IMG/VR virus record: IMGVR_UViG_3300021185_003853
Span: 1 to 64,000 of that record
Reading direction: 5' to 3' (one strand)
DNA length: 64,000 bases
Source of the DNA: a virus
Shown here: one piece after another, positions 1 through 64,000 of the stretch
Layout of the letters: every line of letters starts with the position of its first letter
Position numbering within the stretch: position 1 is the stretch's first letter
Program-made: the position numbers and the translations under genes
The notes under the pieces: model-generated
Told to the model about the DNA's origin: nothing
What the model saw: only the letters and a program-made list of their open reading frames with translations
Database searches by the model: none

Positions 1-156
1 GCCACAACTGATTCTGGTTATGAGAACTTGGGATTGAACTACTCTGATATAAGAGCGTTCATTCAACAGCAAGAGGCAATTCTAGCCGCCTATAGGAGTT
101 ACTATCTAGAAGCAGAAGAAGAATTTAATGAAGCGAATGGTATCGAAGATGAGTAA
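1..156 (+). CDS. 3' end of a conserved T4-like phage protein (possibly spanin-like), partial
   Basis: Frame 1 is open from base 1 (ATTDSGYENLGLNYSDIRAFIQQQEAILAAYRSYY...EDE*) to TAA at 154-156; the function is a guess. Confidence 0.5.
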   Translation, partial: ATTDSGYENLGLNYSDIRAFIQQQEAILAAYRSYYLEAEEEFNEANGIEDE

Positions 157-469
157 AAGATACGCAGTTGTGACAACGATTCAAACATTTAAGCATAGAT
201 ATGTGGTCTCTGAAGATCGCCTTCAAAGTCTAAATGAGGACTCACCTGCTGAATTGGGATGGGCAGACGACTGTGTGACTTGTGACCAAATCGATGAGTT
301 CTCACAAAAGTACATAGACGAGTCTATCATTGAATCTAAGTGGATGAAAGAAGACGATGTTCTTTCGATGTTTGATGAAGATCCTGAATTGGAATACCTA
401 AAAGATTGGGACAAAGAACAAAGACTGACCTACATTAATCATGGTCTTATACTTGACAAAGATGATTAG
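149..469 (+). CDS. hypothetical protein
   Basis: ORF 128..469; ATG at 149 overlaps the end of the upstream gene and is the more likely start. Confidence 0.7.
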   Translation: MSKRYAVVTTIQTFKHRYVVSEDRLQSLNEDSPAELGWADDCVTCDQIDEFSQKYIDESIIESKWMKEDDVLSMFDEDPELEYLKDWDKEQRLTYINHGLILDKDD

Positions 470-481
470 TTCTGATATACT
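453..481 (+). promoter_or_regulatory. sigma70-type early promoter
   Basis: TTGACA-N17-TATACT. Confidence 0.75.
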
Positions 482-502
482 ATTGAAAAATTAGAGGATA
501 TT

Positions 503-745
503 ATGGTAACAATATTCGGTATAGACACTTGTTTTTATTGCTTGAGATGCAAACAGTTATGTCAGGCGCTAGAGATTGAGTATGAATACTTAAATCTGTC
601 AGAATCAGAAAATGGATTAAGGTTTACACAACTTTTTTCTGAAGAGGGACAGATACCGCAAGTTTTATGGGAGGGTGAACACATTGGTGGATACCCTGAA
701 TTAAAAAGTAAGATTGATGAATATATTAATGGAGAAGTAAAATGA
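503..745 (+). CDS. glutaredoxin-like protein
   Basis: CFYC motif, IPQV cis-Pro motif, HIGGY. Confidence 0.85.
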   Translation: MVTIFGIDTCFYCLRCKQLCQALEIEYEYLNLSESENGLRFTQLFSEEGQIPQVLWEGEHIGGYPELKSKIDEYINGEVK

Positions 746-1011
746 ATAGAAGTGAAGTGATTGAGAAACTAAAGTCTGATATTATAAATATAACATTCAC
801 TAAAGTAGATGGCTCTACTAGAAACATGAGAGCCACTTTAAGTGAAAATGAAATACCTACTGCATCTTCTGCTAGTACTGCTATGAAAGCACCTCAAACA
901 TATCAAGCCGTTTGGGATACAGAAGCAAGCGGTTGGAGATCATTCAAGTGGGATAGCATCAAAGAAGTAAATGGTGTTGCCACTCCAAACGGAGTATCAA
1001 TCAAAGGATAA
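742..1011 (+). CDS. WYL_2/DUF2693-like SH3 beta-barrel protein
   Basis: FTKVDGSTRNMRATL and VWDTEASGWRSFKWDSI motifs. Confidence 0.7.
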   Translation: MNRSEVIEKLKSDIINITFTKVDGSTRNMRATLSENEIPTASSASTAMKAPQTYQAVWDTEASGWRSFKWDSIKEVNGVATPNGVSIKG

Positions 1012-1014
1012 AAA

Positions 1015-1308
1015 ATGGATAGCAATAAACTCATAGAAAAACTTAAAAAGGGATATGTCAAAATTAAGTCGAAGACTAATGCTGGACAGCAAATTTCTGC
1101 CTACACATTAAATCGAGGACTTATAGATGGTCAAGTTTCTATGGGTGGAAGAAATGTGGCTAATCCGTTTAGTAAATCGCTTCGAAAGCCTTATAGGTAT
1201 CTTGATGTTTTCGAAAAGTCCACTAATTCTTGGACTTTGATTAGATGGGATAAGGTTGTAGAAGTTGATGGCATCAAGACAAAAAGCGGTATAGAATATA
1301 TCGGTTGA
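1015..1308 (+). CDS. diverged paralogue of the preceding SH3-like protein
   Basis: IEKLK...YTL...VFEKSTNSWTLIRWDKVVEVDG aligns by eye with 742..1011. Confidence 0.6.
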   Translation: MDSNKLIEKLKKGYVKIKSKTNAGQQISAYTLNRGLIDGQVSMGGRNVANPFSKSLRKPYRYLDVFEKSTNSWTLIRWDKVVEVDGIKTKSGIEYIG

Positions 1309-1333
1309 CACTTTCTTGATTATGTGATATAAT
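1305..1333 (+). promoter_or_regulatory. sigma70-type early promoter
   Basis: TTGACA-N17-TATAAT. Confidence 0.85.
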
Positions 1334-1360
1334 GGTTGTTTTAATTGATTGGAGTAAAAT

Positions 1361-2515
1361 ATGGCTAAAAGTAAAAAGAGGGCTATACCGAGAAGAGGTA
1401 ATGCGGCTAAGTTGGCTGAAGAGTCTAACATTGGTCGAGAAACCATTGATTGGTCGTCAGTAAAGCCTGAAGAGTATAGAAAGAATATACTCGAAACTTT
1501 ACGCCACTACGGATACTTTTACGAGAAGAAATCTTATGTCTCGTGGTCTATAGAATGGATAAAGGCAAATCGCCCTAGTGATCTAAAAACATTCAAAGCA
1601 AGCGAAGACTGGAGAGTATCTGCCACATTAGCAGGTCTAATGAAGATGCAGTTGATGGGTGCAGAACTAGAACAGTCTGATATTGATTTCATTGAAAGTA
1701 GTGTGGCAAGAATACTACAAATAGGTAAAATGAATATAGAGAATGTTGTAGAAGAAGTTGAAGAAGATAAAGAACCCGTCAAAAGAAAGAACCCATCCGA
1801 ACTTCTAAAAGAAAAGACTCTAAACATTACGGGCGAGATCGAGGGTTTCATCGATGACTATCTAGATGGAACTCTTGATAAGAAGTTCTCATTATATACC
1901 CATTTAAAAACTATTGATGCCGCCGCACAAACTGCCAGAGATATCGCTAAGTTCTACAGAGAAATGGAAGCAGAGTTATTAGAACTGACAGTAAACAAAG
2001 ATGCTGAGTTAGTAGAAGGCTATAGCAGTCTCTCTACCAAAGAGCAGAAGGGTTTACTTAAATTGATATCTGGTTTTGTTAGTGATGCTGAGAAGTTTGT
2101 CTTGAGTAAAAAGGCAAATAGAAAACCTCGTGCCAAGAAAGCCACACCTGCCACAAAGCAAGTAGCAAAGGTTATCTATCAAAAAGAATGCGCTGACTTT
2201 AAAATATCTAGCACTAGTCCAGCCTACATAGTTGGCGCCACTGAAGTTTATCTGTTCAATACCAAAACTAGAGTTATTAAGTATCTAGTTACAGATAATA
2301 AAGACGGCTTTATAGTCAGTGGTACGACTGTCAAAAACTATGACGAAGAACTGTCATTCAAGAAAAAACTCAGAAAGCCTGAAGAGACAATCGATTCTAT
2401 CAACAAAGTAACAAAGTTGAGAGCATTGAAAGCATTGAAGGCTTTGAAAACCAAAGCAAGTTCAACTGACGGTAGAATAAACGCAGACACTGTTATTCTA
2501 AAGGTGAATAAGTGA
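1361..2515 (+). CDS. conserved hypothetical T4-like phage protein
   Basis: 384-aa ORF with GGAG SD and basic C-terminus (KKLRKPEE, DGRINADTVILKV). Confidence 0.75.
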   Translation: MAKSKKRAIPRRGNAAKLAEESNIGRETIDWSSVKPEEYRKNILETLRHYGYFYEKKSYVSWSIEWIKANRPSDLKTFKASEDWRVSATLAGLMKMQLMGAELEQSDIDFIESSVARILQIGKMNIENVVEEVEEDKEPVKRKNPSELLKEKTLNITGEIEGFIDDYLDGTLDKKFSLYTHLKTIDAAAQTARDIAKFYREMEAELLELTVNKDAELVEGYSSLSTKEQKGLLKLISGFVSDAEKFVLSKKANRKPRAKKATPATKQVAKVIYQKECADFKISSTSPAYIVGATEVYLFNTKTRVIKYLVTDNKDGFIVSGTTVKNYDEELSFKKKLRKPEETIDSINKVTKLRALKALKALKTKASSTDGRINADTVILKVNK

Positions 2516-2901
2516 AAGATAACATAATCGATTTTAATAAAGCCTTTGAGAAAAGAAAGAGGCTTGAAAAGGAGATTGATGATCTAATACTAGAGAGTGA
2601 TGAAGAGATAATAGATTTCTTTTCTACACTAAATGCGAGAGAAACCGTTTGGGCTTTGAGAGGATTTGATTTTGATATCGAAAGTGATCCAAGATCGATG
2701 CTAGACATCCTCACGATAATAGAAGCAACGAAGTCTCTAATGTGGAGAGCAAGAGGAAAGGATTATGCATTTCAAACTTTTGCCGATACAGTATTCGAAA
2801 GTGTGCAAGAAGAAAGTGGCGTTCAAATGGAACATATGTTAGACCGCTTTATAGTTGACATGGAAGAATACTACGCCAGTCTAGATGACTATGATATGTA
2901 A
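2512..2901 (+). CDS. hypothetical protein
   Basis: 129-aa acidic ORF coupled to the upstream stop. Confidence 0.7.
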   Translation: MKDNIIDFNKAFEKRKRLEKEIDDLILESDEEIIDFFSTLNARETVWALRGFDFDIESDPRSMLDILTIIEATKSLMWRARGKDYAFQTFADTVFESVQEESGVQMEHMLDRFIVDMEEYYASLDDYDM

Positions 2902-2909
2902 AAAAAGAC

Positions 2910-2939
2910 TTGACAAAACCCATTAACTTATGTTATAGT
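2910..2939 (+). promoter_or_regulatory. sigma70-type promoter
   Basis: TTGACA-N18-TATAGT with extended TG. Confidence 0.7.
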
Positions 2940-2971
2940 AGTCAATACTAAATTAAGTTAGGAGATATAAA

Positions 2972-3823
2972 ATGATATTGGTTGATCTGAACCAAGTCAT
3001 GATCGCAAATATGATGATGCAAATTGGTAATCATCATAATGCTGAGATTGACGAAGGTATGCTAAGGCATATGATTTTAAATACATTACGAGCCAATCGC
3101 AAGAAGTTTACATCTGAGTTTGGTGAACTCGTAATCTGCTGTGACGATAAGAACTATTGGCGCAGACGGATATATCCATACTACAAAGCGAATCGTAAAA
3201 AGACTAGAGATAGTTCCGAAATGGATTGGAATGCTATCTTTATTGCTTTGAACAACATTCGTGAAGAACTGAAAGAGTTCTTTCCATATAAAGTTATTCA
3301 AGTAGAAACCTGCGAAGCAGATGATATCATTGGTGTTATCACGCACGAAGAGGGTACTGAACTAAACGCAGGTGAGCCTATACTGATTCTGTCCGGTGAT
3401 AAGGATTATATACAATTGCATAAGTATGCTAATGTGAAGCAATATGATCCAGTCAGAAAGCGTTGGATTTCTAATGCAAATCCAGATAAATATCTTGCTG
3501 AACATATTATCAAGGGTGATTCAGGTGATGGCATTCCAAATGTCTTGTCTGAAGATAATGCTTTGGTTATGGGTACAAGACAACGCCCAATAACACAAAA
3601 GCGACTTGCTGAGTGGGCTGATATAAATAATATGAACGATGAGGTAAAACGGAACTACATGAGAAACAAGGCTTTGATTGATTTGAATGAAGTTCCTCAG
3701 TCAATGAAAGAAGAAATTCTTTCGCTTTGGCATAAAGATGATGGTAAAGATAGAAGTCAGTTGCTAAATTACTTTATCAAAAATAAACTGAGAAATTTAA
3801 TGGAATGTATAACGGAGTTTTAA
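2972..3823 (+). CDS. rnh: T4-type RNase H (5'-3' exonuclease)
   Basis: ILVDLNQ, YYKANRK, EADDIIG, LSGDKDYIQL, KGDSGDGIPN motifs. Confidence 0.93.
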   Translation: MILVDLNQVMIANMMMQIGNHHNAEIDEGMLRHMILNTLRANRKKFTSEFGELVICCDDKNYWRRRIYPYYKANRKKTRDSSEMDWNAIFIALNNIREELKEFFPYKVIQVETCEADDIIGVITHEEGTELNAGEPILILSGDKDYIQLHKYANVKQYDPVRKRWISNANPDKYLAEHIIKGDSGDGIPNVLSEDNALVMGTRQRPITQKRLAEWADINNMNDEVKRNYMRNKALIDLNEVPQSMKEEILSLWHKDDGKDRSQLLNYFIKNKLRNLMECITEF

Positions 3824-3824
3824 A

Positions 3825-4304
3825 ATGACTACATTATCTCTGGCAGAGATTGTTAACACTGCCCGAAAAGCTGAGACAGTTGAAGAGAAGGTTGCAATTC
3901 TAAAGAAACACAATAGCAAACAATTGAAAGATGTTTTGATTCTTATGTGTGACAAGAGGTGGACTTTTGATTTACCAGACACGCCTCCTCCATACGAAGA
4001 GTCTGTCATTCATGAGTCACATGGAATGCTATATCGTGAAACTAGAAAGTTTCCTTACTTCGTGAAGGAGATGCCACAAGGCCAGAATTTAGAAAGAATG
4101 AGAAAAGAAGCACTATTCATTCAGTTGCTAGAAACAGTCGATGCAGAAGATGCTAAACTTGTTCTTCGTATGATTGCGAAAGAGCCGTATCCAGATTTGG
4201 CACCTGAGGTTATTAATCAGGCACTTGGAAACATAATTGTTGATCCAATTCCAGTTAAAAGGGGTCGTGGTCGACCTAAGAAATCAGAAGCACCGGTATC
4301 ATAA
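3825..4304 (+). CDS. conserved T4-like phage hypothetical protein with C-terminal AT-hook-like motif
   Basis: FDLPDTPPPY, RKEALFIQLLE; ends KRGRGRPKK. Confidence 0.7.
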   Translation: MTTLSLAEIVNTARKAETVEEKVAILKKHNSKQLKDVLILMCDKRWTFDLPDTPPPYEESVIHESHGMLYRETRKFPYFVKEMPQGQNLERMRKEALFIQLLETVDAEDAKLVLRMIAKEPYPDLAPEVINQALGNIIVDPIPVKRGRGRPKKSEAPVS

Positions 4305-4318
4305 TAAGGTAAGGTAAG

Positions 4319-4462
4319 ATGGGTAAAAATAAGAGTAAGAAATTTCGTGAGTGGATGGATGAGGACTTTGATAGTAAAAAGGACTCAAAGCGATACGACA
4401 AGCGTAAAGCAAAGATTCAAGAAGCGAGACGAAACAAGCGAAAGAACCGAGATTCTTTCTAA
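4319..4462 (+). CDS. small basic hypothetical protein (47 aa)
   Basis: Hand translation MGKNKSKKFREWMDEDF...NRDSF*; AAGG upstream. Confidence 0.6.
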   Translation: MGKNKSKKFREWMDEDFDSKKDSKRYDKRKAKIQEARRNKRKNRDSF

Positions 4463-4489
4463 ACACAACATATATTATGGAGTTATAGT

Positions 4490-5002
4490 ATGATATCAGC
4501 AGTAGGGACTATGTTCCCAGACTTTGAATTGACAGGCGTAAACAAAGATAATGAGTTCGAGAAAGTTAACAATACTAACTTGATTGGCAAATGGTCTGTA
4601 GTTTACTTCTACCCAAAAGACTTTACTTTCATCTGTCCAACTGAAATTGCGGCATTTGACGAACTAACTGCACACGCCAATGTACTTGGTATTAGTGGCG
4701 ATAACGAGTTCTGCAAACTCGCATGGAAGAAAGACAACGATCTAATCGGTAATATTCAGCACACACTACTCGCAGACTGTGGTCTAAGACTCGCAAGAGA
4801 TTGTGGTGTCAAAGAACACTCTGAACAAGTTGCTTATCGTGCAACATTCATTCTAGACGAAGTTGGTGTGATTCAACACTGTTCTGTAAATGCATTAGAT
4901 ACTGGTCGTAATGCCAAAGAGATACTTCGTACCCTGAAAGCACTACAAGCAGGTGGTCTAACTGGCTGTTCATGGAACCCAGGTGATCAATTCGTAGCAT
5001 AA
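4490..5002 (+). CDS. ahpC: 2-Cys peroxiredoxin (AhpC type)
   Basis: FYPKDFTFICPTE peroxidatic motif; GRN; C-terminal GCSW. Confidence 0.93.
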   Translation: MISAVGTMFPDFELTGVNKDNEFEKVNNTNLIGKWSVVYFYPKDFTFICPTEIAAFDELTAHANVLGISGDNEFCKLAWKKDNDLIGNIQHTLLADCGLRLARDCGVKEHSEQVAYRATFILDEVGVIQHCSVNALDTGRNAKEILRTLKALQAGGLTGCSWNPGDQFVA

Positions 5003-5007
5003 AAGTC

Positions 5008-5037
5008 TTGACTTTACCTATACAAGTATGTTATAAT
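5008..5037 (+). promoter_or_regulatory. sigma70-type promoter
   Basis: TTGACT-N18-TATAAT, extended TG. Confidence 0.75.
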
Positions 5038-5066
5038 ACTTTGTATTTTGATGATAAGGAAGTAAA

Positions 5067-5642
5067 TTGAATAACAAGATAATAGTAGTTGATTGTGATG
5101 GTGTTCTTCTTGATTGGGAACATAGCTTCAAACTCTGGATGAAAGAGAAGGGTTATGAAGTAAAGAACGATGTTGAGTATTCTATGGCTAAATCTTACGA
5201 GATGGAAAAGCCAGAGATGAAAAAGTTGATTCGCCATTTTAACGAGAGCGCAACGATGTGTTGCTTACCGCCTCTTCGAGATGCTGTGAAGTATGTTCGC
5301 AAGATTCACGAAGAGTTAGGTTATGTCTTTCACTGTGTCACTAGTATGACTCTTGATCGTCACGCCAACAAGTTGAGAGAACAAAACTTGAGCAACCTGT
5401 TCGGTGAAACAGCTTTTGAGAAAGTTCAATGTCTTGACACTGGTGCTGACAAAGACGATGCACTTCTTCCTTATCTTGATAGTGGTTGTGTCTGGGTCGA
5501 AGATAAGATTAAGAACGCTGAGTTAGGTGATCGTTTAGGAATGAGTGCTGTACTGATGAAGCATGACCACCAAAACGATTATACTAACGATGCAATCCCC
5601 GCAGTAGAAAGTTGGAAAGAAATCTATGAAATGCTCTCATAA
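5067..5642 (+). CDS. HAD-family phosphatase/nucleotidase (T4 gp30.2-like)
   Basis: DCDGVLLDW motif I; WVEDK motif IV. Confidence 0.8.
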   Translation: MNNKIIVVDCDGVLLDWEHSFKLWMKEKGYEVKNDVEYSMAKSYEMEKPEMKKLIRHFNESATMCCLPPLRDAVKYVRKIHEELGYVFHCVTSMTLDRHANKLREQNLSNLFGETAFEKVQCLDTGADKDDALLPYLDSGCVWVEDKIKNAELGDRLGMSAVLMKHDHQNDYTNDAIPAVESWKEIYEMLS

Positions 5643-5655
5643 GGGCTTCATTTGA

Positions 5656-5663
5656 TATAAATA
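5656..5663 (+). promoter_or_regulatory. T4-type late promoter
   Basis: TATAAATA upstream of the FmdB-phoH-PAAR-fibre run. Confidence 0.7.
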
Positions 5664-5686
5664 TCATTATGGTTAGATGTGAGTTA

Positions 5687-5714
5687 GGGCAATCTAAGGA
5701 TTGTCCATTTTTTT
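5687..5714 (+). terminator. Rho-independent terminator-like hairpin
   Basis: GGGCAATC-TAAG-GATTGTCC followed by A and T7. Confidence 0.55.
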
Positions 5715-5731
5715 AGCAATCGGAGAATAGT

Positions 5732-5965
5732 ATGCCTATATATCAATACAAAAATGAAGAAACCGGTGAAGTGAGTGATAAGTTCATGTCCATTTCCGAT
5801 ATGGAGCAATTCGAAATCGACAACCCCCACATGAAGAAAATGATACAGCCCGTTGCATTCGGTGATGCGATGCGTATGGGTGTAAGAAAAACTGACGACA
5901 GTTTTAATGATTTGATGAAGAACATTAAAAAGCACAATGCGGGGTCTACAATAAAAACAAGATAA
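5732..5965 (+). CDS. FmdB-like small regulatory protein
   Basis: MPIYQYKNEETGE...NPH; the usual neighbour of phoH in T4-like phages. Confidence 0.65.
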   Translation: MPIYQYKNEETGEVSDKFMSISDMEQFEIDNPHMKKMIQPVAFGDAMRMGVRKTDDSFNDLMKNIKKHNAGSTIKTR

Positions 5966-5977
5966 GGATTTTAATTA

Positions 5978-6733
5978 ATGCCTGCACAACAACAAGAAAG
6001 ACTAACTAAAAGGCAAAGACGAGTATTAAGACAACAGGGGATATTAGACACAACAAATCAACTTTCATCAGGATTTACAGTTAAGAGCGATATTGCTCCA
6101 ATGACTGATAATCAGGCTTTAGCCTTTGAGTCGTGGGATGAGGGTCAAAACTTAATGTTACATGGTATAGCCGGAACTGGTAAAACATTTCTAGCACTAT
6201 ACTTTGCACTTAAAGAGACATTGAAGACAAACACTCCACATAAGAAAGTGTTTATCATTCGATCAATCGTTCCAACAAGAGATATAGGCTTTCTGCCTGG
6301 TTCTCAGAAAGATAAGATGAAAGTGTACGAAGCACCGTACTACGACATCTGTAGCAAACTCTTTGGTAGAGGTGATGCTTACGAGATTCTGAAAACTAGA
6401 AACAATGTAGAGTTTGTATCTACTTCCTTTCTAAGAGGTTCTACCTTTGATGACTGCATTATCGTAGTTGACGAAGTTCAAAACATGAGTGATCAAGAAT
6501 TACACACAGTAATGACTCGTGTCGGTGAAGATTGTAGAATCATTTTCGCAGGTGATGTAAAGCAAGACGATCTAACAAGTGAACGAAAGAAAGAACTTTC
6601 AGGCTTGAAAAAGTTCATGGAAGTGATTCGCAATATGCGAGAGTTCGACTTTGTTGAGTTTCTAGCCAATGATATTGTAAGAAGTAATCTCGTAAAATCA
6701 TATATAATAGAGAGAGATAAACAAGGATTATAG
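5978..6733 (+). CDS. phoH: PhoH-family ATPase
   Basis: GIAGTGKT Walker A, IGFLPG, FLRGSTF, VDEVQN, GDVKQDD. Confidence 0.95.
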   Translation: MPAQQQERLTKRQRRVLRQQGILDTTNQLSSGFTVKSDIAPMTDNQALAFESWDEGQNLMLHGIAGTGKTFLALYFALKETLKTNTPHKKVFIIRSIVPTRDIGFLPGSQKDKMKVYEAPYYDICSKLFGRGDAYEILKTRNNVEFVSTSFLRGSTFDDCIIVVDEVQNMSDQELHTVMTRVGEDCRIIFAGDVKQDDLTSERKKELSGLKKFMEVIRNMREFDFVEFLANDIVRSNLVKSYIIERDKQGL

Positions 6734-6735
6734 TA

Positions 6736-7326
6736 ATGCCAGGCGTAGTAAGACAAGACATAGACACTCAAGCAGGACATCCCTGCCCAGCCGTACCTAC
6801 CAGTCACGGTCCACAGCCTTATGTGTCTGCGGGGCAAAGTAAAGTCTTTGCTGATAATGCACTTATTGTGAATAAACTTGGGTCAGCCGCTTGCGGTGAT
6901 ACAGTCGATGCAGTATCAACTAAAGTCTTTGCAGGAGGCCAAGGCGTTCATCGATTGGGTGATGCCACTGTGGGTGAAGGATGTTTCAACCCGTCTACAG
7001 CCGCTAGTGCATCAAACAAAGTATTTTCTGACGACCAAAATAATGCTATTGCTTCTGAAATTTCAATTACACCGATCGAAGATAATGACGGAGATGGAAC
7101 TATCAACCAGTTTGATGCTTTCCCGAATGACCATAGACGAGGAAATGAGACTACTGATACAGATGGTGACGGCATACCAAACAATCAAGATAGTGATGAT
7201 GACAACGATGGTGTTGTTGATGGTCCAGATAGATTCCCGTATGATCCAACAGAATCGGAAGACAAAGATCGTGATGGCGTAGGTGCTAACACTGATGCAG
7301 ATGATAATGATCCGGATGTTCAGTAA
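6736..7326 (+). CDS. PAAR-like spike tip protein (gp5.4-like) with C-terminal thrombospondin type-3-like Ca-binding repeats
   Basis: Three KVF repeats, GH, CGD, VHRLGD; then DxDxDG repeats (DNDGDG, DTDGDGIPN, DDDNDGVVD, DKDRDGVG). Confidence 0.75.
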   Translation: MPGVVRQDIDTQAGHPCPAVPTSHGPQPYVSAGQSKVFADNALIVNKLGSAACGDTVDAVSTKVFAGGQGVHRLGDATVGEGCFNPSTAASASNKVFSDDQNNAIASEISITPIEDNDGDGTINQFDAFPNDHRRGNETTDTDGDGIPNNQDSDDDNDGVVDGPDRFPYDPTESEDKDRDGVGANTDADDNDPDVQ

Positions 7327-8033
7327 TGAGTTGGCCCCAAAATCCTGATTGGGCTACGATATTACCTCAACTGCCTGTCGCATCAAGTGTTCCTAATCCA
7401 GATATAGATAATCTAGATGGCGATGCTAACACTGATGCTTATGTACTAGCCGCATGGGTCGAAATTTTGGGTCAATGGCCAAATCAAACTCTTCCTATAG
7501 ATTTGATGACTTTTGTGTTTGACATTCAAGACGGAGCATCAGGAACAACTGCAATTAACATCAATGCTACGAGTAATGCCGCTGGCTTTGCCTTTGGCGG
7601 ACAAAATCATACTATTGATATAGACGGATCATCTTCTGTCAGTATACCAACTTTAGCATCCGCAACTCAACACACTTATGTTTCATCTAGCACGAGATCG
7701 GCAGATGGGACACAGGAAACTGTGATAATAAGTTACAACTGTGACGACACGACAGTTACTGGACTAGGTTTAAGTGTTCATTACGACACTTCAAAGGTTA
7801 CACTAAATAGTGTAACGAGTGTATATGAAGGAGGCTTGTTTATACGCCCTAACTTGACCCAAAGACGAGACGAACTCTTAGAGCAACTACAGGGAAGAGT
7901 TTATAGAAAAATGACAGATGAAGAAGTAACATTATTTGACTATGTTAAGATGGGATACATAGAAGATAACCCGAATGAGACAACAAGAGATAGTTATGTA
8001 GGAAACTATCAGTTTGGAATTACGGGTCCATAA
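7326..8033 (+). CDS. hypothetical virion-associated protein, possible cohesin-like beta-sandwich
   Basis: VTGLGLSVHYDTSKVTLNSV resembles a cohesin strand pattern; lies between PAAR and the fibre gene. Confidence 0.5.
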   Translation: MSWPQNPDWATILPQLPVASSVPNPDIDNLDGDANTDAYVLAAWVEILGQWPNQTLPIDLMTFVFDIQDGASGTTAININATSNAAGFAFGGQNHTIDIDGSSSVSIPTLASATQHTYVSSSTRSADGTQETVIISYNCDDTTVTGLGLSVHYDTSKVTLNSVTSVYEGGLFIRPNLTQRRDELLEQLQGRVYRKMTDEEVTLFDYVKMGYIEDNPNETTRDSYVGNYQFGITGP

Positions 8034-8050
8034 TTAATTAGGATTAACAA

Positions 8051-11000
8051 ATGGCACTAACAAAAAGATCAGAAAAAGGAGTATCATTAACATACACCGA
8101 AATGGATGCAAACTTCACTCATTTGGGTGGAGATGGTAGCTATCAATTTCCTGCGACTGACGGTACAGCTACCCATGTTTTAGCAACGGATGGTAACGGG
8201 CAACTTAGTTTTGTTCCTCAAACTGGTGGCGGTGGCGGTGGTATCGCACTAACCGATCTTAGTGTTACTACAGGCTCTGCTTCTGGTAGTGGATCATTAT
8301 CATACAATAGCACCACTGGAGCATTTACATTCGCTTCACCTGATCTTTCTACTTACTTAACAACTGTTGCTTTTTCTGACCTTACTGGCAAACCCACAAC
8401 GATTGCAGGTTACGGCATCACTGATGCTTTTGACGGTGCGTTTAGTTCACTAACAGGAAAGCCCACAACGATTTCTGGCTATGGAATAACAGATGCTTTT
8501 GATGGAGCATTCAGTTCACTAACAGGAAAACCTACTACCATTTCTGGTTACGGCATTACAGATGCTTTTGATGGTGCTACTTCAAGTTTAACTGGCGATA
8601 TCGATCTTGCAACTCAAGTTACTGGAATACTCCCTGTTGGTAATATGGCTGCCACTGCATTGACAACGGTGCAAACTGCCGCTAATGAATCAGCACAACT
8701 TGCTTTGACAACAGAAGAGGGAGATGTAGTTGTTAGGTCAGACGAAGCCAAAACATATATGCATAATGGTGGTTCTGCAGGAACAATGGCAGATTTTACA
8801 TTGCTATCTACTCCTACAGATTCTGTTACAAGTGTTGACGGAAACACAGGTGCAGTTACGACACTACAATTAGGCACATCATCAACGACTGCACTTGCTG
8901 GCGATACCACATTTGCTTTCTCTGATATTACATCAAAGCCTACAACAATTTCTGGCTATGGTATTACCGATGCATTAGCAATTGGCACATCATCAACAAC
9001 TGCAATGGCAGGTGACACAACATTTGCATTTGCTGATATCACAAGCAAACCTACAACGATTGCGGGTTACGGCATCACTGATTCTATTGTCACATCTGAT
9101 TCATCGATTGATGCACAACCTATAAAGCAACTATACACAAATCAAGCCGCATTTCCTGCCGCAGGCACTTGGCATGGTGCGCTTGCTCATAGTCACTCAG
9201 ACGGAGCAATGTTTTTCGCTCATGGTGGATCATGGGTTCAGTTGGCCAACAATAGCAGTATTCCAACTGTGCCAAGTACTGTTAGCTCCTTCACAAACGA
9301 CTCGAACTATTTGACGACTGTTGCCTTTGCTGATTTAACAGGCAAACCTACTACCATTTCTGGTTATGGTATTACTGATGCTCTAGCGATTGGTACATCA
9401 TCAACAACAGCGATGGCAGGCGACACTACATTTGCCTTTGCTGATATTACAAGTAAGCCTACAACGATATCTGGCTATGGAATAACTGATGCATTGGCGA
9501 TTGGTACGACATCAACAACTGCCCTAGCAGGTAATACCACATTTGCATTTAGTGACATTACTTCAACACCGACTACAATAAGTGGTTATGGCATTACAGA
9601 TGCCTTTGATGGAGCAACTTCAAGTTTGACGGGTAATATTGATCTTGCATCACAAGTAACTGGAACATTGCCTGTCGGTAATATGGCCGCTACAGCACTC
9701 ACAACAGTCCAAACAGCATCAAGCGAATCTGCACAATTAGCACTCACAGCAGAAGAAGGTGATGTAGTTGTCAGATCAGATGAGAATAAAACATATATGC
9801 ACAATGGCGGTTCTGCAGGAACAATGGCAGATTTTACACTTCTTGCGACACCGACTGATGCAGTAACGAGTGTTGACGGCAATACTGGCGTAGTTACAAC
9901 ATTGCAAATTGGCACATCTGGCACGACAGCAATGGCAGGTAATACTACTTTTGCATTTGCTGACATCACCAGTAAGCCAACTACAATAAGTGGTTATGGC
10001 ATTACTGATGCGTTAGAGTTAGGTACGACTTCTAGTACAGCATTAGCAGGTGATACTGCATTACTAGAATTAGGAACATCATCAACGACTGCACTTGCAG
10101 GAAACACAACATCTTTTGGTGGAAATGCATCAACTGTAACACTTGGTACTAGTACAGGTCCACAAACAATTAACATTCAAGCTGAAACGCCATCATCAGG
10201 TCAAAATCAGTTTATTAATATTGGCACAGGTGGATCTGCAGGTAGTTCAAAAACAATCAATATAGGTACTACAACCACCGGTTATCATACTAAAAATATT
10301 AATATGGGTAACTCAAGTACATCATCAGGTACATCAAGTAACATTACGATGTATGGCACAGTGTTGATGGATGATGCCACTGTTGCCGCTACTCACACAA
10401 TTGGTGGAACAACGCAAACCGGTACAATCACTATTGGTCGTAGTACGCAATCACAAACGATTAATATAGGTACTGGTACTGTTGCCAGTTCCAAAACTAA
10501 GACAATTAATATTGGTACTGGTAATTCAAGTGGGGCAATCACAAACATCAATATAGGTCCGACAAATACATCGGCAACTCGTGCAATCGATATTAATGGC
10601 AACTTAACTGTTGATGGTACTACACAATTTGATCATATGGTGACATTCAAGTCAGATGCATCAACAGCTAATGTATACGATCAAATAGTAAGTTTTCAAG
10701 CAAAGGGTACTAGCACAAGTTGGTATGAGGCAGCCAGAATCGCAACATTAGGTTCTGGTAGCGCACCATCAAGAATGATTATTGGACAAGATAATGCCGC
10801 ACTGACATTCTTTGATGGGTTTGGTTCAAGATATGTTTACCCTGCTCATGCTGACACAGGCGCAGGCACAAATGGCGTTTGTGATTTGGGTTCTTATAGT
10901 GCAAGATTTAAACTTGGTCGATTCTCAAGTGGCACAACAACATCTTCTGATAGAAACGAAAAGCGAGATATTGAAGAATTGACTGCCGCTGAGTTAAGAG

Positions 11001-11311
11001 TAGCAGTTCGATGTAAGCCACTACTTCGCAAGTATCGTAGAATTGATGCTTATGAAGAAAAGGGTGAAGCGGCTCGTATTCACTTTGGTATCATTGCTCA
11101 AGACCTTGATGATGCGTTTACAGCAGAAGGTTTGGATGCTCATCGATATGCAATGTTCATGGAAGATACTTGGTATGAATACGAAGGTGGTGTAGTATCG
11201 TATCCAACATTAGAAGATATACCTGAAGAGCATCGTGCAAATGCAACAGAACACACAGCAATGGGTGTCAGATACGAACAACTACTTGCGTTCATGATTG
11301 CCGCCTTATAA
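8051..11311 (+). CDS. tail fibre/receptor-binding protein with C-terminal intramolecular chaperone (peptidase S74)
   Basis: N-terminal LTYTEMDANF; nine PTTI(S/A)GYGITD repeats; INIGTG repeats; SSDRNEKRDI cleavage motif; HFGIIAQD; GVRYEQLLAF. Confidence 0.9.
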   Translation: MALTKRSEKGVSLTYTEMDANFTHLGGDGSYQFPATDGTATHVLATDGNGQLSFVPQTGGGGGGIALTDLSVTTGSASGSGSLSYNSTTGAFTFASPDLSTYLTTVAFSDLTGKPTTIAGYGITDAFDGAFSSLTGKPTTISGYGITDAFDGAFSSLTGKPTTISGYGITDAFDGATSSLTGDIDLATQVTGILPVGNMAATALTTVQTAANESAQLALTTEEGDVVVRSDEAKTYMHNGGSAGTMADFTLLSTPTDSVTSVDGNTGAVTTLQLGTSSTTALAGDTTFAFSDITSKPTTISGYGITDALAIGTSSTTAMAGDTTFAFADITSKPTTIAGYGITDSIVTSDSSIDAQPIKQLYTNQAAFPAAGTWHGALAHSHSDGAMFFAHGGSWVQLANNSSIPTVPSTVSSFTNDSNYLTTVAFADLTGKPTTISGYGITDALAIGTSSTTAMAGDTTFAFADITSKPTTISGYGITDALAIGTTSTTALAGNTTFAFSDITSTPTTISGYGITDAFDGATSSLTGNIDLASQVTGTLPVGNMAATALTTVQTASSESAQLALTAEEGDVVVRSDENKTYMHNGGSAGTMADFTLLATPTDAVTSVDGNTGVVTTLQIGTSGTTAMAGNTTFAFADITSKPTTISGYGITDALELGTTSSTALAGDTALLELGTSSTTALAGNTTSFGGNASTVTLGTSTGPQTINIQAETPSSGQNQFINIGTGGSAGSSKTINIGTTTTGYHTKNINMGNSSTSSGTSSNITMYGTVLMDDATVAATHTIGGTTQTGTITIGRSTQSQTINIGTGTVASSKTKTINIGTGNSSGAITNINIGPTNTSATRAIDINGNLTVDGTTQFDHMVTFKSDASTANVYDQIVSFQAKGTSTSWYEAARIATLGSGSAPSRMIIGQDNAALTFFDGFGSRYVYPAHADTGAGTNGVCDLGSYSARFKLGRFSSGTTTSSDRNEKRDIEELTAAELRVAVRCKPLLRKYRRIDAYEEKGEAARIHFGIIAQDLDDAFTAEGLDAHRYAMFMEDTWYEYEGGVVSYPTLEDIPEEHRANATEHTAMGVRYEQLLAFMIAAL
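8530..10010 (+). repeat. intragenic duplication in the fibre gene (two copies of a ~140-aa module)
   Basis: GATSSLTG(D/N)IDLA..QVTG.LPVGNMAATALTTVQTA...EEGDVVVRSDE.KTYMHNGGSAGTMADFTLL..PTD.VTSVDGNTG occurs twice; coordinates approximate. Confidence 0.85.
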
Positions 11312-11343
11312 CTCCTGGTTATATGCTTATAACAAAATAGTCT

Positions 11344-11371
11344 TTGACTTTTCTCTCCAATTTGATATAAT
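11344..11371 (+). promoter_or_regulatory. sigma70-type early promoter
   Basis: TTGACT-N16-TATAAT. Confidence 0.75.
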
Positions 11372-11394
11372 ACTTGTATTGAATAGATAGAGAG

Positions 11395-11706
11395 ATGATT
11401 ATGTATACACGATTTGATAAAGAGCAGTTCACATGGGATGGTTCATTTCTCATGTACAACGGTCCTTACAACGGATCTAAGACAATGGATGAAGTTAAGC
11501 CAAATTGTCACCCATCTTGGGTAGGTAAGATGAAGCCCGCATTTATCGCACGATTCAAATATGGTTCTAAGCCTTGGAAATCTTGGGTAAACTTCTTAGT
11601 GAAGAATGCTCATGTTGAAATCTACTTGAAACTAGCAGAAGAGTTTACTCCGGCTGAAGCGATGAGTATGCTTGGATTCAAACCGAGAAAAAAGTCTAAT
11701 GTTTAA
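11395..11706 (+). CDS. hypothetical protein
   Basis: 103-aa ORF directly after a promoter, GAGAG SD. Confidence 0.7.
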   Translation: MIMYTRFDKEQFTWDGSFLMYNGPYNGSKTMDEVKPNCHPSWVGKMKPAFIARFKYGSKPWKSWVNFLVKNAHVEIYLKLAEEFTPAEAMSMLGFKPRKKSNV

Positions 11707-12373
11707 TCATGTCGAACACGGCTATGCGCTCCAAGAGTTGCAAGCCAACATTGTCAAGAAAGTCGGGCGTTTATACACAACGCCTGACGGCAAGAAACTC
11801 CCTTCCATTACTACTGTTCTAGGTGCTACTCAAGACAAATCTGGTCTTGATGCTTGGCGTAAACGAGTTGGTGAAGAAGAAGCAAATCGAGTCATGGCTC
11901 AAGCCTCTACTCGTGGTACTGCGGTGCACCAACTCGCAGAAGATTATGTGAACAACGAAGAGAACTGGAGTAAGGGTGCTATGCCTGCTAACCTGTTCAC
12001 TTTTAACACGATTAAGCCTTTGCTTGATAAGCATATGAATAACATATGGATTCAAGAGGCACCGCTCTACAGTGAGCGATTAGAGGTTGCTGGTCGTGTG
12101 GACTGTATCGCAGAGTGGGATGGAGTACTATCTATTGTGGATTACAAGACCTCTAAACGACCCAAGAAGCGAGAGTATGTCGAAGGTTACTTCATACAAG
12201 AAGCGGCTTATGCGGCCATGTTTCTTGAACGAACTGGTGTTCCAATCAAGCAAATTGTAACTGTAATTGCTGTGGATGATAACGAGCCACAAGTCTTTGT
12301 TGAAAAGACAATGGACCATTTGCCTAAGTTTGTGGAAGCCAGACAAAAATTTAGAGAAAAATTTGGGTTTTAG
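11699..12373 (+). CDS. PD-(D/E)XK exonuclease (Cas4-like phage exonuclease)
   Basis: LPSITTVL, RGTAVH, AGRVDC, IVDYKTS, YFIQEAAYA; likely start at ATG 11699 (MFNHV). Confidence 0.88.
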   Translation: MFNHVEHGYALQELQANIVKKVGRLYTTPDGKKLPSITTVLGATQDKSGLDAWRKRVGEEEANRVMAQASTRGTAVHQLAEDYVNNEENWSKGAMPANLFTFNTIKPLLDKHMNNIWIQEAPLYSERLEVAGRVDCIAEWDGVLSIVDYKTSKRPKKREYVEGYFIQEAAYAAMFLERTGVPIKQIVTVIAVDDNEPQVFVEKTMDHLPKFVEARQKFREKFGF

Positions 12374-12376
12374 GGG

Positions 12377-12404
12377 TTGACTTTAATCTTCAACCTGCTA
12401 TAAT
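12377..12404 (+). promoter_or_regulatory. sigma70-type early promoter
   Basis: TTGACT-N16-TATAAT; near-identical to the promoter at 14058. Confidence 0.8.
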
Positions 12405-12423
12405 ATATGTATAAATTGAGTTA

Positions 12424-12660
12424 ATGAGAGAGATTGCTATGTCTACACTAAATTATGATGTTTCTTTTGATATCAAACACATTGATGATATCAGTACTTA
12501 CAAAGGTTTTATCCCATCTGGATATGATCTGATTGAATATGAGAAAGACACAGACCCAGTCGAGGGTACTGTTCTCTACGGCTTTGATGAGATTGGTCTG
12601 GCTGTCTCTTGGGGTGAAGTCAAGAACCCTGCTTACGCATTCATCAAGGCTAATTTCTAA
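12424..12660 (+). CDS. hypothetical protein
   Basis: ORF after promoter; true start probably ATG 12439. Confidence 0.65.
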   Translation: MREIAMSTLNYDVSFDIKHIDDISTYKGFIPSGYDLIEYEKDTDPVEGTVLYGFDEIGLAVSWGEVKNPAYAFIKANF

Positions 12661-12839
12661 TGATAACTTGGTGGAAAGAAGTTACTGATTGGCAATATCC
12701 CAATCACACCTATGGTCTGAACAAACAAGGTTGGGCTGTAGCGTATATCAAGAATGGAACTGAAGAAGTGATCGAGTTTACAAACCCACTGAAGCAGTTC
12801 TCAAAAACTCGTAGAAAATTTAAGAAGGTGAAAGTATGA
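12660..12839 (+). CDS. hypothetical protein (59 aa)
   Basis: Hand translation MITWWKEVTDWQYPNHTY...SKTRRKFKKVKV*; TAATG and ATGA couplings at the two ends. Confidence 0.7.
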   Translation: MITWWKEVTDWQYPNHTYGLNKQGWAVAYIKNGTEEVIEFTNPLKQFSKTRRKFKKVKV

Positions 12840-13021
12840 ATTATATTGTTCGTCAAGTAACGACACACAAAGTTCTTGCGGGTATATTCGAACCATTTAG
12901 AACTTATGAGTCTGCACTTGCTTATGCACAAGAGGTCGCTGAGTTTGAAGGACCTACTTATGTTGATTTGTTAGAAAATATTGATAAACAATTTTGGGGA
13001 GTAGAAAGTGGAAAAAGTTAA
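12836..13021 (+). CDS. hypothetical protein
   Basis: Coupled ORF in the early cluster. Confidence 0.6.
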   Translation: MNYIVRQVTTHKVLAGIFEPFRTYESALAYAQEVAEFEGPTYVDLLENIDKQFWGVESGKS

Positions 13022-13232
13022 TTTTGATGGTCTAACTGACCATGAGTTGTATATCTTTGAGGGGGTTAGAGATTCAGTCTTGGCTAACAATAGCCTTCAG
13101 GACTTTCTCGGAGAAGCAATTCTGTATGATGAAGAGACGGGTAGCAGTTACTCTGATGCCTTATATGATATGATTGATGTTATCGCAAAGCATCACTTTG
13201 ATGAAATGGTAATCACTGAGGATGCAGAGTAA
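13008..13232 (+). CDS. hypothetical acidic protein
   Basis: GTG start with GGAG SD. Confidence 0.6.
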   Translation: MEKVNFDGLTDHELYIFEGVRDSVLANNSLQDFLGEAILYDEETGSSYSDALYDMIDVIAKHHFDEMVITEDAE

Positions 13233-13435
13233 TGTGGGTAGCAAAACCAAATCTAAACAATAGTCGAGATATCCAAAAGTTTGAGAATGTGAAAGATGCT
13301 GTAAAATATCTCGAAGAATTCACTGGAATTGAGATGGCTTATGATAGAGATAGAAAAACTAAAGAAGTTACTTACGACTGGGAAATCATTGGAAAACTCT
13401 GGGAAGAAGAAGCAGAGTCGCAAGTCGGAGTGTAA
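13232..13435 (+). CDS. hypothetical protein
   Basis: TAATG coupling. Confidence 0.65.
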   Translation: MWVAKPNLNNSRDIQKFENVKDAVKYLEEFTGIEMAYDRDRKTKEVTYDWEIIGKLWEEEAESQVGV

Positions 13436-13513
13436 GTGGAAGGTGCAAAAGCACGACCAGGCAAAGCACAGAAAATATAGTGCTGTATTTGATGACCATT
13501 GTATGTGAGAACT

Positions 13514-14050
13514 ATGAATATATTTGTACTTGATGAATCGCCTAAGGTGTCTGCACAGTACCATTGTGACAAACACGCCGTAAAGATGATCGTTGAATCT
13601 GCCCAGATGCTATCAACTGCTCACCGTATGCTTGATGGTATTGAGGAGGTAAGACGAACCAAGACTGGTAGAAAGGGTAGATACTACAAACTTCAAGATA
13701 GTCGTGAGAATGTAATGTACAAAGCGGTACACTACAATCACCCATCTACTGTTTGGACTAGGCAATCTAAAGCAAACTATGATTGGCACTACAAGTTGTT
13801 TCATGAACTTTGTAAAGAATACACTCACAGGTATGGCAAAGTCCATATGACTGAAACTAAGTTATTGAGTGTTCTTTCTAAAGCACCTGACAACATTCCT
13901 GACGATATTGGTTTGACTAAATTTCCACAAGCCATGCCAGATTACTGTAAAATGGCTGATTCTGTTCAGGCATATAGGAAGTACTACATCAATGAGAAGA
14001 AGTACTTTGCCAAGTGGACAAATCGTAAAGTTCCTTCATGGTTCTTGTAA
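13514..14050 (+). CDS. pyrimidine-dimer DNA glycosylase (DenV-like family)
   Basis: MNIFVLD, HCDKHAVKMIVESAQMLSTAH, HYNHPSTVW, YTHRYGKVH, YRKYY; start moved to MNIF. Confidence 0.8.
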   Translation: MNIFVLDESPKVSAQYHCDKHAVKMIVESAQMLSTAHRMLDGIEEVRRTKTGRKGRYYKLQDSRENVMYKAVHYNHPSTVWTRQSKANYDWHYKLFHELCKEYTHRYGKVHMTETKLLSVLSKAPDNIPDDIGLTKFPQAMPDYCKMADSVQAYRKYYINEKKYFAKWTNRKVPSWFL

Positions 14051-14057
14051 AAAAAGG

Positions 14058-14085
14058 TTGACTTTAATCTTAAACCTGCTATAAT
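14058..14085 (+). promoter_or_regulatory. sigma70-type early promoter
   Basis: TTGACT-N16-TATAAT. Confidence 0.8.
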
Positions 14086-14111
14086 GGTACTATAAATTGA
14101 GTTGAGAGAGA

Positions 14112-14306
14112 ATGATTATGTACGAAGATATCCTTGAAAGTGCGTTAAAAAGTGAGATGACTTATGTTTCATTTGAAGATGGAACTGAATGGGTTGCCCC
14201 CTTGTTGTCGTTTTCTGTGTTAGACAAGTATTTTTGGGACCTTGTGAATCATAGACCTTTAAAGGCTACGGACATGGGTCGTGATTCTAGATTTTTAGGA
14301 GCGTAA
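14112..14306 (+). CDS. hypothetical protein
   Basis: ORF after promoter with GAGAG SD. Confidence 0.6.
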   Translation: MIMYEDILESALKSEMTYVSFEDGTEWVAPLLSFSVLDKYFWDLVNHRPLKATDMGRDSRFLGA

Positions 14307-14307
14307 T

Positions 14308-14481
14308 ATGAAGTATTTAAGTGTGCATGAAGTTCAAATGGCTTATGATCTGCTAGTGGGAATGAATCCACAGATCATCAATGATGCTCAAAAATTTGTT
14401 GAGTTGCTTGTTAGAGTGTATGAAGATGATACCGTTAAGGTAGGTTGGAATGAAGTTCGTCTAGCCTTGAGAAATCTCTAA
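14308..14481 (+). CDS. hypothetical protein (57 aa)
   Basis: Hand translation MKYLSVHEVQMAYDLL...LALRNL*; AGGAG SD. Confidence 0.65.
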   Translation: MKYLSVHEVQMAYDLLVGMNPQIINDAQKFVELLVRVYEDDTVKVGWNEVRLALRNL

Positions 14482-14717
14482 TGATGAGATCACGGTACGA
14501 GATGCCGATAACAAGAATTGTGAAGACACTCCATTCGAAGAGTGATCTTCCGTTATGTGCATCCATATTTGAGAAGTTAGCCGCAGACGGCACACTCCAT
14601 TATGGATGTAGAATGTTTCGTAACGGCAAGTTTGCCCGAGACGAATTTTATCCACAAAAGTCTATGAGTTATGTTGAAGTAATTGCTGAGAAATGGACAG
14701 AGGGGAAGATACGATGA
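14481..14717 (+). CDS. hypothetical protein
   Basis: Coupled ORF; C-terminal KSMSYVEVIAEKW resembles KSLQWVEDAAENW in the 37388 protein. Confidence 0.6.
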   Translation: MMRSRYEMPITRIVKTLHSKSDLPLCASIFEKLAADGTLHYGCRMFRNGKFARDEFYPQKSMSYVEVIAEKWTEGKIR

Positions 14718-14875
14718 TTGATATTATTCTAAATATTTTATTGTTTATAGGTGGCGTAATAGGTTTTACGCTTAGTTTTAAAGTATTGCTTGGTCTTGAG
14801 AAAGAGCATTCAGAACGCAGAAAGCTATATCAAGAAGGTAAGACTGACTACTATGGCAACAAGATAGACGATTAG
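14714..14875 (+). CDS. small membrane protein
   Basis: One hydrophobic helix (IILNILLFIGGVIGFTL); C-terminal TDYYGNK; start approximate. Confidence 0.6.
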   Translation: MIDIILNILLFIGGVIGFTLSFKVLLGLEKEHSERRKLYQEGKTDYYGNKIDD

Positions 14876-14881
14876 AGATTC

Positions 14882-14957
14882 GGGCCCATAGCATAACGGT
14901 TAATGCATCCGACTCATAATCGGCAGACTCTTGGTTCAAATCCAAGTGGGCCCACCA
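14882..14957 (+). tRNA. tRNA with CAT anticodon (probably Ile2, lysidine-type; Met not excluded)
   Basis: GGGCCCA/TGGGCCC acceptor stem, CCGA-CTCATAA-TCGG anticodon arm, GGTTCAAATCC T-arm, encoded CCA. Confidence 0.92.
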
Positions 14958-15026
14958 GACTTTAGAGAACATAGCCTTGGACCGTTATGTCAGAATGACT
15001 GCGCTGTAAAGACAGTCCCGATTTAT

Positions 15027-15101
15027 TCCGAAGTAGCACAATGGTAGTGCATCTGACTGTTAATCAGAGGGTTGTTGGTTCGAGTCCAACCTTCGGAGCC
15101 A
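15027..15101 (+). tRNA. tRNA-Asn (GTT)
   Basis: TCCGAAG/CTTCGGA acceptor stem, TCTGA-CTGTTAA-TCAGA anticodon arm, GGTTCGAGTCC, encoded CCA. Confidence 0.95.
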
Positions 15102-15127
15102 TTTTGAAAAAAAAGTGAAAAAAAGGG

Positions 15128-15155
15128 TTGACATTCCACGTGGATTTGTTATAAT
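15128..15155 (+). promoter_or_regulatory. sigma70-type early promoter
   Basis: TTGACA-N16-TATAAT with A-rich UP element. Confidence 0.85.
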
Positions 15156-15183
15156 ATGTACTTAATTGATGAGAGTTTATGAG

Positions 15184-15333
15184 ATGAGTGACGAAGTTAA
15201 CGAAGCCTTGCTTGAAAAATTATATGAAGATGCGCTTGAAAACTTACAAAAATATACGACTCTGAGTGATGAAGAGAAAGAAGAGATCGCTCTTGAGACT
15301 GCTGAAGAATTATTTGCTGAGATGAGTGTTTAA
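15184..15333 (+). CDS. small acidic hypothetical protein (49 aa)
   Basis: Hand translation MSDEVNEALLEKLYEDA...FAEMSV*. Confidence 0.6.
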   Translation: MSDEVNEALLEKLYEDALENLQKYTTLSDEEKEEIALETAEELFAEMSV

Positions 15334-15336
15334 ATT

Positions 15337-15525
15337 ATGATTACATTTTTAGGTTATATTGGTAGTTTCGTGATGGTTATTTTTGCCTTCACTATGGTTA
15401 CAGAGTTTGCTATTATTGGTCTGACTCTGATGACACTTCAAGCCGCTAGAGCGGGTCTTTGGAACTTCGTGATACTCAACATCATTTCTATCATTGGTTT
15501 TTCATCTAATTTAGGGAGTTTATAG
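15337..15525 (+). CDS. small membrane protein
   Basis: Almost entirely hydrophobic 62 aa. Confidence 0.65.
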   Translation: MITFLGYIGSFVMVIFAFTMVTEFAIIGLTLMTLQAARAGLWNFVILNIISIIGFSSNLGSL

Positions 15526-15526
15526 T

Positions 15527-15739
15527 ATGAGTTATGAAAATTGGTCTGATAAGCACGATGCCGCTAAGGCATTAGTAGCAGAGATGCTGTCTGGTTTGGA
15601 GAAGCAAAATGATAGCCCAGATTATTCTTTGGGATATCTTGAGTCAATGCTTACTGGTTGGGCATCAAAGAACGAAATCGTGTTCAATGAGATTTCTAGC
15701 ACCGTGGATTATCTAAATTCAGAGGCTCAAAATGCCTAA
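15527..15739 (+). CDS. hypothetical protein
   Basis: GGAG SD; YSLGYLESML motif. Confidence 0.65.
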   Translation: MSYENWSDKHDAAKALVAEMLSGLEKQNDSPDYSLGYLESMLTGWASKNEIVFNEISSTVDYLNSEAQNA

Positions 15740-16094
15740 GTATAAAGTTCATCAAATGAAACTCACTGACGAACAAGTCGATGAGATCAACGAGCAGGGC
15801 GCAGAGAACTCATCGCTCTGGAGATTCTACAACGATGCCAATATGTTTCCAGATGGCGACAAAGTTCAACACGCATGGAACCGTGGGCTTTACGACCACA
15901 TGGCAAACATTGAAGCACCTGACATGAATCAGGTTGTTCATCTAGGCAACACAGAAGATACTGTTAGTGATAAGATTGAGTTTCTTGAAAACAAGTTTGG
16001 TCGTAAGATGCATATCATTACGATTGGTGATGTTGTCGAAGACCCAGACGGAGTAAGATGGTTTGTCAACTTCGGTGGCTTTGAGAAAGTATGA
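15732..16094 (+). CDS. hypothetical protein (YodL-like C-terminal motif)
   Basis: MHIITIGDVV resembles the HSLSVGDVV motif. Confidence 0.6.
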   Translation: MPKYKVHQMKLTDEQVDEINEQGAENSSLWRFYNDANMFPDGDKVQHAWNRGLYDHMANIEAPDMNQVVHLGNTEDTVSDKIEFLENKFGRKMHIITIGDVVEDPDGVRWFVNFGGFEKV

Positions 16095-16471
16095 AGCGAT
16101 CTCACTTCAAGGGTAAGTTCACGCCTAAAAATCCAGAAAAGTATACTGGCAATGTCAAGCAGATAATATACCGAAGCAGTTGGGAACGACTGTTTATGGT
16201 ATACTGCGACAAGAAGAAGAATATCCTACAGTGGTCGAGCGAAGAGGTCAAAATCGCATATATACATGATGACAAAAACAGAACATATTACCCAGACTTC
16301 TGGGTTTATATGATTGACAAGAATAATAATCTAGTTGAAAAACTGATTGAAATCAAGCCTCATTATCAACGCACGATGAAAGTGAACAAAGCAAAGTGGA
16401 GTGCGGCTGAAGAGTATTGCCAAGAGAATAATATGGAATTTTTGGTAATGACTGAGAAGGAGTTGTTCTAA
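16091..16471 (+). CDS. gp4-like/TnsA-like endonuclease (second copy)
   Basis: KGKFTPKNPEKYTG, YRSSWE, WSSEE, YYPDF, IEIKP, NKAKWSAAEEYC, TEKEL. Confidence 0.85.
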   Translation: MKRSHFKGKFTPKNPEKYTGNVKQIIYRSSWERLFMVYCDKKKNILQWSSEEVKIAYIHDDKNRTYYPDFWVYMIDKNNNLVEKLIEIKPHYQRTMKVNKAKWSAAEEYCQENNMEFLVMTEKELF

Positions 16472-16674
16472 TGAGAGCATTCAATCGAGTCAAGGGTAAA
16501 CTCTTTCGCAAACTCGTCAATCTTGCTGATAGAATTGATGTGTGGTTTCGTAGTAACTTTAATGTGAATATGAAACAAAAGGCTCTTGAGTTGTCTCAAG
16601 ATAACATACCACTAAGTCGTCTAGACAAGACTATTGGTGTACACTTAAATATAGTTGAGGGTGAAGATGAGTAA
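16471..16674 (+). CDS. hypothetical protein
   Basis: TAATG coupling. Confidence 0.55.
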   Translation: MRAFNRVKGKLFRKLVNLADRIDVWFRSNFNVNMKQKALELSQDNIPLSRLDKTIGVHLNIVEGEDE

Positions 16675-16972
16675 ATGGAAATATAGCGAAAAGAACGATA
16701 GCCGCAATTATGATTTGGAAGCGAAAGAACTCCTTAAACCTTTGCGAGAGTCACAACTTTATGAGATGTATGGAATAGTCAATAAGCAATTGCAGAGATC
16801 AGTAAGTCCTGTTCGAGAAAAGGAACTGAATGCTGTTAGAATAGCCATTGAAAAATATCCTGGAATTGACAAGTCAAAACTGTCATTTGTTTTACACGGA
16901 TACAAGACAGAAATGGCACAAAAGGGTCATCCTAAAGATGGCGTCAAGTCAACATATAAGAAAAAGGTGTAA
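16667..16972 (+). CDS. hypothetical protein
   Basis: ORF 16655..16972; likely start MSKWKY. Confidence 0.6.
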   Translation: MSKWKYSEKNDSRNYDLEAKELLKPLRESQLYEMYGIVNKQLQRSVSPVREKELNAVRIAIEKYPGIDKSKLSFVLHGYKTEMAQKGHPKDGVKSTYKKKV

Positions 16973-16982
16973 CAAACATCGC

Positions 16983-17171
16983 ATGAAAATGATCAAGTAT
17001 AGAGATGACAAGTCTACTGATTATGAATATTTTTGGGTTAACGACAATGAAGTTAGAATGAGTCCAAGTTTTCCTAAAGAATCAATTGCATTAGAGTGGT
17101 ATACAATGCATGAAGAGTGGATGGAAGAACCACGGCCAGCAGTCTTTGAGCCTGAAGAAAATAATGGTTGA
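16983..17171 (+). CDS. hypothetical protein
   Basis: 3' part of ORF 16848..17171 (MKMIKYRDD...SPSFPKESIALEW). Confidence 0.55.
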   Translation: MKMIKYRDDKSTDYEYFWVNDNEVRMSPSFPKESIALEWYTMHEEWMEEPRPAVFEPEENNG

Positions 17172-17197
17172 CTTTTGGTTCTGGTTTGTGTTATAAT
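17168..17197 (+). promoter_or_regulatory. sigma70-type promoter
   Basis: TTGACT-N18-TATAAT, extended TG. Confidence 0.75.
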
Positions 17198-17223
17198 CAG
17201 ATATTATTGATTGGAGAAATATT

Positions 17224-17337
17224 ATGTTACTAGAAGTTTTGTATGGTGGGTTATTATCTATTGGTAGTTTAGCATTAGTTATCGGTCTATTTGAGGCGGT
17301 TGGCTTGGGACTTGCTGGTAAGAAGAAGGATGACTAA
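17224..17337 (+). CDS. small membrane peptide (37 aa)
   Basis: [37 protein letters not shown]; GGAG SD. Confidence 0.55.
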   Translation: MLLEVLYGGLLSIGSLALVIGLFEAVGLGLAGKKKDD

Positions 17338-17443
17338 AGAAGAAAAAGAGGTAGCAAAGCCTACCCAAGAAGAAACGGAATACTGCATCTGCGGTAAGCC
17401 ACTAACACAAGAATGCTACGAGCATATGGCTAAGGGATATTAA
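17330..17443 (+). CDS. small putative Zn-binding peptide (37 aa)
   Basis: MTKEE...[20 protein letters not shown]; TAATG-coupled to glyA. Confidence 0.55.
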
Positions 17444-18582
17444 TGGACACAAGAATCGCCAAGATTTATAACAAAGAGATTGATCGTCAAATGCACACGG
17501 TCGAACTTATCGCAAGTGAGAACTTTGCGAGTAAAGCAGTAATGGATTTAGCAGGTAGCCTGTTTACGAACAAGTACGCAGAAGGCTATCCCGGCAAGCG
17601 TTATTATAATGGTTGCGAAAACATGGATGAGATCGAAGAACTAGCGATTGAAACTTTGTGTAAATTGTATGGTTCTAACTTTGCGAATGTGCAACCACAT
17701 TGTGGTGCTAACGCAAACACTGCTGTATATCAAGCATTCTTGAAGCCAGGCGATACGATTCTTGGAATGGATTTAGCAAGTGGTGGTCATCTAAGTCATG
17801 GTAGTCCACCAAATATATCTGGTAAGATTTACAATGCTGTGTCTTATGGTGTTGATGAGAATGGCTGGATTGACTACGATCAAGTGAGAAGTCTAGCCCA
17901 TGAACACAAGCCTAAGATGATTGTAGCGGGCGCAAGTGCATATCCACGACAGATCGACTGGGCAGAGTTTAGAGATATTGCAGATGAGATTGGTGCATAT
18001 TTACTCGTAGATATGGCACACTATTCTGGTCTGATTGCAGGTGGTGTTTATGGAAACCCAGTGCCATTTGCTGATGTTGTTACATCGACTACACACAAGA
18101 CTCTTCGAGGACCTCGTGGTGGAATCATTCTATGGAACAACGAAGATTATACGAGAAAGATTAATAGTGCGATATTCCCAGGCACTCAAGGCGGACCTCT
18201 GATGCATATCATTGCCGCAAAGGCTCAATGCTTTATTGAAGCAAGCCAGATGGAGTTCTCAAAATACGCATTTGATGTAATCGAAAATGCTAAAGCAATG
18301 TGTGAAGTATTTGAGCAAAGAGGTTTGCCAGTACAGACAGACGGAACTGATTCGCACATTATTCTAATGGATTTGAGTGAGAGTAAGCATAGTGGTCGAG
18401 AAGCGGCTGATCTACTCGAAGATAATGAAATTACTGTGAATAAGAATGGTGTACCAAACGACCCACGATCTTTTGTAGAGACAAGTGGCATTCGAATTGG
18501 TACTGCCGCAGAGACTACTCGTGGTCATGATGTCGAGTGGTTCAAAGAACTAGCAAATAGAATTGCGGATATCTTAGCATGA
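17443..18582 (+). CDS. glyA: serine hydroxymethyltransferase
   Basis: [48 protein letters not shown] (PLP Lys), [15 protein letters not shown]. Confidence 0.97.
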
Positions 18583-19010
18583 AAGTAAAGATTGGAAACT
18601 ATCCAAAAGGTACCTGTCCAATGGACAGACTTTTTGGAAACAACGAAAGAAAGGTGAATGTTAGAATAGATCGTCACGATACTATTTCTATGGATGATAC
18701 TCTAGCATACATCATTTTACCCATGTTGTATCAATTAGCGAAGACTAAAGATGGTTCGCCAGATGTTGACTTAGAAGATGTACCTTTTGAGTTACAAGGT
18801 GATCACGAAGATGCAATACATGAGCGATGGGACTGGGTCATGGCAGAAATGATCTATGCGTTTGAAGAAAAAACCAATGATTGGGAAGAAAGATTCTTCT
18901 GTTCTGAACGAGAGTACGATTCGTACAAAGCAGAGATGGATCAAATTAGGGGGAGAATAAGCAATGGGTTCAGACTCTTTGGTAAATATTACGAAGGACT
19001 ATGGACATAA
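18579..19010 (+). CDS. conserved hypothetical phage protein
   Basis: [40 protein letters not shown]. Confidence 0.75.
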
Positions 19011-19035
19011 CCTAACCTAATACAGGTATATTATT

Positions 19036-19251
19036 ATGACTTTTAAATGTAAAGTAACATCTTTTAAGAACGAACTAATCAGAATTGCAAAAGAGCAACA
19101 CGAAGTAATCTCACTAGCGATAGGTCTAAACTGTTTGTTTGCCTATGCTTTATCAGACGACTTCTTTTTGCTATTCTCTGGTTTAGTATTAACGACAGTA
19201 TCACTTGTTGATCTGTTTTTTGATGAAGTAAAAGAGGTTGATGAAAAATGA
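19036..19251 (+). CDS. small membrane protein
   Basis: Two hydrophobic segments. Confidence 0.55.
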   Translation: MTFKCKVTSFKNELIRIAKEQHEVISLAIGLNCLFAYALSDDFFLLFSGLVLTTVSLVDLFFDEVKEVDEK

Positions 19252-19490
19252 AATATGTTGTTGTAGGAACACCCACTTGTGGGTATTGTAGGCAAGCGAA
19301 AGCCGTTCTTGAGCAGAACAATCTTGAGTATGAGTATAGATGTCTTACTGAAGTTGCTCCTGCTGAACAAGATCGTTTGATGGAAGTCGCAGGTCAACCA
19401 TTTAGAACTGTACCACAAATTTTCACTGTTGAAGATGATCAATGGGGTTATGTTGGTGGTTACACTGAGTTAGCAAAATCTTTGAAATAG
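19248..19490 (+). CDS. glutaredoxin
   Basis: CGYC, TVPQIF, YVGGYTEL. Confidence 0.92.
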   Translation: MKYVVVGTPTCGYCRQAKAVLEQNNLEYEYRCLTEVAPAEQDRLMEVAGQPFRTVPQIFTVEDDQWGYVGGYTELAKSLK

Positions 19491-19499
19491 GACTATATT

Positions 19500-20030
19500 A
19501 TGAAACATTATTTGATGGAGCCGAAGAACAAGAAGGCTTGTGCTGAGTACGATGTCTTTCAGAAAGAGATTGATGGCGTAACTTATCGTGTTGTGAGAGA
19601 AGAAGTTTATCGGTGGGGGTCTTGGATAGTCAATGTGCCTTCTACTGATGAAGAAATGAAAGAGTGGTTAGATAATCGTGGCGAAACAATGGAAGATATG
19701 ATTGACTGTTATGAGTCAGTTGACGAGTTTCCATTTCTGCCAGATTTGACAGATGATTTTATTGAACTTGAAGATTACGACACAGAGTTTCTTGAGATGT
19801 GGGATGGTTGCTCAACTGATTGGTATCTACAAGATCCAGCAGGTAATATTTCAGAAGATAAGTCTGAAGAGATCATTGAATTGGTAATGGATATCTTTGA
19901 AGAAGAGTATCACGAAGGTCTTGAAGATGAAGGTTGGGAGAATGTCGATTGTTTCCAACAGATTCATTCTGAAGTGACTCTGAAAGAATGCGATGAATTA
20001 GGTCATGTTTCTGACGAAGATATTTTTTAA
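19500..20030 (+). CDS. acidic hypothetical protein
   Basis: 176 aa, strongly D/E-rich. Confidence 0.7.
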   Translation: MKHYLMEPKNKKACAEYDVFQKEIDGVTYRVVREEVYRWGSWIVNVPSTDEEMKEWLDNRGETMEDMIDCYESVDEFPFLPDLTDDFIELEDYDTEFLEMWDGCSTDWYLQDPAGNISEDKSEEIIELVMDIFEEEYHEGLEDEGWENVDCFQQIHSEVTLKECDELGHVSDEDIF

Positions 20031-20033
20031 TGC

Positions 20034-20062
20034 TTGACAGGAGGGATCCTTTGTGTTATAAT
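20034..20062 (+). promoter_or_regulatory. sigma70-type promoter
   Basis: TTGACA-N17-TATAAT, extended TG. Confidence 0.85.
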
Positions 20063-20149
20063 GTCCCTTACAAATTAAAGAATCTTGGATAACCACCGAA
20101 TCCGAGTGTAAAATATATATCGGTGAAACTATGTTAATGGAGTTTGATT

Positions 20150-20416
20150 ATGAACTTGAATGTAAAGAGTGATTCAAAGCAAGCACGAGTATTGTCGGCA
20201 CTAGAAGCTGTAGAGAAAGGCTTGACTGCGAAACAAATTGAAGCCCGCTTCGGTGGTAATGCAACTGCAACAGTAAGTGACCTACGATTCAAAGGTTTCC
20301 CCATCTATGCAAATCAGCACACCGACACTAAAGGCAGAACCAAGACTTTCTTCCGTCTAGGTACTCCAAGCCGCAAAGTACTAGCCGCCGGCTATAGAGC
20401 GTTAGCAAACGCTTAA
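20150..20416 (+). CDS. winged-HTH-like nucleic-acid-binding protein
   Basis: LTAKQIEARFG...TVSDLRFKGFPIY...RLGTPSR; GGAG SD at 20139. Confidence 0.7.
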   Translation: MNLNVKSDSKQARVLSALEAVEKGLTAKQIEARFGGNATATVSDLRFKGFPIYANQHTDTKGRTKTFFRLGTPSRKVLAAGYRALANA

Positions 20417-20420
20417 TAAT

Positions 20421-20451
20421 AAAAAAGGGGGCGCAATGCCCCCTTTCTTTT
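20421..20451. terminator. bidirectional Rho-independent terminator
   Basis: A6-GGGGGC-GCAAT-GCCCCC-TTTCTTTT between convergent genes. Confidence 0.85.
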
Positions 20452-20461
20452 CCCTATTTCC

Positions 20462-20626
20462 TTAAGCCTTAAAATCCACACCACGGTAAGTATGTAGACT
20501 TGCTTTCTTTGCTTGTTTAGGAAGTTTCTTGTAAGACGCACCACGATAGGTCTTCTCTGAAGACTTGCGACTTGCTTTTGGGGTTTTTGCTAATTGGCTT
20601 GCGCCACGGTACATAAGATTGTTCAT
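20462..20626 (-). CDS. DUF4278-like small basic protein (54 aa, three YRG motifs)
   Basis: Hand translation MNNLMYRGASQLAKTPKASRKSSEKTYRGASYKKLPKQAKKASLHTYRGVDFKA*; AGGAG SD. Confidence 0.7.
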   Translation of the reverse strand: MNNLMYRGASQLAKTPKASRKSSEKTYRGASYKKLPKQAKKASLHTYRGVDFKA

Positions 20627-20733
20627 AAGTACTTCTCCTGTAGAATAGGATTAGTAGTCTTTTAACGCATGAACATATGCGAGTCTTTAAAGCAGACTAA
20701 ACTAACAAGAGGAATAGTATAACTATTCGATAT

Positions 20734-20741
20734 TATTTATA
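20734..20741 (-). promoter_or_regulatory. T4-type late promoter
   Basis: TATAAATA on the minus strand. Confidence 0.7.
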
Positions 20742-20747
20742 CATTCT

Positions 20748-22589
20748 CTATCTTCGTATCTTTGGTCTGGGATATACGCCACCAGTCTCTGGTCGTCTAC
20801 CTTGACTCTGTGATCTTTCGAAACCTTTACCGCTAAAGAATGCTCTCTTAGTTGTGGTGCCACATAAGTCTGTCATTCTATGATGACCATTGTAGCTAAT
20901 ATTCTCTCCAGTTCTAATCAGATGTACACTATCTTCTGTTTCGGGTACAGTGATTGTTCCAGTACTTGCATCGGGAACATTATCCCAAGTTGTAGAAGGC
21001 ACTCCAATAACCTTATCTTGTGCTTGACTTAACAAAATATCTTTGAGTTGATTTGGTGTAGGCCATCTTTCATTATTGTGATAATATTGATCCATCATAC
21101 AAGCGGCTTTACCAACAACTGTCGGTGCCGCACAAGATGTTCCGCTAAAGTAGCCCCATGTTCCATCAGTAAATGCTTTTGTGGTGGTACTACCTGGTAT
21201 TGAAGAATATGAATCTGCACCCAATCCAACAATATCGATACCCTTACCTCTACTAGTGTATGCATCTAGAAGTGGTTGTGCTTCAGAGTTCTGCCCAGCC
21301 GCTACATCGATACTCTTATCTCTTGAACAGCCATGAGGACCGTATGATCTAAATGGATAAACATCCTGTCCATCAGGTCTTGTAAAAGTGGTGTAACTGG
21401 TTATGTAACCCTGAGAGTTGGTATTATATCTATAGTAGTCACCACCATTTTCTATGTGAAAGTAGGTTCCGTTAAATTCTGGATCGTCTCTTTTTACATA
21501 CACTTCAGCCCCGTTTCCTGCGGCATGAATACAAACAATGCCCGCATCCCAAGCGGCTTCTAATCCATTCTTTATCGTGGTATTCTCTCCAACTGCACCC
21601 CAAGGCAACACCCAGAAGTCTTCACTAGAATCGTCAGGGTTTTCCATTCTAAATGGTATTATGTTCTTTTCTGTGAATACTGTTAAGTCACTTCCCCAAC
21701 TCGCTCCAGGTCTGTTTGTGGTAACACCATCATGTACGATATAATCTACGCTATCTACTGGCACAAATCTAGCTTTTTGTTGATTGAACTGATATTCAGA
21801 AATCATGATAGTTGGATTTGGAACACCAGTATCTGGATTGTTCGGCTTTTCATTGTGCCATTGAGTGATGTTTGCTATACCATCTATTATTCCATCACCA
21901 CCAAAATACATATAAAGATTTGCTTTCTTAGCAAAGCCTGATGTTGTACCGGCAGCCACACTCAAAACACCTAAACCATGGCTGTTGAAGAATGAATTAT
22001 TTCTTGTGTGGGTGTGATTGTCGTCACCCCCTGTTGTGTTAGGCCAATCAGTCGGAATAAATCTATGATCTGCACCATCCATAAAGTCTGGGTGATTTCC
22101 AGTCCAATAGGCGCCATCGTATGCGCCAGTTGGACTGCCTGCTTCTAGCGTGACGATATCTACATTTTCACCGAAAAAGCAAGAAGTATAGTAAGCATTA
22201 TCGAGATTGCTTATATCATCGTCAGCATCATTTCCGATTGTTTGTGCGCTTGGTGGCATACTATCAGAGTCGGTGTATAACTGTAAAGGCATCAACGAGT
22301 GACCACCCTGACCAGTGTATGTACTCAGATTTTCTTCTGTGACTACTCTGCCAGTTTGAGTAACATATGGTGGCAACGAAACTTCTGTGGGTACTAGTCT
22401 TTCATCTACTGATTTCACGCTAGAGTTAGATCGAAGTGTGTCCAGATAAGATTCTTCTACATTTAATACGAGAAGATATGGAAGTGCGTATAGTGGATTT
22501 ACTAATTCTACTGAATCATTACCAGAGAACGAGTCAATGAACTGTTGTTGATCAGTTCCATCAACTAAGGTGACATCGACCTTAATCAT
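20748..22589 (-). CDS. subtilisin-like S8 serine protease with N-terminal propeptide-like domain
   Basis: SHGLGVLSVAAG (His), AAGN (oxyanion), FSGTSCAAP (Ser); acid motif reads VDIVTLEAG. Confidence 0.85.
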   Translation of the reverse strand: MIKVDVTLVDGTDQQQFIDSFSGNDSVELVNPLYALPYLLVLNVEESYLDTLRSNSSVKSVDERLVPTEVSLPPYVTQTGRVVTEENLSTYTGQGGHSLMPLQLYTDSDSMPPSAQTIGNDADDDISNLDNAYYTSCFFGENVDIVTLEAGSPTGAYDGAYWTGNHPDFMDGADHRFIPTDWPNTTGGDDNHTHTRNNSFFNSHGLGVLSVAAGTTSGFAKKANLYMYFGGDGIIDGIANITQWHNEKPNNPDTGVPNPTIMISEYQFNQQKARFVPVDSVDYIVHDGVTTNRPGASWGSDLTVFTEKNIIPFRMENPDDSSEDFWVLPWGAVGENTTIKNGLEAAWDAGIVCIHAAGNGAEVYVKRDDPEFNGTYFHIENGGDYYRYNTNSQGYITSYTTFTRPDGQDVYPFRSYGPHGCSRDKSIDVAAGQNSEAQPLLDAYTSRGKGIDIVGLGADSYSSIPGSTTTKAFTDGTWGYFSGTSCAAPTVVGKAACMMDQYYHNNERWPTPNQLKDILLSQAQDKVIGVPSTTWDNVPDASTGTITVPETEDSVHLIRTGENISYNGHHRMTDLCGTTTKRAFFSGKGFERSQSQGRRPETGGVYPRPKIRR

Positions 22590-22593
22590 TGTG

Positions 22594-23145
22594 TTACGCC
22601 TCTGTTCTTAGAACAGTTAACGATACTCCGATATTTTGAGTTGATCCATGATTGTTGACTACCGCTACGGGTACAGTTGTCGTTGGAGTCGATTCGTTAT
22701 TATATCCAACAACGCCAGGTGTGAAGTTTACTGTTCCACCATTACCAGTGAATACTGCTTCAGCGATAACGCCAGCATTTGGAGATGGGTCTGTTCCTTG
22801 CGCTCGACTTGCATCAGCAGTTCTACTTGCGGCAGAGTCGTACAGTCTTACCCAACACGCTCTATCTGCTGTGATTGAATATAGATTATAACCTTTATGA
22901 CCAGTGATGTCTATTTCTGATCTATTGGTATCAGCAACAGAACTTGCTGTGACAGTTGCTGTAGTATTTCTTGATACTAAACCAACACCACCACCTGCGA
23001 TAGCATTACCGCCTTGAGTTGTTCCATCTGATAATCTTAATGAGCCGTCGGTAGGATTCCAAAAGATTTCGCCTTCTCTGCCAATATATGTAGACGGGTC
23101 AGTGCCGCCCATTTTCGAGAGAAATGCTCTATAGGTAGATGCCAC
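22594..23145 (-). CDS. virion structural/fibre-like protein
   Basis: GREGEIFW...LRLSDGTTQGG resembles Mtd-type N-termini; WVRLY...R.AD..R..G.DP.P..GVIAE; follows a late promoter. Confidence 0.6.
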   Translation of the reverse strand: MASTYRAFLSKMGGTDPSTYIGREGEIFWNPTDGSLRLSDGTTQGGNAIAGGGVGLVSRNTTATVTASSVADTNRSEIDITGHKGYNLYSITADRACWVRLYDSAASRTADASRAQGTDPSPNAGVIAEAVFTGNGGTVNFTPGVVGYNNESTPTTTVPVAVVNNHGSTQNIGVSLTVLRTEA

Positions 23146-23175
23146 AGGTATTCCTTATTGATATAGTTGTTTACT

Positions 23176-23183
23176 TATTTATA
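23176..23183 (-). promoter_or_regulatory. T4-type late promoter
   Basis: TATAAATA on the minus strand ~30 nt upstream of 23145. Confidence 0.75.
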
Positions 23184-23268
23184 CATTTCTTTATATCAAA
23201 AGGTTATTAAAACTGAATTACTTACACCAACTTATTCTAAAAAATTCGAAAAAAGATGCCAAAACCCA

Positions 23269-23296
23269 TTGACTTTGCCTCAAAACCTAGTATAAT
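23269..23296 (+). promoter_or_regulatory. sigma70-type early promoter
   Basis: TTGACT-N16-TATAAT. Confidence 0.8.
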
Positions 23297-23330
23297 ATCA
23301 CCATAACTTGAGAAATATAGAGAGAAATCA

Positions 23331-25505
23331 ATGCTTCAGAAAAAGTCAGTTTTAGCCCGATTGCTTGCAAATGAGAACATTAGTGTTCGCCAGGGTAACT
23401 ACCCTACGGCTTCATTCGATGTAGTCAATCGTGTATTGAATCTTCCTAACTGGAAAGATATGAGTAATGATCTCTATGATATGCTAGTGGGTCATGAAGT
23501 CTCTCACGCCCTCAACACTCCTTCTGATCCTGAAGTGCTGAACATTCCTAATGTTCCATTCAGTTTTGTGAACATTGTTGAGGACATTCGAATTGAAAAA
23601 CTAATCATGAAAAAATATCCTGGTCTAGTCGGTAACTTCACTCGAGGTTACGATGAGTTGATTCAGATGGATATTTTCGGTACCAAGAATCAAGACCTAA
23701 ACGAAATGCCTTTCATGGATCGTCTAAACATCAAGTCTAAGGGTCGTGCGGCTGTTGAGGTTGAGTTCTCGGATGAAGAGCAATACTACTTCGACAAAGC
23801 CATGGCTGTTGAGACTTTTGAAGATGTTCGTGAGGTTGTTCTTGAACTTGCTGAGTGGCTACGATCTAAGAATGAGGTCACTGAAGAAGATGCCAATCAG
23901 TTCAATGATGGCGATGAGAGTGAAGATCAAGAGCAAGGCCCTGAGAGTAATGAAGACTCTGGTGAAGATGAGAGTCAAGAAGATGGTCAGGGTGAAGAGA
24001 GTGAAGAGCCTGGTGATGAAGAGGGTGAAGAAGAGAATGTGGGCAGTGCTTCTGGTTCTGATCAGTCTGATGAAGACGATGATGAAGAGAATGAAGATAG
24101 AGAGGGTGCCAGAGGTACTGACGGTGACTTCCATACTCTTATCAAGGAGTCGAGCGATGAGGTTGATGACCTAGATGAAGTTCAGACTGATATCAACCAG
24201 CACAATAATGAGGGTAAACTTCTAGACGATAGTGCTAAGGTCTTTGTTCAAGCCTTGAGCCGTGCTGAGTATGAAAAATTTACGATTCCTTATAGTGATG
24301 TTTTTGATGCTCGAATCGATATGATTCAAATGGTTGAAGAGAGATTCGGCAAGTTTCGAATCGAGAATGCTGAAGAAGAGTGGAAAAAGTTTGAGTCTGA
24401 AGCAAAGCCAATCGTTAATCTGATGGCGAAAGAATTTGAGATGCGTAAGGCCGCTTATCGAACCAAACGAGCCAAGACTTCTACAAAGGGTTCATTAGAT
24501 GTTACCAAACTTCATGCCTATAAGTATGATGACAATCTTTTCAAACAAGTGACTACGCTTGCTGATGGCAAGAGTCACGGTCTGATGATGTTGGTTGACT
24601 ATTCTGGTTCGATGCACGATGTAATGCCTGCCGTGATTCGCCAGACTATCACTCTTGTGATGTTCTGTAAAAGAGTTGGTATTCCATTCCAAGTTTATGG
24701 TTTCACTAGCCCACACGGTGGCGCTGACCGAACTCTTGAATTAGATAAGAGTGTAAGTCGATTCGACTCTAGCGACCTACAGATGATTGAGTTGTACTCT
24801 TCAAGTATGAGTAAAAAAGACCTTGAGTTTGCGATGAGAACTGCAATCTATGCCGCTCATGATCCTTACTACTTTCAGTCACGCCTTGATCGTTTGGGTA
24901 ACACTCCACTGAATGCGGCTCTAATGGCAATGCAGTATGCGATTGAAGACTTCCGTAAGAAGCACCCAGTCGATAAGATGCGCCTAGTCACTCTGACTGA
25001 CGGTGAGAGTAACGGTGTTCGAATCAATGAGGGTAATGATTTACGAGGTGATGATCGAGCATGGAACTGGAAAACTCCTATCATCACTGAGGTAAACAAA
25101 AAGAAAATTGAATTAGCAAGAGGCTATCTAGCTAGCCACGATAACACGGCTAAGATTATTCGAGCGGTATGTGGTGATGATATCAGTGTGATGAATTTCT
25201 TTATTGCTGATAATCGAGGCTTAAGGCAAGAACTGTATCGTATCTTCCCATACCAAGAGTCTAAGCAACAAGCCGCTAGAAAGAAAATGAGAGATACTGG
25301 TGCTTTTGTGATCGATGGCGATATTGGTTACGACCGACGATTCATTATTGCGAACAAAGGTAGTGCGATATCCAGCCAATCAGACGATCTTGAAGTGGCA
25401 GAAGGTGCTACCCCAGCCCAGATTGCGAGAGCGTTCAAAAAGTTCAGTGGCTCTAAGAAGAACAACCGAGTTGTTGCCAAGAAGTTTGCTGAGACAGTGG
25501 CATAA
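23331..25505 (+). CDS. CobT-like metallopeptidase + vWA domain protein
   Basis: HEVSH, NIVEDIRIE, long acidic linker, MIDAS DYSGSM, NTPLN, LTDGE. Confidence 0.88.
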   Translation: MLQKKSVLARLLANENISVRQGNYPTASFDVVNRVLNLPNWKDMSNDLYDMLVGHEVSHALNTPSDPEVLNIPNVPFSFVNIVEDIRIEKLIMKKYPGLVGNFTRGYDELIQMDIFGTKNQDLNEMPFMDRLNIKSKGRAAVEVEFSDEEQYYFDKAMAVETFEDVREVVLELAEWLRSKNEVTEEDANQFNDGDESEDQEQGPESNEDSGEDESQEDGQGEESEEPGDEEGEEENVGSASGSDQSDEDDDEENEDREGARGTDGDFHTLIKESSDEVDDLDEVQTDINQHNNEGKLLDDSAKVFVQALSRAEYEKFTIPYSDVFDARIDMIQMVEERFGKFRIENAEEEWKKFESEAKPIVNLMAKEFEMRKAAYRTKRAKTSTKGSLDVTKLHAYKYDDNLFKQVTTLADGKSHGLMMLVDYSGSMHDVMPAVIRQTITLVMFCKRVGIPFQVYGFTSPHGGADRTLELDKSVSRFDSSDLQMIELYSSSMSKKDLEFAMRTAIYAAHDPYYFQSRLDRLGNTPLNAALMAMQYAIEDFRKKHPVDKMRLVTLTDGESNGVRINEGNDLRGDDRAWNWKTPIITEVNKKKIELARGYLASHDNTAKIIRAVCGDDISVMNFFIADNRGLRQELYRIFPYQESKQQAARKKMRDTGAFVIDGDIGYDRRFIIANKGSAISSQSDDLEVAEGATPAQIARAFKKFSGSKKNNRVVAKKFAETVA

Positions 25506-25542
25506 GAAATGGATTTTTATTCCAAAACAGTATAAAAAACGG

Positions 25543-25570
25543 TTGACATTGCCTGATAACCTGTTATAAT
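25543..25570 (+). promoter_or_regulatory. sigma70-type early promoter
   Basis: TTGACA-N16-TATAAT. Confidence 0.85.
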
Positions 25571-25599
25571 ATGTACTTAATTGATGAGAGATTTATATT

Positions 25600-26799
25600 A
25601 TGAGTAATTTGACTGAAAAACAAACCCAGCTTCTGCAAGCATATGCTGATGCTAATCCGACTGCGACTAGTTTCACTCGCCAAGAGATGTTTAGTTTTGC
25701 TGAAGAGCAAGGTGTAACGGGATCTACCGCTTACACTATGATGAAGATTCTTCCTCGTATTAATCGAGGTGTTTATGAGTTGATTACGGCAGCCAATGTG
25801 GTGCCTATGCCTACTGCTCAAAATGAGCCAGTTGTTCAACAAACTCCTGTTGCTCAGGCTGTTCAAAAAGCAGTCGGCAAAGTTCGCTCTACTTCTTCAG
25901 AAGAAGTTTTCATTCCTCAGAAAGATGACACTTTTGTTAAATGGGGTTACTTTGCTGATGTTTCTAAGATCATCAAGTCTAAGATGTTCTACCCAATGTA
26001 TGTTGCTGGTTTGTCTGGTAACGGTAAGACAATGATGATTGAGCAAGCCTGTGCGGCAGCCAAGCGTGAGTATGTTCGTGTTCAGATTACTCCAGAGACT
26101 GATGAAGATGATCTAATCGGTGGTTTCAGACTGCTAGATGGTGAGACTGTTTTCGCAAAGGGTCCAGTTATCAAAGCGATGGAAGCTGGTGCGATACTGC
26201 TGATCGATGAGATTGATCGTGGTTCTAACAAGCTGATGGCTCTTCAAGGTGTTCTTGAGGGTAAGCCAGTTTTGATCAAGAAAACTGGTGAAGTAGTTGA
26301 GCCAGCCCCGGGGTTTAATGTGATCGGCACTGCTAACACGAAGGGTCAAGGTGATGATGCTGGTCGCTTTATCTCTGCGGGTATTATCGATGAGGCATTC
26401 CTTGAGCGATTCACTATCACTCTTGAGCAACCTTATCCTTCAGCAAGTGTTGAGAAGAAAATCATCAAGAACCACATGGACAAGTTTGATGTTAAAGATT
26501 CTGAGTTTACCGATAAGTTGGTAGCTTGGGGTCAAGCGATTCGTAAAACATTCCTTGACGGTGGTGTTGATGAGATCGTATCGACTCGTAGATTATGTCA
26601 CATTGTTCAGACTTTCTCGATCTTCAATGACCGTATGAAAGCCATTGAACTTTGTGTAAATCGATTCGATGAAGATACTCGCTCTGGTTTCTTAGACCTT
26701 TACAGCAAGATTGATGCTGATGTTAATGCGATGGATGAAGCATTAGTTGAGACTGATGTAAACGAGCCAGAAATGCGCCCTTACACTGATATGGACTAG
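25600..26799 (+). CDS. CobS/MoxR-like AAA+ ATPase
   Basis: GLSGNGKT, ETDEDDLIGG, LLIDEID, TANTKG, AFLERF, STRRL. Confidence 0.92.
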   Translation: MSNLTEKQTQLLQAYADANPTATSFTRQEMFSFAEEQGVTGSTAYTMMKILPRINRGVYELITAANVVPMPTAQNEPVVQQTPVAQAVQKAVGKVRSTSSEEVFIPQKDDTFVKWGYFADVSKIIKSKMFYPMYVAGLSGNGKTMMIEQACAAAKREYVRVQITPETDEDDLIGGFRLLDGETVFAKGPVIKAMEAGAILLIDEIDRGSNKLMALQGVLEGKPVLIKKTGEVVEPAPGFNVIGTANTKGQGDDAGRFISAGIIDEAFLERFTITLEQPYPSASVEKKIIKNHMDKFDVKDSEFTDKLVAWGQAIRKTFLDGGVDEIVSTRRLCHIVQTFSIFNDRMKAIELCVNRFDEDTRSGFLDLYSKIDADVNAMDEALVETDVNEPEMRPYTDMD

Positions 26800-26823
26800 T
26801 GAGTTTGTATAAGTAGTATTATC

Positions 26824-26845
26824 GAGGGGACTTATGTCCCCTTTT
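26824..26845 (+). terminator. Rho-independent terminator
   Basis: GAGGGGAC-TTAT-GTCCCCTT-TT. Confidence 0.75.
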
Positions 26846-26862
26846 CTCACAAGGAGAAGCAT

Positions 26863-27243
26863 ATGTTTTACCAAGTACCAATGCTAGTGGCAATAGCTAT
26901 GGCAATTATCTACCCCGAATCTGGTGGTGATATGGCATTAGCCAGTCTTATGGTTGTTTTTGCTAGTATGTTCTATTTGCTTATGTTTTCAGCTATGAGT
27001 GGCACGAAACAAGTCGACCTAGACTTGGAAGCCGATCTTAACCAACTCTGGCAAAGTCGTGTTATTGCTATTGCAGGTGCGATAGCACTGTATAAAGTAG
27101 GAATGATCTCAGCATTTTATTATGTGCTACCCTTTCAGTTGATCGCACTATTCTGTGATCTACTAGCAACTGGATTTAAGTTAGGGTATCTTGGATTCGA
27201 TGAACTGGATGAAGATGCTCAAGAACTTGATGATGAAGATTAA
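26863..27243 (+). CDS. membrane protein
   Basis: Several hydrophobic helices; AGGAG SD. Confidence 0.7.
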   Translation: MFYQVPMLVAIAMAIIYPESGGDMALASLMVVFASMFYLLMFSAMSGTKQVDLDLEADLNQLWQSRVIAIAGAIALYKVGMISAFYYVLPFQLIALFCDLLATGFKLGYLGFDELDEDAQELDDED

Positions 27244-27267
27244 ATTTTAATATTGACGGAGTAAATT

Positions 27268-27594
27268 ATGAAACAACTAGCGACTATACTATTAGCATCA
27301 ATTTTTTCAATGTCGGCATTTTCTGAGGCTTATGTCTCAATGAAAAACAAAGCCTCATGGATGGAAGATGAGAGCATGACATTTGATGGATCGAAAACCC
27401 ATCTAAGATTTGGATTTCAAGATAGAAGTCTTTATGCTGAAGCGGGTGTCGTAAATGGTGGAACATCTTGGGAAGCCGGATATAAATTTAAGTCATTTGC
27501 AAATGGTCTTACGCTTTCGGGTAAGGCAGAGGCGACCAATATCGATGAGTGGAACTATACTCTCGAAACACGCCTTAGATACACATTCAAATAG
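27268..27594 (+). CDS. secreted small outer-membrane beta-barrel-like protein
   Basis: Signal peptide (..SMSAFS), alternating beta strands, C-terminal RLRYTFK. Confidence 0.6.
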   Translation: MKQLATILLASIFSMSAFSEAYVSMKNKASWMEDESMTFDGSKTHLRFGFQDRSLYAEAGVVNGGTSWEAGYKFKSFANGLTLSGKAEATNIDEWNYTLETRLRYTFK

Positions 27595-27597
27595 AAA

Positions 27598-27620
27598 GAG
27601 CCCCTTAATTGGGGCTTTTT
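27598..27620 (+). terminator. Rho-independent terminator
   Basis: GAGCCCC-TTAATT-GGGGCTT-TTT. Confidence 0.8.
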
Positions 27621-27711
27621 CATATCAGTCTCAATAATCTCGCAAAATAATTTCTAGTCTTCAGTGTTTTAAACTACTAAATACTATATAATAATAGTAT
27701 TGAGGTAGGTT

Positions 27712-27990
27712 ATGGAAATATTGACACTTATTGCCGATGTAGGATTTCCTATTGCATCGGCTCTTGCAGGTGGATTTTTCGTGTTTGTTACACTCAAGTT
27801 TATCTTGAATGGTGTGCTTAGTGACATTTGTACACAAAGGGGCTTTGTAAAAGCACTAGATAATAGAGTGAAAACAATGAATAACGAGGTCGTGAGAATC
27901 GATCTTCAGATGTGTCATGCTTTTGGAGTTGAACCAGACTTAACAGTCGTAGCGAGGGCAGACGGACAGCAAGACGCAAGAAAGGATTAG
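27712..27990 (+). CDS. single-pass membrane coiled-coil protein A
   Basis: DVGFPI + TM + LDNRVKTMNNEVVRID. Confidence 0.75.
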   Translation: MEILTLIADVGFPIASALAGGFFVFVTLKFILNGVLSDICTQRGFVKALDNRVKTMNNEVVRIDLQMCHAFGVEPDLTVVARADGQQDARKD

Positions 27991-27993
27991 ATT

Positions 27994-28290
27994 ATGGAAG
28001 AATTAGATATAGGAGCAATGATCTCACAGTACGGCTTTCCAATTATAGCCGCTGTTGGATTAGGATACTTCATATATTACATATGGAGTTGGGTTACTGA
28101 AGAAGTAGACCCAGTGATATCAGAGTCTCATATGACTCTCATAGCACTAATTGACAGAATAAGAATGTTAGATAATGATTTGATAAGACTGAGAACTAAA
28201 CTAGATATGATTTTACAGCAACAGGAAATGATGAAGAATGAAAAAGATAATAACTCTGATACTACTATCGATATCACTGACGAGTCATAG
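27994..28290 (+). CDS. single-pass membrane coiled-coil protein B (paralogue of A)
   Basis: QYGFPI + TM + LIDRIRMLDNDLIRL. Confidence 0.75.
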   Translation: MEELDIGAMISQYGFPIIAAVGLGYFIYYIWSWVTEEVDPVISESHMTLIALIDRIRMLDNDLIRLRTKLDMILQQQEMMKNEKDNNSDTTIDITDES

Positions 28291-28732
28291 TAGCGAAATA
28301 ACTTTCGGATTCAAAAGCCCATCATTTAGTGGTGTTGGCACTGGTTCGCATTATCTTACGATTGAGAACCAAGAACATAGTCGAAAGAAATCAATCGAAG
28401 ATGCACTCGAAGCGGCTCGTAAAGCGGCTGAAAGAGAAGCAGAAAACACCACACTCGCTAAGTTCATTCGTAACCTAGAGAGTCGTATCTATTCACAGTT
28501 GTCAAAGCAACTTGTGGACAATATGTTTAGTAACGAAGATGCAGTCACATTCGGGTCATTTACACTTGAAGGGTCTACAGTTGCCTATCAGGTTATGACG
28601 AATGATGCAGGCGAAGATTATATCGAGATGAGAATTGTAGATACAGAAGGTTCAGAAACTATTATTGAAATACCAATTGGTACTGGTAACTTTGGTTCAA
28701 TAGATAGCGGGGAAGATGATGTTGCGTTTTAG
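28238..28732 (+). CDS. csgF: curli assembly protein CsgF-like
   Basis: Signal peptide then EITFGFKSPSFSG (cf. CsgF FQFRNPNFGG); FIRNLESRIYSQLSKQL; adjacent to csgG. Confidence 0.8.
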   Translation: MKKIITLILLSISLTSHSSEITFGFKSPSFSGVGTGSHYLTIENQEHSRKKSIEDALEAARKAAEREAENTTLAKFIRNLESRIYSQLSKQLVDNMFSNEDAVTFGSFTLEGSTVAYQVMTNDAGEDYIEMRIVDTEGSETIIEIPIGTGNFGSIDSGEDDVAF

Positions 28733-29621
28733 TTTACTACTAGCGGTATCTATTATCACTGGGTGCGCTCAGATTCCAAAATGGTCTGAGAATCCACAGG
28801 ATTGCTCACATCTGAAAAATGCTAGGGACTATATCTGTGTAGACGAACCAGAAGTGGTTGATATGCCCGCATATGTAAAATTACTTGAAGTTCCACCTGC
28901 TACCAAAATGCCAGTTGTAGCAGTATATGGATTCAGAGACTTAACAGGTCAAAGAAAGAATAGAGACGGAATTGCAGATTTTAGTACTGCTGTCACACAA
29001 GGCGGTACTGAAATGCTAATAGATGCACTCAAAACAGCAGGGAAAGGGACTTGGTTTCGTGTTGTGGAGAGACAGGGTATCGACAATCTAGTAAGAGAAA
29101 GACAGATTGTTAGATCAACCCGAAAAGAATACGCTGACGAAAAATCTCAAGGGTTAGGACCTTTGTTATTTGCAGGTATGATTATCGAAGGCGGTATAAT
29201 TGGTTATGATACAAATCTTCAATCAGGTGGTAGAGGTGCTAGAGCATTAGGTATTGCGCTTTCAAGGCAATATCGTAAAGATGTCGTGACTGTTTCTGTG
29301 AGGGCTGTCTCAGTCCTGACAGGAGAAGTTCTGCTCAATGTTCAAGCAAAGAAGAGTATTCTTAGTTATGGGTCGGGTGGTGATTTATTCCGATTCTACG
29401 AAGAAGGAACTAAGCTAGTTGAATATGAAGATGGTGTGGGAAATAATGAGTCAGTGACTTATGCGGTACGGACAGCCATTGAGGCAGCCGTGCTTGAACT
29501 AATATATCAGGGACATGATAGAAGTCTCTGGTCAGTAGGTGAAGGTCATCGTCATCCTCATTTGAATGATGGAACGAATGATGGTCATAGCCTAGAAGAA
29601 GAGGTAAAGGAAGATGAATAG
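28716..29621 (+). CDS. csgG: curli secretion channel CsgG-like lipoprotein
   Basis: Lipobox ITGC; VAVYGFRDLTGQRK, FSTAVTQG, WFRVVER, LVRERQIVR, EGGIIGYD, NESVTYAVRTAIEAAV. Confidence 0.93.
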   Translation: MMLRFSLLLAVSIITGCAQIPKWSENPQDCSHLKNARDYICVDEPEVVDMPAYVKLLEVPPATKMPVVAVYGFRDLTGQRKNRDGIADFSTAVTQGGTEMLIDALKTAGKGTWFRVVERQGIDNLVRERQIVRSTRKEYADEKSQGLGPLLFAGMIIEGGIIGYDTNLQSGGRGARALGIALSRQYRKDVVTVSVRAVSVLTGEVLLNVQAKKSILSYGSGGDLFRFYEEGTKLVEYEDGVGNNESVTYAVRTAIEAAVLELIYQGHDRSLWSVGEGHRHPHLNDGTNDGHSLEEEVKEDE

Positions 29622-30339
29622 GTACTTAATAGGACTAGTAGCATTGCTTTCTAGTTTCGTTTATGCTGGCGCATCTGATGATAACGAAATCAACATCGAA
29701 CAATCTGGTGATACATTTACATTGTATATCGATCAGGTAGGTTATGGTAACAAAGTAGGACTTGATAATTTTGAAACATCGTCAAGTGCTTCGCCTATAA
29801 CTGGTTCATCGTTGAATTTCGATATTGATCAAATTGGTAACGAGAACTTATTGTTCGGTGAAGTAACTGCCGATAGTTCAACTTACAATCTGATCTGGAC
29901 TGGTGATTCTAACTCATGGGATTGGATGATTGGCGATGTAGGTTCTGCTGATTCGACAAACATTGATGTTAGCATAACTGGTGACTCCAACACAATGGAT
30001 TTTGATCAGGGTTCTGTAGCAAGTGCAGAAAGACTTGATCTTGATTTAACTGTGATTGGCAGTAGCAATGTATTTGATGTAGATGTTGAAACAGATGATG
30101 TAACATTCACAGTTGATGTTACTGGTGATGGCAACAACATCAATACACTACAGAACGATGGATTCTACCAAACATTAACTCTTGACCTAACTGGAGACAA
30201 TGCTGATGTTGATATTAATCAACTTAGTGGTACTTGTCCACAGGGTGTTACTAGTTGTAAAGGTATAATTACATTAGATGTTACTTCTGAAAATGCTACT
30301 ATCCAGATTAACCAGAAAGATAACGCAGGCGACAGTTAA
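29614..30339 (+). CDS. curlin-like beta-repeat secreted protein 1
   Basis: Signal peptide; repeated (Q/T)xGxxN units (IDQVGYGN, IDQIGNEN, TGDSN twice, IGSSN, TGDGN); C-terminal Cys pair. Confidence 0.75.
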   Translation: MNRYLIGLVALLSSFVYAGASDDNEINIEQSGDTFTLYIDQVGYGNKVGLDNFETSSSASPITGSSLNFDIDQIGNENLLFGEVTADSSTYNLIWTGDSNSWDWMIGDVGSADSTNIDVSITGDSNTMDFDQGSVASAERLDLDLTVIGSSNVFDVDVETDDVTFTVDVTGDGNNINTLQNDGFYQTLTLDLTGDNADVDINQLSGTCPQGVTSCKGIITLDVTSENATIQINQKDNAGDS

Positions 30340-31435
30340 TGCATTGCTACTAGTGGGAGTTGCCGCTCAAGGCGCTTCCATTGGTGGTATTGTAGAGTCA
30401 ACTGGAGTCGGTTCTCTTGAACGAGAGACATCAGATACAGTAGTTGCGACTGTGGGCGAGGAGATTCAACTCAACGATACCGCTCAAACTGCAAAAGGTA
30501 GAATGCTAATCAAGTTCCTTGATGAGGCAGAACTATCTCTAATCGAACATACCAAAGTCTATATCGACAAAGTTTACTACGACCCGGATCCCTCCAAATC
30601 CAAAATGGTCATGAAGATGGCTTTAGGCACCGCTAGGTTTGCCTCTGGGCGTCTTGGAATGGTGAACAAATCAAATATAGACATATCAACACCAACGGCA
30701 ACGATTGCTGTTCGTGGCACAGATTTCACAACGACTATTGATGAACTTGGTAGATCATTAGTCATTCTATTACCAGATGAAAATGGTGACCCGTCTGGTG
30801 AGATCATCGTATCAAACGAAGCGGGTTCAGTGACACTCACTGAAGCATATGCCGCAACAATGGTTTCGAGTGTATCAACAATGCCTACTCAAAAAGTAAT
30901 CATAAATAACATCACGCCTGCGCTTATAGACAATATGTTTATCGTCAACGCACCACAAGAGGTAAGACAGGCAATTGAAGAGCAGATTCAAGAAGACGAT
31001 AATTTGGACATGGGTTCATTAGATGCTGACTTCCTAGAGTTTGATGAGTTAGAAAAGGATTTTGATGACTATGCAGGTGGAGAAGTTTACACCAGATTAG
31101 ATTATGATTTTCTAGGGTCTAATCTATTAACTGACTTGCTTGATGTGATCGATGAATTAATCCGCACAATGGCACAACTCGAAGATGTACAAGAGGGAGC
31201 AGGTAATACAGCAATACGACTGACTGGTGCTAAATGGGGATTCAATGATGATAGTCAGTACGCCATATTTGAAGAAGATGGTGGTATCGTATTTCATCGT
31301 GATGTTAGAGGTGTTATCAGTTTGAAGTTTGCTAAAGGTGGAGCAATAACTGTAGTGACAGAAGTCGAAGGTTATGTAGGCGAAATCACTGCTGACGGCG
31401 GAGAAGACATCAACGTCTTTATTAAACAGGATTAA
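30278..31435 (+). CDS. FecR-domain periplasmic protein
   Basis: Hydrophobic N-terminus; DTAQTAKGRMLIKFLD...LIEHTKVYID; ISTPTATIAVRGTDF; start uncertain. Confidence 0.85.
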   Translation: MLLLKMLLSRLTRKITQATVNALLLVGVAAQGASIGGIVESTGVGSLERETSDTVVATVGEEIQLNDTAQTAKGRMLIKFLDEAELSLIEHTKVYIDKVYYDPDPSKSKMVMKMALGTARFASGRLGMVNKSNIDISTPTATIAVRGTDFTTTIDELGRSLVILLPDENGDPSGEIIVSNEAGSVTLTEAYAATMVSSVSTMPTQKVIINNITPALIDNMFIVNAPQEVRQAIEEQIQEDDNLDMGSLDADFLEFDELEKDFDDYAGGEVYTRLDYDFLGSNLLTDLLDVIDELIRTMAQLEDVQEGAGNTAIRLTGAKWGFNDDSQYAIFEEDGGIVFHRDVRGVISLKFAKGGAITVVTEVEGYVGEITADGGEDINVFIKQD

Positions 31436-31436
31436 T

Positions 31437-32150
31437 ATGAAGGACATAGAAGAATACTTGTTATACGTTATTACTCCAATTCTTTTATTGGTGTATATGT
31501 TTGCCTCGGGTAAAGCAAAAGCAGACAACGAAATCTTTATCGATCAATCAGGCAATAACTTTGCGATTGGTGTTGAACAAATAGGCGCTAACAACAACGC
31601 AACAGTCAACGCTGATGGAACAACTCAACAACTACTTATTGTTCAATATAATGACACTACAGTAGATAATGATGTAACAGTCAATACTACAGGTGCTGAC
31701 AATGGTATCAAACTATGTCAAGGGTGTGCCTTTGATTATCCAGAAAGTTACACCAATCACGACTATTGGTACGATAACCTGGAAGGTGGCGGTCACTCAA
31801 TCGATGTGACTGTTACTGGAGATAGAAATGGTATCTCTGCTCAACAAACAAATCAAGGCAGTACAAACGGTCACAGTTACGATCTAAATTTAACTGGAGA
31901 CGATAACGAAGTTACGACCATTCAACAGCACGATGGTGTTAAGACTATAGACCTTACAATCTACAATGATGACAACGATGTGTTTGTTCGTCAGAAAGGG
32001 GCAGGTTCAACTCATACTGCTACGATAGAACTTGACGGCACATATGGCACTGACCTGACACTCAAACAATTCAATTCAACAGCAACTTACTCACTCACGC
32101 AAAATTGTGTCACTGTTGGTGGTTGCTCTATCTCGGTGACTCAACAATGA
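31437..32150 (+). CDS. curlin-like beta-repeat secreted protein 2
   Basis: Signal peptide (AKA-DNEIFIDQSGNN), EQIGANN, TGADN, TGDRN, TGDDN repeats; C-terminal CVTVGGC. Confidence 0.75.
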   Translation: MKDIEEYLLYVITPILLLVYMFASGKAKADNEIFIDQSGNNFAIGVEQIGANNNATVNADGTTQQLLIVQYNDTTVDNDVTVNTTGADNGIKLCQGCAFDYPESYTNHDYWYDNLEGGGHSIDVTVTGDRNGISAQQTNQGSTNGHSYDLNLTGDDNEVTTIQQHDGVKTIDLTIYNDDNDVFVRQKGAGSTHTATIELDGTYGTDLTLKQFNSTATYSLTQNCVTVGGCSISVTQQ

Positions 32151-34174
32151 CAAAGTGGTGGTCAGTTCTTCCAATTATTTTCATATTTTGTGCATTAAAA
32201 GTCACAGAATCCTACTTTGTAAAATCGATAGAATATACATACTACGACCAGTTGCAACGTGGCCATCAAACTACTAAAGTGAATGACATTGTACTGGTAA
32301 ACATAGATGAAAATGCAATTAAAAAGGAAGGACAATACCCTTGGCCAAGACAGACAGTCGCCAAATACATAAACAATGCACCGATCAACTCACTGCTAGT
32401 CTCCACTATGATCTGGTCAGAGCCAGATCGCTTTGCAGGGGACAAGGAACTATCAAGATCCCTAAGTCAAAAAGCATTGGTATTAGCAAGCGCCCCTACT
32501 CGCCAAACTACTACAACTGAGTTAGGGATATATGCCAATGTTTCGACATTCGGCAAACCGACAAGTACGCTGATTAACTACAGTGGGTTATTGACACCCA
32601 TACAAGATCTCGCACAATATGCAATGGGAGTCGGCGCTGTGTCTGCTGAAGTCGATCAACCTTCAGGCGTTCTACGTAGAGTCCCATTAATCGTTAGCAT
32701 TAATGGACAACCTTATCCTTCATTAGGACTTGATACTGTTCGTGTATTTTTAGGTGAACCATCATATACTATTAAGAACAATGAACTCGGAGTGGAGTGG
32801 ATTCGTTTAGGTAAACAAGATCCTATTACAACCCAACCGACATCTGAACTGCCTGTTGCATTCTGGCATGACTTCGAACAGATATCTATTCTTGATCCAA
32901 TGCCTGAGGGTAAGGTATTGATCTTCGGGGTGACTGCAGAAGGATATTCGAATCCTGTTCCGACACCAACAGGTCCTATGTATCCTCATGAGATTCAAGC
33001 ACAACAAATCTACACGCTGATGTCTGGTGTCGAGATACTACGACCCGACTATACAAGATTCCTCGAACTATTGATGATCCTTATTGCTTGTACGGGCATA
33101 CTAATCGCAGTTTATCGCTTGGGTACGATTGGTGCGTGTATCACAAGCATTGCATTGTTGGGTGCATCACCAGCGATAGGATATTATGCATGGACAAATA
33201 GTTACTTCTTCCTTGATATTATCTGGCCAACAGTTGCCGGGGTGGTCGTATTCGCACAAAGTTCATTCAACAAATACTACACGACTTACAAACTCAAAGA
33301 ACAAATCAAGAAACAATTTGGGACATACTTATCTCCTGCTATGGTGCAAAAATTACAAGATGATCCGTCATTGTTAAGGTTGGGTGGTGAGACAAGAAAT
33401 ATGACATTCCTGTTCTGTGACATTCGTGGATTCACTCCAATATCAGAACAATACAAAACAAACCCACAAGGATTGACGGAACTCGTCAATCGATTCCTGA
33501 CACCGATGACAGACATTATTATGGACAACGAAGGAACCATTGATAAGTACATGGGTGACTGCATTATGGCGTTTTGGAATGCCCCCTTAGACGTGCAGTA
33601 TCAGGAGTATATGGCGGTTAAAACGAGTGTAGAGATGTATCAGCACCTTGACATACTCAACGCAGAACTCGAAAGCGAAGGGTTATTGCCCATTAATATC
33701 GGTGTTGGTATCAATACAGGTGAAGTTGTTGTGGGTAATATGGGGTCAAATCAACGCTTTGATTACTCTGTATTGGGTGATGCTGTAAACCTAGCGGCAC
33801 GATTAGAAGGACAAACAAAGTCATATGGTGTCAAAACACTTATAGGTGAGGACACTAAAACACAGCTCAACGAACAATACTTTACTCTTGAGTTAGATAA
33901 TCTTGCTGTTAAGGGTAAGACAGAACCTGTTAAGATATACACTGTATTGACTGAAGCAATAGATGTTGAGATAGAAATGCATGAAGAGATGATGAGAGCA
34001 TATTACGCAAAACAATTCGATCAAGCGATAGCATTCTGTGAGGATCTAAAGAGATGCTTCAAAGGTGAAATTGCTGATTATTACAGAATGTGGCAAGACA
34101 GATGTAGGTCGCTAGAAAACACTCTAGACAAGGGTGAAGCGTGGGACGGCGTGTATCGAGCAACATCTAAATAA
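32147..34174 (+). CDS. CHASE2-domain class III adenylate cyclase
   Basis: IVLVNIDE..I...GQYPWPR (CHASE2), three TMs, FCDIRGFT, IDKYMGDCIMAFW, FDYSVLGDAVNLAARLEG; start ATG 32147. Confidence 0.93.
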   Translation: MTKWWSVLPIIFIFCALKVTESYFVKSIEYTYYDQLQRGHQTTKVNDIVLVNIDENAIKKEGQYPWPRQTVAKYINNAPINSLLVSTMIWSEPDRFAGDKELSRSLSQKALVLASAPTRQTTTTELGIYANVSTFGKPTSTLINYSGLLTPIQDLAQYAMGVGAVSAEVDQPSGVLRRVPLIVSINGQPYPSLGLDTVRVFLGEPSYTIKNNELGVEWIRLGKQDPITTQPTSELPVAFWHDFEQISILDPMPEGKVLIFGVTAEGYSNPVPTPTGPMYPHEIQAQQIYTLMSGVEILRPDYTRFLELLMILIACTGILIAVYRLGTIGACITSIALLGASPAIGYYAWTNSYFFLDIIWPTVAGVVVFAQSSFNKYYTTYKLKEQIKKQFGTYLSPAMVQKLQDDPSLLRLGGETRNMTFLFCDIRGFTPISEQYKTNPQGLTELVNRFLTPMTDIIMDNEGTIDKYMGDCIMAFWNAPLDVQYQEYMAVKTSVEMYQHLDILNAELESEGLLPINIGVGINTGEVVVGNMGSNQRFDYSVLGDAVNLAARLEGQTKSYGVKTLIGEDTKTQLNEQYFTLELDNLAVKGKTEPVKIYTVLTEAIDVEIEMHEEMMRAYYAKQFDQAIAFCEDLKRCFKGEIADYYRMWQDRCRSLENTLDKGEAWDGVYRATSK

Positions 34175-34234
34175 CACGACAAATATGACATATTGTACTT
34201 GAATTAAGGCATTACATGACAAATATGACGTATT
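34174..34234 (+). repeat. 21-bp direct repeat pair (possible operator)
   Basis: ACACGACAAATATGACATATT (34174) and ACATGACAAATATGACGTATT (34214). Confidence 0.7.
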
Positions 34235-34253
34235 AAATAAATGAAAAAACCGG

Positions 34254-34282
34254 TTGACATATACCTCAATTTGATGTATAAT
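34254..34282 (+). promoter_or_regulatory. sigma70-type promoter
   Basis: TTGACA-N17-TATAAT. Confidence 0.8.
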
Positions 34283-34311
34283 TCATTATAGAATGAAAAA
34301 AGGTATCTACT

Positions 34312-34902
34312 ATGAAATCTAAGTTGAAAGCTGCGCAGTTGATTATCGGTATTCTAGCGTTATTATTTATCTCTATTATTGTATTGATGTATCCTGTTAA
34401 ACACAATCAAGAGTTTTATGCTATTGAACAGGTTACAGTGCCTGAACAAAGCAAGCATCTTACACTTGATAATATTGAATGTATGGCACTAAACATCTAC
34501 CATGAATCACGAAATCAAACTCTAGGCGGACGACTTGCCGTAGGTTATGTTACTTTAAATCGTGTTAAGAGTAATAAGTATCCTGACACTATTTGCGGTG
34601 TCGTGAAACAAGCAAAAATAAACAAATGGTTCCTCGAAAGACACAACAAAAAAGTTCCCTCTAGAAACAAGTGTCAATTTTCTTGGTATTGCGATGGTAA
34701 GTCAGATCAACCATTAGAATCAAACGCATGGGAGGAAGCATATCTACTTGCTATCCATGTTATAAATATGTACGATACTATATCAGATCCCACAAAAGGT
34801 TCGATCATGTATCACAGCAATAAAGTGAAACCTTACTGGACAGATGCTTATAAACATCTTGTCACAATTGATGACCACATTTTTTATGGGAGTGTGAAAT
34901 GA
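34312..34902 (+). CDS. SleB-like cell wall hydrolase (Hydrolase_2), membrane-anchored
   Basis: CMALNIYHESR, VTLNRV, YPDTICGVV, CQFSWYCDG, IDDHIFY. Confidence 0.9.
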   Translation: MKSKLKAAQLIIGILALLFISIIVLMYPVKHNQEFYAIEQVTVPEQSKHLTLDNIECMALNIYHESRNQTLGGRLAVGYVTLNRVKSNKYPDTICGVVKQAKINKWFLERHNKKVPSRNKCQFSWYCDGKSDQPLESNAWEEAYLLAIHVINMYDTISDPTKGSIMYHSNKVKPYWTDAYKHLVTIDDHIFYGSVK

Positions 34903-35450
34903 GTTTAAAAGAGTTAACTTGGGAAAATCACAAGTCGGCAGAACGCAAAAAGTTTGCTAGTATTCTAATGAGTGGTGATATAGATCCCTTGTTATATTAC
35001 AGATTTTTATGTAATCAATACTACATGTATATCATGTTAGAAGAAAATTTAAGAATGGCAGGATTCCCACCTAAGTTATGGGACATATTCAGAGCGCCAA
35101 AAATCCTTGAGGATATGGTCGAACTACAAGACGAATATGGATTCATATTTAAACCAAAAGCAGTATATCCACTCACACACAAATACTCGGCACACGTTGA
35201 GACATTGTTCCGTGAAAGACGATACGATGATTTGATTGCTCATATGTATGTTCGTCACTTTGGTGATATGTACGGCGGTGCGATGATTGCTAAGAAGGTT
35301 CCGGGTTCAGGTAAGATGTATGAGTTCGAGAACAAAGAAGAATTAAAAGTGCATCTACGTGAAATGCTTAACGATGATATGGGACCTGAAGCAAATGTAT
35401 GTTTCGAGTACGCAATTGCATTGTTTGAGGAGTTAGGCAAGGAATCATGA
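34899..35450 (+). CDS. hemO: heme oxygenase
   Basis: LKELTWENHKSAE (proximal His), AHMYVRHFGDMYGG, EANVCFEY. Confidence 0.9.
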   Translation: MSLKELTWENHKSAERKKFASILMSGDIDPLLYYRFLCNQYYMYIMLEENLRMAGFPPKLWDIFRAPKILEDMVELQDEYGFIFKPKAVYPLTHKYSAHVETLFRERRYDDLIAHMYVRHFGDMYGGAMIAKKVPGSGKMYEFENKEELKVHLREMLNDDMGPEANVCFEYAIALFEELGKES

Positions 35451-36133
35451 GTTATGTTTGGGATTCGTTAGTCGATCTGCAGAATCATTTTATTGAGACA
35501 TTTGACTCAGTAGCAAAAGAATACAAAGAGTCAGGCATGGAACGATACAACCATGAAGGTTGGATTAATCGTGTATGGAGCAATGATGACTTTAGACGAG
35601 CGCATGTTGATGTTGTCGATGCCCGTGAGGAGAAAGGATTGTGGATGATGCATGTATGCGTATTCCCGCATCTAAGTTCAAACGCTCCTATCTATGGGTT
35701 TGATGTGATTGCTGGACATAAGTTGATGACTGGTGCATTTCATGACTATAGTCCTACAACACAAAAAGATCACCCAATGATTGATTATTTCAATGAACAG
35801 GTTGAACCCTTACAATGGAAACGTGAACGTGATTTGCCGCCTTGGGCGAAAGCAATCTTTAGTGACAAGATGATGGCGGCAAGTGCTGTTAAAGAGCATT
35901 CAGAGATCGATCAAGTTGTATCGACAGCAAAGAATACACTTGATTACTTTGTAAATAATGTGGGACAGTATAATCAAACTTCGAGGCGTAACCCGGTTGT
36001 GTTTGCTCAAAACAACTATGCGCATCACCAAAAACAAAATCCTCACACTCCCCGAGTGATGAAGACCCTAGGATTAAATTCAGACGATGTTGATTCGTTT
36101 ATTAAGAAGTGTTTGTTTCCAGAAGTGAAGTGA
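35447..36133 (+). CDS. pcyX: ferredoxin-dependent bilin reductase (PcyX type)
   Basis: FRRAHVDVVD, MMHVCVFP, PIYGFDVI, AFHDYSP, LPPWAKAIFS, QKQNPHT; ATGA-coupled to hemO. Confidence 0.8.
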   Translation: MSYVWDSLVDLQNHFIETFDSVAKEYKESGMERYNHEGWINRVWSNDDFRRAHVDVVDAREEKGLWMMHVCVFPHLSSNAPIYGFDVIAGHKLMTGAFHDYSPTTQKDHPMIDYFNEQVEPLQWKRERDLPPWAKAIFSDKMMAASAVKEHSEIDQVVSTAKNTLDYFVNNVGQYNQTSRRNPVVFAQNNYAHHQKQNPHTPRVMKTLGLNSDDVDSFIKKCLFPEVK

Positions 36134-36188
36134 TCATTTATGATTGATTATACCGCATTTAAGGTGAAAATAAATCATAAATGATTGG

Positions 36189-36218
36189 TTGACATTGCAG
36201 TATTAGTTATGTTATAAT
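36189..36218 (+). promoter_or_regulatory. sigma70-type promoter
   Basis: TTGACA-N18-TATAAT, extended TG. Confidence 0.75.
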
Positions 36219-36242
36219 GTATGTACAAAGCGAGGTATTATT

Positions 36243-36542
36243 ATGAAGTTAATGTTTTTGAAATTTTACGATGTGTATAACTGGATATTTGATCATAGCA
36301 AAAACCCATTAAGACATATCCCCGACCCATTATCACGCATGTGGATAATGACTGTCCTAGCATGGATGTGGTCAGTCGCATTCGGCATCTATATCGGAAG
36401 CGTGATCTACATGGGAGTCAGTTTAGCAGTACACTTTATATTGTTGTTTATGATTACATTTACTGCTGCAATATTCTTTGAGGCAGAACGTAAGCAATCA
36501 ACATGGTTGTTAAAGTTGAGAAAAGAGCAACAGTATAAATAA
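36243..36542 (+). CDS. membrane protein
   Basis: NPLRHIPD followed by two TMs (LAWMWSVAF). Confidence 0.7.
   Translation: MKLMFLKFYDVYNWIFDHSKNPLRHIPDPLSRMWIMTVLAWMWSVAFGIYIGSVIYMGVSLAVHFILLFMITFTAAIFFEAERKQSTWLLKLRKEQQYK
36534..36541 (+). promoter_or_regulatory. T4-type late promoter
   Basis: TATAAATA. Confidence 0.6.
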
Positions 36543-36734
36543 AACATTCTATGAAACACACTAGTGTCCAGTTAAGTTTGGAACACATCTGATAAAGTGG
36601 CTAGTGGGTTTTTGATGGGGTGTGGTTACCTAGCAACAGAACAAACCATTTAATCAAAAGAGGATGTGGCTTAGTTCACCACGGCACGGATGCCAAACGA
36701 ACTACTTTATTATTTTTTAACTTGGAACTTTATT

Positions 36735-36998
36735 ATGACAAATTCAATTATCATTCCATCATCTGATGCTGACAAGCAACGCATCAAGGGTGCGATGGAA
36801 GAAATCAGTAATGCATATACCCGTGTCGAAGCGGAACGTGACTTTATTAAAGAGGCAATCGTTGCTTTATCAGAAGATGTAGATATCCCGAAAAAATACT
36901 TATCTAAAATGGCGACAATGTATCACAAGAACAATGTGAGCGAAGTTGTTGCTGAAATCGAAGACATTGAGGCGCTGATCGAAACAATCAGCAGATAA
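36735..36998 (+). CDS. dsbA: double-stranded DNA-binding protein (T4 DsbA-like)
   Basis: EISNAYTRVEAERDFIKE...IPKKYLSKMATMYHK; position upstream of 33-59-32. Confidence 0.7.
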   Translation: MTNSIIIPSSDADKQRIKGAMEEISNAYTRVEAERDFIKEAIVALSEDVDIPKKYLSKMATMYHKNNVSEVVAEIEDIEALIETISR

Positions 36999-37002
36999 TC
37001 AT

Positions 37003-37203
37003 ATGAGTGATGAAAAAGAACTTATTGACTTTTCAATCGATCTTGATGAACAAGGCAGATCAGGAATGAGTTGGAAGAACTTAAAACTGTATGGGAATGA
37101 AAGATATGATTACGGTGTGAAGCCACTTGAAGAGATCAATCTCGGTGATGATTCATACACTCCCAACGATCAAGTAAAGATTAAATTTGATGTAATGCCG
37201 TGA
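37003..37203 (+). CDS. hypothetical protein
   Basis: Short ORF in operon. Confidence 0.55.
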   Translation: MSDEKELIDFSIDLDEQGRSGMSWKNLKLYGNERYDYGVKPLEEINLGDDSYTPNDQVKIKFDVMP

Positions 37204-37385
37204 AAAAGTGGTGGCGTATATGGGCAAAGTCTCTCGGGGAAAAAGTAGGAGAGACTGATAAGCAAGCAGATACTGTAGCAATGATCAGAACATTCTGGTG
37301 GTTGGTTCATATATCAACATGCTTCTTTATCATCCTAAACGCAATTGCAACACACGGTTGGAAATTAATAGGAATAGGAAATTGA
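37200..37385 (+). CDS. small membrane protein
   Basis: WRIWAKSLGEK...AD.VA.IRT motif plus TM. Confidence 0.7.
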   Translation: MKKWWRIWAKSLGEKVGETDKQADTVAMIRTFWWLVHISTCFFIILNAIATHGWKLIGIGN

Positions 37386-37387
37386 GA

Positions 37388-37594
37388 ATGAAATTAATCG
37401 CAACGCATTTTAAAGAGGAAGCATCAGGTCGAGCAACAGCAGAGATCTATGAAGCGTCTAATGGATTTAGCATCAGGTACATTGACCCAGCAGGTCAAGT
37501 GTTAGCAACAGAAACCCACCCAGGCAAATCATTGCAATGGGTTGAAGATGCCGCTGAGAATTGGGCACTAGGAATAAAACTACTCAATGAATAA
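37388..37594 (+). CDS. hypothetical protein
   Basis: 3' part of ORF 37298..37594; KSLQWVEDAAENWALG. Confidence 0.65.
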   Translation: MKLIATHFKEEASGRATAEIYEASNGFSIRYIDPAGQVLATETHPGKSLQWVEDAAENWALGIKLLNE

Positions 37595-37829
37595 ATTAGA
37601 TTCACAACTCAACTCTGAAAAGATTATGAAAGAGATATCTGGCATGATAGCACAAGGCGTTCCATACATTGATGCTATTGTTGAATATTGCGAGATTCAT
37701 TCTCTCGAGATTGAAGTGGCAGGTGAGATCATACGCAGAAGTCCTATCCTCAAAGCGAAGATACATGAGGAGGCAGAACATCTTAATTTAGTACAATCAG
37801 TAGTGAGGTTGCCCGCTGATGTACTCTGA
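37587..37829 (+). CDS. gp33: late-transcription coactivator gp33
   Basis: YIDAIVEYCE...LKAKIHEEAEHLNL; synteny with 59 and 32. Confidence 0.88.
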   Translation: MNKLDSQLNSEKIMKEISGMIAQGVPYIDAIVEYCEIHSLEIEVAGEIIRRSPILKAKIHEEAEHLNLVQSVVRLPADVL

Positions 37830-38421
37830 TCGTGAAGCGTTTAATCTTTTTCAGTATTACATTGCTGTTAAGCAGCACTTTACAACTGACTATGACTTCT
37901 TCAAATATAATGGGAAGATGCGACTCAAGGAGTCATCTTTTGAAACTCGTAAGGACAAATTCTTCTTCCACAAACTGTCGAAGAAAGACGAACCCAAAAA
38001 CAGAATCCTAGCGAACTTAGTTGTCAATCCTAAAGCATGGATAGGCGATATAGTAGACAAGGAATCGTGTAATGAGGTTTACACTGAATGGGCAAAGCGT
38101 CAACAACAATTGCGCTATACGTTCAAGCAAGACCTAGCAGAACTTGATGATGACTTTGATAAGGAGTTCAAAGTAGTGAGTGGGCAAAACCCACACGTTA
38201 TTAACCTACACTTGCAACACCGGGTTAATTTGGAGACACTAGTGATCCTGGATGATCTACTATTGTGTTTCCGTTATTGGGAGAACCACGTAACTGATCG
38301 TGTACTTTTTCCTAATATAAATAAAAGTGTCAATAAATATCGACCGTTTATGATGAAAGAAGGTTATGAATTTGAAAAATTCCGTTCGATTTTGGTTGAC
38401 AAGTACGATGATATATGTTAA
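37819..38421 (+). CDS. gp59: helicase loader gp59
   Basis: YIAVKQHFT.DYDFFKYNGK, RKDKFFF.KL, LETLVILD, KYRPF. Confidence 0.92.
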   Translation: MYSDREAFNLFQYYIAVKQHFTTDYDFFKYNGKMRLKESSFETRKDKFFFHKLSKKDEPKNRILANLVVNPKAWIGDIVDKESCNEVYTEWAKRQQQLRYTFKQDLAELDDDFDKEFKVVSGQNPHVINLHLQHRVNLETLVILDDLLLCFRYWENHVTDRVLFPNINKSVNKYRPFMMKEGYEFEKFRSILVDKYDDIC

Positions 38422-38424
38422 AAT
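38396..38424 (+). promoter_or_regulatory. sigma70-type promoter for gene 32 (a late TATAAATA also lies at 38316-38323)
   Basis: TTGACA-N17-TAAAAT, extended TG. Confidence 0.7.
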
Positions 38425-38499
38425 ATGTCAAGTACGAATAATTATATAAACCTAATATATCGCACATAACGCAATACAACGTCAATACAGGAGCAACCT

Positions 38500-39474
38500 A
38501 TGACTAGCAATTTTGCATCACTAAAGAAGTCCCGTTCAGGGTCTTTCGACAAACTCAATTCTCAACTTCAAAAGATGAACACCTCTGGGGGTAACAACTC
38601 AAAGGATGATGATATGTGGAAGTTGGAAGTTGACAAAGCGGGTAACGGTTACGCTGTTCTTCGCTTCCTTCCTGCGCCATCAGGAGAAGATATGCCTTTC
38701 GTTCGTATCTGGGATCACGGATTCCAGGGTCCAGGCGGTTGGTACATCGAAAACTCTTTGACCACTCTAGGTCAAGATGATCCTGTTTCTGAATACAACA
38801 GCAAGTTATGGAATTCTGGTGTGGATTCCGACAAGGATGTAGCACGTAAACAGAAACGCCGTCTTAACTACATGGCGAATGTATATGTAGTAAAAGACCC
38901 TACCAATCCACAGAACGAAGGCAAAGTGTTTAAGTTCAAGTTTGGTAAGAAAATCTTTGATAAACTAAATGATGTTATGAATCCTCAGTTCCCTGATGAA
39001 GCACCTATCAACCCATTTGATTTTTGGGAAGGCGCTAACTTCAATCTGAAAGCACGTAATGTTGAAGGTTATCGAAACTATGATAAGTCAGATTTCTCTG
39101 CTCCTGCTGTTCTAACGAACTCGCAAGGTGTTGATTTATCTGATGAAGAAATGGAGGGTGTATGGGAACAACAACACTCTTTAGCAGAACTGATCGATCC
39201 TAAAAACTTCAAGTCATATGCTGAACTTCAAGCGAAGTTATATAAAGTATTGGCACTTGATGGCAGTGCTCACGCACCCAAAAATACTGCCGAGGACGAC
39301 AGTGGGGAGATGGATTTCACTCCGAAATTCAAAGCGCAAGAGGCAGCACCTGTCTCAACAGCGACTGCACCAGCGCAAGCGGCAGCAGAATCTCCTCTAG
39401 AATCTCGCTTTGCGGATAGCAGCAATGATGATGAAACGCTTGATTTCTTTAAGAATCTAGCGAATGATGATTAA
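38500..39474 (+). CDS. gp32: single-stranded DNA-binding protein gp32
   Basis: DKAGNGYAVLRFLP, HGFQGPGGWYIENSLTT, FGKKIFDK, NYDKSDF, acidic tail. Confidence 0.97.
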   Translation: MTSNFASLKKSRSGSFDKLNSQLQKMNTSGGNNSKDDDMWKLEVDKAGNGYAVLRFLPAPSGEDMPFVRIWDHGFQGPGGWYIENSLTTLGQDDPVSEYNSKLWNSGVDSDKDVARKQKRRLNYMANVYVVKDPTNPQNEGKVFKFKFGKKIFDKLNDVMNPQFPDEAPINPFDFWEGANFNLKARNVEGYRNYDKSDFSAPAVLTNSQGVDLSDEEMEGVWEQQHSLAELIDPKNFKSYAELQAKLYKVLALDGSAHAPKNTAEDDSGEMDFTPKFKAQEAAPVSTATAPAQAAAESPLESRFADSSNDDETLDFFKNLANDD

Positions 39475-39494
39475 TATGTTATCTTGAGATTCGG

Positions 39495-39530
39495 AAAGGG
39501 CGGGGTCAAGGATGGCCTCGCCTTTTTTTT
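39495..39530. terminator. Rho-independent terminator between convergent genes
   Basis: AAAGGGCGGGGTC-AAGGAT-GGCCTCGCC followed by T8. Confidence 0.8.
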
Positions 39531-41694
39531 AAGCAGTGGCAGTTGCTACTAAAGCACCATTTGCTGGTGTTGCGGCCGCAAAGTTGTTTGTCGTGCTTTT
39601 ATTAATGACAGTATTATCGCCGCCTTTATTTACATTACCGCCACTATTAACAACCTGAACATTGCTTGTATCATTTGACCCTGTAGGACCGCCTCTTAAT
39701 CTTGTGCTTGCTTGAGTAGCAACACTTCCTTGACTTGTGCCGAGTATTTCATTCACCTTGCCCATTGCGATTGCTAATCCGTCAAGGTCTATATCAGGGT
39801 TATCAATCAAACCTTTTCCGAAATCAATCTCTGGGCCGTCAAAGAATCCTTCTCCTACCTTACCGCCTTTAGTCAACCCTTGAAGTAGCGGGATTGATTG
39901 ACCAAGTTTTGTTGCCATTCCTTCAAAATCAAGATCATTTGAATTGAACTTGATGCCAGAGAACTTAGTCATTGCTACAGCAATTCGTTCCAGCGCATTT
40001 GCTCCCTTTGTCAATCCCTCAGAGTTATCAGCAATGCCTTGAATTTGTGTGAACATATTATCTTCAGGATTTTTGCCGCCTGACAAGAAGTTTGCAATTG
40101 CTATGCCTACACCTTTAAATGCTGCACCAAATTGTGCTGACGAAAATGCTGATAATCCGTTTGAAATCCCTGTCATTGTGTTCTGAAACGCAGCACCATC
40201 AATTGCATTAATTGTTGTAAAATCAATTGATTCAATAGGCGCCAACATTTCCTTTAGACCCTCGAATGGGCCTTTTGCTTGCTGCGCTTCCTTACCTGTG
40301 AAGAATGAAACAATCATATTCTTCATGTTAGTCAAGCCTTCAGCGACTTTAGTAGCGCCTAATGATATTAGCATGGTAGCCATACCAGCACCTAAACCTG
40401 CCATACCTAACCCTAGGTTTGCAAAGTTGCTTCCGTCAATACCGTTGAATCCTTTTAACCCATCAGCGATATTAATCATGATACTTTTAAGGCCGGAACC
40501 GTCAGCGCCAACCAAACTTGCAACGCCGCCGCCCATTGCTATGCCCGATATGAAGCCGCCGAGACCTAAACCGATTGCAGTCGCACCTACTGCTGCTAAT
40601 CCTGCTACTGCAACGCCGCCAGGAACAGCGCCAAATATTGCCCCCGCTGCGAATAATCCCGTCAATCCTAACAATTGCCCGTCTGAGAATGCACTCAACC
40701 CCTCAGCAATATTTGTTGCAACTGTTTTAAATCCTGCGCCATCAAATCCCGCAAGTTCTGCTAATCCTCCGCCTGCTGCGATACCTCCAACGAATCCGCC
40801 AATACCTGCACCGATAGCAGTCATACCAACTGCCATTTTAAACGCACCACCTAACCCGCCAAATGCAGCGAACAATCCGCCAGCGGCAAGCATTCCACCT
40901 AATACTTTTGCAGTATCACCAGACATTGAACTGGCAAATGCCTCTAATCCTTTACCGACATTTTCTGCTTGAGTGGGAAAGTTAGATAAGTCAAGATTCA
41001 TAGCATCTATTGCTGTACTGGATGCTGCCAATCCACCAATAAACCCACCTATGCCTAAACCTATAGCAGTCATACCAACTGCTGCTAATCCTGATCTTTT
41101 CGCACCACCAAAGGCGCCAAACAGTGCACCAGTACCGAGCAATCCTGCAAGAGCTGCTCCGTTACTTAAATTAAATTTAGATAGACCCGTAGCAAGATTG
41201 CCCATTAATGAAACAAGGTGTTCGCCCGTTCCTAATTTACGTGCAGCTGCATCAGCGACTGCTAATCCTCCAATGAATCCGCCTATACCTGCACCAAGTG
41301 CTGCAAGACCCACACCTGCGCCAGCAAGTTTCATGAATAATCCTAAGCCGCCGCCGATACCCTTTTCGACTCCACGAGAAACGCCGCCACGGATTGTTGT
41401 GCCTTCTGAATCTGCAAGTCCTCTTACAGGCTTTTCTTTTGTAGAGAAAAACTTTGCAAAGAAACCTTTCTGTGCTGTCTCGCCTAATTTTTCATTTCTT
41501 ACAGCATCTTTTCTTTGCTCTGCCTGATTAGACATGAAGTTAAATAGCGTACTGTGAATAGAGTTTAAATGCGTGTTCGTTTGATCCAATGATTTGACCA
41601 TTGAATCTAATGCAGGTGTCAACGAGTTAAGCGTTTCCTTTGATAAGGTTACAACTTGTGGTGTGGGGCGTTTTTTAGGCGGTTTTTGTGCCAT
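39529..41694 (-). CDS. tape-measure-like protein (gp29 position)
   Basis: 721 aa Gly/Ala-rich helical repeats (AVG.TAIG.G.GGF.GG.A); last gene of the 54-26-51 operon. Confidence 0.65.
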   Translation of the reverse strand: MAQKPPKKRPTPQVVTLSKETLNSLTPALDSMVKSLDQTNTHLNSIHSTLFNFMSNQAEQRKDAVRNEKLGETAQKGFFAKFFSTKEKPVRGLADSEGTTIRGGVSRGVEKGIGGGLGLFMKLAGAGVGLAALGAGIGGFIGGLAVADAAARKLGTGEHLVSLMGNLATGLSKFNLSNGAALAGLLGTGALFGAFGGAKRSGLAAVGMTAIGLGIGGFIGGLAASSTAIDAMNLDLSNFPTQAENVGKGLEAFASSMSGDTAKVLGGMLAAGGLFAAFGGLGGAFKMAVGMTAIGAGIGGFVGGIAAGGGLAELAGFDGAGFKTVATNIAEGLSAFSDGQLLGLTGLFAAGAIFGAVPGGVAVAGLAAVGATAIGLGLGGFISGIAMGGGVASLVGADGSGLKSIMINIADGLKGFNGIDGSNFANLGLGMAGLGAGMATMLISLGATKVAEGLTNMKNMIVSFFTGKEAQQAKGPFEGLKEMLAPIESIDFTTINAIDGAAFQNTMTGISNGLSAFSSAQFGAAFKGVGIAIANFLSGGKNPEDNMFTQIQGIADNSEGLTKGANALERIAVAMTKFSGIKFNSNDLDFEGMATKLGQSIPLLQGLTKGGKVGEGFFDGPEIDFGKGLIDNPDIDLDGLAIAMGKVNEILGTSQGSVATQASTRLRGGPTGSNDTSNVQVVNSGGNVNKGGDNTVINKSTTNNFAAATPANGALVATATA

Positions 41695-41698
41695 TTAC

Positions 41699-41815
41699 TT
41701 AGTCCTTAAATTTACTATCGATCCAGCATTTACCATAGTAAAGGATACCTAGCCAGACGGTGAACAATACACCGTCAAGGTATGATAATGAATTCCACGC
41801 TTCAACAGGATCCAT
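41699..41815 (-). CDS. small membrane peptide (38 aa)
   Basis: Hand translation MDPVEAWNSLSYLDGVLFTVWLGILYYGKCWIDSKFKD*. Confidence 0.55.
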   Translation of the reverse strand: MDPVEAWNSLSYLDGVLFTVWLGILYYGKCWIDSKFKD

Positions 41816-41816
41816 T

Positions 41817-42137
41817 TTATTTCTTCTTCATTGCTTGTGTGCCGAAGAAAGCAGCAACGATACCAGCAACAGCAACAAAGTATGTTGGTGCCATATCGCC
41901 TAATGTTTCTTGTGCTTGATCTAATCCTGCCATAGAAGCGCAAACAACTGCGAATGGATACAATAGCATACCTCCTAATGAAAACCATGCCATGTTACGC
42001 TGTGCATCACGCATAGCATCAGCATCTTCTAACTCTTTGCGCTTAAACTCAAGATACATTTGCTCTTCTGCGTCACTTACCTTACCATCGCCGTTTGAAT
42101 CAGCGGGATGATATACTTTAACTTGTTCGTCAGACAT
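41817..42137 (-). CDS. two-TM membrane protein with EF-hand-like loop
   Basis: DSNGDGKVSDAE; two TMs; basic C-terminus; AGGAG SD. Confidence 0.7.
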   Translation of the reverse strand: MSDEQVKVYHPADSNGDGKVSDAEEQMYLEFKRKELEDADAMRDAQRNMAWFSLGGMLLYPFAVVCASMAGLDQAQETLGDMAPTYFVAVAGIVAAFFGTQAMKKK

Positions 42138-42146
42138 TACATCTCC

Positions 42147-42323
42147 TTACATTGCGTTCTTTTCTTGTTGTTTAGAATCTTCAATAAACTGTAATAACAT
42201 ATCAAGGTAAATATCCCTCTCATATGGTATTATGTTTTCTATTTCGCTTATCTGATATTTATAATGTTGAGCCAGTGCAAACACGTTTTGATAATATAAT
42301 GCCAACGTGTTATGGACCAACAT
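42147..42323 (-). CDS. gp51-like baseplate/tail assembly protein (58 aa)
   Basis: Hand translation MLVHNTLALYYQNVFALAQHYKYQISEIENIIPYERDIYLDMLLQFIE... Confidence 0.8.
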   Translation of the reverse strand: MLVHNTLALYYQNVFALAQHYKYQISEIENIIPYERDIYLDMLLQFIEDSKQQEKNAM

Positions 42324-43033
42324 TAAGTAAAAAAAGTGTCCATCCCCTCCATATTGAAGGTTTTGTCTTTTCCAGTATTATCTGTATAATTTACAGAGTA
42401 TTTCATTTTGGGACTTGTAGCAAAAAACTGTTGTAGCTGTTCCACTGTTGATGTTGTAAATTGCTCTACAAATTCTTCAATCTCCTTAGGAGAGAAGTCG
42501 CTAAAGCTATATACCTCATCAGTAGTGCTGTCAACTAATGTTTCGATACATGCTACCATCGTATTAAACAATATATTCGCCTCTGATTCACCTTCAACGT
42601 CTTGCAACCCAGCAAGTTCATTGATAGTAGGATATCTCATCATCATAAAGTATTGATCGTTTAGTTCAACTTTTTTTACGTGATCTGGGTCACGAGTTAT
42701 TTGTATTTCGTCAATATCAACCTTTAATTCTACTTCTTCTTCTGTGTCAGGATCTTGAATCGTAAATTTAATTTCATTGTTGACTGACTTTGCTCTGACC
42801 TGCAACATAATGTATTCAAGGTCAAATACTGACAGTGTATCAACGTCAACATCTTGACAACAATTGTTAACAATTTGTTTAACTGCAAGAACAATTTGTT
42901 CTATATCACCCGACTCACGAGCGATTAAAAGAACTTTTTCCTCTTTAACAGTGAAAGGTCTAAAGGTAATCTTTTTTTCCGTAGAAGGAACAGTGAGTTC
43001 GAATAACGGTTGATCAATCTTGGGTAATCCCAT
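42323..43033 (-). CDS. gp26-like baseplate hub assembly protein
   Basis: MGLPKI..P.FEL.VPST, FRPFTVKEEKVLL, FDLEYIMLQVRAKSV, MRYP, C-terminal EGMDTFF. Confidence 0.85.
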   Translation of the reverse strand: MGLPKIDQPLFELTVPSTEKKITFRPFTVKEEKVLLIARESGDIEQIVLAVKQIVNNCCQDVDVDTLSVFDLEYIMLQVRAKSVNNEIKFTIQDPDTEEEVELKVDIDEIQITRDPDHVKKVELNDQYFMMMRYPTINELAGLQDVEGESEANILFNTMVACIETLVDSTTDEVYSFSDFSPKEIEEFVEQFTTSTVEQLQQFFATSPKMKYSVNYTDNTGKDKTFNMEGMDTFFT

Positions 43034-43053
43034 ATTATACTCCTATAAAATAA

Positions 43054-43809
43054 TCAAAATGGAAGCGTGTCTATCAATCTTCCTACATTGTTTGTTTGCG
43101 TAATCAAATCCTGAATGCTGTTTGGCTTTCTTATCTGTTTAATTTGTTGTGCTACACTATTTATAGATGATAAGAAACCAAGTAACCCTGTCTTACTATT
43201 AAATCCTGATACAATGCCGTCATCTGCACCTTCAACGCTGAATGAATCATATGCAAAGTTAACAGTAATGGTCATAACCTCTGCGCCATTTTCCCATGCA
43301 ACCTGAACACCGCCTACTGATACTGGGAATGCGCCATTAAATTTGTAGTTGTATGTTATTTGTTCTTGGTGATACGAATAAACAACAACTTCTAATGTTG
43401 AACTATAATCATCATGATAATTAAATTCATACAACCCACGACCATCAACAGAGTTTAAAGGACCTGATCCGTTTCCGTGATTGAAAACACTTTGATTCCA
43501 TTGATGAAATAACTTCTTAATTGCAAAATTAGAATCGACCATAAACACTAAGGGAACTGTTCCGTTTTCCATTGCAGTTGCACGCTTTTGAGATACCCCA
43601 TGCCCCTGTGTTTTGATGTCTGTTACATTCAGTTCGAGGTCAGGCAATTGAACAGATCGACAAAAGAAAGGAATGTCTCTAATGTTCATACCTTCATTAC
43701 CAGCCGAACTCAATGAGGCGGGCAACGAGAATCGTGCGAGGAATAAATTATTAAGTGCAACTCCGTGACGGTTGATTGTTGCACTGAAATCTGCTACATT
43801 AAATGGCAT
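43054..43809 (-). CDS. gp54-like tail tube initiator (tail-tube fold)
   Basis: FFCRSVQLP, F.VDSNF, AFPVSVG..Q.AW, TVNFAY. Confidence 0.7.
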   Translation of the reverse strand: MPFNVADFSATINRHGVALNNLFLARFSLPASLSSAGNEGMNIRDIPFFCRSVQLPDLELNVTDIKTQGHGVSQKRATAMENGTVPLVFMVDSNFAIKKLFHQWNQSVFNHGNGSGPLNSVDGRGLYEFNYHDDYSSTLEVVVYSYHQEQITYNYKFNGAFPVSVGGVQVAWENGAEVMTITVNFAYDSFSVEGADDGIVSGFNSKTGLLGFLSSINSVAQQIKQIRKPNSIQDLITQTNNVGRLIDTLPF

Positions 43810-43815
43810 TGTACG

Positions 43816-44415
43816 CTACCCCCTGATAGCACGTCTTGAATCCGCAAATACTTGCGCTTTTGATGCACCAACAAATCTTTCTGTCGGCAAAAATAATGCT
43901 ATATCCCACTCTGAGGGATACACATATAAAAATTTACTTGTTACTTGTGAGGTCAGATAACGCTTAACACAAGGTTTGAAAGGACCGTATTTTGCTGCTT
44001 TGTCCAATATCTGATATGATATTCTTAATTTTGTTGACTCATCATATTTTGTATTGTTAGCAGTATCATACAATGCGTCCATCAATTTAGCACGTAATTG
44101 TAAAGGCAGGTAGTGCATGTTTAATCCCATGAACCCACCAGGTACCTTCTTATACGGAAAGATCAACGGCAATCTATCATAGTACGGCAATGTTGCTTTG
44201 TGCTTTGCAACATATTCCATCATATACATGCCACCTACAAGAGGTTGAGACATCATTCGTTCTTTATCACTACCCTTGCCGAATAATTTATTCTCTGATA
44301 CATTCTTATATTGTTTTGCTGTGTCACGATACCAATTACGTGCCTTAGATGTGCGAGCAGGTATCTGTCCCGCTCGAACGCCTTTGGTTAGTATTTCATC
44401 AAATAGTGTAGACAT
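43816..44415 (-). CDS. gp2: DNA end protector protein gp2
   Basis: KHKATLPYYDRLPL, GLNMHYLP, KPCVKRYL, WDIALFLPTERF. Confidence 0.92.
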   Translation of the reverse strand: MSTLFDEILTKGVRAGQIPARTSKARNWYRDTAKQYKNVSENKLFGKGSDKERMMSQPLVGGMYMMEYVAKHKATLPYYDRLPLIFPYKKVPGGFMGLNMHYLPLQLRAKLMDALYDTANNTKYDESTKLRISYQILDKAAKYGPFKPCVKRYLTSQVTSKFLYVYPSEWDIALFLPTERFVGASKAQVFADSRRAIRG

Positions 44416-44859
44416 TTAGATCTTTACGATACCTGCTTCCATTAGAATGCCTCTGTTTCTTAGATGTTCAAATACAATATCATCCTTGCTTTGACCATGA
44501 TAAGGAACAGCGTGATGTTCTTCAATCATAATTTTTGTGACTGGCCGCCATGCATCTGTCTTTGCATCATAGACATCAAAGTCACCAAGGATACGACCGA
44601 ACTTACCTTTCATGTCCTCCCCTTTCTTACTAATTTGTGTACGTAACACAGGGTTAGGACCTAATAATTCTTTGAGACGTTGCTTTGCTGCCAATCCAAA
44701 TACTTTTTCTACTTTGTCTCGTGTACGTGATTCAGGAGTATCGATGCCCATGATTCTTACACGTTCTTTTTTCATCCAAACACCAAAACCTAGATCAATA
44801 TCTACATCTACAGTATCACCGTCAACAATTTTTACTACTTTACATTTATAATCATACAT
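44416..44859 (-). CDS. thermonuclease (SNase-like)
   Basis: VDGDTVDV, RVRIMGIDTPESRT, GKFGRILG. Confidence 0.9.
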   Translation of the reverse strand: MYDYKCKVVKIVDGDTVDVDIDLGFGVWMKKERVRIMGIDTPESRTRDKVEKVFGLAAKQRLKELLGPNPVLRTQISKKGEDMKGKFGRILGDFDVYDAKTDAWRPVTKIMIEEHHAVPYHGQSKDDIVFEHLRNRGILMEAGIVKI

Positions 44860-44860
44860 A

Positions 44861-45310
44861 TTATTTTATTCCTAGATGGTCTTCGTGCATTATTTGAAAG
44901 CGATACCCTCTATCAATACAATATTCTTCTGCTGCTTTCCACTTTGCGCTATTGATACCCCAATCCTTTACTTCACGGATGTAACGCTTTGTGGGTTTGC
45001 TTCCTTTCTTTTTAATGACAGGCGGCCCGCATTGATACTTTGGTTTCACTTCTATTAAAATTTTTTCTTTCTTGTTATCTTTATTTATCATTTCTACATA
45101 GAAATCAGGAAAATATCTGTGCATCTTTCCATCAATAGGTGAACGATACGGAATAACAATTTCTTCACTATTCCATAGCAATACGCCAGGATGTTTATCA
45201 AGGTAGGACATTAATTTTAATTCCCATCCACTACGATAAATAATATTTGTCGAATCACCTCTATACTTCTCTGGGTGTCGAGGTTTAAATTTTCCTTGCA
45301 TCAAAGGCAT
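44861..45310 (-). CDS. gp4: head completion nuclease gp4
   Basis: GKFKPRHPEKYRGD, YRSGWE, WNSEEIVIPY, HRYFPDF, IEVKP, NSAKWKAA; divergent from gp48. Confidence 0.9.
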   Translation of the reverse strand: MPLMQGKFKPRHPEKYRGDSTNIIYRSGWELKLMSYLDKHPGVLLWNSEEIVIPYRSPIDGKMHRYFPDFYVEMINKDNKKEKILIEVKPKYQCGPPVIKKKGSKPTKRYIREVKDWGINSAKWKAAEEYCIDRGYRFQIMHEDHLGIK

Positions 45311-45323
45311 TATACATTACTCA

Positions 45324-45355
45324 TATAAATAAAGTTATCACTTTATGTATTTATA
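45324..45355. promoter_or_regulatory. pair of face-to-face T4-type late promoters
   Basis: TATAAATA (+, 45324-31) and TATAAATA (-, 45348-55), 16 bp apart. Confidence 0.85.
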
Positions 45356-45369
45356 CAGGACAAAAGTAA

Positions 45370-46449
45370 ATGGCAAGCGGTAACGAAACAGTTAATGCAT
45401 CAAAAAAAGATTCTAGCTTAGAGGTCTTAAGTTTTCCCAGTAACCTGGGCGTACACCAAATGATCTTAAAATTTTATGAATACGACTACTCTCGTGTGTC
45501 GAAAGGTAAAGGTGCTCATGGAGTAAAGGCATCTATCGCCTTGCCGTTGCCGCAAAATATTGTTGATCAATCTCGCCTTGAAGTTGGTGGCACACAGTTA
45601 GGTGTGCTTGGTGGGATTACTGCAGACATCTCAGGTGCTGCAAAGTCAGGCAATCTAGGTGCTAATGCACAAAAAGACATCAGTGCGTTCAAAAATGAAG
45701 ACGGATCATTTAAAGGTGCTACTGAAATGATGAGTGCCTTTGCAAACAATTTTAAAGATGTTATTGGTTCGGGCATGGATGCATCTGTTTATTTGTTGAA
45801 AGCAGGTGTGGGAAGCATTGCTCCACAGATAGGACAAGCATTATCAGCAACAAGTGGAGCAGCATTGAACCCACAAACAACGCTTGTATTTGATGGTGTT
45901 GATCTAAAAATTCATAACTTTGAATGGTTGTTGTCTCCTAAGAATGAAAAAGAACAAAAAGAATTAGATAAAATCATTCAGCTCATACAATACTATATTC
46001 ATCCTGACTACAAAAGTCCTGCGGCAGGGTTAGAGTCGTCAACATTCAGAAGTGTTAGTCGTGGACTATTAACATATCCTGCGCTTATGCAAGTAGAGTT
46101 AGTTGGTGTATCAGGCAATCTTAAAACAGTATTCAAGTCAGGTAAATATTTAATGGTCAATCAATTTGCTGTTGACTATACTCCACAAGGCATGGTATTG
46201 AATAAAGGCGGCACAGCATCAGTTATTCGTTGCTCGTTAAATACAACTGAAAGCGAAATTCATACTCGTGCTGACTATCGTTATGGCGAATTTGGTGCGT
46301 TAGGTGATGAATCAAATGATCTTTCTGATATTTTAACTGATGTATTAGATGGCGCAGCTGACATTGAGGACATCGTTCAAGGCGAAATCGACAGTCAACT
46401 TAGTGGTGCAGTTAGTGATCTCGCAGACAAATATAACGTAACTGCTTAG
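45370..46449 (+). CDS. gp48: baseplate tail-tube cap gp48-like
   Basis: IALPLP, NPQTTLVFDGVDLKIHNFEWLLSPKN, VDYTP; synteny. Confidence 0.8.
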   Translation: MASGNETVNASKKDSSLEVLSFPSNLGVHQMILKFYEYDYSRVSKGKGAHGVKASIALPLPQNIVDQSRLEVGGTQLGVLGGITADISGAAKSGNLGANAQKDISAFKNEDGSFKGATEMMSAFANNFKDVIGSGMDASVYLLKAGVGSIAPQIGQALSATSGAALNPQTTLVFDGVDLKIHNFEWLLSPKNEKEQKELDKIIQLIQYYIHPDYKSPAAGLESSTFRSVSRGLLTYPALMQVELVGVSGNLKTVFKSGKYLMVNQFAVDYTPQGMVLNKGGTASVIRCSLNTTESEIHTRADYRYGEFGALGDESNDLSDILTDVLDGAADIEDIVQGEIDSQLSGAVSDLADKYNVTA

Positions 46450-46458
46450 GAATAAATT

Positions 46459-47181
46459 ATGTATTTTAAATCTTTTCCGACAACCCTTTGGGACAAAAAA
46501 GAGATGGTAGACATCTCTAGACGTGCGACTATCCTTAATAAAGTTAAAGGTGATCCATATGGATTCGTTCCTTATACAGTTCAGGATGGCGATACGATAG
46601 AAATGATTGCATATCATTACTATGGCGATGCAGAATTGTCATGGTTGGTCCTACTTGCTAATAATATTATTGATCCTTATGAAGATTTTTTCAAAGAGAC
46701 AGGACAACTAGATCAATATATTACTAACAAATATCGTGAAGAATGGTATCAAGCAGCTATAGTTGATAATGTCTTAGGGCTGGTGCATCCTGTTACTAGG
46801 TTAGTATCAACTGATCCTGAATTAACGCTCGAACTATATGTTAGTTACACCGGCAATAGTAACTATAGGTATTGGAGTGAAGACGAAACCGTATTGAGAT
46901 GGACACAAAACCAAGTTATTCCATCAAGTACGGGCAATAAGTTCTTGGGTGAAGATGCTGCTCGAGCGTTTAAAACAATTAAATATTATTATTCAAAAAA
47001 TAATCCTAACATACAAATCTCGCCCGCCACACAAATAAAATATCCTTCAGGCGAGTTTGTTCCTAAGTATATTTACGACCATGAAGTAGAAGAGAACGAA
47101 AAGAAACGTAATATTAATTTAATTTCTGATATTTACGTCAATCAAATCATAGATGAGATGAAGACAGTTCTAAATGACTAA
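46459..47181 (+). CDS. gp53: baseplate wedge protein gp53
   Basis: YFKSFP, LysM-like YTVQDGDTIEMIAYHYYG...WLVLLANNIIDP, E...NEKKRNI. Confidence 0.88.
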   Translation: MYFKSFPTTLWDKKEMVDISRRATILNKVKGDPYGFVPYTVQDGDTIEMIAYHYYGDAELSWLVLLANNIIDPYEDFFKETGQLDQYITNKYREEWYQAAIVDNVLGLVHPVTRLVSTDPELTLELYVSYTGNSNYRYWSEDETVLRWTQNQVIPSSTGNKFLGEDAARAFKTIKYYYSKNNPNIQISPATQIKYPSGEFVPKYIYDHEVEENEKKRNINLISDIYVNQIIDEMKTVLND

Positions 47182-48661
47182 AGCAAAGATCGCACCCCAT
47201 GCAGGATACGTTGACGTTTCGAAACTTTTAATCGTTTCGCACGAGAGCGGGAAGTCAGTCGATATAAAAGCAAACTACGTCTCGATCCACATGACCGAAA
47301 ACTTATACAATCCTTTCGTAGATGGATACATTGATATTGCGGACACTTACGGAATGATATACCCCACCGCTTCTGAACGATCAGACGATAATTTTTTTCA
47401 AATACGAGGCGAAGAGTATCTACATATAGAGTACTACGACTACAAATCTTTCGATGATGCATCAGAACTCAAAAAAGAAACTTATTTTATATACGCTATC
47501 GAAGAGATAGAGATGCTTGATCGTAAGAAAGAGACAGGTTTACAATACAGACTCTTCTTTACATCACCACAAAAAGTATTTTCTGATACAAAACTTATAA
47601 GCAAAGCATATAGAAACATGTCATGTAGTGAGATAGTACAAAGCATATACGATGAATACTATACAAACACAACAAACGATCTATGTAAACACAAAGATAA
47701 TAACGGAAATATATTAAATATAAAGAAAGATCTTATAATAGAAGAGACAAAAGCAAAGTATACAATCGTAATACCTAACCTTTCACCAGAGAAAGCAATA
47801 CAGTTTATAGGTAAACGAGCGTATAGCGAAAAAAATTCAAGCAGTTTCTTCATGTTTTTCGAGACGAGAGACAATTTTTATTTTTGCACCACAGAATACC
47901 TTGTAGAAAAGAATCGATTAAAATCAATTGAGCAGGGGGAACGATTTGAGTATTCTTCAGGTAAAGATGACAATTCTCCTGATGGACAAGAACGTGCGAT
48001 GAACATCATATCGAATGGCACTTTCCCCTCAATCAACTCGATGGAAGCGATTAAGAAACAAGCGTATTCACGTAGAATCAGCGAGATAGATCTAGCGAAT
48101 CGAGACATCAATCACTTCTATTATCAATACAAAGATAACTATACAGGGTATGAGAACATTGATAAGCGACCACAGTTGCAGAACTCTAAAGCGTTTATAA
48201 CACAAACGACTGGAGATGTCAACCATATAGATGATACGTATGTGTTTAAGGACTATGCAGGTATCGGTGAAGCGTATCAGAAACAAGCGAATCATGATAG
48301 ACAGTATCCATATTATAAGGAAACATTAAGTACGAAACCTGTGTTTGCATATCACTTTGCAAAGAATACTATGACAGGATCTATTAAAGGAAGGAATAAG
48401 ATGTTTCCTGGATCTTTAATCAATGTTGATATACCTGAGTATGCAGTTACATCTATGAAAAATAATATTCCTTTAGATAAGTACTTTGGCGGTACACAGA
48501 TGGTTGTATCATTAAGCCATGTTATAGTAAATAATGAATGGAATAGTTCTATATCATTTACGAAAGCATTACGTGGAGGAGGGAGTGCACCTAACGCCCC
48601 TGGATCGAATGCATCTGCTGTAAGTGAAGAGAAACCAACAGGACAGAGTGAGACATCATAA
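47174..48661 (+). CDS. baseplate hub protein (gp27-like)
   Basis: I.E.LY.PF..GYI.I.D, VIPNLSP..AI, FMFFET; lies between 53 and 5. Confidence 0.65.
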   Translation: MTKAKIAPHAGYVDVSKLLIVSHESGKSVDIKANYVSIHMTENLYNPFVDGYIDIADTYGMIYPTASERSDDNFFQIRGEEYLHIEYYDYKSFDDASELKKETYFIYAIEEIEMLDRKKETGLQYRLFFTSPQKVFSDTKLISKAYRNMSCSEIVQSIYDEYYTNTTNDLCKHKDNNGNILNIKKDLIIEETKAKYTIVIPNLSPEKAIQFIGKRAYSEKNSSSFFMFFETRDNFYFCTTEYLVEKNRLKSIEQGERFEYSSGKDDNSPDGQERAMNIISNGTFPSINSMEAIKKQAYSRRISEIDLANRDINHFYYQYKDNYTGYENIDKRPQLQNSKAFITQTTGDVNHIDDTYVFKDYAGIGEAYQKQANHDRQYPYYKETLSTKPVFAYHFAKNTMTGSIKGRNKMFPGSLINVDIPEYAVTSMKNNIPLDKYFGGTQMVVSLSHVIVNNEWNSSISFTKALRGGGSAPNAPGSNASAVSEEKPTGQSETS

Positions 48662-50352
48662 TGGCAGGATTAAAACAATTTACACATTTTGTAGGATATG
48701 TAGTTGATCGTGAAGATGGTCAGAACTTAGGTCGTGTTAAAGTTAAAGCATTAGGATTCCATGATCTTGATTCAAAGGTTATATGTGCTGATGACTTACC
48801 TTGGGCACCTGTTGTTGATGGTACGTATGGCGCTGTATCAACTGTTCCATTAATAGGCGATTGGGTATTAGGTGCGTTTCTCGATGGTGCTGATGCTCAA
48901 CATCCTATTGTCTTGGGTTGTATCCCAGGCTATAACTCGCAGGCTCCTTCTGGAACGGAAACAAATGGAACCGAAGTTGCTGAATACGCAAATGATCCTA
49001 ATCTATTTGGTAAGTTTCCTTTACATCCTGTATTAGGTGGAGAAGGTGTTGATCAATTAGAAGGTTTATTATCTGCAGCGACTGCTACACGTAGAGATGA
49101 TAACGATTTAAAAGATTCAATTGAACGTAAGCATACAGAAGAAGTTGCGATGCGTCCGGAACGTGATCTTGATAATCGTGTGTTATCGTCTACGGATGAT
49201 CAGAACTATATCTTAATGACTGACTCAGATGGCGGACATATACAAATAGTTCATCATAAAGGTACTGTGATACAAATCAATGAAGAAGGCGATGTATTGA
49301 TTAAGACTCGTGGCGGTATGCAGAATATGGTTGATGGTGGCCTTGTTGAACAGATCGATGGCGACTACAATACAATGATTGGACAAGATTATACATTAAA
49401 AGTTGACAACAACGGAAAGATGTATTTCCGCAACGATCTTGACATTGAATGTGAGAACTTTAGTTTAACAGTGCGTGGCGATACATTAATTAATACGAAA
49501 GGCACACATGTACAGAAATCATTTGGTAACATGATGATTAACTCTGGCGATGATATGGATATAGTGTCTGAAAAGAAATTAAAAATTCAATCACTTGATC
49601 TCACAACAATACAATCTGATAATCATGGTATCTACTTATATGCAACGGGTGCGCAGAATAAGATTGATATGACATCAGGTTCGTTGAAAATGACTACAGA
49701 AATTAAACCGAATACTGCGATACCTGATTTCACGGAAGCGGATACGCATGAATTAGGCACTATCGATATACAAAGTGCGAACAATATGTTTATCGAAACG
49801 AAAGGAACTCCTGCAGATTCACCGCCTAGCACTGCAGAGACTGAGGACTCAGACGGTTACATAGACATTAAGTCATCAGGAGGCCTACGCTTAGAAACAA
49901 CGGGTGGAAATATTACAGCGATATCATCTAATGATACATTCATGACAACACAAGAGAATTTAAGTCTCACATCAGGGGGCATATCAGATATAGCGTCTGT
50001 AGGTAACATAGCTATAGCAACACCAGAACAAGTTCATGTTCGTGGCTCAACAACTTATATTGATGATATTGTTCGTATGGCAGAAGGTGGTGCTGATACA
50101 CATAATGCTGTTGATGGGCGAGTTAAACAAAATTTCCCTGCGTCTTCCACTGAAGCAATGATTAGTTCGCTTACACGTAAGAATGTCGATGATGAAGATG
50201 ATCTACAAAAGGCAAATGCAGCAGGTGGGTTAGCACCTATGCCGCCTGACAATCAGGGTGTGGGTGGATACAAGGTGCCTGATTCAATACCTATAATACC
50301 GAACCCGGGTAATACAAGTGGTTCACAAGGAGTAGCAGAAGAAGATGAGTAA
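48661..50352 (+). CDS. gp5: baseplate central spike gp5 (OB fold + beta-helix, no lysozyme domain seen)
   Basis: FVGYVVDREDGQNLGRVKVKALGFH, LPWA, GDWVLGAFLDG..AQHPIVLG. Confidence 0.88.
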   Translation: MAGLKQFTHFVGYVVDREDGQNLGRVKVKALGFHDLDSKVICADDLPWAPVVDGTYGAVSTVPLIGDWVLGAFLDGADAQHPIVLGCIPGYNSQAPSGTETNGTEVAEYANDPNLFGKFPLHPVLGGEGVDQLEGLLSAATATRRDDNDLKDSIERKHTEEVAMRPERDLDNRVLSSTDDQNYILMTDSDGGHIQIVHHKGTVIQINEEGDVLIKTRGGMQNMVDGGLVEQIDGDYNTMIGQDYTLKVDNNGKMYFRNDLDIECENFSLTVRGDTLINTKGTHVQKSFGNMMINSGDDMDIVSEKKLKIQSLDLTTIQSDNHGIYLYATGAQNKIDMTSGSLKMTTEIKPNTAIPDFTEADTHELGTIDIQSANNMFIETKGTPADSPPSTAETEDSDGYIDIKSSGGLRLETTGGNITAISSNDTFMTTQENLSLTSGGISDIASVGNIAIATPEQVHVRGSTTYIDDIVRMAEGGADTHNAVDGRVKQNFPASSTEAMISSLTRKNVDDEDDLQKANAAGGLAPMPPDNQGVGGYKVPDSIPIIPNPGNTSGSQGVAEEDE

Positions 50353-52258
50353 TTGTCCAACTAGTTTACCATTAAGTCAATTAACTGATACTGATGAATT
50401 TAAAAATATTTTATCAGGCGAAGATCTATTAAACTTAACAGATCCCACAAAGCAATTGAATCAAGCATTGTTGTCTGTGACTACGGATACGATAAATGAT
50501 AAATTAAATGATCAGAAGACGAAGCAATCTCCATCCGCATATACGTTTGATCAGTTTGAAGATGACTATCCTACACTAGCTAAAAAGATACAAGACGATG
50601 ATATTAGTCTTGGTGAAGTCGCTATATTCGCAACTGAAACAGGTGCCACCCTGCAATCCCCCTTGAATAGTGCGTTTGACGATCCTGTAGATGGCGTTGA
50701 TACTGAAGGAGTAACGACTGGGGATACTATTAAGGCGGGGCAAGTATCATTAGATTTTCGTGCATGGACTCCAGGATCTTATCCTACGGCACAAATTGCT
50801 GGTGCATTAGCATTGTTAGATACATTCCTTGATGATAATATAGGGTCATCATTATCGGGGGGTCAATGTGCCGCCTTTGCTGCTTTGGGTAATTCTTTAC
50901 AAAGTTTATTACAATCTATGAAAGCAAAGGCAGATTCACTTGATAGCATACCTGGATTGGATCTTAAGAAGTTTACATTAAGTGAAATTTTATCAGGAGA
51001 AGTGATAAAGGTCAAGTTAAAATTAGAAATGATTGGTAAATTAATTAAGGATACTGTAGAGAAAGTTATTGAAAAGGTTAAGAATCAAGCAAAGTCACTC
51101 GTTGCTTCACTTAAAGATCTTCCTAATTCATTACAAGCACAGTTAAATAAGGCACAAGCGAAGGTTGCGGCATTCACATCTGACAAGAATAAGAACGGTG
51201 TGATGGATGGAATTGATAAAATGATTGCGAATGTTGGATCAATGTTCGAAAAATTAACCCCTGCTGTATTGGGTTTATTGTTGTTTCGTTTCTGTCAAGT
51301 AACAAGTGCTATACAAAATGCAAGTGAAACTCCTTTAAAATCATTGATGAATACAGTGAATGGCATTCAAGAAACACAAAAAATCATGAAGAGTGAGAGT
51401 GCAAAGGCAACAAAAACCGCTGTAGAGTCAGGTGCTAACCGCATGGATGCTGATGACGTTGAAAAACAAAAGGAAAAAGCGCAAACAGAAATGCGTGAAC
51501 GTAGTACGAAACTTGATGATCTCGTTGAAGGACACAAGTCTCTATACGGTGAAGGTGATGGTGTCGGTCAATTGAATACTGATAGAACGATTAATAATGA
51601 TTCATTAGTATACGATTTCATGAAGTCATATCCACGACCGAAGAGATCAAAGGATTTGCCTAAGGAATTAAGACCCTATGTTTCTAAGCTAGGTAACGAT
51701 ACATCTATTACTGGCGGTATTGGACCCATCAAATTTAAGGGAGGATCACAGATTGCGACTACACAATTACGTAAGAATGGTGATGATACTGGTGCTCCGG
51801 GCCCGGGTTGGACTCTAGTACAAACGAAACTATGGGTACAGATACTAGATATGGCAAATCAATTAGATGAAGATATACTTGTAATCAAAGGGTTCGATTA
51901 TGAATCTAAATCTAAATATCGTAAGAAAGGACAAATAGTAACTATAGAATTACCCTCTGATGATATAACTACACAATTAAGATATCTTATTGCCGCTTCC
52001 CGTGCAGGACTTAAAGGAATTCTTCTAGGCACGAACCCAGGAAGAATTACTGTAGGTAATTCTGCTCGTGGTGGATGGTTAAGTAAAACTTTACAAAAAG
52101 AATATGATGATTTATTTAAAGGTGCTACTGCGGATGAACGTGTTGAGTCATTCACTGCAGGAAAGGATAATACATCTATATTCGCATTAAGAAGTGCTTT
52201 AAAAGATCATAAGCGTGATGCATGGTATCCTAGAGTTGCCGTCAAGAATGATAAATAA
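50345..52258 (+). CDS. baseplate-associated protein with possible degenerate peptidase M15-like C-terminus
   Basis: Helical centre; the C-terminal pattern resembles the M15 fold without its His/Asp ligands. Confidence 0.55.
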   Translation: MSNCPTSLPLSQLTDTDEFKNILSGEDLLNLTDPTKQLNQALLSVTTDTINDKLNDQKTKQSPSAYTFDQFEDDYPTLAKKIQDDDISLGEVAIFATETGATLQSPLNSAFDDPVDGVDTEGVTTGDTIKAGQVSLDFRAWTPGSYPTAQIAGALALLDTFLDDNIGSSLSGGQCAAFAALGNSLQSLLQSMKAKADSLDSIPGLDLKKFTLSEILSGEVIKVKLKLEMIGKLIKDTVEKVIEKVKNQAKSLVASLKDLPNSLQAQLNKAQAKVAAFTSDKNKNGVMDGIDKMIANVGSMFEKLTPAVLGLLLFRFCQVTSAIQNASETPLKSLMNTVNGIQETQKIMKSESAKATKTAVESGANRMDADDVEKQKEKAQTEMRERSTKLDDLVEGHKSLYGEGDGVGQLNTDRTINNDSLVYDFMKSYPRPKRSKDLPKELRPYVSKLGNDTSITGGIGPIKFKGGSQIATTQLRKNGDDTGAPGPGWTLVQTKLWVQILDMANQLDEDILVIKGFDYESKSKYRKKGQIVTIELPSDDITTQLRYLIAASRAGLKGILLGTNPGRITVGNSARGGWLSKTLQKEYDDLFKGATADERVESFTAGKDNTSIFALRSALKDHKRDAWYPRVAVKNDK

Positions 52259-52281
52259 TATATAAACCCAGGAATAAGTAA

Positions 52282-52689
52282 ATGGCATTAACACCTAACA
52301 GTATATCACGAATAGTGGCAGCGGATTTTCATAAGGACATGACGATTGTTCCTGGGAAAGAAGATTTAGCACGTAAGATGAATGAGCAAGCAGTTAAAGA
52401 ATCTATACGCAATATAGTATTAACGAATAAAGGAGAGCGTCCGTTTCAACCTGAGTTGGGTTGTAATGTACGTAAGATGTTATTTGATAATGCAACACCT
52501 CAAACATTTGACTTAGTTGAAACTGTGATATATGATGCTATTGATCTATATGAACCCCGATGTGAATTAATAGGGGTTGACGTAACGGGTGATATAGATA
52601 GCAATGCGATTAATATATCGATTGTGTTTCGATTGATAAATACTGATACTCCAACTAAGTTTAACATAATCCTCGACAGGGTAAGATAA
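52282..52689 (+). CDS. gp25: baseplate wedge subunit gp25
   Basis: AVKESIRNIVLTNKGERPFQPELG, YEPR. Confidence 0.93.
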   Translation: MALTPNSISRIVAADFHKDMTIVPGKEDLARKMNEQAVKESIRNIVLTNKGERPFQPELGCNVRKMLFDNATPQTFDLVETVIYDAIDLYEPRCELIGVDVTGDIDSNAINISIVFRLINTDTPTKFNIILDRVR

Positions 52690-52692
52690 GAA

Positions 52693-54447
52693 ATGGCAAA
52701 GATTGCACCATATAATAAACTTGATTTCACACAAATTAAAGCGAACCTACTCGCTCATTTACAGAATCAAGATCAATTCAAGGGATTCGATTTCGAAGGA
52801 TCGAACATGAATGTGCTAGTTGATTTACTAGCGTATAACACATATAGTAATATGACTTATTATAATATGACGTTAGGAGAAACATTCCTCGATTCCGCAC
52901 AGTTAAAAAACAGTGTTGTATCTCATGCAAAAGAATTAAATTATTTACCACGTTCTAGACGTTCAGCAGGGGCATTATTATCATTACGTATTACTGCATC
53001 TCAGGCAGGTAATACATTTACAATACCTCGTGGAACATCTTTCCTAGGTAGATGTGGTAATGTGTCATATAATTTTATCACAAATAAGACATATAATGCA
53101 ACTCGTGAAGGACAAACTGCCAACGTATTTGTAGCGAATGATGTTGCTGTATTTGAAGGTCGTACTATAGTTGAAGTGCTTGATTATCAGAATACTGTAT
53201 TATCTAATTCGTTTATTGATACACGATCTATTCGTTTGTTTGTAAACGGTGAAGAGTATAGATACGCTACAGGTATATTCGGAGTTGTTGAGAATGATAA
53301 AGTATTCTATTTACAACCAGAGTTAAATGATAAGTATTCGATACAATTTGGTCAAACATTATTCGGGTATCAACCAACTGCAACCGATGTGATAGAAGTT
53401 CAGTATCGTGTATGTTCTGGGACTCAATCAAATGGTGTGAAAGCGTTTTCTGTTGATGCGGGAGCAATAGGAGCAACTAGCGTGATTGCGACTCCTGTTG
53501 GAAACTCGATAGGCGGCGCAGATGCTGAATCAGTGGAATCGGTAAGGGAGTTTGCCCCTAAGGCGTTTCAGGTTCAGGATCGTGCTGTGACTGCCAACGA
53601 TTACGAAGTTTTGCTTAAGACACAGTTTCCCGAAATAGAAAACATTAGTGTGTTTGGTGGTGATGAAGCAACGCCTCCTCAATATGGTCGTGTGATTGTT
53701 GCGGTTGATGTACAGGGTCGTGATGGTGCTGCTGCAACTGAAATGGCATTATATAAAGATTATATTAAGAGTAAGAGTCCGTTAGCAATCGAACCAATTT
53801 TTCAAGAAGCAAAATTCTTATATGCTAAAACGAATGTCGTAGTATCTTTTGATCGTAATAATATTCTTACATCTGTTGCGGGATTAGAAGCATTAGTTCG
53901 TGATGCATTGACTACGTATTCAAGTACAAATTTAAATAAGTTTGGTGCGACATTAGGTTCATCTGATTTAAGTTATTCATTATCATTAGCAAATGAAGCA
54001 ATCACATCTGTATCAGTAACAACAGATCCTATTATTGATTATAAACCTGTATTGAATGCAAATGAAAGTCCTACGTTTAACTTTAATCAAGAGTTATTAA
54101 AACCTTATCCATATAACGACACTAGTGGATTAACAGATTACAAACCATGTATTTCATCTACACGATTCACGATTGATAATACAATTGTTGAATTACAGGA
54201 TGATGGTAATGGTGTTATACAAGCGATTGTATCTAGTGATGCATTACGTTCTGTGTATAAGAAAAACTTAGGTACCGTGAATTATGATACAGGCGAAATC
54301 ATTTTGAAGGATTTACGCATACGTAATTTTGAAGGTGCCGCAATTCAAATTACTGTTAAGACAAAAACTCGTGACTTTACATCACCGAAGGATCGTATCT
54401 TTAGAATAAGACAAAGTGATACTACAGTAACAACAAGGGCAGTTTAA
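52693..54447 (+). CDS. gp6: baseplate wedge subunit gp6
   Basis: LDFTQIK, DFEGSNMNVLVDLLAYNT, FLDSAQLKNSVVSHAKELNY.P, QDRAVTANDY. Confidence 0.95.
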   Translation: MAKIAPYNKLDFTQIKANLLAHLQNQDQFKGFDFEGSNMNVLVDLLAYNTYSNMTYYNMTLGETFLDSAQLKNSVVSHAKELNYLPRSRRSAGALLSLRITASQAGNTFTIPRGTSFLGRCGNVSYNFITNKTYNATREGQTANVFVANDVAVFEGRTIVEVLDYQNTVLSNSFIDTRSIRLFVNGEEYRYATGIFGVVENDKVFYLQPELNDKYSIQFGQTLFGYQPTATDVIEVQYRVCSGTQSNGVKAFSVDAGAIGATSVIATPVGNSIGGADAESVESVREFAPKAFQVQDRAVTANDYEVLLKTQFPEIENISVFGGDEATPPQYGRVIVAVDVQGRDGAAATEMALYKDYIKSKSPLAIEPIFQEAKFLYAKTNVVVSFDRNNILTSVAGLEALVRDALTTYSSTNLNKFGATLGSSDLSYSLSLANEAITSVSVTTDPIIDYKPVLNANESPTFNFNQELLKPYPYNDTSGLTDYKPCISSTRFTIDNTIVELQDDGNGVIQAIVSSDALRSVYKKNLGTVNYDTGEIILKDLRIRNFEGAAIQITVKTKTRDFTSPKDRIFRIRQSDTTVTTRAV

Positions 54448-57419
54448 TGCAATACAGACCATCAACGATAGCGCCGACTATACCCGAGCAGTTCCCAGAT
54501 CACTATCGTGAAGATGGTCCTGATCTTGTTGAGTTCGTTAAACAGTATTATGAATATCTTGACGAAACAAATGATCGAAACTTTGCAGGATTACGTGACA
54601 TTGATTCGACATTAGAAAGTTTCCTAAAGTATTATAAGAACAAATATTTACACAATCTTCCTTTTGTAAATAAAGCACTTGAGGATATACCTTTCCTTGT
54701 TAAAAACATTGGCGATTTATATCGCAGTAAAGGTACGTCAGAAGCACTCGAACTGTTATTCAAAATGTTCTACAAAACGGAAGTTGAAACATACTTTCCG
54801 GCGTCTTCTATTCTGTCATTGTCTGATTCGAAATGGGCATTCTCTACATTCATTGAGTTCCTTCCTGTACAGGATGTATCAATCTTCCCTGTGAAGAAAG
54901 GAGATAGAATTGAAGGTGATACATCAAAAGCAACCGCATTCGTTGACGAAATTGTATTTTATAATATTGATGGTGTACTAGTTCCTGTAACGTACATATC
55001 AAACGTATACGGAAAGTTCACAAACGATGACGGATTACGTATAGAAAGAGATGGTGTTGTTACATATCCTGGTAAATTGATATACGGATCTATTGAATCG
55101 ACAACTGTATTAACTAGAGATGCAACAGCAAATAATGTAGTAGGTAACAAATTAAAAATTGTTTCAAGCAGAACAGGTGTTGATGGCGAAGCAACAGTTC
55201 GAACAGTATCCGATATTCCAACGGGTGTTGTTGATTGGCAATTATTGGATAGTGGTTGGGGATATGCAGTTCCTGAAGGATCAACACAGAGTGGGAGTAA
55301 TTATACAGTAGGTCCTAACTCAGTTGATACAGAAAACGAAATATTGACATCGACACAAGTATTGATTGTTGCAGGAGATGAAGTACCTGATCTTGTTCCT
55401 GGTACAACTGTCATCGCCATCAATACACCTGTAAACGAAGTTTCAAATGGATCATCAACACCAGTAGCAAATAAGCGATTTGATGGTATTGGAAAAGTTA
55501 TCGCATACGAACATCCAATCATTTATGTGTACGCATTTCCCGAATCGACAACAACTGATTTCGCAGATGGTGCATTTGTCGTAAGAAATACTGTTACAGG
55601 TCTTGAAGAGGATTGGCCTTTTGCCCCAGCCGTCATTAATCCAAGAGCACAGGTTCAGGTCGGTGGTGTAGGTACGGTTGAAATATCATCGATGACACGA
55701 TATAATGATTCAGCATCATTTTCGTTTGAAAAGTTTTCGAATGCCGAAACAGTATCATTCCTAGATGACATTATAAGTTTCTTTCTTTCGAAGCCGCTAG
55801 ATGCATTTAATTATAATATGGGCGGGAGAATTAATCCTAATAATAAAGATACTAAAATTCAAGATGCCCTGGGTGTAACGACAACGACTATTGGATCAAT
55901 CGATGAGATCAGAGTCGAAAGTTCGGGTGATAGTTATAAGAACAATGTGAGAACACGATTACGAAACCCAACAATCTTTCCTCACGATTTAGGATTGATT
56001 GGATTGACATTTGATGTGACTAACTTCATCATTCAAGAAGGCGACATAATTGAACAAGATATTCAAATTGAAGATTTGACACGAGACAGCGAAGGTGCGT
56101 TTATAAACTCTGGTCAACAAATAACACATACGACAAGAGGACGATTTGTTCGTAGGGAAGGAAACATTTTCTATTTCCAACCATTAAGTTATTATCCCTT
56201 TAGTATTGATGGCACATCAATTACATTCAAGGGTAGAGCATTGACCGTAGAATCAGTATCTAGATTACCAGAAAATACTGCTGGCGGTAATGCTGTCGTT
56301 GAAGGTGAGGCAGAATATTTGTCAGGACAGATAACAGAAATTGATATTGCAAGATCAGGTTTCAGATATACGTCAGGTGAAACTGTTGACTTAGTTGGCA
56401 ACGATGAGGATGATGAAGACAAATATCAACAAATAGTTGCCAAGGCAAAAATTGATGTTGGGGGAATGGGAGAAACGGCAGGTAACTGGGTAACTACAAC
56501 GTCACACCTTTCTGATAACAATAGATTCATTCACGATAATTATTATTATCAACAATATTCATATGATGTATCGACTATACTAGATCCTCCGGTGTATGAA
56601 AAAACAGTAAAAGATATAACGCATGTTGCAGGGACTAAGTTATTCGGCACACCTCTGATTGCTACGATTGATGATATTCGCCCAGAAATTGATGCGAGTG
56701 TTGGTCAGACAGAAACAATATTAAAAATTATTGTTGCACGACTCGAGGTAATTACTAACGCAATTTATGAAGTGTTAATCATAAATACTCAAGGTACTAC
56801 TTTGCAATCTAGAGCGCCGCTATTGTATGATGTTATTCGTGAGGATGACCCTTCAGGCATACCTTATGCCACTCTTGACCCAGATGGGTTAACTGGATTA
56901 ACTCAAATTCAACTTTTAACTTTGTGGAACCTCAGCACTTTAACTTCAACTGGATATCCTGAGGTTGATGCCCGACTAGATGCACTGTCTGATCATATAA
57001 CCGACAATGTATTGTCTGTTGAAAATGGGTTTCAAGGTGTTTATGGATACGCAGTACAGTTGTTTAATTACGACTATTCGCTTGTTGAACCTAGCGATGA
57101 TTATCCTGATGGATTCTCTCCGTTAATGTTAGAAGCGGATACAACAGATCCTAGCGCATATGAAACACTTACACAAATTACTGTTGGCCCAGGAGATTTT
57201 GTCGTAGGAACAACTTACCAGATTGTTGATCTCGGAAATCTTGCAGGCAGTAGTCCACAATGGAATGATGCTGCGGATACAGGAGCACAAACTTATTCGC
57301 AAGGATCAGTATTTAGAGCAAATAATGACGGATCTTTATTGACAAATGCGGTTGTTATTCCTGCACTCATGGCATCAATTGTCGAAACAGGTACTGATAC
57401 AGTAGTCGGATTTGATTAA
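54447..57419 (+). CDS. baseplate wedge initiator gp7-like
   Basis: QFPDHYRE, FVKQYYEYL, LYRSKGT, IHDNYYYQQYSY, HVAGTKLFG. Confidence 0.8.
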   Translation: MQYRPSTIAPTIPEQFPDHYREDGPDLVEFVKQYYEYLDETNDRNFAGLRDIDSTLESFLKYYKNKYLHNLPFVNKALEDIPFLVKNIGDLYRSKGTSEALELLFKMFYKTEVETYFPASSILSLSDSKWAFSTFIEFLPVQDVSIFPVKKGDRIEGDTSKATAFVDEIVFYNIDGVLVPVTYISNVYGKFTNDDGLRIERDGVVTYPGKLIYGSIESTTVLTRDATANNVVGNKLKIVSSRTGVDGEATVRTVSDIPTGVVDWQLLDSGWGYAVPEGSTQSGSNYTVGPNSVDTENEILTSTQVLIVAGDEVPDLVPGTTVIAINTPVNEVSNGSSTPVANKRFDGIGKVIAYEHPIIYVYAFPESTTTDFADGAFVVRNTVTGLEEDWPFAPAVINPRAQVQVGGVGTVEISSMTRYNDSASFSFEKFSNAETVSFLDDIISFFLSKPLDAFNYNMGGRINPNNKDTKIQDALGVTTTTIGSIDEIRVESSGDSYKNNVRTRLRNPTIFPHDLGLIGLTFDVTNFIIQEGDIIEQDIQIEDLTRDSEGAFINSGQQITHTTRGRFVRREGNIFYFQPLSYYPFSIDGTSITFKGRALTVESVSRLPENTAGGNAVVEGEAEYLSGQITEIDIARSGFRYTSGETVDLVGNDEDDEDKYQQIVAKAKIDVGGMGETAGNWVTTTSHLSDNNRFIHDNYYYQQYSYDVSTILDPPVYEKTVKDITHVAGTKLFGTPLIATIDDIRPEIDASVGQTETILKIIVARLEVITNAIYEVLIINTQGTTLQSRAPLLYDVIREDDPSGIPYATLDPDGLTGLTQIQLLTLWNLSTLTSTGYPEVDARLDALSDHITDNVLSVENGFQGVYGYAVQLFNYDYSLVEPSDDYPDGFSPLMLEADTTDPSAYETLTQITVGPGDFVVGTTYQIVDLGNLAGSSPQWNDAADTGAQTYSQGSVFRANNDGSLLTNAVVIPALMASIVETGTDTVVGFD

Positions 57420-57424
57420 TAGTA

Positions 57425-57432
57425 TATAAATA
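57425..57432 (+). promoter_or_regulatory. T4-type late promoter
   Basis: TATAAATA upstream of gene 8. Confidence 0.75.
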
Positions 57433-57458
57433 AAACAAACACTTAGGAAAACTTTTAC

Positions 57459-59120
57459 ATGGCAAAGGTTGTAACTGAAAATTTTAGAGTTGAATCAACA
57501 AATGAGTTCGTAGATTCATTTGCGAACGCTAACGGCAATAATTATTACATTATGGCATCTTCAGTTAGTGAAGATTCAACCATCGCTAACACTCAAAAAG
57601 ATATTAGAGAGTTTCAGCGTAAAGTGGTGTTCGGCAATAAGATTGACTCGAGCAATGTTAGATACATGTTTAACATTAAACCATGGGTGACAGGAACTGT
57701 ATATGACATATTCGATGATACTCAAGACATGAGTACAAAGAATTTTTACGTGACCGTTCTCGATGGCACAATCAACGAAACATCATATAAGGTTTACAAG
57801 TGCTTGAGAAACAATAACAATTCGCCTTCTGTCGATACGCCTCCTACTGCTGAGTTAGAGTCTGGGTATGAGGTAACGTCAGGTGACGGATATGTATGGA
57901 AATATTTGTTCGATGTGCCTCCTGCGCAATACTTATTGTTTGGCACATCAAAATTCTTACCCTTTATTCCTAACTCTGCTGTTACTGCTGCTGCAACACA
58001 AAGTATTAGTGATATTTTGATAACTGATGTCGATGCTGGCGCATTTAAACCATACCTCATAGGAGAAGATGGTACGCCCACAAAAGCAACAATTGCATCA
58101 GTATCTTCGGACATTATTGTTGATCAATATCAATTACAGTTAACGTGTTCTAGGGTGCCGAAAAATGCGACAAACGCTTACACTAACATGTATGTGAGAA
58201 CTACCTCTGGACACATATTTGATATTGTCGAAAGTTCCATACCTGCTAATGTTGATTCAACAACAAACAAAACTCTTAACATATTTGTTAAGACGCCGAT
58301 AAATCTAAATAATGAAGCTGGGTTATCAGGCGGTGCTTGTTTTATTGTTCCTAAAGTTTATATAACTGAACCTGACGACTCGACAGGAACTCAGGCCATT
58401 GCGTATGGCGTATTAAGCAATGAGGGTACATTGACGTCTATTAACTTTAAGACAAAAGGCTCAGGTTATACATTTGCGAGCGCAGAAATTAAGGCGCCAC
58501 CTGCAGTGCAGTTTTCAGATACATCTGTTAGAACTATTGTATCGCCGTCAGGTGGACACGGATCAGATCCTGTGCATGAATTGTTTATGAGTAAAGTAGG
58601 AACGGTTACTAGTTTCGTTACTGATACAAATACAAGCATTCCTGATTCAAATCAATATACAAAAATAGGTCTTGTCAAAAATCCTACATTCAGAGATGAC
58701 ACATATCCTGCTGATTTTGATAACAGGGTGCTGGTTTCTATAGACGAAGCATTGGACGCATCACAGGTTGTTGTCGGCAGTATTGTTAAGCAAGCGTCAT
58801 CTTATGATATTGACGGAAATCCTATAGGCACAGAGGTTGTTGGGACTGTTCATGAAATTATCACATCTCACAATAATCAAACAGGTTTATATATTGTTGA
58901 TAATGTTGGCGCATATAATAAAGAATTTGAGGCAGGCGCCTTTCAAATATTTGCCGTCGAAGGAGATGCAAACACATCCTATCAAGGCGCCATAAACACT
59001 GTTAGCACACGACATAAATATAATAAGTATTCCGGAGAAGTAATGCACTTTGTTGACTTTGATCCGATCACACGAACCGCTACATCTAAAGAAAAAGTAA
59101 AACTTATTTTCGACTTTTAG
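57459..59120 (+). CDS. gp8: baseplate wedge subunit gp8
   Basis: W..GTVYD, VYKCL.N, DGYVWKYLF, GGHGSDPVHEL, SGEV, EKVKLIFDF. Confidence 0.88.
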   Translation: MAKVVTENFRVESTNEFVDSFANANGNNYYIMASSVSEDSTIANTQKDIREFQRKVVFGNKIDSSNVRYMFNIKPWVTGTVYDIFDDTQDMSTKNFYVTVLDGTINETSYKVYKCLRNNNNSPSVDTPPTAELESGYEVTSGDGYVWKYLFDVPPAQYLLFGTSKFLPFIPNSAVTAAATQSISDILITDVDAGAFKPYLIGEDGTPTKATIASVSSDIIVDQYQLQLTCSRVPKNATNAYTNMYVRTTSGHIFDIVESSIPANVDSTTNKTLNIFVKTPINLNNEAGLSGGACFIVPKVYITEPDDSTGTQAIAYGVLSNEGTLTSINFKTKGSGYTFASAEIKAPPAVQFSDTSVRTIVSPSGGHGSDPVHELFMSKVGTVTSFVTDTNTSIPDSNQYTKIGLVKNPTFRDDTYPADFDNRVLVSIDEALDASQVVVGSIVKQASSYDIDGNPIGTEVVGTVHEIITSHNNQTGLYIVDNVGAYNKEFEAGAFQIFAVEGDANTSYQGAINTVSTRHKYNKYSGEVMHFVDFDPITRTATSKEKVKLIFDF

Positions 59121-59137
59121 AGGAAAGAGTAAACTAA

Positions 59138-62100
59138 ATGGGTATTAACACAAATCTAAACACAGCTCCTTACAATGATGACTTTGATGCTGACAAGCAA
59201 TACATTCGTGTGTTGTTTAAACCAGCACGGGCAGTTCAAGCAAGAGAGATGACACAACTACAATCAATCCTTCAAAATCAGATAGAAAGGTTTGGTAATA
59301 ATATTTACCAAGAAGGAACAATCATTGAAGGTGTGAACCCAACGGTTGATAAAAATGTCAATTTTGTCAAGATTAATGATCAATCAGGTATTGATGACTT
59401 AACAATTTATGCATCGACAGATGATGTTTCGTATTTCATCGAAGGCCTTTCTTCAGGACTTACTGCAAGAATCGTTGCTGGGGCAAATGGATTCCAGAGT
59501 GATGCGCCTGACTTGAAAACATTTTTTGTAAAGTATTTGCAATCAGTTGCAAACCAAGCTGGCACAGACGTTAAGCAATTTATTTCTGGTGAACTATTAA
59601 GTGTTACAAGAGAAGAAGATGGCGTAACGACAGCTGTTGCAACTGTCACAGCAAACGATGGGACTGATCATGTCGGAGAATCTTTAGCTGTTCAAGTAAC
59701 TGATGGAGTAATCTATCAGCATGGACACTTTAATTATGTTGCACCGCAACTTATCATCGCATCAAAGTATGATATTATTCCTGCTGATATCTCAGTAGGT
59801 TTTAACATCAATGAATCAATCGTTGACTCGGCACTAGACAATACATTGCTGGACAATGCCCAAGGATTTAACAATTTTAATGCTCCTGGTGCCGATAGAT
59901 TAAAACTAGAACCTAAGTTGGCAGTATATGATACTGCAACAAGACCTGAATCATTCTTTGCATTATTGAGAATCGAAAAGGGACAGACAGTATTTGTTCG
60001 TGGCGATACACAGTTTAACTCCATTAAAAAAGAACTTGCAAAAAGAACACAAGATGAGTCGGGCAGTTATGTTGTTAGTGGGTTACCTATCACAACAGAA
60101 AAAGATTCAGATGGGAAGTTTCAGGCTGTTATTGGTGCAGGACGGGCATATGCGTTCGGGTTCGAGATAAACAACATAGGTAAAACACGACTAGAGATTG
60201 AGCCCAGTGCAACAACAAGCACAAAATCTTTACAATCAACAGGTGTTGAGTATGGCGGATATCTGACAGTAGATGTATCATCAGCAGGCACTGACGTTGA
60301 ATCATTTAATTTCTCTGATAGATATAAATTGTGCAATTCGGCACAGCAAGACATAGGCACATGTTCAATACGAAACATTGAACCCGTAGGCAATGATAAG
60401 TTAAGAATTTATGTATATGCAGTGCAAAAAAATGAAAATGAACAAACTACTGATATAGCATTTATTTACAAAAATGCGACAACAAAAACTGCTGTATTAT
60501 CCGGCAACATCGTTGATGCGAATAAAGGATTGGCTATATTTGATACAGGCCGCCAAGGCATGAAGTCGGTTTCTAGTGTCGTATACACAGAAAGACAAAG
60601 AAAATATTACCCTATACCTGTTTCGTCATCATCTCCTATTCTGATTCCTGTTGAGGTTAACGGGCAAGTAACGACATCACCTATCACACAAGGCGGAGCT
60701 TTTGCAATTGACATTTCTGGGGAATATGTCGGCGCAACGATCGTAGAATCAGTCGCATCACCTAACACAGGTATCAGCATAACATTCCCAGCAGGTAAGA
60801 CCCTACAATATATCTATTACAATGCGAACATTAGTGGTGTTACACAAGACACATTAACAGCAATTGATGTTTGGGTTACTACTAGTCATTCTGCGATAAA
60901 TAATTTTGCTTCTTTAGGTCTTCCTAATGCTGTTGTACTTAATCAGGTTAAGGATAGTGAAGGAAAGGATGTCACGAGCAAGTTTGCATTACAAAGAAAT
61001 CAAAATGATGCATATTACGGGCTATCTTATCTTACGCTTAAATCAGGTGAAACGCTTGGTGCGGCAACTGCAACGATAAGTGCAAACTTCACTGTTCTTC
61101 AAAGAACTGTTAATGGTGGGTATATAACGCCGAATAGTTATAGCAATATTACTGATGTTTCTGAAAAACTTACATCATATACTGGCAGGAACGGAAAAAC
61201 GTATAATCTTTTAAATTCGTTTGATTTCAGACCTTATGCAGATACAACAGTTCAATACCTGACTGAAGAGGCGGGCGCTGCATCAGTCAACATTTCATCT
61301 TTACAACTTGACACTTTAGGATCTGCAATTCCTGTGTCATCGAATTCTACTATACTTGCAACACAAGAATATTATTTGGGCAGAATAGACAAACTTGCAA
61401 TTGACAAAACACAACAGTTTGTGATTGTAAAGGGTCAACCTGCTGATAACCCAGGAAAAGTTGTTAACGATTCTGTGTTCGGCATAGCAGACATTTTTGT
61501 GCCTGGTGTTAATATGTCTGTGTCAAAAGCAAATCCGATAAGAGTTGAAAGAAACACAATTAAAAATTACACTATGAAAGACATTGAATCAATTGAAAAA
61601 AGAGTTGATAGGGTTTTCGATGTGCTATCATTGAGTTTGCTTGAATCACAAACAAAAGATATGTTCATTCCCGATGCAAGCGGAAACAATAGATTTAAGA
61701 ATGGCATCTTAGTAGATCAATTCAAAGACCTTAGAGTTGCGGATATCACTGACGGAGACTTCAAAGCGTCAATTGAATCAGTGCAGAAATATCTTGCTCC
61801 TGCAGTGACTCAGTTCCCTATTGATCTTAAAGTTGATAGCGCAACATCATCAAATGTTGTGTCGTATGACGATGTGACAACGCTATCAAGTTCTAGTAGA
61901 GAAACATTGCTTTCACAGGAATATGCAACAAGTTTCAGAAACTGTGCATCAAACTTTTATAATTACAACGGCACAGTTTTAATGGAACCTAAATTTGATG
62001 CTGGGTATGATGTTATTGAAAACCCTGCGGTCACAATAGATATCGATCTTGCTGGTGCTGTGCTTAGTGCAGTAGACACTATTCAACAATTCGTTCCGTT

Positions 62101-64000
62101 AACATCGACAACGCAAACAAATAGTGTTCAGTCAGAGTTTAATCAACAAGGAAACTTTTCTGTAGCGAGTATAACAGATTCATTCTTGACTGAAACTTTG
62201 ACTAGCGACACATTTAATACGACACAAAATTTAGGTTCATTCGTAACAGATTTTTCAATGACACCCTTCATGAATTCTAAAGTCATTAAAATCGGGGTTT
62301 CAGGATTACGACCAAACACAAGACATTATTTCTACTTTGATGAGAAACCTGTTTCTGCTCATGTTGCTCCTGGCGGCATTATAGAAAATGGCATTTCACG
62401 AAGCATTAAAGCTTCTGACATCTCTGCAATAGGGTCCAGAGGTGCTGCTGTTAAGTCAGATCAATACGGAAGATTATTTGCAGTATTCCAATTGCCCGGA
62501 CAAACATTCTTAGTAGGTGAAGCAGATCTGGTTATCTCAGATGCTGATCAATTCAATAGTATTGAATCAGCAGGAACATCTTCTGCTAAAGAAACTTATC
62601 GTGCGTATGGATTTACTGTGAACAGAACTGCAATAGGATCAGATGTCAGATCCGTTGACTTCGATATTGAATCAGACACATTCAGCACATCAAGAGAACT
62701 TAGAGTTTGGAATCCTCCACCAAGAAGAAGAGGCGGAGATCCATTAGCGCAAACTTTCGCAATTCAACCTGCGCAAGCAGAATATGCATCGTACATCTTT
62801 ACCGATAAACTTGATTTGTGGTTTAAGAAGAAATCACCTGCTTCACGAAGAAACGGAGTCACTGTCCAATTGCGTGAAGTTGAAAACGGGTATCCTACTG
62901 CTAAAATAGTGACATTTGGTATGAAACATGTTGACTGGAGTGAAATATCAATATCTGATGATGCATCATCAGCAACTACTGTTGTTTTTGATAATCCAGT
63001 CAAACTTGAAGTCGGGAAAGAATATGCAATTGTTGTTGTTCCTGATGCAACTGATCCTGATTATTTCATATGGACGGCAAAGGTCGGAGAGAATAGCATC
63101 AATGACGATAGTGTTCAGGTTTCATCTGACTGGGGTTCAGGTGTATTGTTTACATCAACAAACAACCAAGCATGGGAATCATATCAAAACGAAGACGTCA
63201 AATTTAAGTTGTACAAGATTCCGTTTTCCACAAATCCAGGACACATTGATCTTGTTGCTAATGACATGGAATTCATTGACATTAATCCTGATACACGCAA
63301 CGGCAACTTTATTGTTGATGAGTATGCTTATGTGTCATTATCAGGCAATACATTCTCAGGAAACTTAACATCTGAAAGAAAGATTAATGTTCCTAGTAGT
63401 TTAAGCGACTTTTCTATTGTTCAGGGTGACTTGGTCATTGTTGAAAAACAAGGAAGCACGCATGTGTCAACTGTTAAATCTTTGACAACTGTAGCATCAA
63501 ATCGTGTTATTGTTCTTTCAGATTTGCCGCCATTTACTGCAGGGCCATTGACAATATCGCTAGGTGTCGGAGGTAAAGTAACATACTTCAACCAAAACAA
63601 AGGCAATGCAGTGCATATCAAAGAAAGTACATCAAGAACTTCTGCGCAATATACAGCGTCAGCAACTGTTACAGGTGCAACGTCTGGGGCAACAGGAGAA
63701 ATCGTTTCTTTATCAAGCGCAAATGTGTCTTATATTCAACCTTTCGTTATGCAACAAAATACATTGCGAACTTCTAGTGAATTGACACTATTTAAAAATA
63801 CAGCAGCATTTGATACTGCAAACTTGTCGCCTGGCCAAGGTGTTCCTTTACACTCAAACCTTTTCTTGACAGGTGAACAAAGATCAATTCCGTCAAAACA
63901 ATTACTGCTCGCTGACACTGCAGGTAATCAAATTGATAGGTTTAGATTGAGACTAGATTTATCTAATAATGAATACAAATACGTAACACCTGTTATTGAT
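59138..64000 (+). CDS. large virion structural protein (DUF4815/VrlC-like), 3' truncated by the window
   Basis: MGINTNLNTAPYNDDF..KQYIRVLFKPARAVQAREMTQLQSILQNQIERFG; later APGADRLK, NRFKNGILVD, DPLAQTF; absent from the ORF track, consistent with no stop inside the window. Confidence 0.85.
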   Translation, partial: MGINTNLNTAPYNDDFDADKQYIRVLFKPARAVQAREMTQLQSILQNQIERFGNNIYQEGTIIEGVNPTVDKNVNFVKINDQSGIDDLTIYASTDDVSYFIEGLSSGLTARIVAGANGFQSDAPDLKTFFVKYLQSVANQAGTDVKQFISGELLSVTREEDGVTTAVATVTANDGTDHVGESLAVQVTDGVIYQHGHFNYVAPQLIIASKYDIIPADISVGFNINESIVDSALDNTLLDNAQGFNNFNAPGADRLKLEPKLAVYDTATRPESFFALLRIEKGQTVFVRGDTQFNSIKKELAKRTQDESGSYVVSGLPITTEKDSDGKFQAVIGAGRAYAFGFEINNIGKTRLEIEPSATTSTKSLQSTGVEYGGYLTVDVSSAGTDVESFNFSDRYKLCNSAQQDIGTCSIRNIEPVGNDKLRIYVYAVQKNENEQTTDIAFIYKNATTKTAVLSGNIVDANKGLAIFDTGRQGMKSVSSVVYTERQRKYYPIPVSSSSPILIPVEVNGQVTTSPITQGGAFAIDISGEYVGATIVESVASPNTGISITFPAGKTLQYIYYNANISGVTQDTLTAIDVWVTTSHSAINNFASLGLPNAVVLNQVKDSEGKDVTSKFALQRNQNDAYYGLSYLTLKSGETLGAATATISANFTVLQRTVNGGYITPNSYSNITDVSEKLTSYTGRNGKTYNLLNSFDFRPYADTTVQYLTEEAGAASVNISSLQLDTLGSAIPVSSNSTILATQEYYLGRIDKLAIDKTQQFVIVKGQPADNPGKVVNDSVFGIADIFVPGVNMSVSKANPIRVERNTIKNYTMKDIESIEKRVDRVFDVLSLSLLESQTKDMFIPDASGNNRFKNGILVDQFKDLRVADITDGDFKASIESVQKYLAPAVTQFPIDLKVDSATSSNVVSYDDVTTLSSSSRETLLSQEYATSFRNCASNFYNYNGTVLMEPKFDAGYDVIENPAVTIDIDLAGAVLSAVDTIQQFVPLTSTTQTNSVQSEFNQQGNFSVASITDSFLTETLTSDTFNTTQNLGSFVTDFSMTPFMNSKVIKIGVSGLRPNTRHYFYFDEKPVSAHVAPGGIIENGISRSIKASDISAIGSRGAAVKSDQYGRLFAVFQLPGQTFLVGEADLVISDADQFNSIESAGTSSAKETYRAYGFTVNRTAIGSDVRSVDFDIESDTFSTSRELRVWNPPPRRRGGDPLAQTFAIQPAQAEYASYIFTDKLDLWFKKKSPASRRNGVTVQLREVENGYPTAKIVTFGMKHVDWSEISISDDASSATTVVFDNPVKLEVGKEYAIVVVPDATDPDYFIWTAKVGENSINDDSVQVSSDWGSGVLFTSTNNQAWESYQNEDVKFKLYKIPFSTNPGHIDLVANDMEFIDINPDTRNGNFIVDEYAYVSLSGNTFSGNLTSERKINVPSSLSDFSIVQGDLVIVEKQGSTHVSTVKSLTTVASNRVIVLSDLPPFTAGPLTISLGVGGKVTYFNQNKGNAVHIKESTSRTSAQYTASATVTGATSGATGEIVSLSSANVSYIQPFVMQQNTLRTSSELTLFKNTAAFDTANLSPGQGVPLHSNLFLTGEQRSIPSKQLLLADTAGNQIDRFRLRLDLSNNEYKYVTPVID

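Follow-up and report, generated by a model that had tools for sequence, protein, structure and literature searches.

The contig analyzed here is very probably a hybrid of two phage lineages that carry different signatures of restriction-site avoidance. It is a metagenome-derived (JGI/IMG) record of 114,312 bp, the first 64,000 bp of which constitute the window, and it represents marine T4-like myoviruses of the pelagimyophage/cyanomyovirus type. Motif tests, codon usage, gene matches, and tRNAs define a left arm (positions 1–30,409) with a signature that we call A-type; motif tests and gene matches define a right arm (31,413–64,000, continuing to the contig end at 114,312) with a B-type signature. 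The phage genes of the left arm include phoH, an S74-type fibre, exonucleases, tRNA-Met, tRNA-Asn, glyA, an S8 peptidase, cobT-like, cobS, CsgF, and CsgG, and those of the right arm a cyclase, a cell-wall hydrolase, heme oxygenase, bilin reductase, gp59, gp32, baseplate, and fibre genes. Codon usage differs broadly between the arms. DNA searches of phage collections at near and distant sensitivity gave nothing useful, the sole match being glyA.

Measured against codon-shuffled controls, at least eight motif classes distinguish the arms; in these controls the arms were set at ≤30,400 and ≥32,100, and both protein sequence and codon usage were kept. The target words are depleted relative to this null, and Markov nulls agree. 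In the left arm, the observed and expected counts are 0 and 61 for ACGT, 6 and 41 for GCWGC, 0 and 10 for AGATCT, 0 and 15 for RCATGY, 20 and 98 for AGCT, and 0 and 27 for CGCG. RGATCY, GGCC, TTAA, and AATT are also avoided there, and the arm is rich in AGCC/GGCT and AGACT. The right arm has ACGT, GCWGC, and AGATCT at or near expectation and is depleted of AGCC/GGCT (101 of 292 expected, hence the overall avoidance of RGCY), AGACT/AGTCT (25 of 102), CGCG (0 of 74), and CGACG (1 of 63). Three words, CGCG, CGACG, and AACGTT, are avoided in both arms. The lack of CGCG and CGACG in both arms might be taken to prove a single genome, but this argument was rejected, since about 40% of related loci lack them too. 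Each gene is cleanly A-type or B-type, and no islands are observed. GCWGC is a type II restriction target of the TseI/ApeKI class. We take the enzymes acting on the avoided words to be TseI/ApeKI, MaeII, BstUI, BglII, NspI, AclI, and CviJI; for the non-palindromic words CGACG and AGACT we could name no enzyme.

A sequence-only reading of this DNA had reported that GCWGC is nearly absent on the left and common on the right, and the counts bear this out: 6 sites in 1–34,329 (at 8648, 10730, 21952, 25789, 26056, and 29484) versus 40 in 34,330–64,000, or 112 in the remaining 80 kb of the whole contig. Markov models of orders 1–3 predict 32–41 sites on the left and 93–121 on the right. The codon-shuffled control suggested by that reading gives 40.8 ± 4.0 for the 6 sites of the left arm (z = -8.8) and 121.5 ± 5.6 for the 112 of the right arm, the latter difference being insignificant. 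Its remark on Ala-Ala pairs is likewise correct, as 42 of the 48 left pairs begin with GCC or GCG, though these make up 29% of all Ala codons; on the right the fraction is 37 of 135. In the proposed comparison, the step is found for GCWGC; GCSGC exceeds expectation on the left and on the right alike (z = 6.6 and 7.0), and its enrichment is thus not left-specific. The position of the step has to be revised. It had been placed at about 34.2 kb, but GCWGC by itself cannot locate it within 29,484–34,330, and denser motifs together with a 5-mer model shift it to about 30.4–31.4 kb, that is, some 3–4 kb further left. The direct repeat noted after the cyclase does exist, as two 24-nt copies, 88% alike, on the plus strand of the spacer (34,171–34,194 and 34,211–34,234), but it is not the seam, and the switch in composition does not coincide with it.

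Six motif classes taken together place the maximum-likelihood junction at 30,650, with a 95% credible interval of 29,650–31,350. The first ACGT of the right arm, at 31,413, sets a hard right limit, so that we use 29,650–31,413 as the seam interval; further ACGT sites follow at 31,465 and 32,257. Change points of single motifs fall at 29.6–31.4 kb, and that of the 5-mer Markov model at 31,377. The change point of AGCC/GGCT at 29.6 kb is softened by the observation that the A-type FecR gene of one relative (L082) also lacks these words. A sharp break in identity is seen against the closest left-type contig (L083), with which identity is about 99% at 29.0–30.41 kb and about 86% thereafter, the break lying at 30,410–30,437, just after exact stretches of 85–93 bp common to relatives (30,324–30,436). 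Some alleles at 30,180–30,343 are shared with L083 only. At 30.9 and 32.1 kb, identity to L081, L082, and L084 also drops. These drops were considered as extra breakpoints and rejected, because gene-specific conservation confounds them; cobS, too, is only 83% identical to L081, and the drops were therefore not used for placing the seam.

For most of its interval the seam falls within a FecR-like gene (30,278–31,435, plus strand; Pfam FecR, phrog_37870). This gene is part of a conserved block (27,712–34,174, plus strand; Pfam CsgF, CsgG, FecR, CHASE2, and Guanylate_cyc) that consists of two small ORFs, CsgF, CsgG, a curlin-like ORF, the FecR-like gene, a second curlin-like ORF, and a CHASE2 class III cyclase. 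The block is syntenic in all relatives, with blastn identities of 68–93% over 27.7–33.9 kb, and is preserved throughout the pelagimyophage-like marine myoviruses; a curli operon has been described in pelagimyophages (PMC7029224). Identity to L081 is 92–97% at 27.7–30.7 kb and 77% in the cyclase. Among lineages, the left half of the block thus diverges much less than the sequence on either side of it, the pattern expected of a recombination hot spot. Alleles of FecR are mosaic, being shuffled among dozens of independent JGI, ENA, and Logan contigs. A search of IMG/VR with the cyclase yielded no relative above 78% and no right-type copy of the block.

The distribution of the signatures among relatives demonstrates that avoidance is a property of a lineage rather than of a position in the genome. 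The left-type signature is found unmixed in ten independent metagenome contigs (L081, L082, L091, L096, L099, L100, and L266–L269), and the right-type signature in three (L238–L240). About 35 related contigs bear a single signature to the left and right of the FecR gene, and in the family as a whole avoidance takes many lineage-specific forms, each constant along a contig; a comparable internal switch is seen in only one of 101 related loci of at least 14 kb. The nearest relatives of the two arms are discordant: left genes match L081, L091, and L096 (85–98%), whereas genes to the right of 36.7 kb match L238 (77–95%). Thus, CobS is 93% identical at the amino acid level to left-type contigs, and gp32 is 93% identical to that of the right-type L238 but only 67–68% identical to those of contigs with the A-type signature.

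Two other readings of the switch were considered. If selection depended on position, the part of the genome that enters first or is expressed early could avoid sites, with the rest shielded by early anti-restriction. The avoided region is indeed one contiguous block at a contig end, and the first-step-transfer DNA of T5 may offer a parallel. However, in relatives that share this gene order, the signature is the same on either side of the locus, whichever motifs are avoided, and in A-type contigs the left signature extends into the ho1 and gp32 region: ACGT is absent over 6.5 kb, cyclase included, in L082, L099 is A-type over the stretch equivalent to 19–36 kb, and the gp32 regions of L266–L269 have the A signature. 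Protection would also leave unexplained the right arm's own avoidance of RGCY and AGACT and its codon usage. Moreover, T4-like phages usually package circularly permuted DNA, and if this phage does so, no fixed end would enter first. We consider position-dependent selection very improbable. Still more improbable is that the left 31 kb are a host-derived or foreign island with the palindrome avoidance of the host. Host-like genes (CsgF/CsgG, glyA, and a MoxR-like ATPase) do occur there, but the arm is syntenic with related phages, has PHROG matches throughout, and contains typical myovirus genes (phoH, cobS, cobT-like, fibre, exonucleases, and tRNAs), the curli genes being a known pelagimyophage operon (PMC7029224). 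The pair of options offered by the sequence-only reading, namely a recent joining of halves from different restriction regimes or a chimeric contig, is upheld, and the other readings tested drop out.

We consider it an even chance that the join exists in nature as a recombinant, and natural recombination to be slightly more likely than an assembly error. Under either reading, the first ~30.5 kb very probably comes from a clade purged of ACGT, GCWGC, AGATCT, RCATGY, and other palindromes, and the remaining ~84 kb from another clade, in which RGCY and AGACT were purged. Each purge would most simply record the restriction enzymes of the clade's hosts. In a natural recombinant, co-infecting phages would have undergone homologous recombination within the highly similar block, at about 30.4–31.4 kb, and too recently for either arm to have drifted toward the signature of the other. 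T4-like phages recombine very actively, and the nearest relatives are discordant about a breakpoint that lies in homologous sequence, with gene order kept. A stronger version, a living hybrid phage with mutually incompatible signatures in its arms that arose by a very recent exchange of at least 30 kb between abundant marine T4-like clades adapted to hosts with differing enzymes, falls just short of an even chance.

The alternative is that two co-occurring collinear phages were stitched together by the assembler via a near-identical FecR-like stretch, so that the molecule is absent in nature; this is a serious contender, with a probability somewhat below one half. The join passes through sequence common to co-occurring genomes, and the exact shared stretches of 85–93 bp at the break fit such an event, although paired reads usually carry an assembler correctly across a shared stretch of ~90 bp. 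Depth was taken from contigs of public runs, not from raw reads, and gaps in cover are uninformative. In all four runs the depth of the block is 2–4 times that of its flanks, which implies a collapse of several strains, and many contigs terminate inside it (L019, L083, L084, and L102); the seam therefore lies where the risk of misassembly is highest. Logan contigs among the public runs bridge only 29.0–30.96 kb, and among the readable contigs there is no independent one that passes from the A signature to the B signature. Exact 27–28-mers from 30,437 and 31,424 have no match in IMG/VR, a set that may omit near-identical records. The rarity of hybrids among relatives and the lack of drift of either arm toward the other's signature also fit a chimera. 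A hybrid in nature would face both presumed sets of enzymes with a load of about 170 ACGT, 112 GCWGC, 173 AGCC/GGCT, and 78 AGACT sites. The exact FecR protein is found on this contig only, compared with 25 contigs for the exact gp32; this singleton status would favor a chimera, but it is an effect of clustering, since many relatives at 93–99% exist.

The depths of the arms can be read both ways. In two runs from two studies (X1 and X2), contigs of both arms are present with 0–2 differences each. Their depths are similar, in X2 7.1–7.8 (left) and 7.23 (right), and in X1 13.5–17.9 (left) and 17.1 (at 40.4–41 kb), pointing to a natural join and arguing against a chimera. On the other side, the right arm beside the seam is about twice as deep as the left arm in X1, the ratio is about 3:1 in favor of the left arm in X3, and the inter-arm ratio among runs ranges from 0.45 to 3; differences in X2 amount to about 3% in the right arm at 34.8–36.3 kb and about 0.1% in the left arm. 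Natural recombination is also suggested by other assemblies. An ENA contig encodes a FecR protein that is 99% identical and has all the alleles separating the window from its left-type relatives, and ENA contigs encode copies of the next ORF with 97–99% identity, one at 99% on a contig of 5.9 kb, these matches being at the protein level and not proving the signature of the flanking DNA. Along with these proteins, the shuffling of FecR alleles and the hot-spot-like similarity of the left half of the block point to a natural join, and the order of genes on both sides is the norm for the family, with nothing structurally wrong.

There are precedents for mosaic phages, for restriction avoidance, and for chimeric contigs, and the contig resembles each of them in part. 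As in phage restriction-site avoidance, type II palindromes (ACGT, GCWGC, CGCG, AGCT, GGCC, AGATCT, AACGTT, and RCATGY) are depleted more strongly than codon usage and protein sequence can account for, and in a lineage-specific manner; unlike the usual case, two incompatible sets meet at a sharp border on one contig, and CGACG and AGACT are non-palindromic. As in mosaic phages, the break is in the most conserved stretch of the block, gene order is unchanged, and the nearest relatives switch. However, the pieces are very large (at least 30 kb and at least 84 kb), the partners are only ~70–80% identical outside the block, and the contig's join is not seen in an independent DNA molecule. As with chimeric metagenome and virome contigs, the source is a metagenome, and the seam here lies in sequence common to co-occurring strains, with raised depth and many contig ends, whereas a one-off misjoin would not account for matching arm depths in two studies and near-identical junction proteins on ENA contigs.

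If the join is natural, it represents large-scale gene flow between phage clades facing different host defences, and multi-motif signatures would provide a simple sequence-only marker for dating and mapping recombination across host-range boundaries in uncultured phages from metagenomes. In the case of a misjoin, such signatures offer an inexpensive way to detect chimeric viral contigs that checks of synteny and gene content would let through, and the 114-kb record is unfit for use as one genome. Either way, lineage-specific avoidance patterns may help link uncultured phages to hosts. SAR11 hosts almost never encode restriction systems (PMC7029224), and the heavy restriction avoidance observed here thus makes a SAR11 host a poor fit. 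The contig has in common with HTVC008M, Mosig, Melnitz, and cyanomyoviruses the CHASE2 cyclase (34–38% amino acid identity), the curli operon, cobS/cobT-like genes, phoH, gp32, and the baseplate. Protein identities to cultured phages are low, the best match of the baseplate wedge being Sinorhizobium phage phiN3 (39%). The G+C content of the contig is 39%, compared with about 33–37% in the related contigs of lower G+C.

The window covers the first 64 kb of one 114,312-bp contig from a JGI/IMG metagenome. The contig has no terminal repeat and its last gene runs off the end; it is therefore incomplete. Judged from its gene content, it belongs to a marine T4-like myovirus. The genes include gp32, gp59, baseplate hub and wedge proteins, phoH, cobS, a cobT-like gene, heme oxygenase, bilin reductase, and a CsgF/CsgG "curli" operon followed by a FecR-like protein and then a CHASE2 class III cyclase. 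The operon is continuous with the latter two genes at 27712-34174, and more than 150 related loci keep all of these genes in synteny. A CsgF/CsgG curli operon is known in pelagimyophages, and the cyclase and curli genes link the contig to Pelagibacter phage HTVC008M and Methylophilales phage Melnitz (PMC7029224); identity to cultured phages is low throughout. The left arm (1-30409) also contains glyA, encoding a full-length serine hydroxymethyltransferase (17443-18582; Pfam SHMT, E 2e-149), and tRNA-Met and tRNA-Asn genes (14882-15101). Many marine metagenomes contain the same DNA as the window.

The sequence-only reading had proposed an abrupt change in GCWGC avoidance, and the counts bear this out. 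Six GCWGC sites occur in positions 1-34,329 and 112 in the remaining 80 kb of the contig, with 32-41 and 93-121, respectively, expected from Markov models of orders 1-3. When synonymous codons were shuffled within each arm (left, up to 30,400; right, from 32,100), keeping proteins and codon usage, the left arm had 6 sites versus 40.8 +/- 4.0 expected (z -8.8), and the right arm had 112 versus 121.5 +/- 5.6, which is not significant. By both types of expectation, the step is genuine and lies far outside what chance would give. The proposed preference of Ala-Ala pairs for an initial GCC or GCG also holds, in 42 of the 48 pairs of the left arm.

Three analyses agree that the switch extends well past GCWGC: one of every 4- to 6-mer, one of known type II target sites, and the codon shuffle. 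In observed/expected counts from the shuffle, the left and right arms have, respectively, 0/61 and 170/233 for ACGT, 6/41 and 112/122 for GCWGC, 0/10 and 21/25 for AGATCT, and 0/15 and 33/35 for RCATGY. The corresponding values are 173/127 and 101/292 for AGCC/GGCT, and 78/56 and 25/102 for AGACT/AGTCT. Three motifs are depleted in both arms: CGCG (0/27 and 0/74), CGACG/CGTCG (2/23 and 1/63), and AACGTT (0/7 and 0/29). In the left arm, TTAA and AATT reach about 0.6 of their expected counts. Both arms have fewer AGCT and GGCC than expected; as the depletion of AGCC/GGCT adds to this, the whole RGCY set, the target of CviJI-type enzymes, is depleted in the right arm. Codon usage differs broadly as well (left versus right, AAG 0.49 versus 0.31, GGT 0.54 versus 0.34, TTA 0.20 versus 0.39), and gene-by-gene typing across 114 kb yields a clean split without islands of the opposite type.

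For the two arms together, CGCG occurs 0 times versus about 100 expected, CGACG/CGTCG 3 versus about 85, and AACGTT 0 versus about 36. CGACG is non-palindromic, and we know of no enzyme that could be named for it; CGCG and CGACG are jointly absent in about 40% of related loci. AGACT/AGTCT, also non-palindromic, is strongly avoided in the right arm (where CAGACT occurs 3 times versus 31 expected) and in the related loci L238-L240. Such avoidance is rare in the phage family, with O/E below 0.2 in 1% of loci.

The switch had been placed in the spacer at ~34.2 kb, which is not where it lies. Change points computed for single motifs range from 29.6 to 31.4 kb, and a 5-mer Markov classifier, for which the remote portions of each arm served as training data, switches sign at 31,377. 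The joint likelihood of six motif classes peaks at 30,650 (95% interval 29,650-31,350), and the first ACGT after a 16-kb gap, at 31,413, sets a hard right bound. Thus, the seam lies within the FecR-like gene (30,278-31,435) or at its end. The direct repeat reported after the cyclase does exist, as a 24-nt repeat at 34.2 kb, but it is unrelated to the switch. The closest left-type contig, L083, is ~99% identical to the window from 29.0 kb to 30,409 and ~86% identical from 30,437; directly before this break lies an exact stretch of 85-93 bp common to the window and its relatives.

With the FecR-like protein, the cyclase, and gp32 as queries, 317 related loci were found in IMG/VR and metagenomes, and all of them share synteny over the block at 27.7-33.9 kb. 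About 35 loci extend at least 5 kb to either side of the FecR gene; in these, the densities of ACGT, GCWGC, CGCG, AGCC/GGCT, and AGACT are equal to its left and right, while varying greatly from lineage to lineage. Because relatives are uniform across this gene, avoidance is a property of the lineage, not of a genome region, which rules out a protected, late-entering part of the genome. An internal switch of comparable strength was found in only one of the 101 distinct loci of at least 14 kb (L174, for one motif); the window has three at once. L174 (1-21986) carries eight ACGT sites over its first 4.7 kb and lacks the motif over the following 17 kb; it may itself be a hybrid or a misjoin. Across the family (L001-L317), avoidance patterns are diverse between lineages and uniform within each contig: ACGT is absent from L050 and L065, L003, L022, and L079 are poor in RGCY and CGCG, and relatives of 33-37% G+C mostly have little avoidance.

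Both signatures exist unmixed. Five loci (L081, L082, L091, L096, L100) are left-type from cobS through the block, L099 is left-type over the region corresponding to 19-36 kb, and L266-L269 and L274 have the left signature in gp32 or ho1 regions; in L082, a 6.5-kb stretch that takes in the cyclase is free of ACGT, against six sites in the window. The gp32 regions of L238-L240 carry the right signature, with its avoidance of AGACT. Identity to left-type contigs is 85-98% for genes of the left arm; to the right of 36.7 kb, genes match those of L238 at 77-95% identity, the window gp32 being only 67-68% identical to gp32 of left-signature contigs. Since pure signatures exist, relatives are uniform, and the nearest relatives change across the seam, the contig is a two-lineage hybrid whose junction lies in homologous sequence. 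The earlier suggestion of a mosaic genome or chimeric assembly is upheld to this extent.

The hybrid stands about an even chance of being a natural recombinant molecule. In X1 and X2, public sequencing runs from two studies, Logan contigs cover both arms with 0-2 differences per contig, and the depth of near-identical contigs is similar on the two sides (7.1-7.8 left and 7.23 right in X2; 13.5-17.9 left and 17.1 at 40.4-41 kb in X1). However, arm depth ratios range from 0.45 to 3 across runs, and near the seam the X2 right arm is ~3% divergent versus ~0.1% for the left arm. The block is covered 2-4 times as deeply as its flanks in each of the four runs, and it is a frequent end point of contigs: a classic assembly tangle. 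An assembly chimera is quite possible, although on balance we lean slightly against it.

Some allele data point toward natural recombination. The FecR protein encoded by an ENA contig shares 99% identity with that of the window and has all alleles separating the window from left-type relatives; ENA contigs encode 97-99% identical copies of the ORF after FecR, and FecR alleles are shuffled across dozens of independent contigs. The left half of the block is far more similar between lineages than its flanks, the pattern expected of a natural recombination hot spot. On the other hand, none of the independent DNA read passes from one signature to the other across the locus, neither arm shows any shift toward the signature of the other, and in a living hybrid both presumed sets of enzymes would find hundreds of sites, all of which point to a misjoin.

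Restriction-site avoidance in phages, mosaic phage genomes, and chimeric metagenome contigs are already well described; a literature search found no paper on the two-signature seam. The contig is a clear, well-controlled case of a known kind of discontinuity, useful in practice mainly because multi-motif avoidance signatures reveal seams invisible to synteny and gene content. Restriction systems are nearly absent in SAR11 (PMC7029224), which, together with the 39% G+C and heavy avoidance seen here, suggests a host other than SAR11.

The FecR-like protein (30278-31435) has 93-99% identity to more than 60 distinct database proteins. Its variable patches (residues 8-22, 54-58, 181-185, 227-243, and 291-299) occur in many combinations, reflecting either intense recombination or strain-level consensus assembly. 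At 30016-30138, contigs of X2 and of a third run, X3, have a joint that goes back, with 21-25 extra letters, suggesting a tandem-repeat length variant of the curlin-like ORF (29614-30339) in other strains. A 721-aa ORF on the minus strand (39529-41694) matches no Pfam family, has the highest G+C in the window (0.45), contains 13 GCWGC, and is overlapped by two long ORFs on the opposite strand. Its sole fair relative is in L238, at 57% identity, and it therefore looks hypervariable.

Follow-up and report, generated by a model that had tools for sequence, protein, structure and literature searches.

Which function is served by a viral operon that combines genes for curli-type secretion with genes for a FecR-domain protein and a receptor-type adenylate cyclase? 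This question is raised by a stretch of viral DNA of 64,000 nt (positions 1 to 64,000 of IMG/VR record IMGVR_UViG_3300021185_003853, hereafter the window), for which a preliminary description had proposed a phage-encoded trans-envelope signalling system. A curli module including FecR and cyclase was found in pelagiphages worldwide, together with its transcripts, by Wittmers et al. 2022 (PMC9599517), and the viral T8SS (curli) region was also described by Zaragoza-Solas et al. 2020 (PMC7029224) and Buchholz et al. 2022 (PMC9004378). The preliminary description had mentioned only csgF and csgG from marine SAR11 myophages, which underestimates prior knowledge, since FecR and cyclase had been published too (PMC9599517). 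As detailed below, the window comes from an uncultured marine T4-like phage, and its cassette represents this published pelagiphage-type viral T8SS (curli) module at full length and in the arrangement found in myoviruses; its predicted function is probably to link the cell envelope to cAMP production.

Organisation and conservation of the operon

The cassette consists of eight overlapping or abutting plus-strand genes at 27712-34174, which are bounded by a hairpin terminator upstream and a perfect sigma-70 promoter downstream:

27599-27616, no strand assigned: GC-rich hairpin flanked by a T-run, terminates the preceding OMP-like gene; 5' cassette border
27676-27683, + strand: ACTAAATA, variant T4-type late-promoter motif, 36 nt 5' of the first gene
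27712-27990, + strand: small membrane protein 1, 92 aa (phrog_18771, E 1.4e-24; hydropathy)
27994-28290, + strand: small membrane protein 2, 98 aa, paralogue of protein 1 (phrog_18771, E 1.5e-30)
28238-28732, + strand: CsgF-like protein with signal peptide (PF10614, E 5.8e-15; phrog_35372)
28716-29621, + strand: CsgG lipoprotein, outer-membrane curli channel (PF03783, E 9.3e-52)
29614-30339, + strand: curlin-like protein 1 (NCBIfam CsgA E 2.5e-6, CsgB E 5.4e-4, both far below cut-off)
30293-31435, + strand: exported FecR-domain protein (PF04773, E 3.8e-7; phrog_37870)
31437-32150, + strand: curlin-like protein 2 with signal peptide (Curlin_rpt 15.4 bits against a cut-off of 20.7; NCBIfam CsgB E 1.1e-3)
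32147-34174, + strand: receptor-type class III adenylate cyclase (CHASE2 PF05226, E 2.7e-30; Guanylate_cyc PF00211, E 1.6e-19)
34254-34282, + strand: sigma-70-type promoter, TTGACA-17-TATAAT, 12/12 match; 3' border of the cassette

Neighbouring cassette genes are separated by 3 nt at most and overlap by up to 53 nt; at the curlin 2/cyclase junction the overlap is ATGA (32147-32150). The T-run after the hairpin is read on the plus strand, and the downstream promoter heads a transcription unit of cell-wall hydrolase, heme oxygenase and bilin reductase. Thus, the eight tightly coupled genes, the terminator (previously placed at 27598), the next promoter at 34254 and the ATGA coupling of the cyclase are all present as originally described.

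Among related viral loci, 79 of 80 are colinear with the cassette. The upstream gene order is kept in all loci with enough upstream DNA (77/77), and curlin 1, FecR, curlin 2 and cyclase follow in the same order in all loci that are long enough downstream (38/38). In each of these 38 testable relatives the FecR gene sits between the two curlin-like genes and the start of the cyclase overlaps curlin 2. The phages Melnitz and HTVC008M show the same gene order. Because the order is kept in all testable loci and in both phages, the eight genes represent one tightly packed operon that is co-inherited as a unit. Hereby, FecR and cyclase are co-conserved with csgFG, a point on which the original proposal might have failed.

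With respect to expression, a late-promoter variant had been suggested at 27676. The motif ACTAAATA is indeed found there, at the place where most relatives have the canonical TATAAATA, but it departs from the consensus at two positions. The canonical motif lies 16-41 nt 5' of the first gene in 38 of 61 distinct related loci, and the nearest relative (L003) carries both motifs. As judged by these motifs, a canonical T4 late promoter heads the operon in relatives, and the window holds a variant of it.

Small membrane proteins and lysis

The first two genes encode small bitopic proteins with charged tails, which are paralogues, as previously described, because both match phrog_18771, a PHROG with no annotated function. 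Hydropathy indicates a single N-terminal TM helix followed by a charged helical tail for protein 1, which shows no Pfam or NCBIfam domain. Homologues of protein 2 are found only in Melnitz and HTVC008M, immediately 5' of csgF, and its nearest Atlas clusters are viral hypotheticals, one of them auto-named holin. Both proteins have been labelled histidine kinase (HK) (PMC9599517). We reject this label, as HisKA/DHp and HATPase_c are absent from these proteins of only 92 and 98 aa: no kinase domain was found in Pfam even at E values up to 10, nor in NCBIfam, and a conserved His occurs in paralogue 2 only.

A role of the pore in lysis has been proposed for Melnitz (PMC9004378). The cassette might accordingly be a lysis-control device, in which CsgG, with or without CsgF, would be a gated outer-membrane pore or pinholin-like trigger, the small proteins a holin-like pair and the cyclase a timer. 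The late promoter in relatives, the bitopic architecture with charged tails and the cell-wall hydrolase gene that comes after the cassette in the window are in line with this idea, the auto-named holin cluster being a lead only. However, the hydrolase follows the cyclase in just one testable related locus (L004), does not do so in Melnitz or HTVC008M, and is preceded in the window by its own sigma-70-type promoter. Moreover, neither small protein could be assigned to a holin family by Pfam, NCBIfam or the named PHROGs, and two conserved exported fibre-like proteins would be left unexplained. We therefore regard lysis control as improbable.

Secretion pore and curlin-like proteins

Both CsgF (PF10614, 56 bits) and CsgG (PF03783, 175.8 bits) score above the cut-offs of their families, which bears out their initial assignment. 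CsgG carries the lipobox ITGC, as read by eye in the translation, and can be aligned with the solved E. coli CsgG over ~220 residues (E 4.6e-43). No match to the CsgE gate (PF10627) was obtained across the 114-kb phage record, while the E. coli control was detected. CsgD and CsgC did not appear in the domain searches, and a regulator domain is lacking in all eight cassette proteins.

In curlin-like protein 1, a signal peptide precedes Q/N/D-rich repeats of beta-solenoid type, and two Cys close to the C-terminus are conserved. Its AF2 model is an all-strand solenoid (pLDDT 76.5) that matches Pontibacter CsgA (8C50) with a Z of 16.2 at 18% identity and rmsd 8.9 (VIA-align); SufD-type beta-helices score alike. 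The protein has no Pfam Curlin_rpt match, and the NCBIfam CsgA/CsgB matches of the two curlin-like proteins (E 2.5e-6 to 7.5e-3) are all far below the cut-offs. Within the cassette, only the cyclase is more variable than curlin-like protein 2. The two curlin-like proteins proposed earlier are exported repeat proteins with weak CsgA/CsgB resemblance, every family match being sub-threshold. The curlin assignment, made from such matches and a generic, modelled beta-solenoid fold, is tentative.

FecR-domain protein

For the FecR gene, 30293 is the most likely start, as the Met at this position is conserved in 15 of 15 aligned homologues. The encoded protein, whose FecR domain agrees with the preliminary description, comprises a signal peptide conserved in 15 homologues, a conserved FecR domain, a linker that is acidic and variable, and a C-terminal domain rich in beta structure; mean identity of the homologues to the window protein is 74% in the FecR domain, 44% in the linker and 52% in the C-terminal domain. 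It has no cytoplasmic part, and Pfam and the alignment reveal neither a cytoplasmic anti-sigma domain nor a membrane anchor. Bacterial matches span only profile positions ~25-235, leaving the C-terminal domain without a bacterial match. We considered and rejected an iron anti-sigma factor of the E. coli FecR type, since only the FecR domain is present behind a cleavable-looking signal peptide and a sigma partner is lacking: the phage record yielded no Sigma70_r2 (ECF-type) sigma factor.

These data bear on a suggestion made in PMC9599517 and PMC7029224, according to which CsgG would be an open import channel for cofactors or siderophores, with FecR as ferric-citrate-type regulator. The absence of a CsgE match from the phage record would fit. 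Against it stand the isolated FecR domain, which has no anti-sigma domain or anchor, the lack of a Sigma70_r2 match in the record, and the bacterial relatives of the protein, which occur together with CHASE2 sensors or as N-terminal parts of giant proteins and are not paired with FecA/FecI. Import thus appears highly improbable.

CHASE2 cyclase and its pairing with FecR

For the cyclase, the TTG 32105 given as start in the ORF list has to be replaced by ATG 32147. The protein comprises TM1, a periplasmic CHASE2 domain, three TM helices, the catalytic domain and, at the C-terminus, ~70 aa of helical tail (TM helices from hydropathy). D425, K467, D471, D545, N548 and R552 (numbered from ATG 32147), i.e. 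the two metal-binding Asp, the substrate-specifying Lys and Asp, and the transition-state Asn and Arg, are all present and do not vary among 31 distinct phage homologues. This confirms the CHASE2-TM class III cyclase with metal Asp pair, ATP-specifying Lys/Asp and NxxxR motif that had been read from the window. The best solved relatives are bacterial adenylate cyclases, e.g. CyaB (3R5G, E 1.4e-34), and judging from its residues the enzyme looks active and ATP-specific. The 114-kb phage record (67% complete) yielded no cNMP-binding protein or cAMP receptor.

The statement that bacterial CHASE2 genes lie beside FecR-domain genes proved correct. In 400 genomes of one bacterial phylum, a FecR-like gene is located within ~5 kb of a CHASE2 gene in at least 10 and at ~10 kb in one more; these counts cover the matches listed only and are lower bounds. 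Four of these loci were annotated (L131, L134, L135, L140); genes nearby encode, among others, proteins of the outer membrane or cell surface (ShlB-type transporters, TPR/Slam-like, Secretin_N-like and large Ig-like proteins). The outputs of the bacterial pairs vary, being a cyclase, a kinase, or none with a LapD-like neighbour. In Sinorhizobium meliloti, the gene of the CHASE2 cyclase CyaD1 (smc02176-78 region) adjoins the FecR-domain gene smc02177; removal of CHASE2 results in constitutive cAMP production, and SMc02177 is dispensable for signal perception (PMC5498481). A Burkholderia operon encodes a response regulator, a LysM-FecR protein and a CHASE2 histidine kinase (PMC5192318). Among the matches listed for the 400 genomes, CsgG never occurs within ~10 kb of FecR or CHASE2; hence there is no cellular model for a coupling of the two parts.

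Proposed function

Taken together, a trans-envelope cAMP sensor is a plausible idea. In the form that we favour, and to which we assign about even chances, the published viral curli module combines late curlin export with a FecR-CHASE2 sensor pair that sets cAMP. Hereby, the curlin-like proteins would be exported late in infection via CsgG/CsgF to the cell surface, and the FecR-domain protein would act in the periplasm as sensor pair with the CHASE2 domain, an assumption suggested by the repeated occurrence of both together in bacteria. In this way, cAMP synthesis in the infected cell would be set by a cue from the envelope or periplasm, which may be the state of pore or fibre. The original interpretation is thus supported in part; its further steps, i.e. 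a fibre that would sense contact with a phage, a cell or a grazer, a relay from fibre via FecR to the cyclase, and an output that might time lysis, are speculative.

Alternatively, two separate functions could travel in one transferable block: CsgG/CsgF/curlin fibres would serve host-cell aggregation ("sibling capture") or act as a shield against superinfection, while FecR and cyclase would reprogram the host via cAMP without sensing fibre or pore. Both fibre roles have been proposed (PMC7029224, PMC9599517), bacterial FecR-CHASE2 pairs occur without CsgG, and some viral curli regions, mostly of podoviruses, are devoid of the cyclase or the second curlin gene (PMC9599517), so that the secretion part can exist without the sensor part. 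However, the interleaving of FecR between the curlin-like genes and the cyclase overlap with curlin 2 in all 38 testable relatives speak against separate functions, and no clumping was seen in Melnitz-infected cultures (Buchholz et al., PMC9004378). We judge this alternative possible, although rather unlikely.

Going further than the sensor pair that we favour, the whole cassette could be a single envelope-spanning sensor without cellular counterpart, in which FecR would inform the CHASE2 cyclase about the state of pore or fibre. On the periplasmic side of CsgG, FecR would take the place of the absent CsgE or, alternatively, its acidic linker would hold it in the pore, with the C-terminal beta domain located outside the cell on the curlin-like fibre; lysis would then be timed by the resulting cAMP or by the two small holin-like membrane proteins. 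If true, marine T4-like phages would possess a functional counterpart of T4 lysis inhibition, but we consider this reading a long shot.

Comparison with known systems

In the window, CsgF, CsgG and at least one CsgA/B-like gene are colocated in a T4-like phage context (gp59, gp32, T4 DsbA). The order matches that of the pelagiphage module, with two small 'HK' genes first and FecR, the second CsgA/B-like gene and adenylate cyclase after. HTVC008M (KC465899, 7181-13807) and Melnitz (MZ577097, 50118-56876), likewise T4-like genomes, carry the same eight genes in the same order at 30-62% protein identity. The phage of the window is only a distant relative of these cultured carriers: its cassette lies 5' of gp59/gp32 instead of 3' of gp32, its promoter motif is a variant compared to the pelagiphage T8SS region, and full-length gp32 matches (~52-54% identical) come from cyanomyophages and Sinorhizobium phage phiN3. 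To the known module we add that FecR is not an iron anti-sigma factor, that FecR and CHASE2 are paired in bacteria, that the small 'histidine kinases' lack kinase domains and that relatives carry a canonical late promoter.

Like the cassette, bacterial FecR-CHASE2 loci encode an exported FecR-domain protein beside a CHASE2 membrane receptor, but none of the loci seen contains CsgG. This also holds for S. meliloti CyaD1/SMc02177, where a CHASE2 class III cyclase gene adjoins an exported FecR-domain gene and CHASE2 is the regulatory sensor of its cyclase; unlike the cassette, that system is cellular, has a signal of plant origin and, with Clr, a known cAMP receptor, and has no CsgG/CsgF or curlin genes nearby. 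With E. coli curli (csgBAC/csgDEFG) the cassette shares the CsgG channel, CsgF and exported Q/N-rich repeat proteins, the beta-solenoid being a model. Its fibre-like proteins differ from E. coli curlins in being ~240 aa long, acidic and below the family thresholds, and the cassette additionally encodes the FecR protein, the CHASE2 cyclase and two small membrane proteins.

Cassette layout, conservation and expression

The cassette comprises eight genes on the + strand, which are listed below together with the flanking signals.

Features of the cassette and its borders (window positions, strand, description)
27599-27616: GC-rich hairpin with T-run, 5' border
27676-27683: ACTAAATA, motif ahead of the first gene
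27712-27990, +: small membrane protein 1 (ORF; phrog_18771)
27994-28290, +: small membrane protein 2 (ORF; phrog_18771)
28238-28732, +: CsgF (ORF; Pfam)
28716-29621, +: CsgG (ORF; Pfam)
29614-30339, +: curlin-like protein 1 (ORF)
30278/30293-31435, +: FecR protein (ORF; Pfam)
31437-32150, +: curlin-like protein 2 (ORF)
32105/32147-34174, +: CHASE2 class III cyclase (ORF; Pfam)
34254-34282: sigma-70 promoter, 12/12 match, 3' border

The CsgF, CsgG, FecR, CHASE2 and class III cyclase domains each score above the curated Pfam cut-off. Gaps between neighbouring genes do not exceed 3 nt and overlaps reach 53 nt, the final junction being an ATGA overlap. The FecR gene most likely starts at a conserved Met at 30293 (30278 in the ORF list) and the cyclase gene at the ATG at 32147, the same start as in its homologues (32105 in the ORF list). 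Judged by ORFs, Pfam, PHROG and signal positions, the preliminary description of an eight-gene run between a terminator and a promoter, preceded by ACTAAATA, is correct.

Directly upstream of the cassette, a small exported protein is encoded at 27268-27594, its gene ending at the hairpin terminator. Its match to Phage_OMP, a family of cyanophage outer-membrane beta-barrels, is weak and below cut-off (E 9e-4), and the protein is not kept beside the cassette in relatives, save for a weak opposite-strand match in the nearest relative of the window (L003). Downstream, the perfect sigma-70 promoter at 34254 precedes a chain of overlapping genes (34312-36133) that encode a cell-wall hydrolase of the Hydrolase_2 family, which carries a hydrophobic segment at its N-terminus, together with a heme oxygenase and a ferredoxin-dependent bilin reductase. 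Just upstream of the -35 box of this promoter, a 17-nt sequence (GACAAATATGAC-A/G-TATT) is directly repeated (34178-34194 and 34218-34234; 16/17 identical, 40 nt apart), and this pair may form a regulator binding site.

The source record is a 114-kb IMG/VR virus (67% complete) with the T4-type replication genes gp59, gp32 and T4 DsbA, whose full-length gp32 matches, about 52-54% identical, belong to cyanomyophages and Sinorhizobium phage phiN3. A scan of IMG/VR yielded 353 contigs encoding a close CsgG relative, and look-alikes of the cyclase number thousands of metagenome proteins. From the 353 contigs, 80 loci were chosen as nearest relatives, and the conservation figures thus describe this clade only. 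Gene order is colinear in 79 of these 80 loci, the sole exception being a cross-match on a truncated contig. Both small proteins and CsgF are present wherever there is room upstream (77/77 loci), as are curlin 1, FecR, curlin 2 and the cyclase wherever there is room downstream (38/38), so that FecR and cyclase are co-conserved with csgFG, a linkage whose absence the preliminary description had named as refuting its reading. Two phages in culture, Melnitz (on OM43) and HTVC008M (on SAR11), share all eight genes in identical order, the Melnitz genes being labelled in GenBank as CsgF, CsgG, curlin-repeat protein, FecR-domain protein, curlin-repeat protein and cyclase. A megablast search of the cassette region against GenBank phages gave no match. 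The window holds an intact, typical copy of the cassette, and the cultured carriers are only distant relatives of its phage.

Among the related loci, L029, L030, L049, L050, L074 and L076 have the second curlin-like gene and the cyclase set apart by an additional 0.7-1.7 kb, possibly cargo genes inside the cassette. Phage-like contigs with the cassette, some of 121-142 kb, were also binned into MAGs labelled Sphingobacteriales, Synechococcus, Rhodobacterales, Planctomycetaceae and Saprospirales (L083-L089); these are most likely mis-binned phage DNA and not host evidence.

A canonical TATAAATA lies 16-41 nt upstream of the first gene in 38 of 61 distinct related loci, and in most of the others the first gene closely follows an upstream gene. 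In the window, ACTAAATA, proposed beforehand as a late-promoter variant at 27676, is indeed present at -36, and the nearest relative carries both ACTAAATA and TATAAATA. These motifs make late expression likely for the cassette family and plausible for the window copy.

Fibre-like and small membrane proteins

Both curlin-like proteins possess a signal peptide, a shared motif at the mature N-terminus (D-N-E-I-x-I-x-Q-x-G) and periodic repeats rich in Q, N and D; in both, two Cys residues close to the C-terminus are conserved. Their sequence matches to CsgA/CsgB are below the family thresholds. For curlin 1, AF2 predicts an all-strand solenoid (pLDDT 76.5). Compared with 48,161 chains, this model is most similar to SufD-type beta-helices (Z 16.8), and the solved Pontibacter CsgA is found at Z 16.2 (18% identity, rmsd 8.9). 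Foldseek returned no significant match of the model in the PDB, nor did hmmsearch with the curlin-1 profile find a match among PDB sequences. "Curlin-like" is a reasonable, if not proven, label. CsgE was not found in the phage record. A downstream gene annotated "dsbA" was considered as a disulfide oxidoreductase and rejected; it is the T4 DNA-binding late regulator and thus has no bearing on the conserved Cys pairs.

The first two cassette proteins are paralogues, as both match phrog_18771. By hydropathy, each has a single TM helix plus a helical tail that is charged; neither a kinase domain nor any Pfam or NCBIfam family was matched, and homologues were found at the head of this cassette only. 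One look-alike Atlas cluster is auto-named "holin", which we regard as only a lead to their identity.

Cyclase and FecR protein

According to hydropathy, the cyclase consists of TM1 (~7-25), a periplasmic CHASE2 domain, a TM block (~302-370) and the catalytic domain. It aligns with solved bacterial adenylate cyclases, e.g. CyaB (3R5G, E 1.4e-34). The metal-binding pair (D425, D471), the adenine-specifying residues (K467, D545) and the Asn and Arg of the NxxxR motif (N548, R552), all anticipated in the preliminary description, are invariant among 31 distinct phage homologues. Across the family, the catalytic domain averages 61% identity to the window cyclase and CHASE2 less, 48%. Two lengths occur: a long form of ~675-690 aa, to which the window cyclase belongs and which has a ~70-aa helical C-terminal tail (window 33950-34174), and a short form of ~606-620 aa without the tail (L010, L021, L028 and others).

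The FecR protein begins with a signal-peptide-like N-terminus, kept in 15 homologues, followed by the conserved FecR domain, a linker that is acidic and variable, and a C-terminal domain rich in beta structure. Mean identity of the FecR domain is 74%, near that of CsgG (79%). In contrast to E. coli FecR, the phage protein has neither the cytoplasmic anti-sigma part nor the membrane anchor, and no Sigma70_r2 protein was found in the phage record, which together rule out a FecR-type anti-sigma factor. Of the rival explanations, an import channel with an iron regulator fits this architecture worst. The best 150 representatives of a full HMMER search for FecR homologues are all unnamed metagenome proteins, and a profile search in bacterial genomes recovered phage-like contigs binned into MAGs only.

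AF2 modelled the full-length FecR protein poorly (mean pLDDT 51, C-terminal half <50). Assignment of its C-terminal domain as a curlin repeat found no support, with a profile-profile probability of 0.4% between the FecR and curlin-1 families. Complex prediction for the periplasmic CHASE2 domain (26-300) and the FecR domain (33-230), carried out with alignments, scored 0.01 against a mark of 0.32, a result that counts neither way. A rival explanation holds that the fibre and cyclase functions are independent of each other.

Published module and proposed function

Pelagimyophages with csgF/csgG and three unnamed genes were described by Zaragoza-Solas et al. 2020 (PMC7029224). Buchholz et al. 2022 modelled Melnitz CsgG/CsgF and proposed a role in lysis (PMC9004378); the cassette as a lysis gate is a further rival reading. 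Wittmers et al. 2022 reported the whole module in SAR11 podo- and myoviruses, comprising one or two "histidine kinases", CsgF, CsgG, CsgA/B, FecR, often a second CsgA/B, and adenylate cyclase, and noted that FecR, HK and cyclase are outside bacterial curli operons (PMC9599517). They further documented its global distribution and its transcripts, and made a case for its transfer between virus families; CHASE2 is unmentioned there and FecR is taken as an iron-related regulator (PMC9599517). In the literature, the viral curli module is reported from all 65 GOV2.0 stations. The composition found here is thus already published, and the value of this window is confirmatory.

Domain content, conservation and the bacterial pairing of FecR with CHASE2 are direct observations. 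The best-supported reading of the cassette is a late operon that would install a curli-type pore, export the two fibre-like proteins and couple an envelope cue to cAMP through a FecR-CHASE2 sensor pair. For this proposed sensor, how the parts would connect, what would trigger it and what it would act on are our inferences; no cNMP-binding protein was found in the phage record. Carriers of the module are very abundant ocean phages, and it equips infected cells with a secretion system absent from their known hosts. Were FecR-CHASE2 to act as an envelope sensor, a phage would here be supplying its host with a receptor cyclase of its own, which would be rare, and the pair would give a tractable way into the question of which signals CHASE2 domains detect.

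FecR-CHASE2 pairs in bacteria

The bacterial sample consisted of 400 genomes from a single phylum, that of a Rhodobacterales MAG; E. coli-like CsgG matches indicate Pseudomonadota. Matches were obtained for FecR-like domains in 139 genomes, for CsgG in 108 (including one unpublished genome, G387, on which nothing said here depends) and for CHASE2 in 247. Cross-reading of the listed coordinates places FecR-like and CHASE2 genes within ~5 kb of each other in at least 10 genomes (G027, G028, G031, G078, G087, G120, G223, G265, G300 and G327 among the matches listed), and ~10 kb apart in G261. Among the matches listed, no CsgG lies within ~10 kb of FecR-like or CHASE2 genes, except on the phage contig binned into the MAG; the nearest bacterial CsgG-CHASE2 spacing is ~11 kb (G383:C12). 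Five genomes with unlisted matches were checked separately.

In L094, L097 and L101 (G170, G102, G014), giant open frames of ~4,800-7,800 aa lie directly downstream of CHAT-domain (caspase-like) genes and carry, in their N-terminal part (~residues 110-290), the bacterial FecR-like domains that most resemble the phage domain.

Annotation of four bacterial FecR-CHASE2 loci gave three arrangements.

Bacterial FecR-CHASE2 locus types
Type 1 (n=1): CHASE2 cyclase, divergent FecR gene, two ShlB-type transporters
Type 2 (n=1): CHASE2 cyclase, TPR protein, FecR protein, Secretin_N-like protein
Type 3 (n=2): large Ig-like surface protein, TPR/Slam-like, FecR, CHASE2 without output domain, LapD-like

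The ShlB-type transporter, adjacent to the FecR-CHASE2 pair in only 1 of 10 genomes checked, was dropped as a general neighbour.

Across the phage and bacterial sequences searched, phages alone were seen to join FecR-CHASE2 to a curli pore. In S. meliloti, cyaD1 adjoins the FecR-domain gene smc02177 (PMC5498481), and a Burkholderia operon combines a response regulator, a LysM-FecR protein and a CHASE2 kinase (PMC5192318). Together with the bacterial loci, these parallels bear out the earlier claim that FecR genes sit beside CHASE2 genes in bacteria, and FecR-CHASE2 is thus a recurrent cellular sensor pair.
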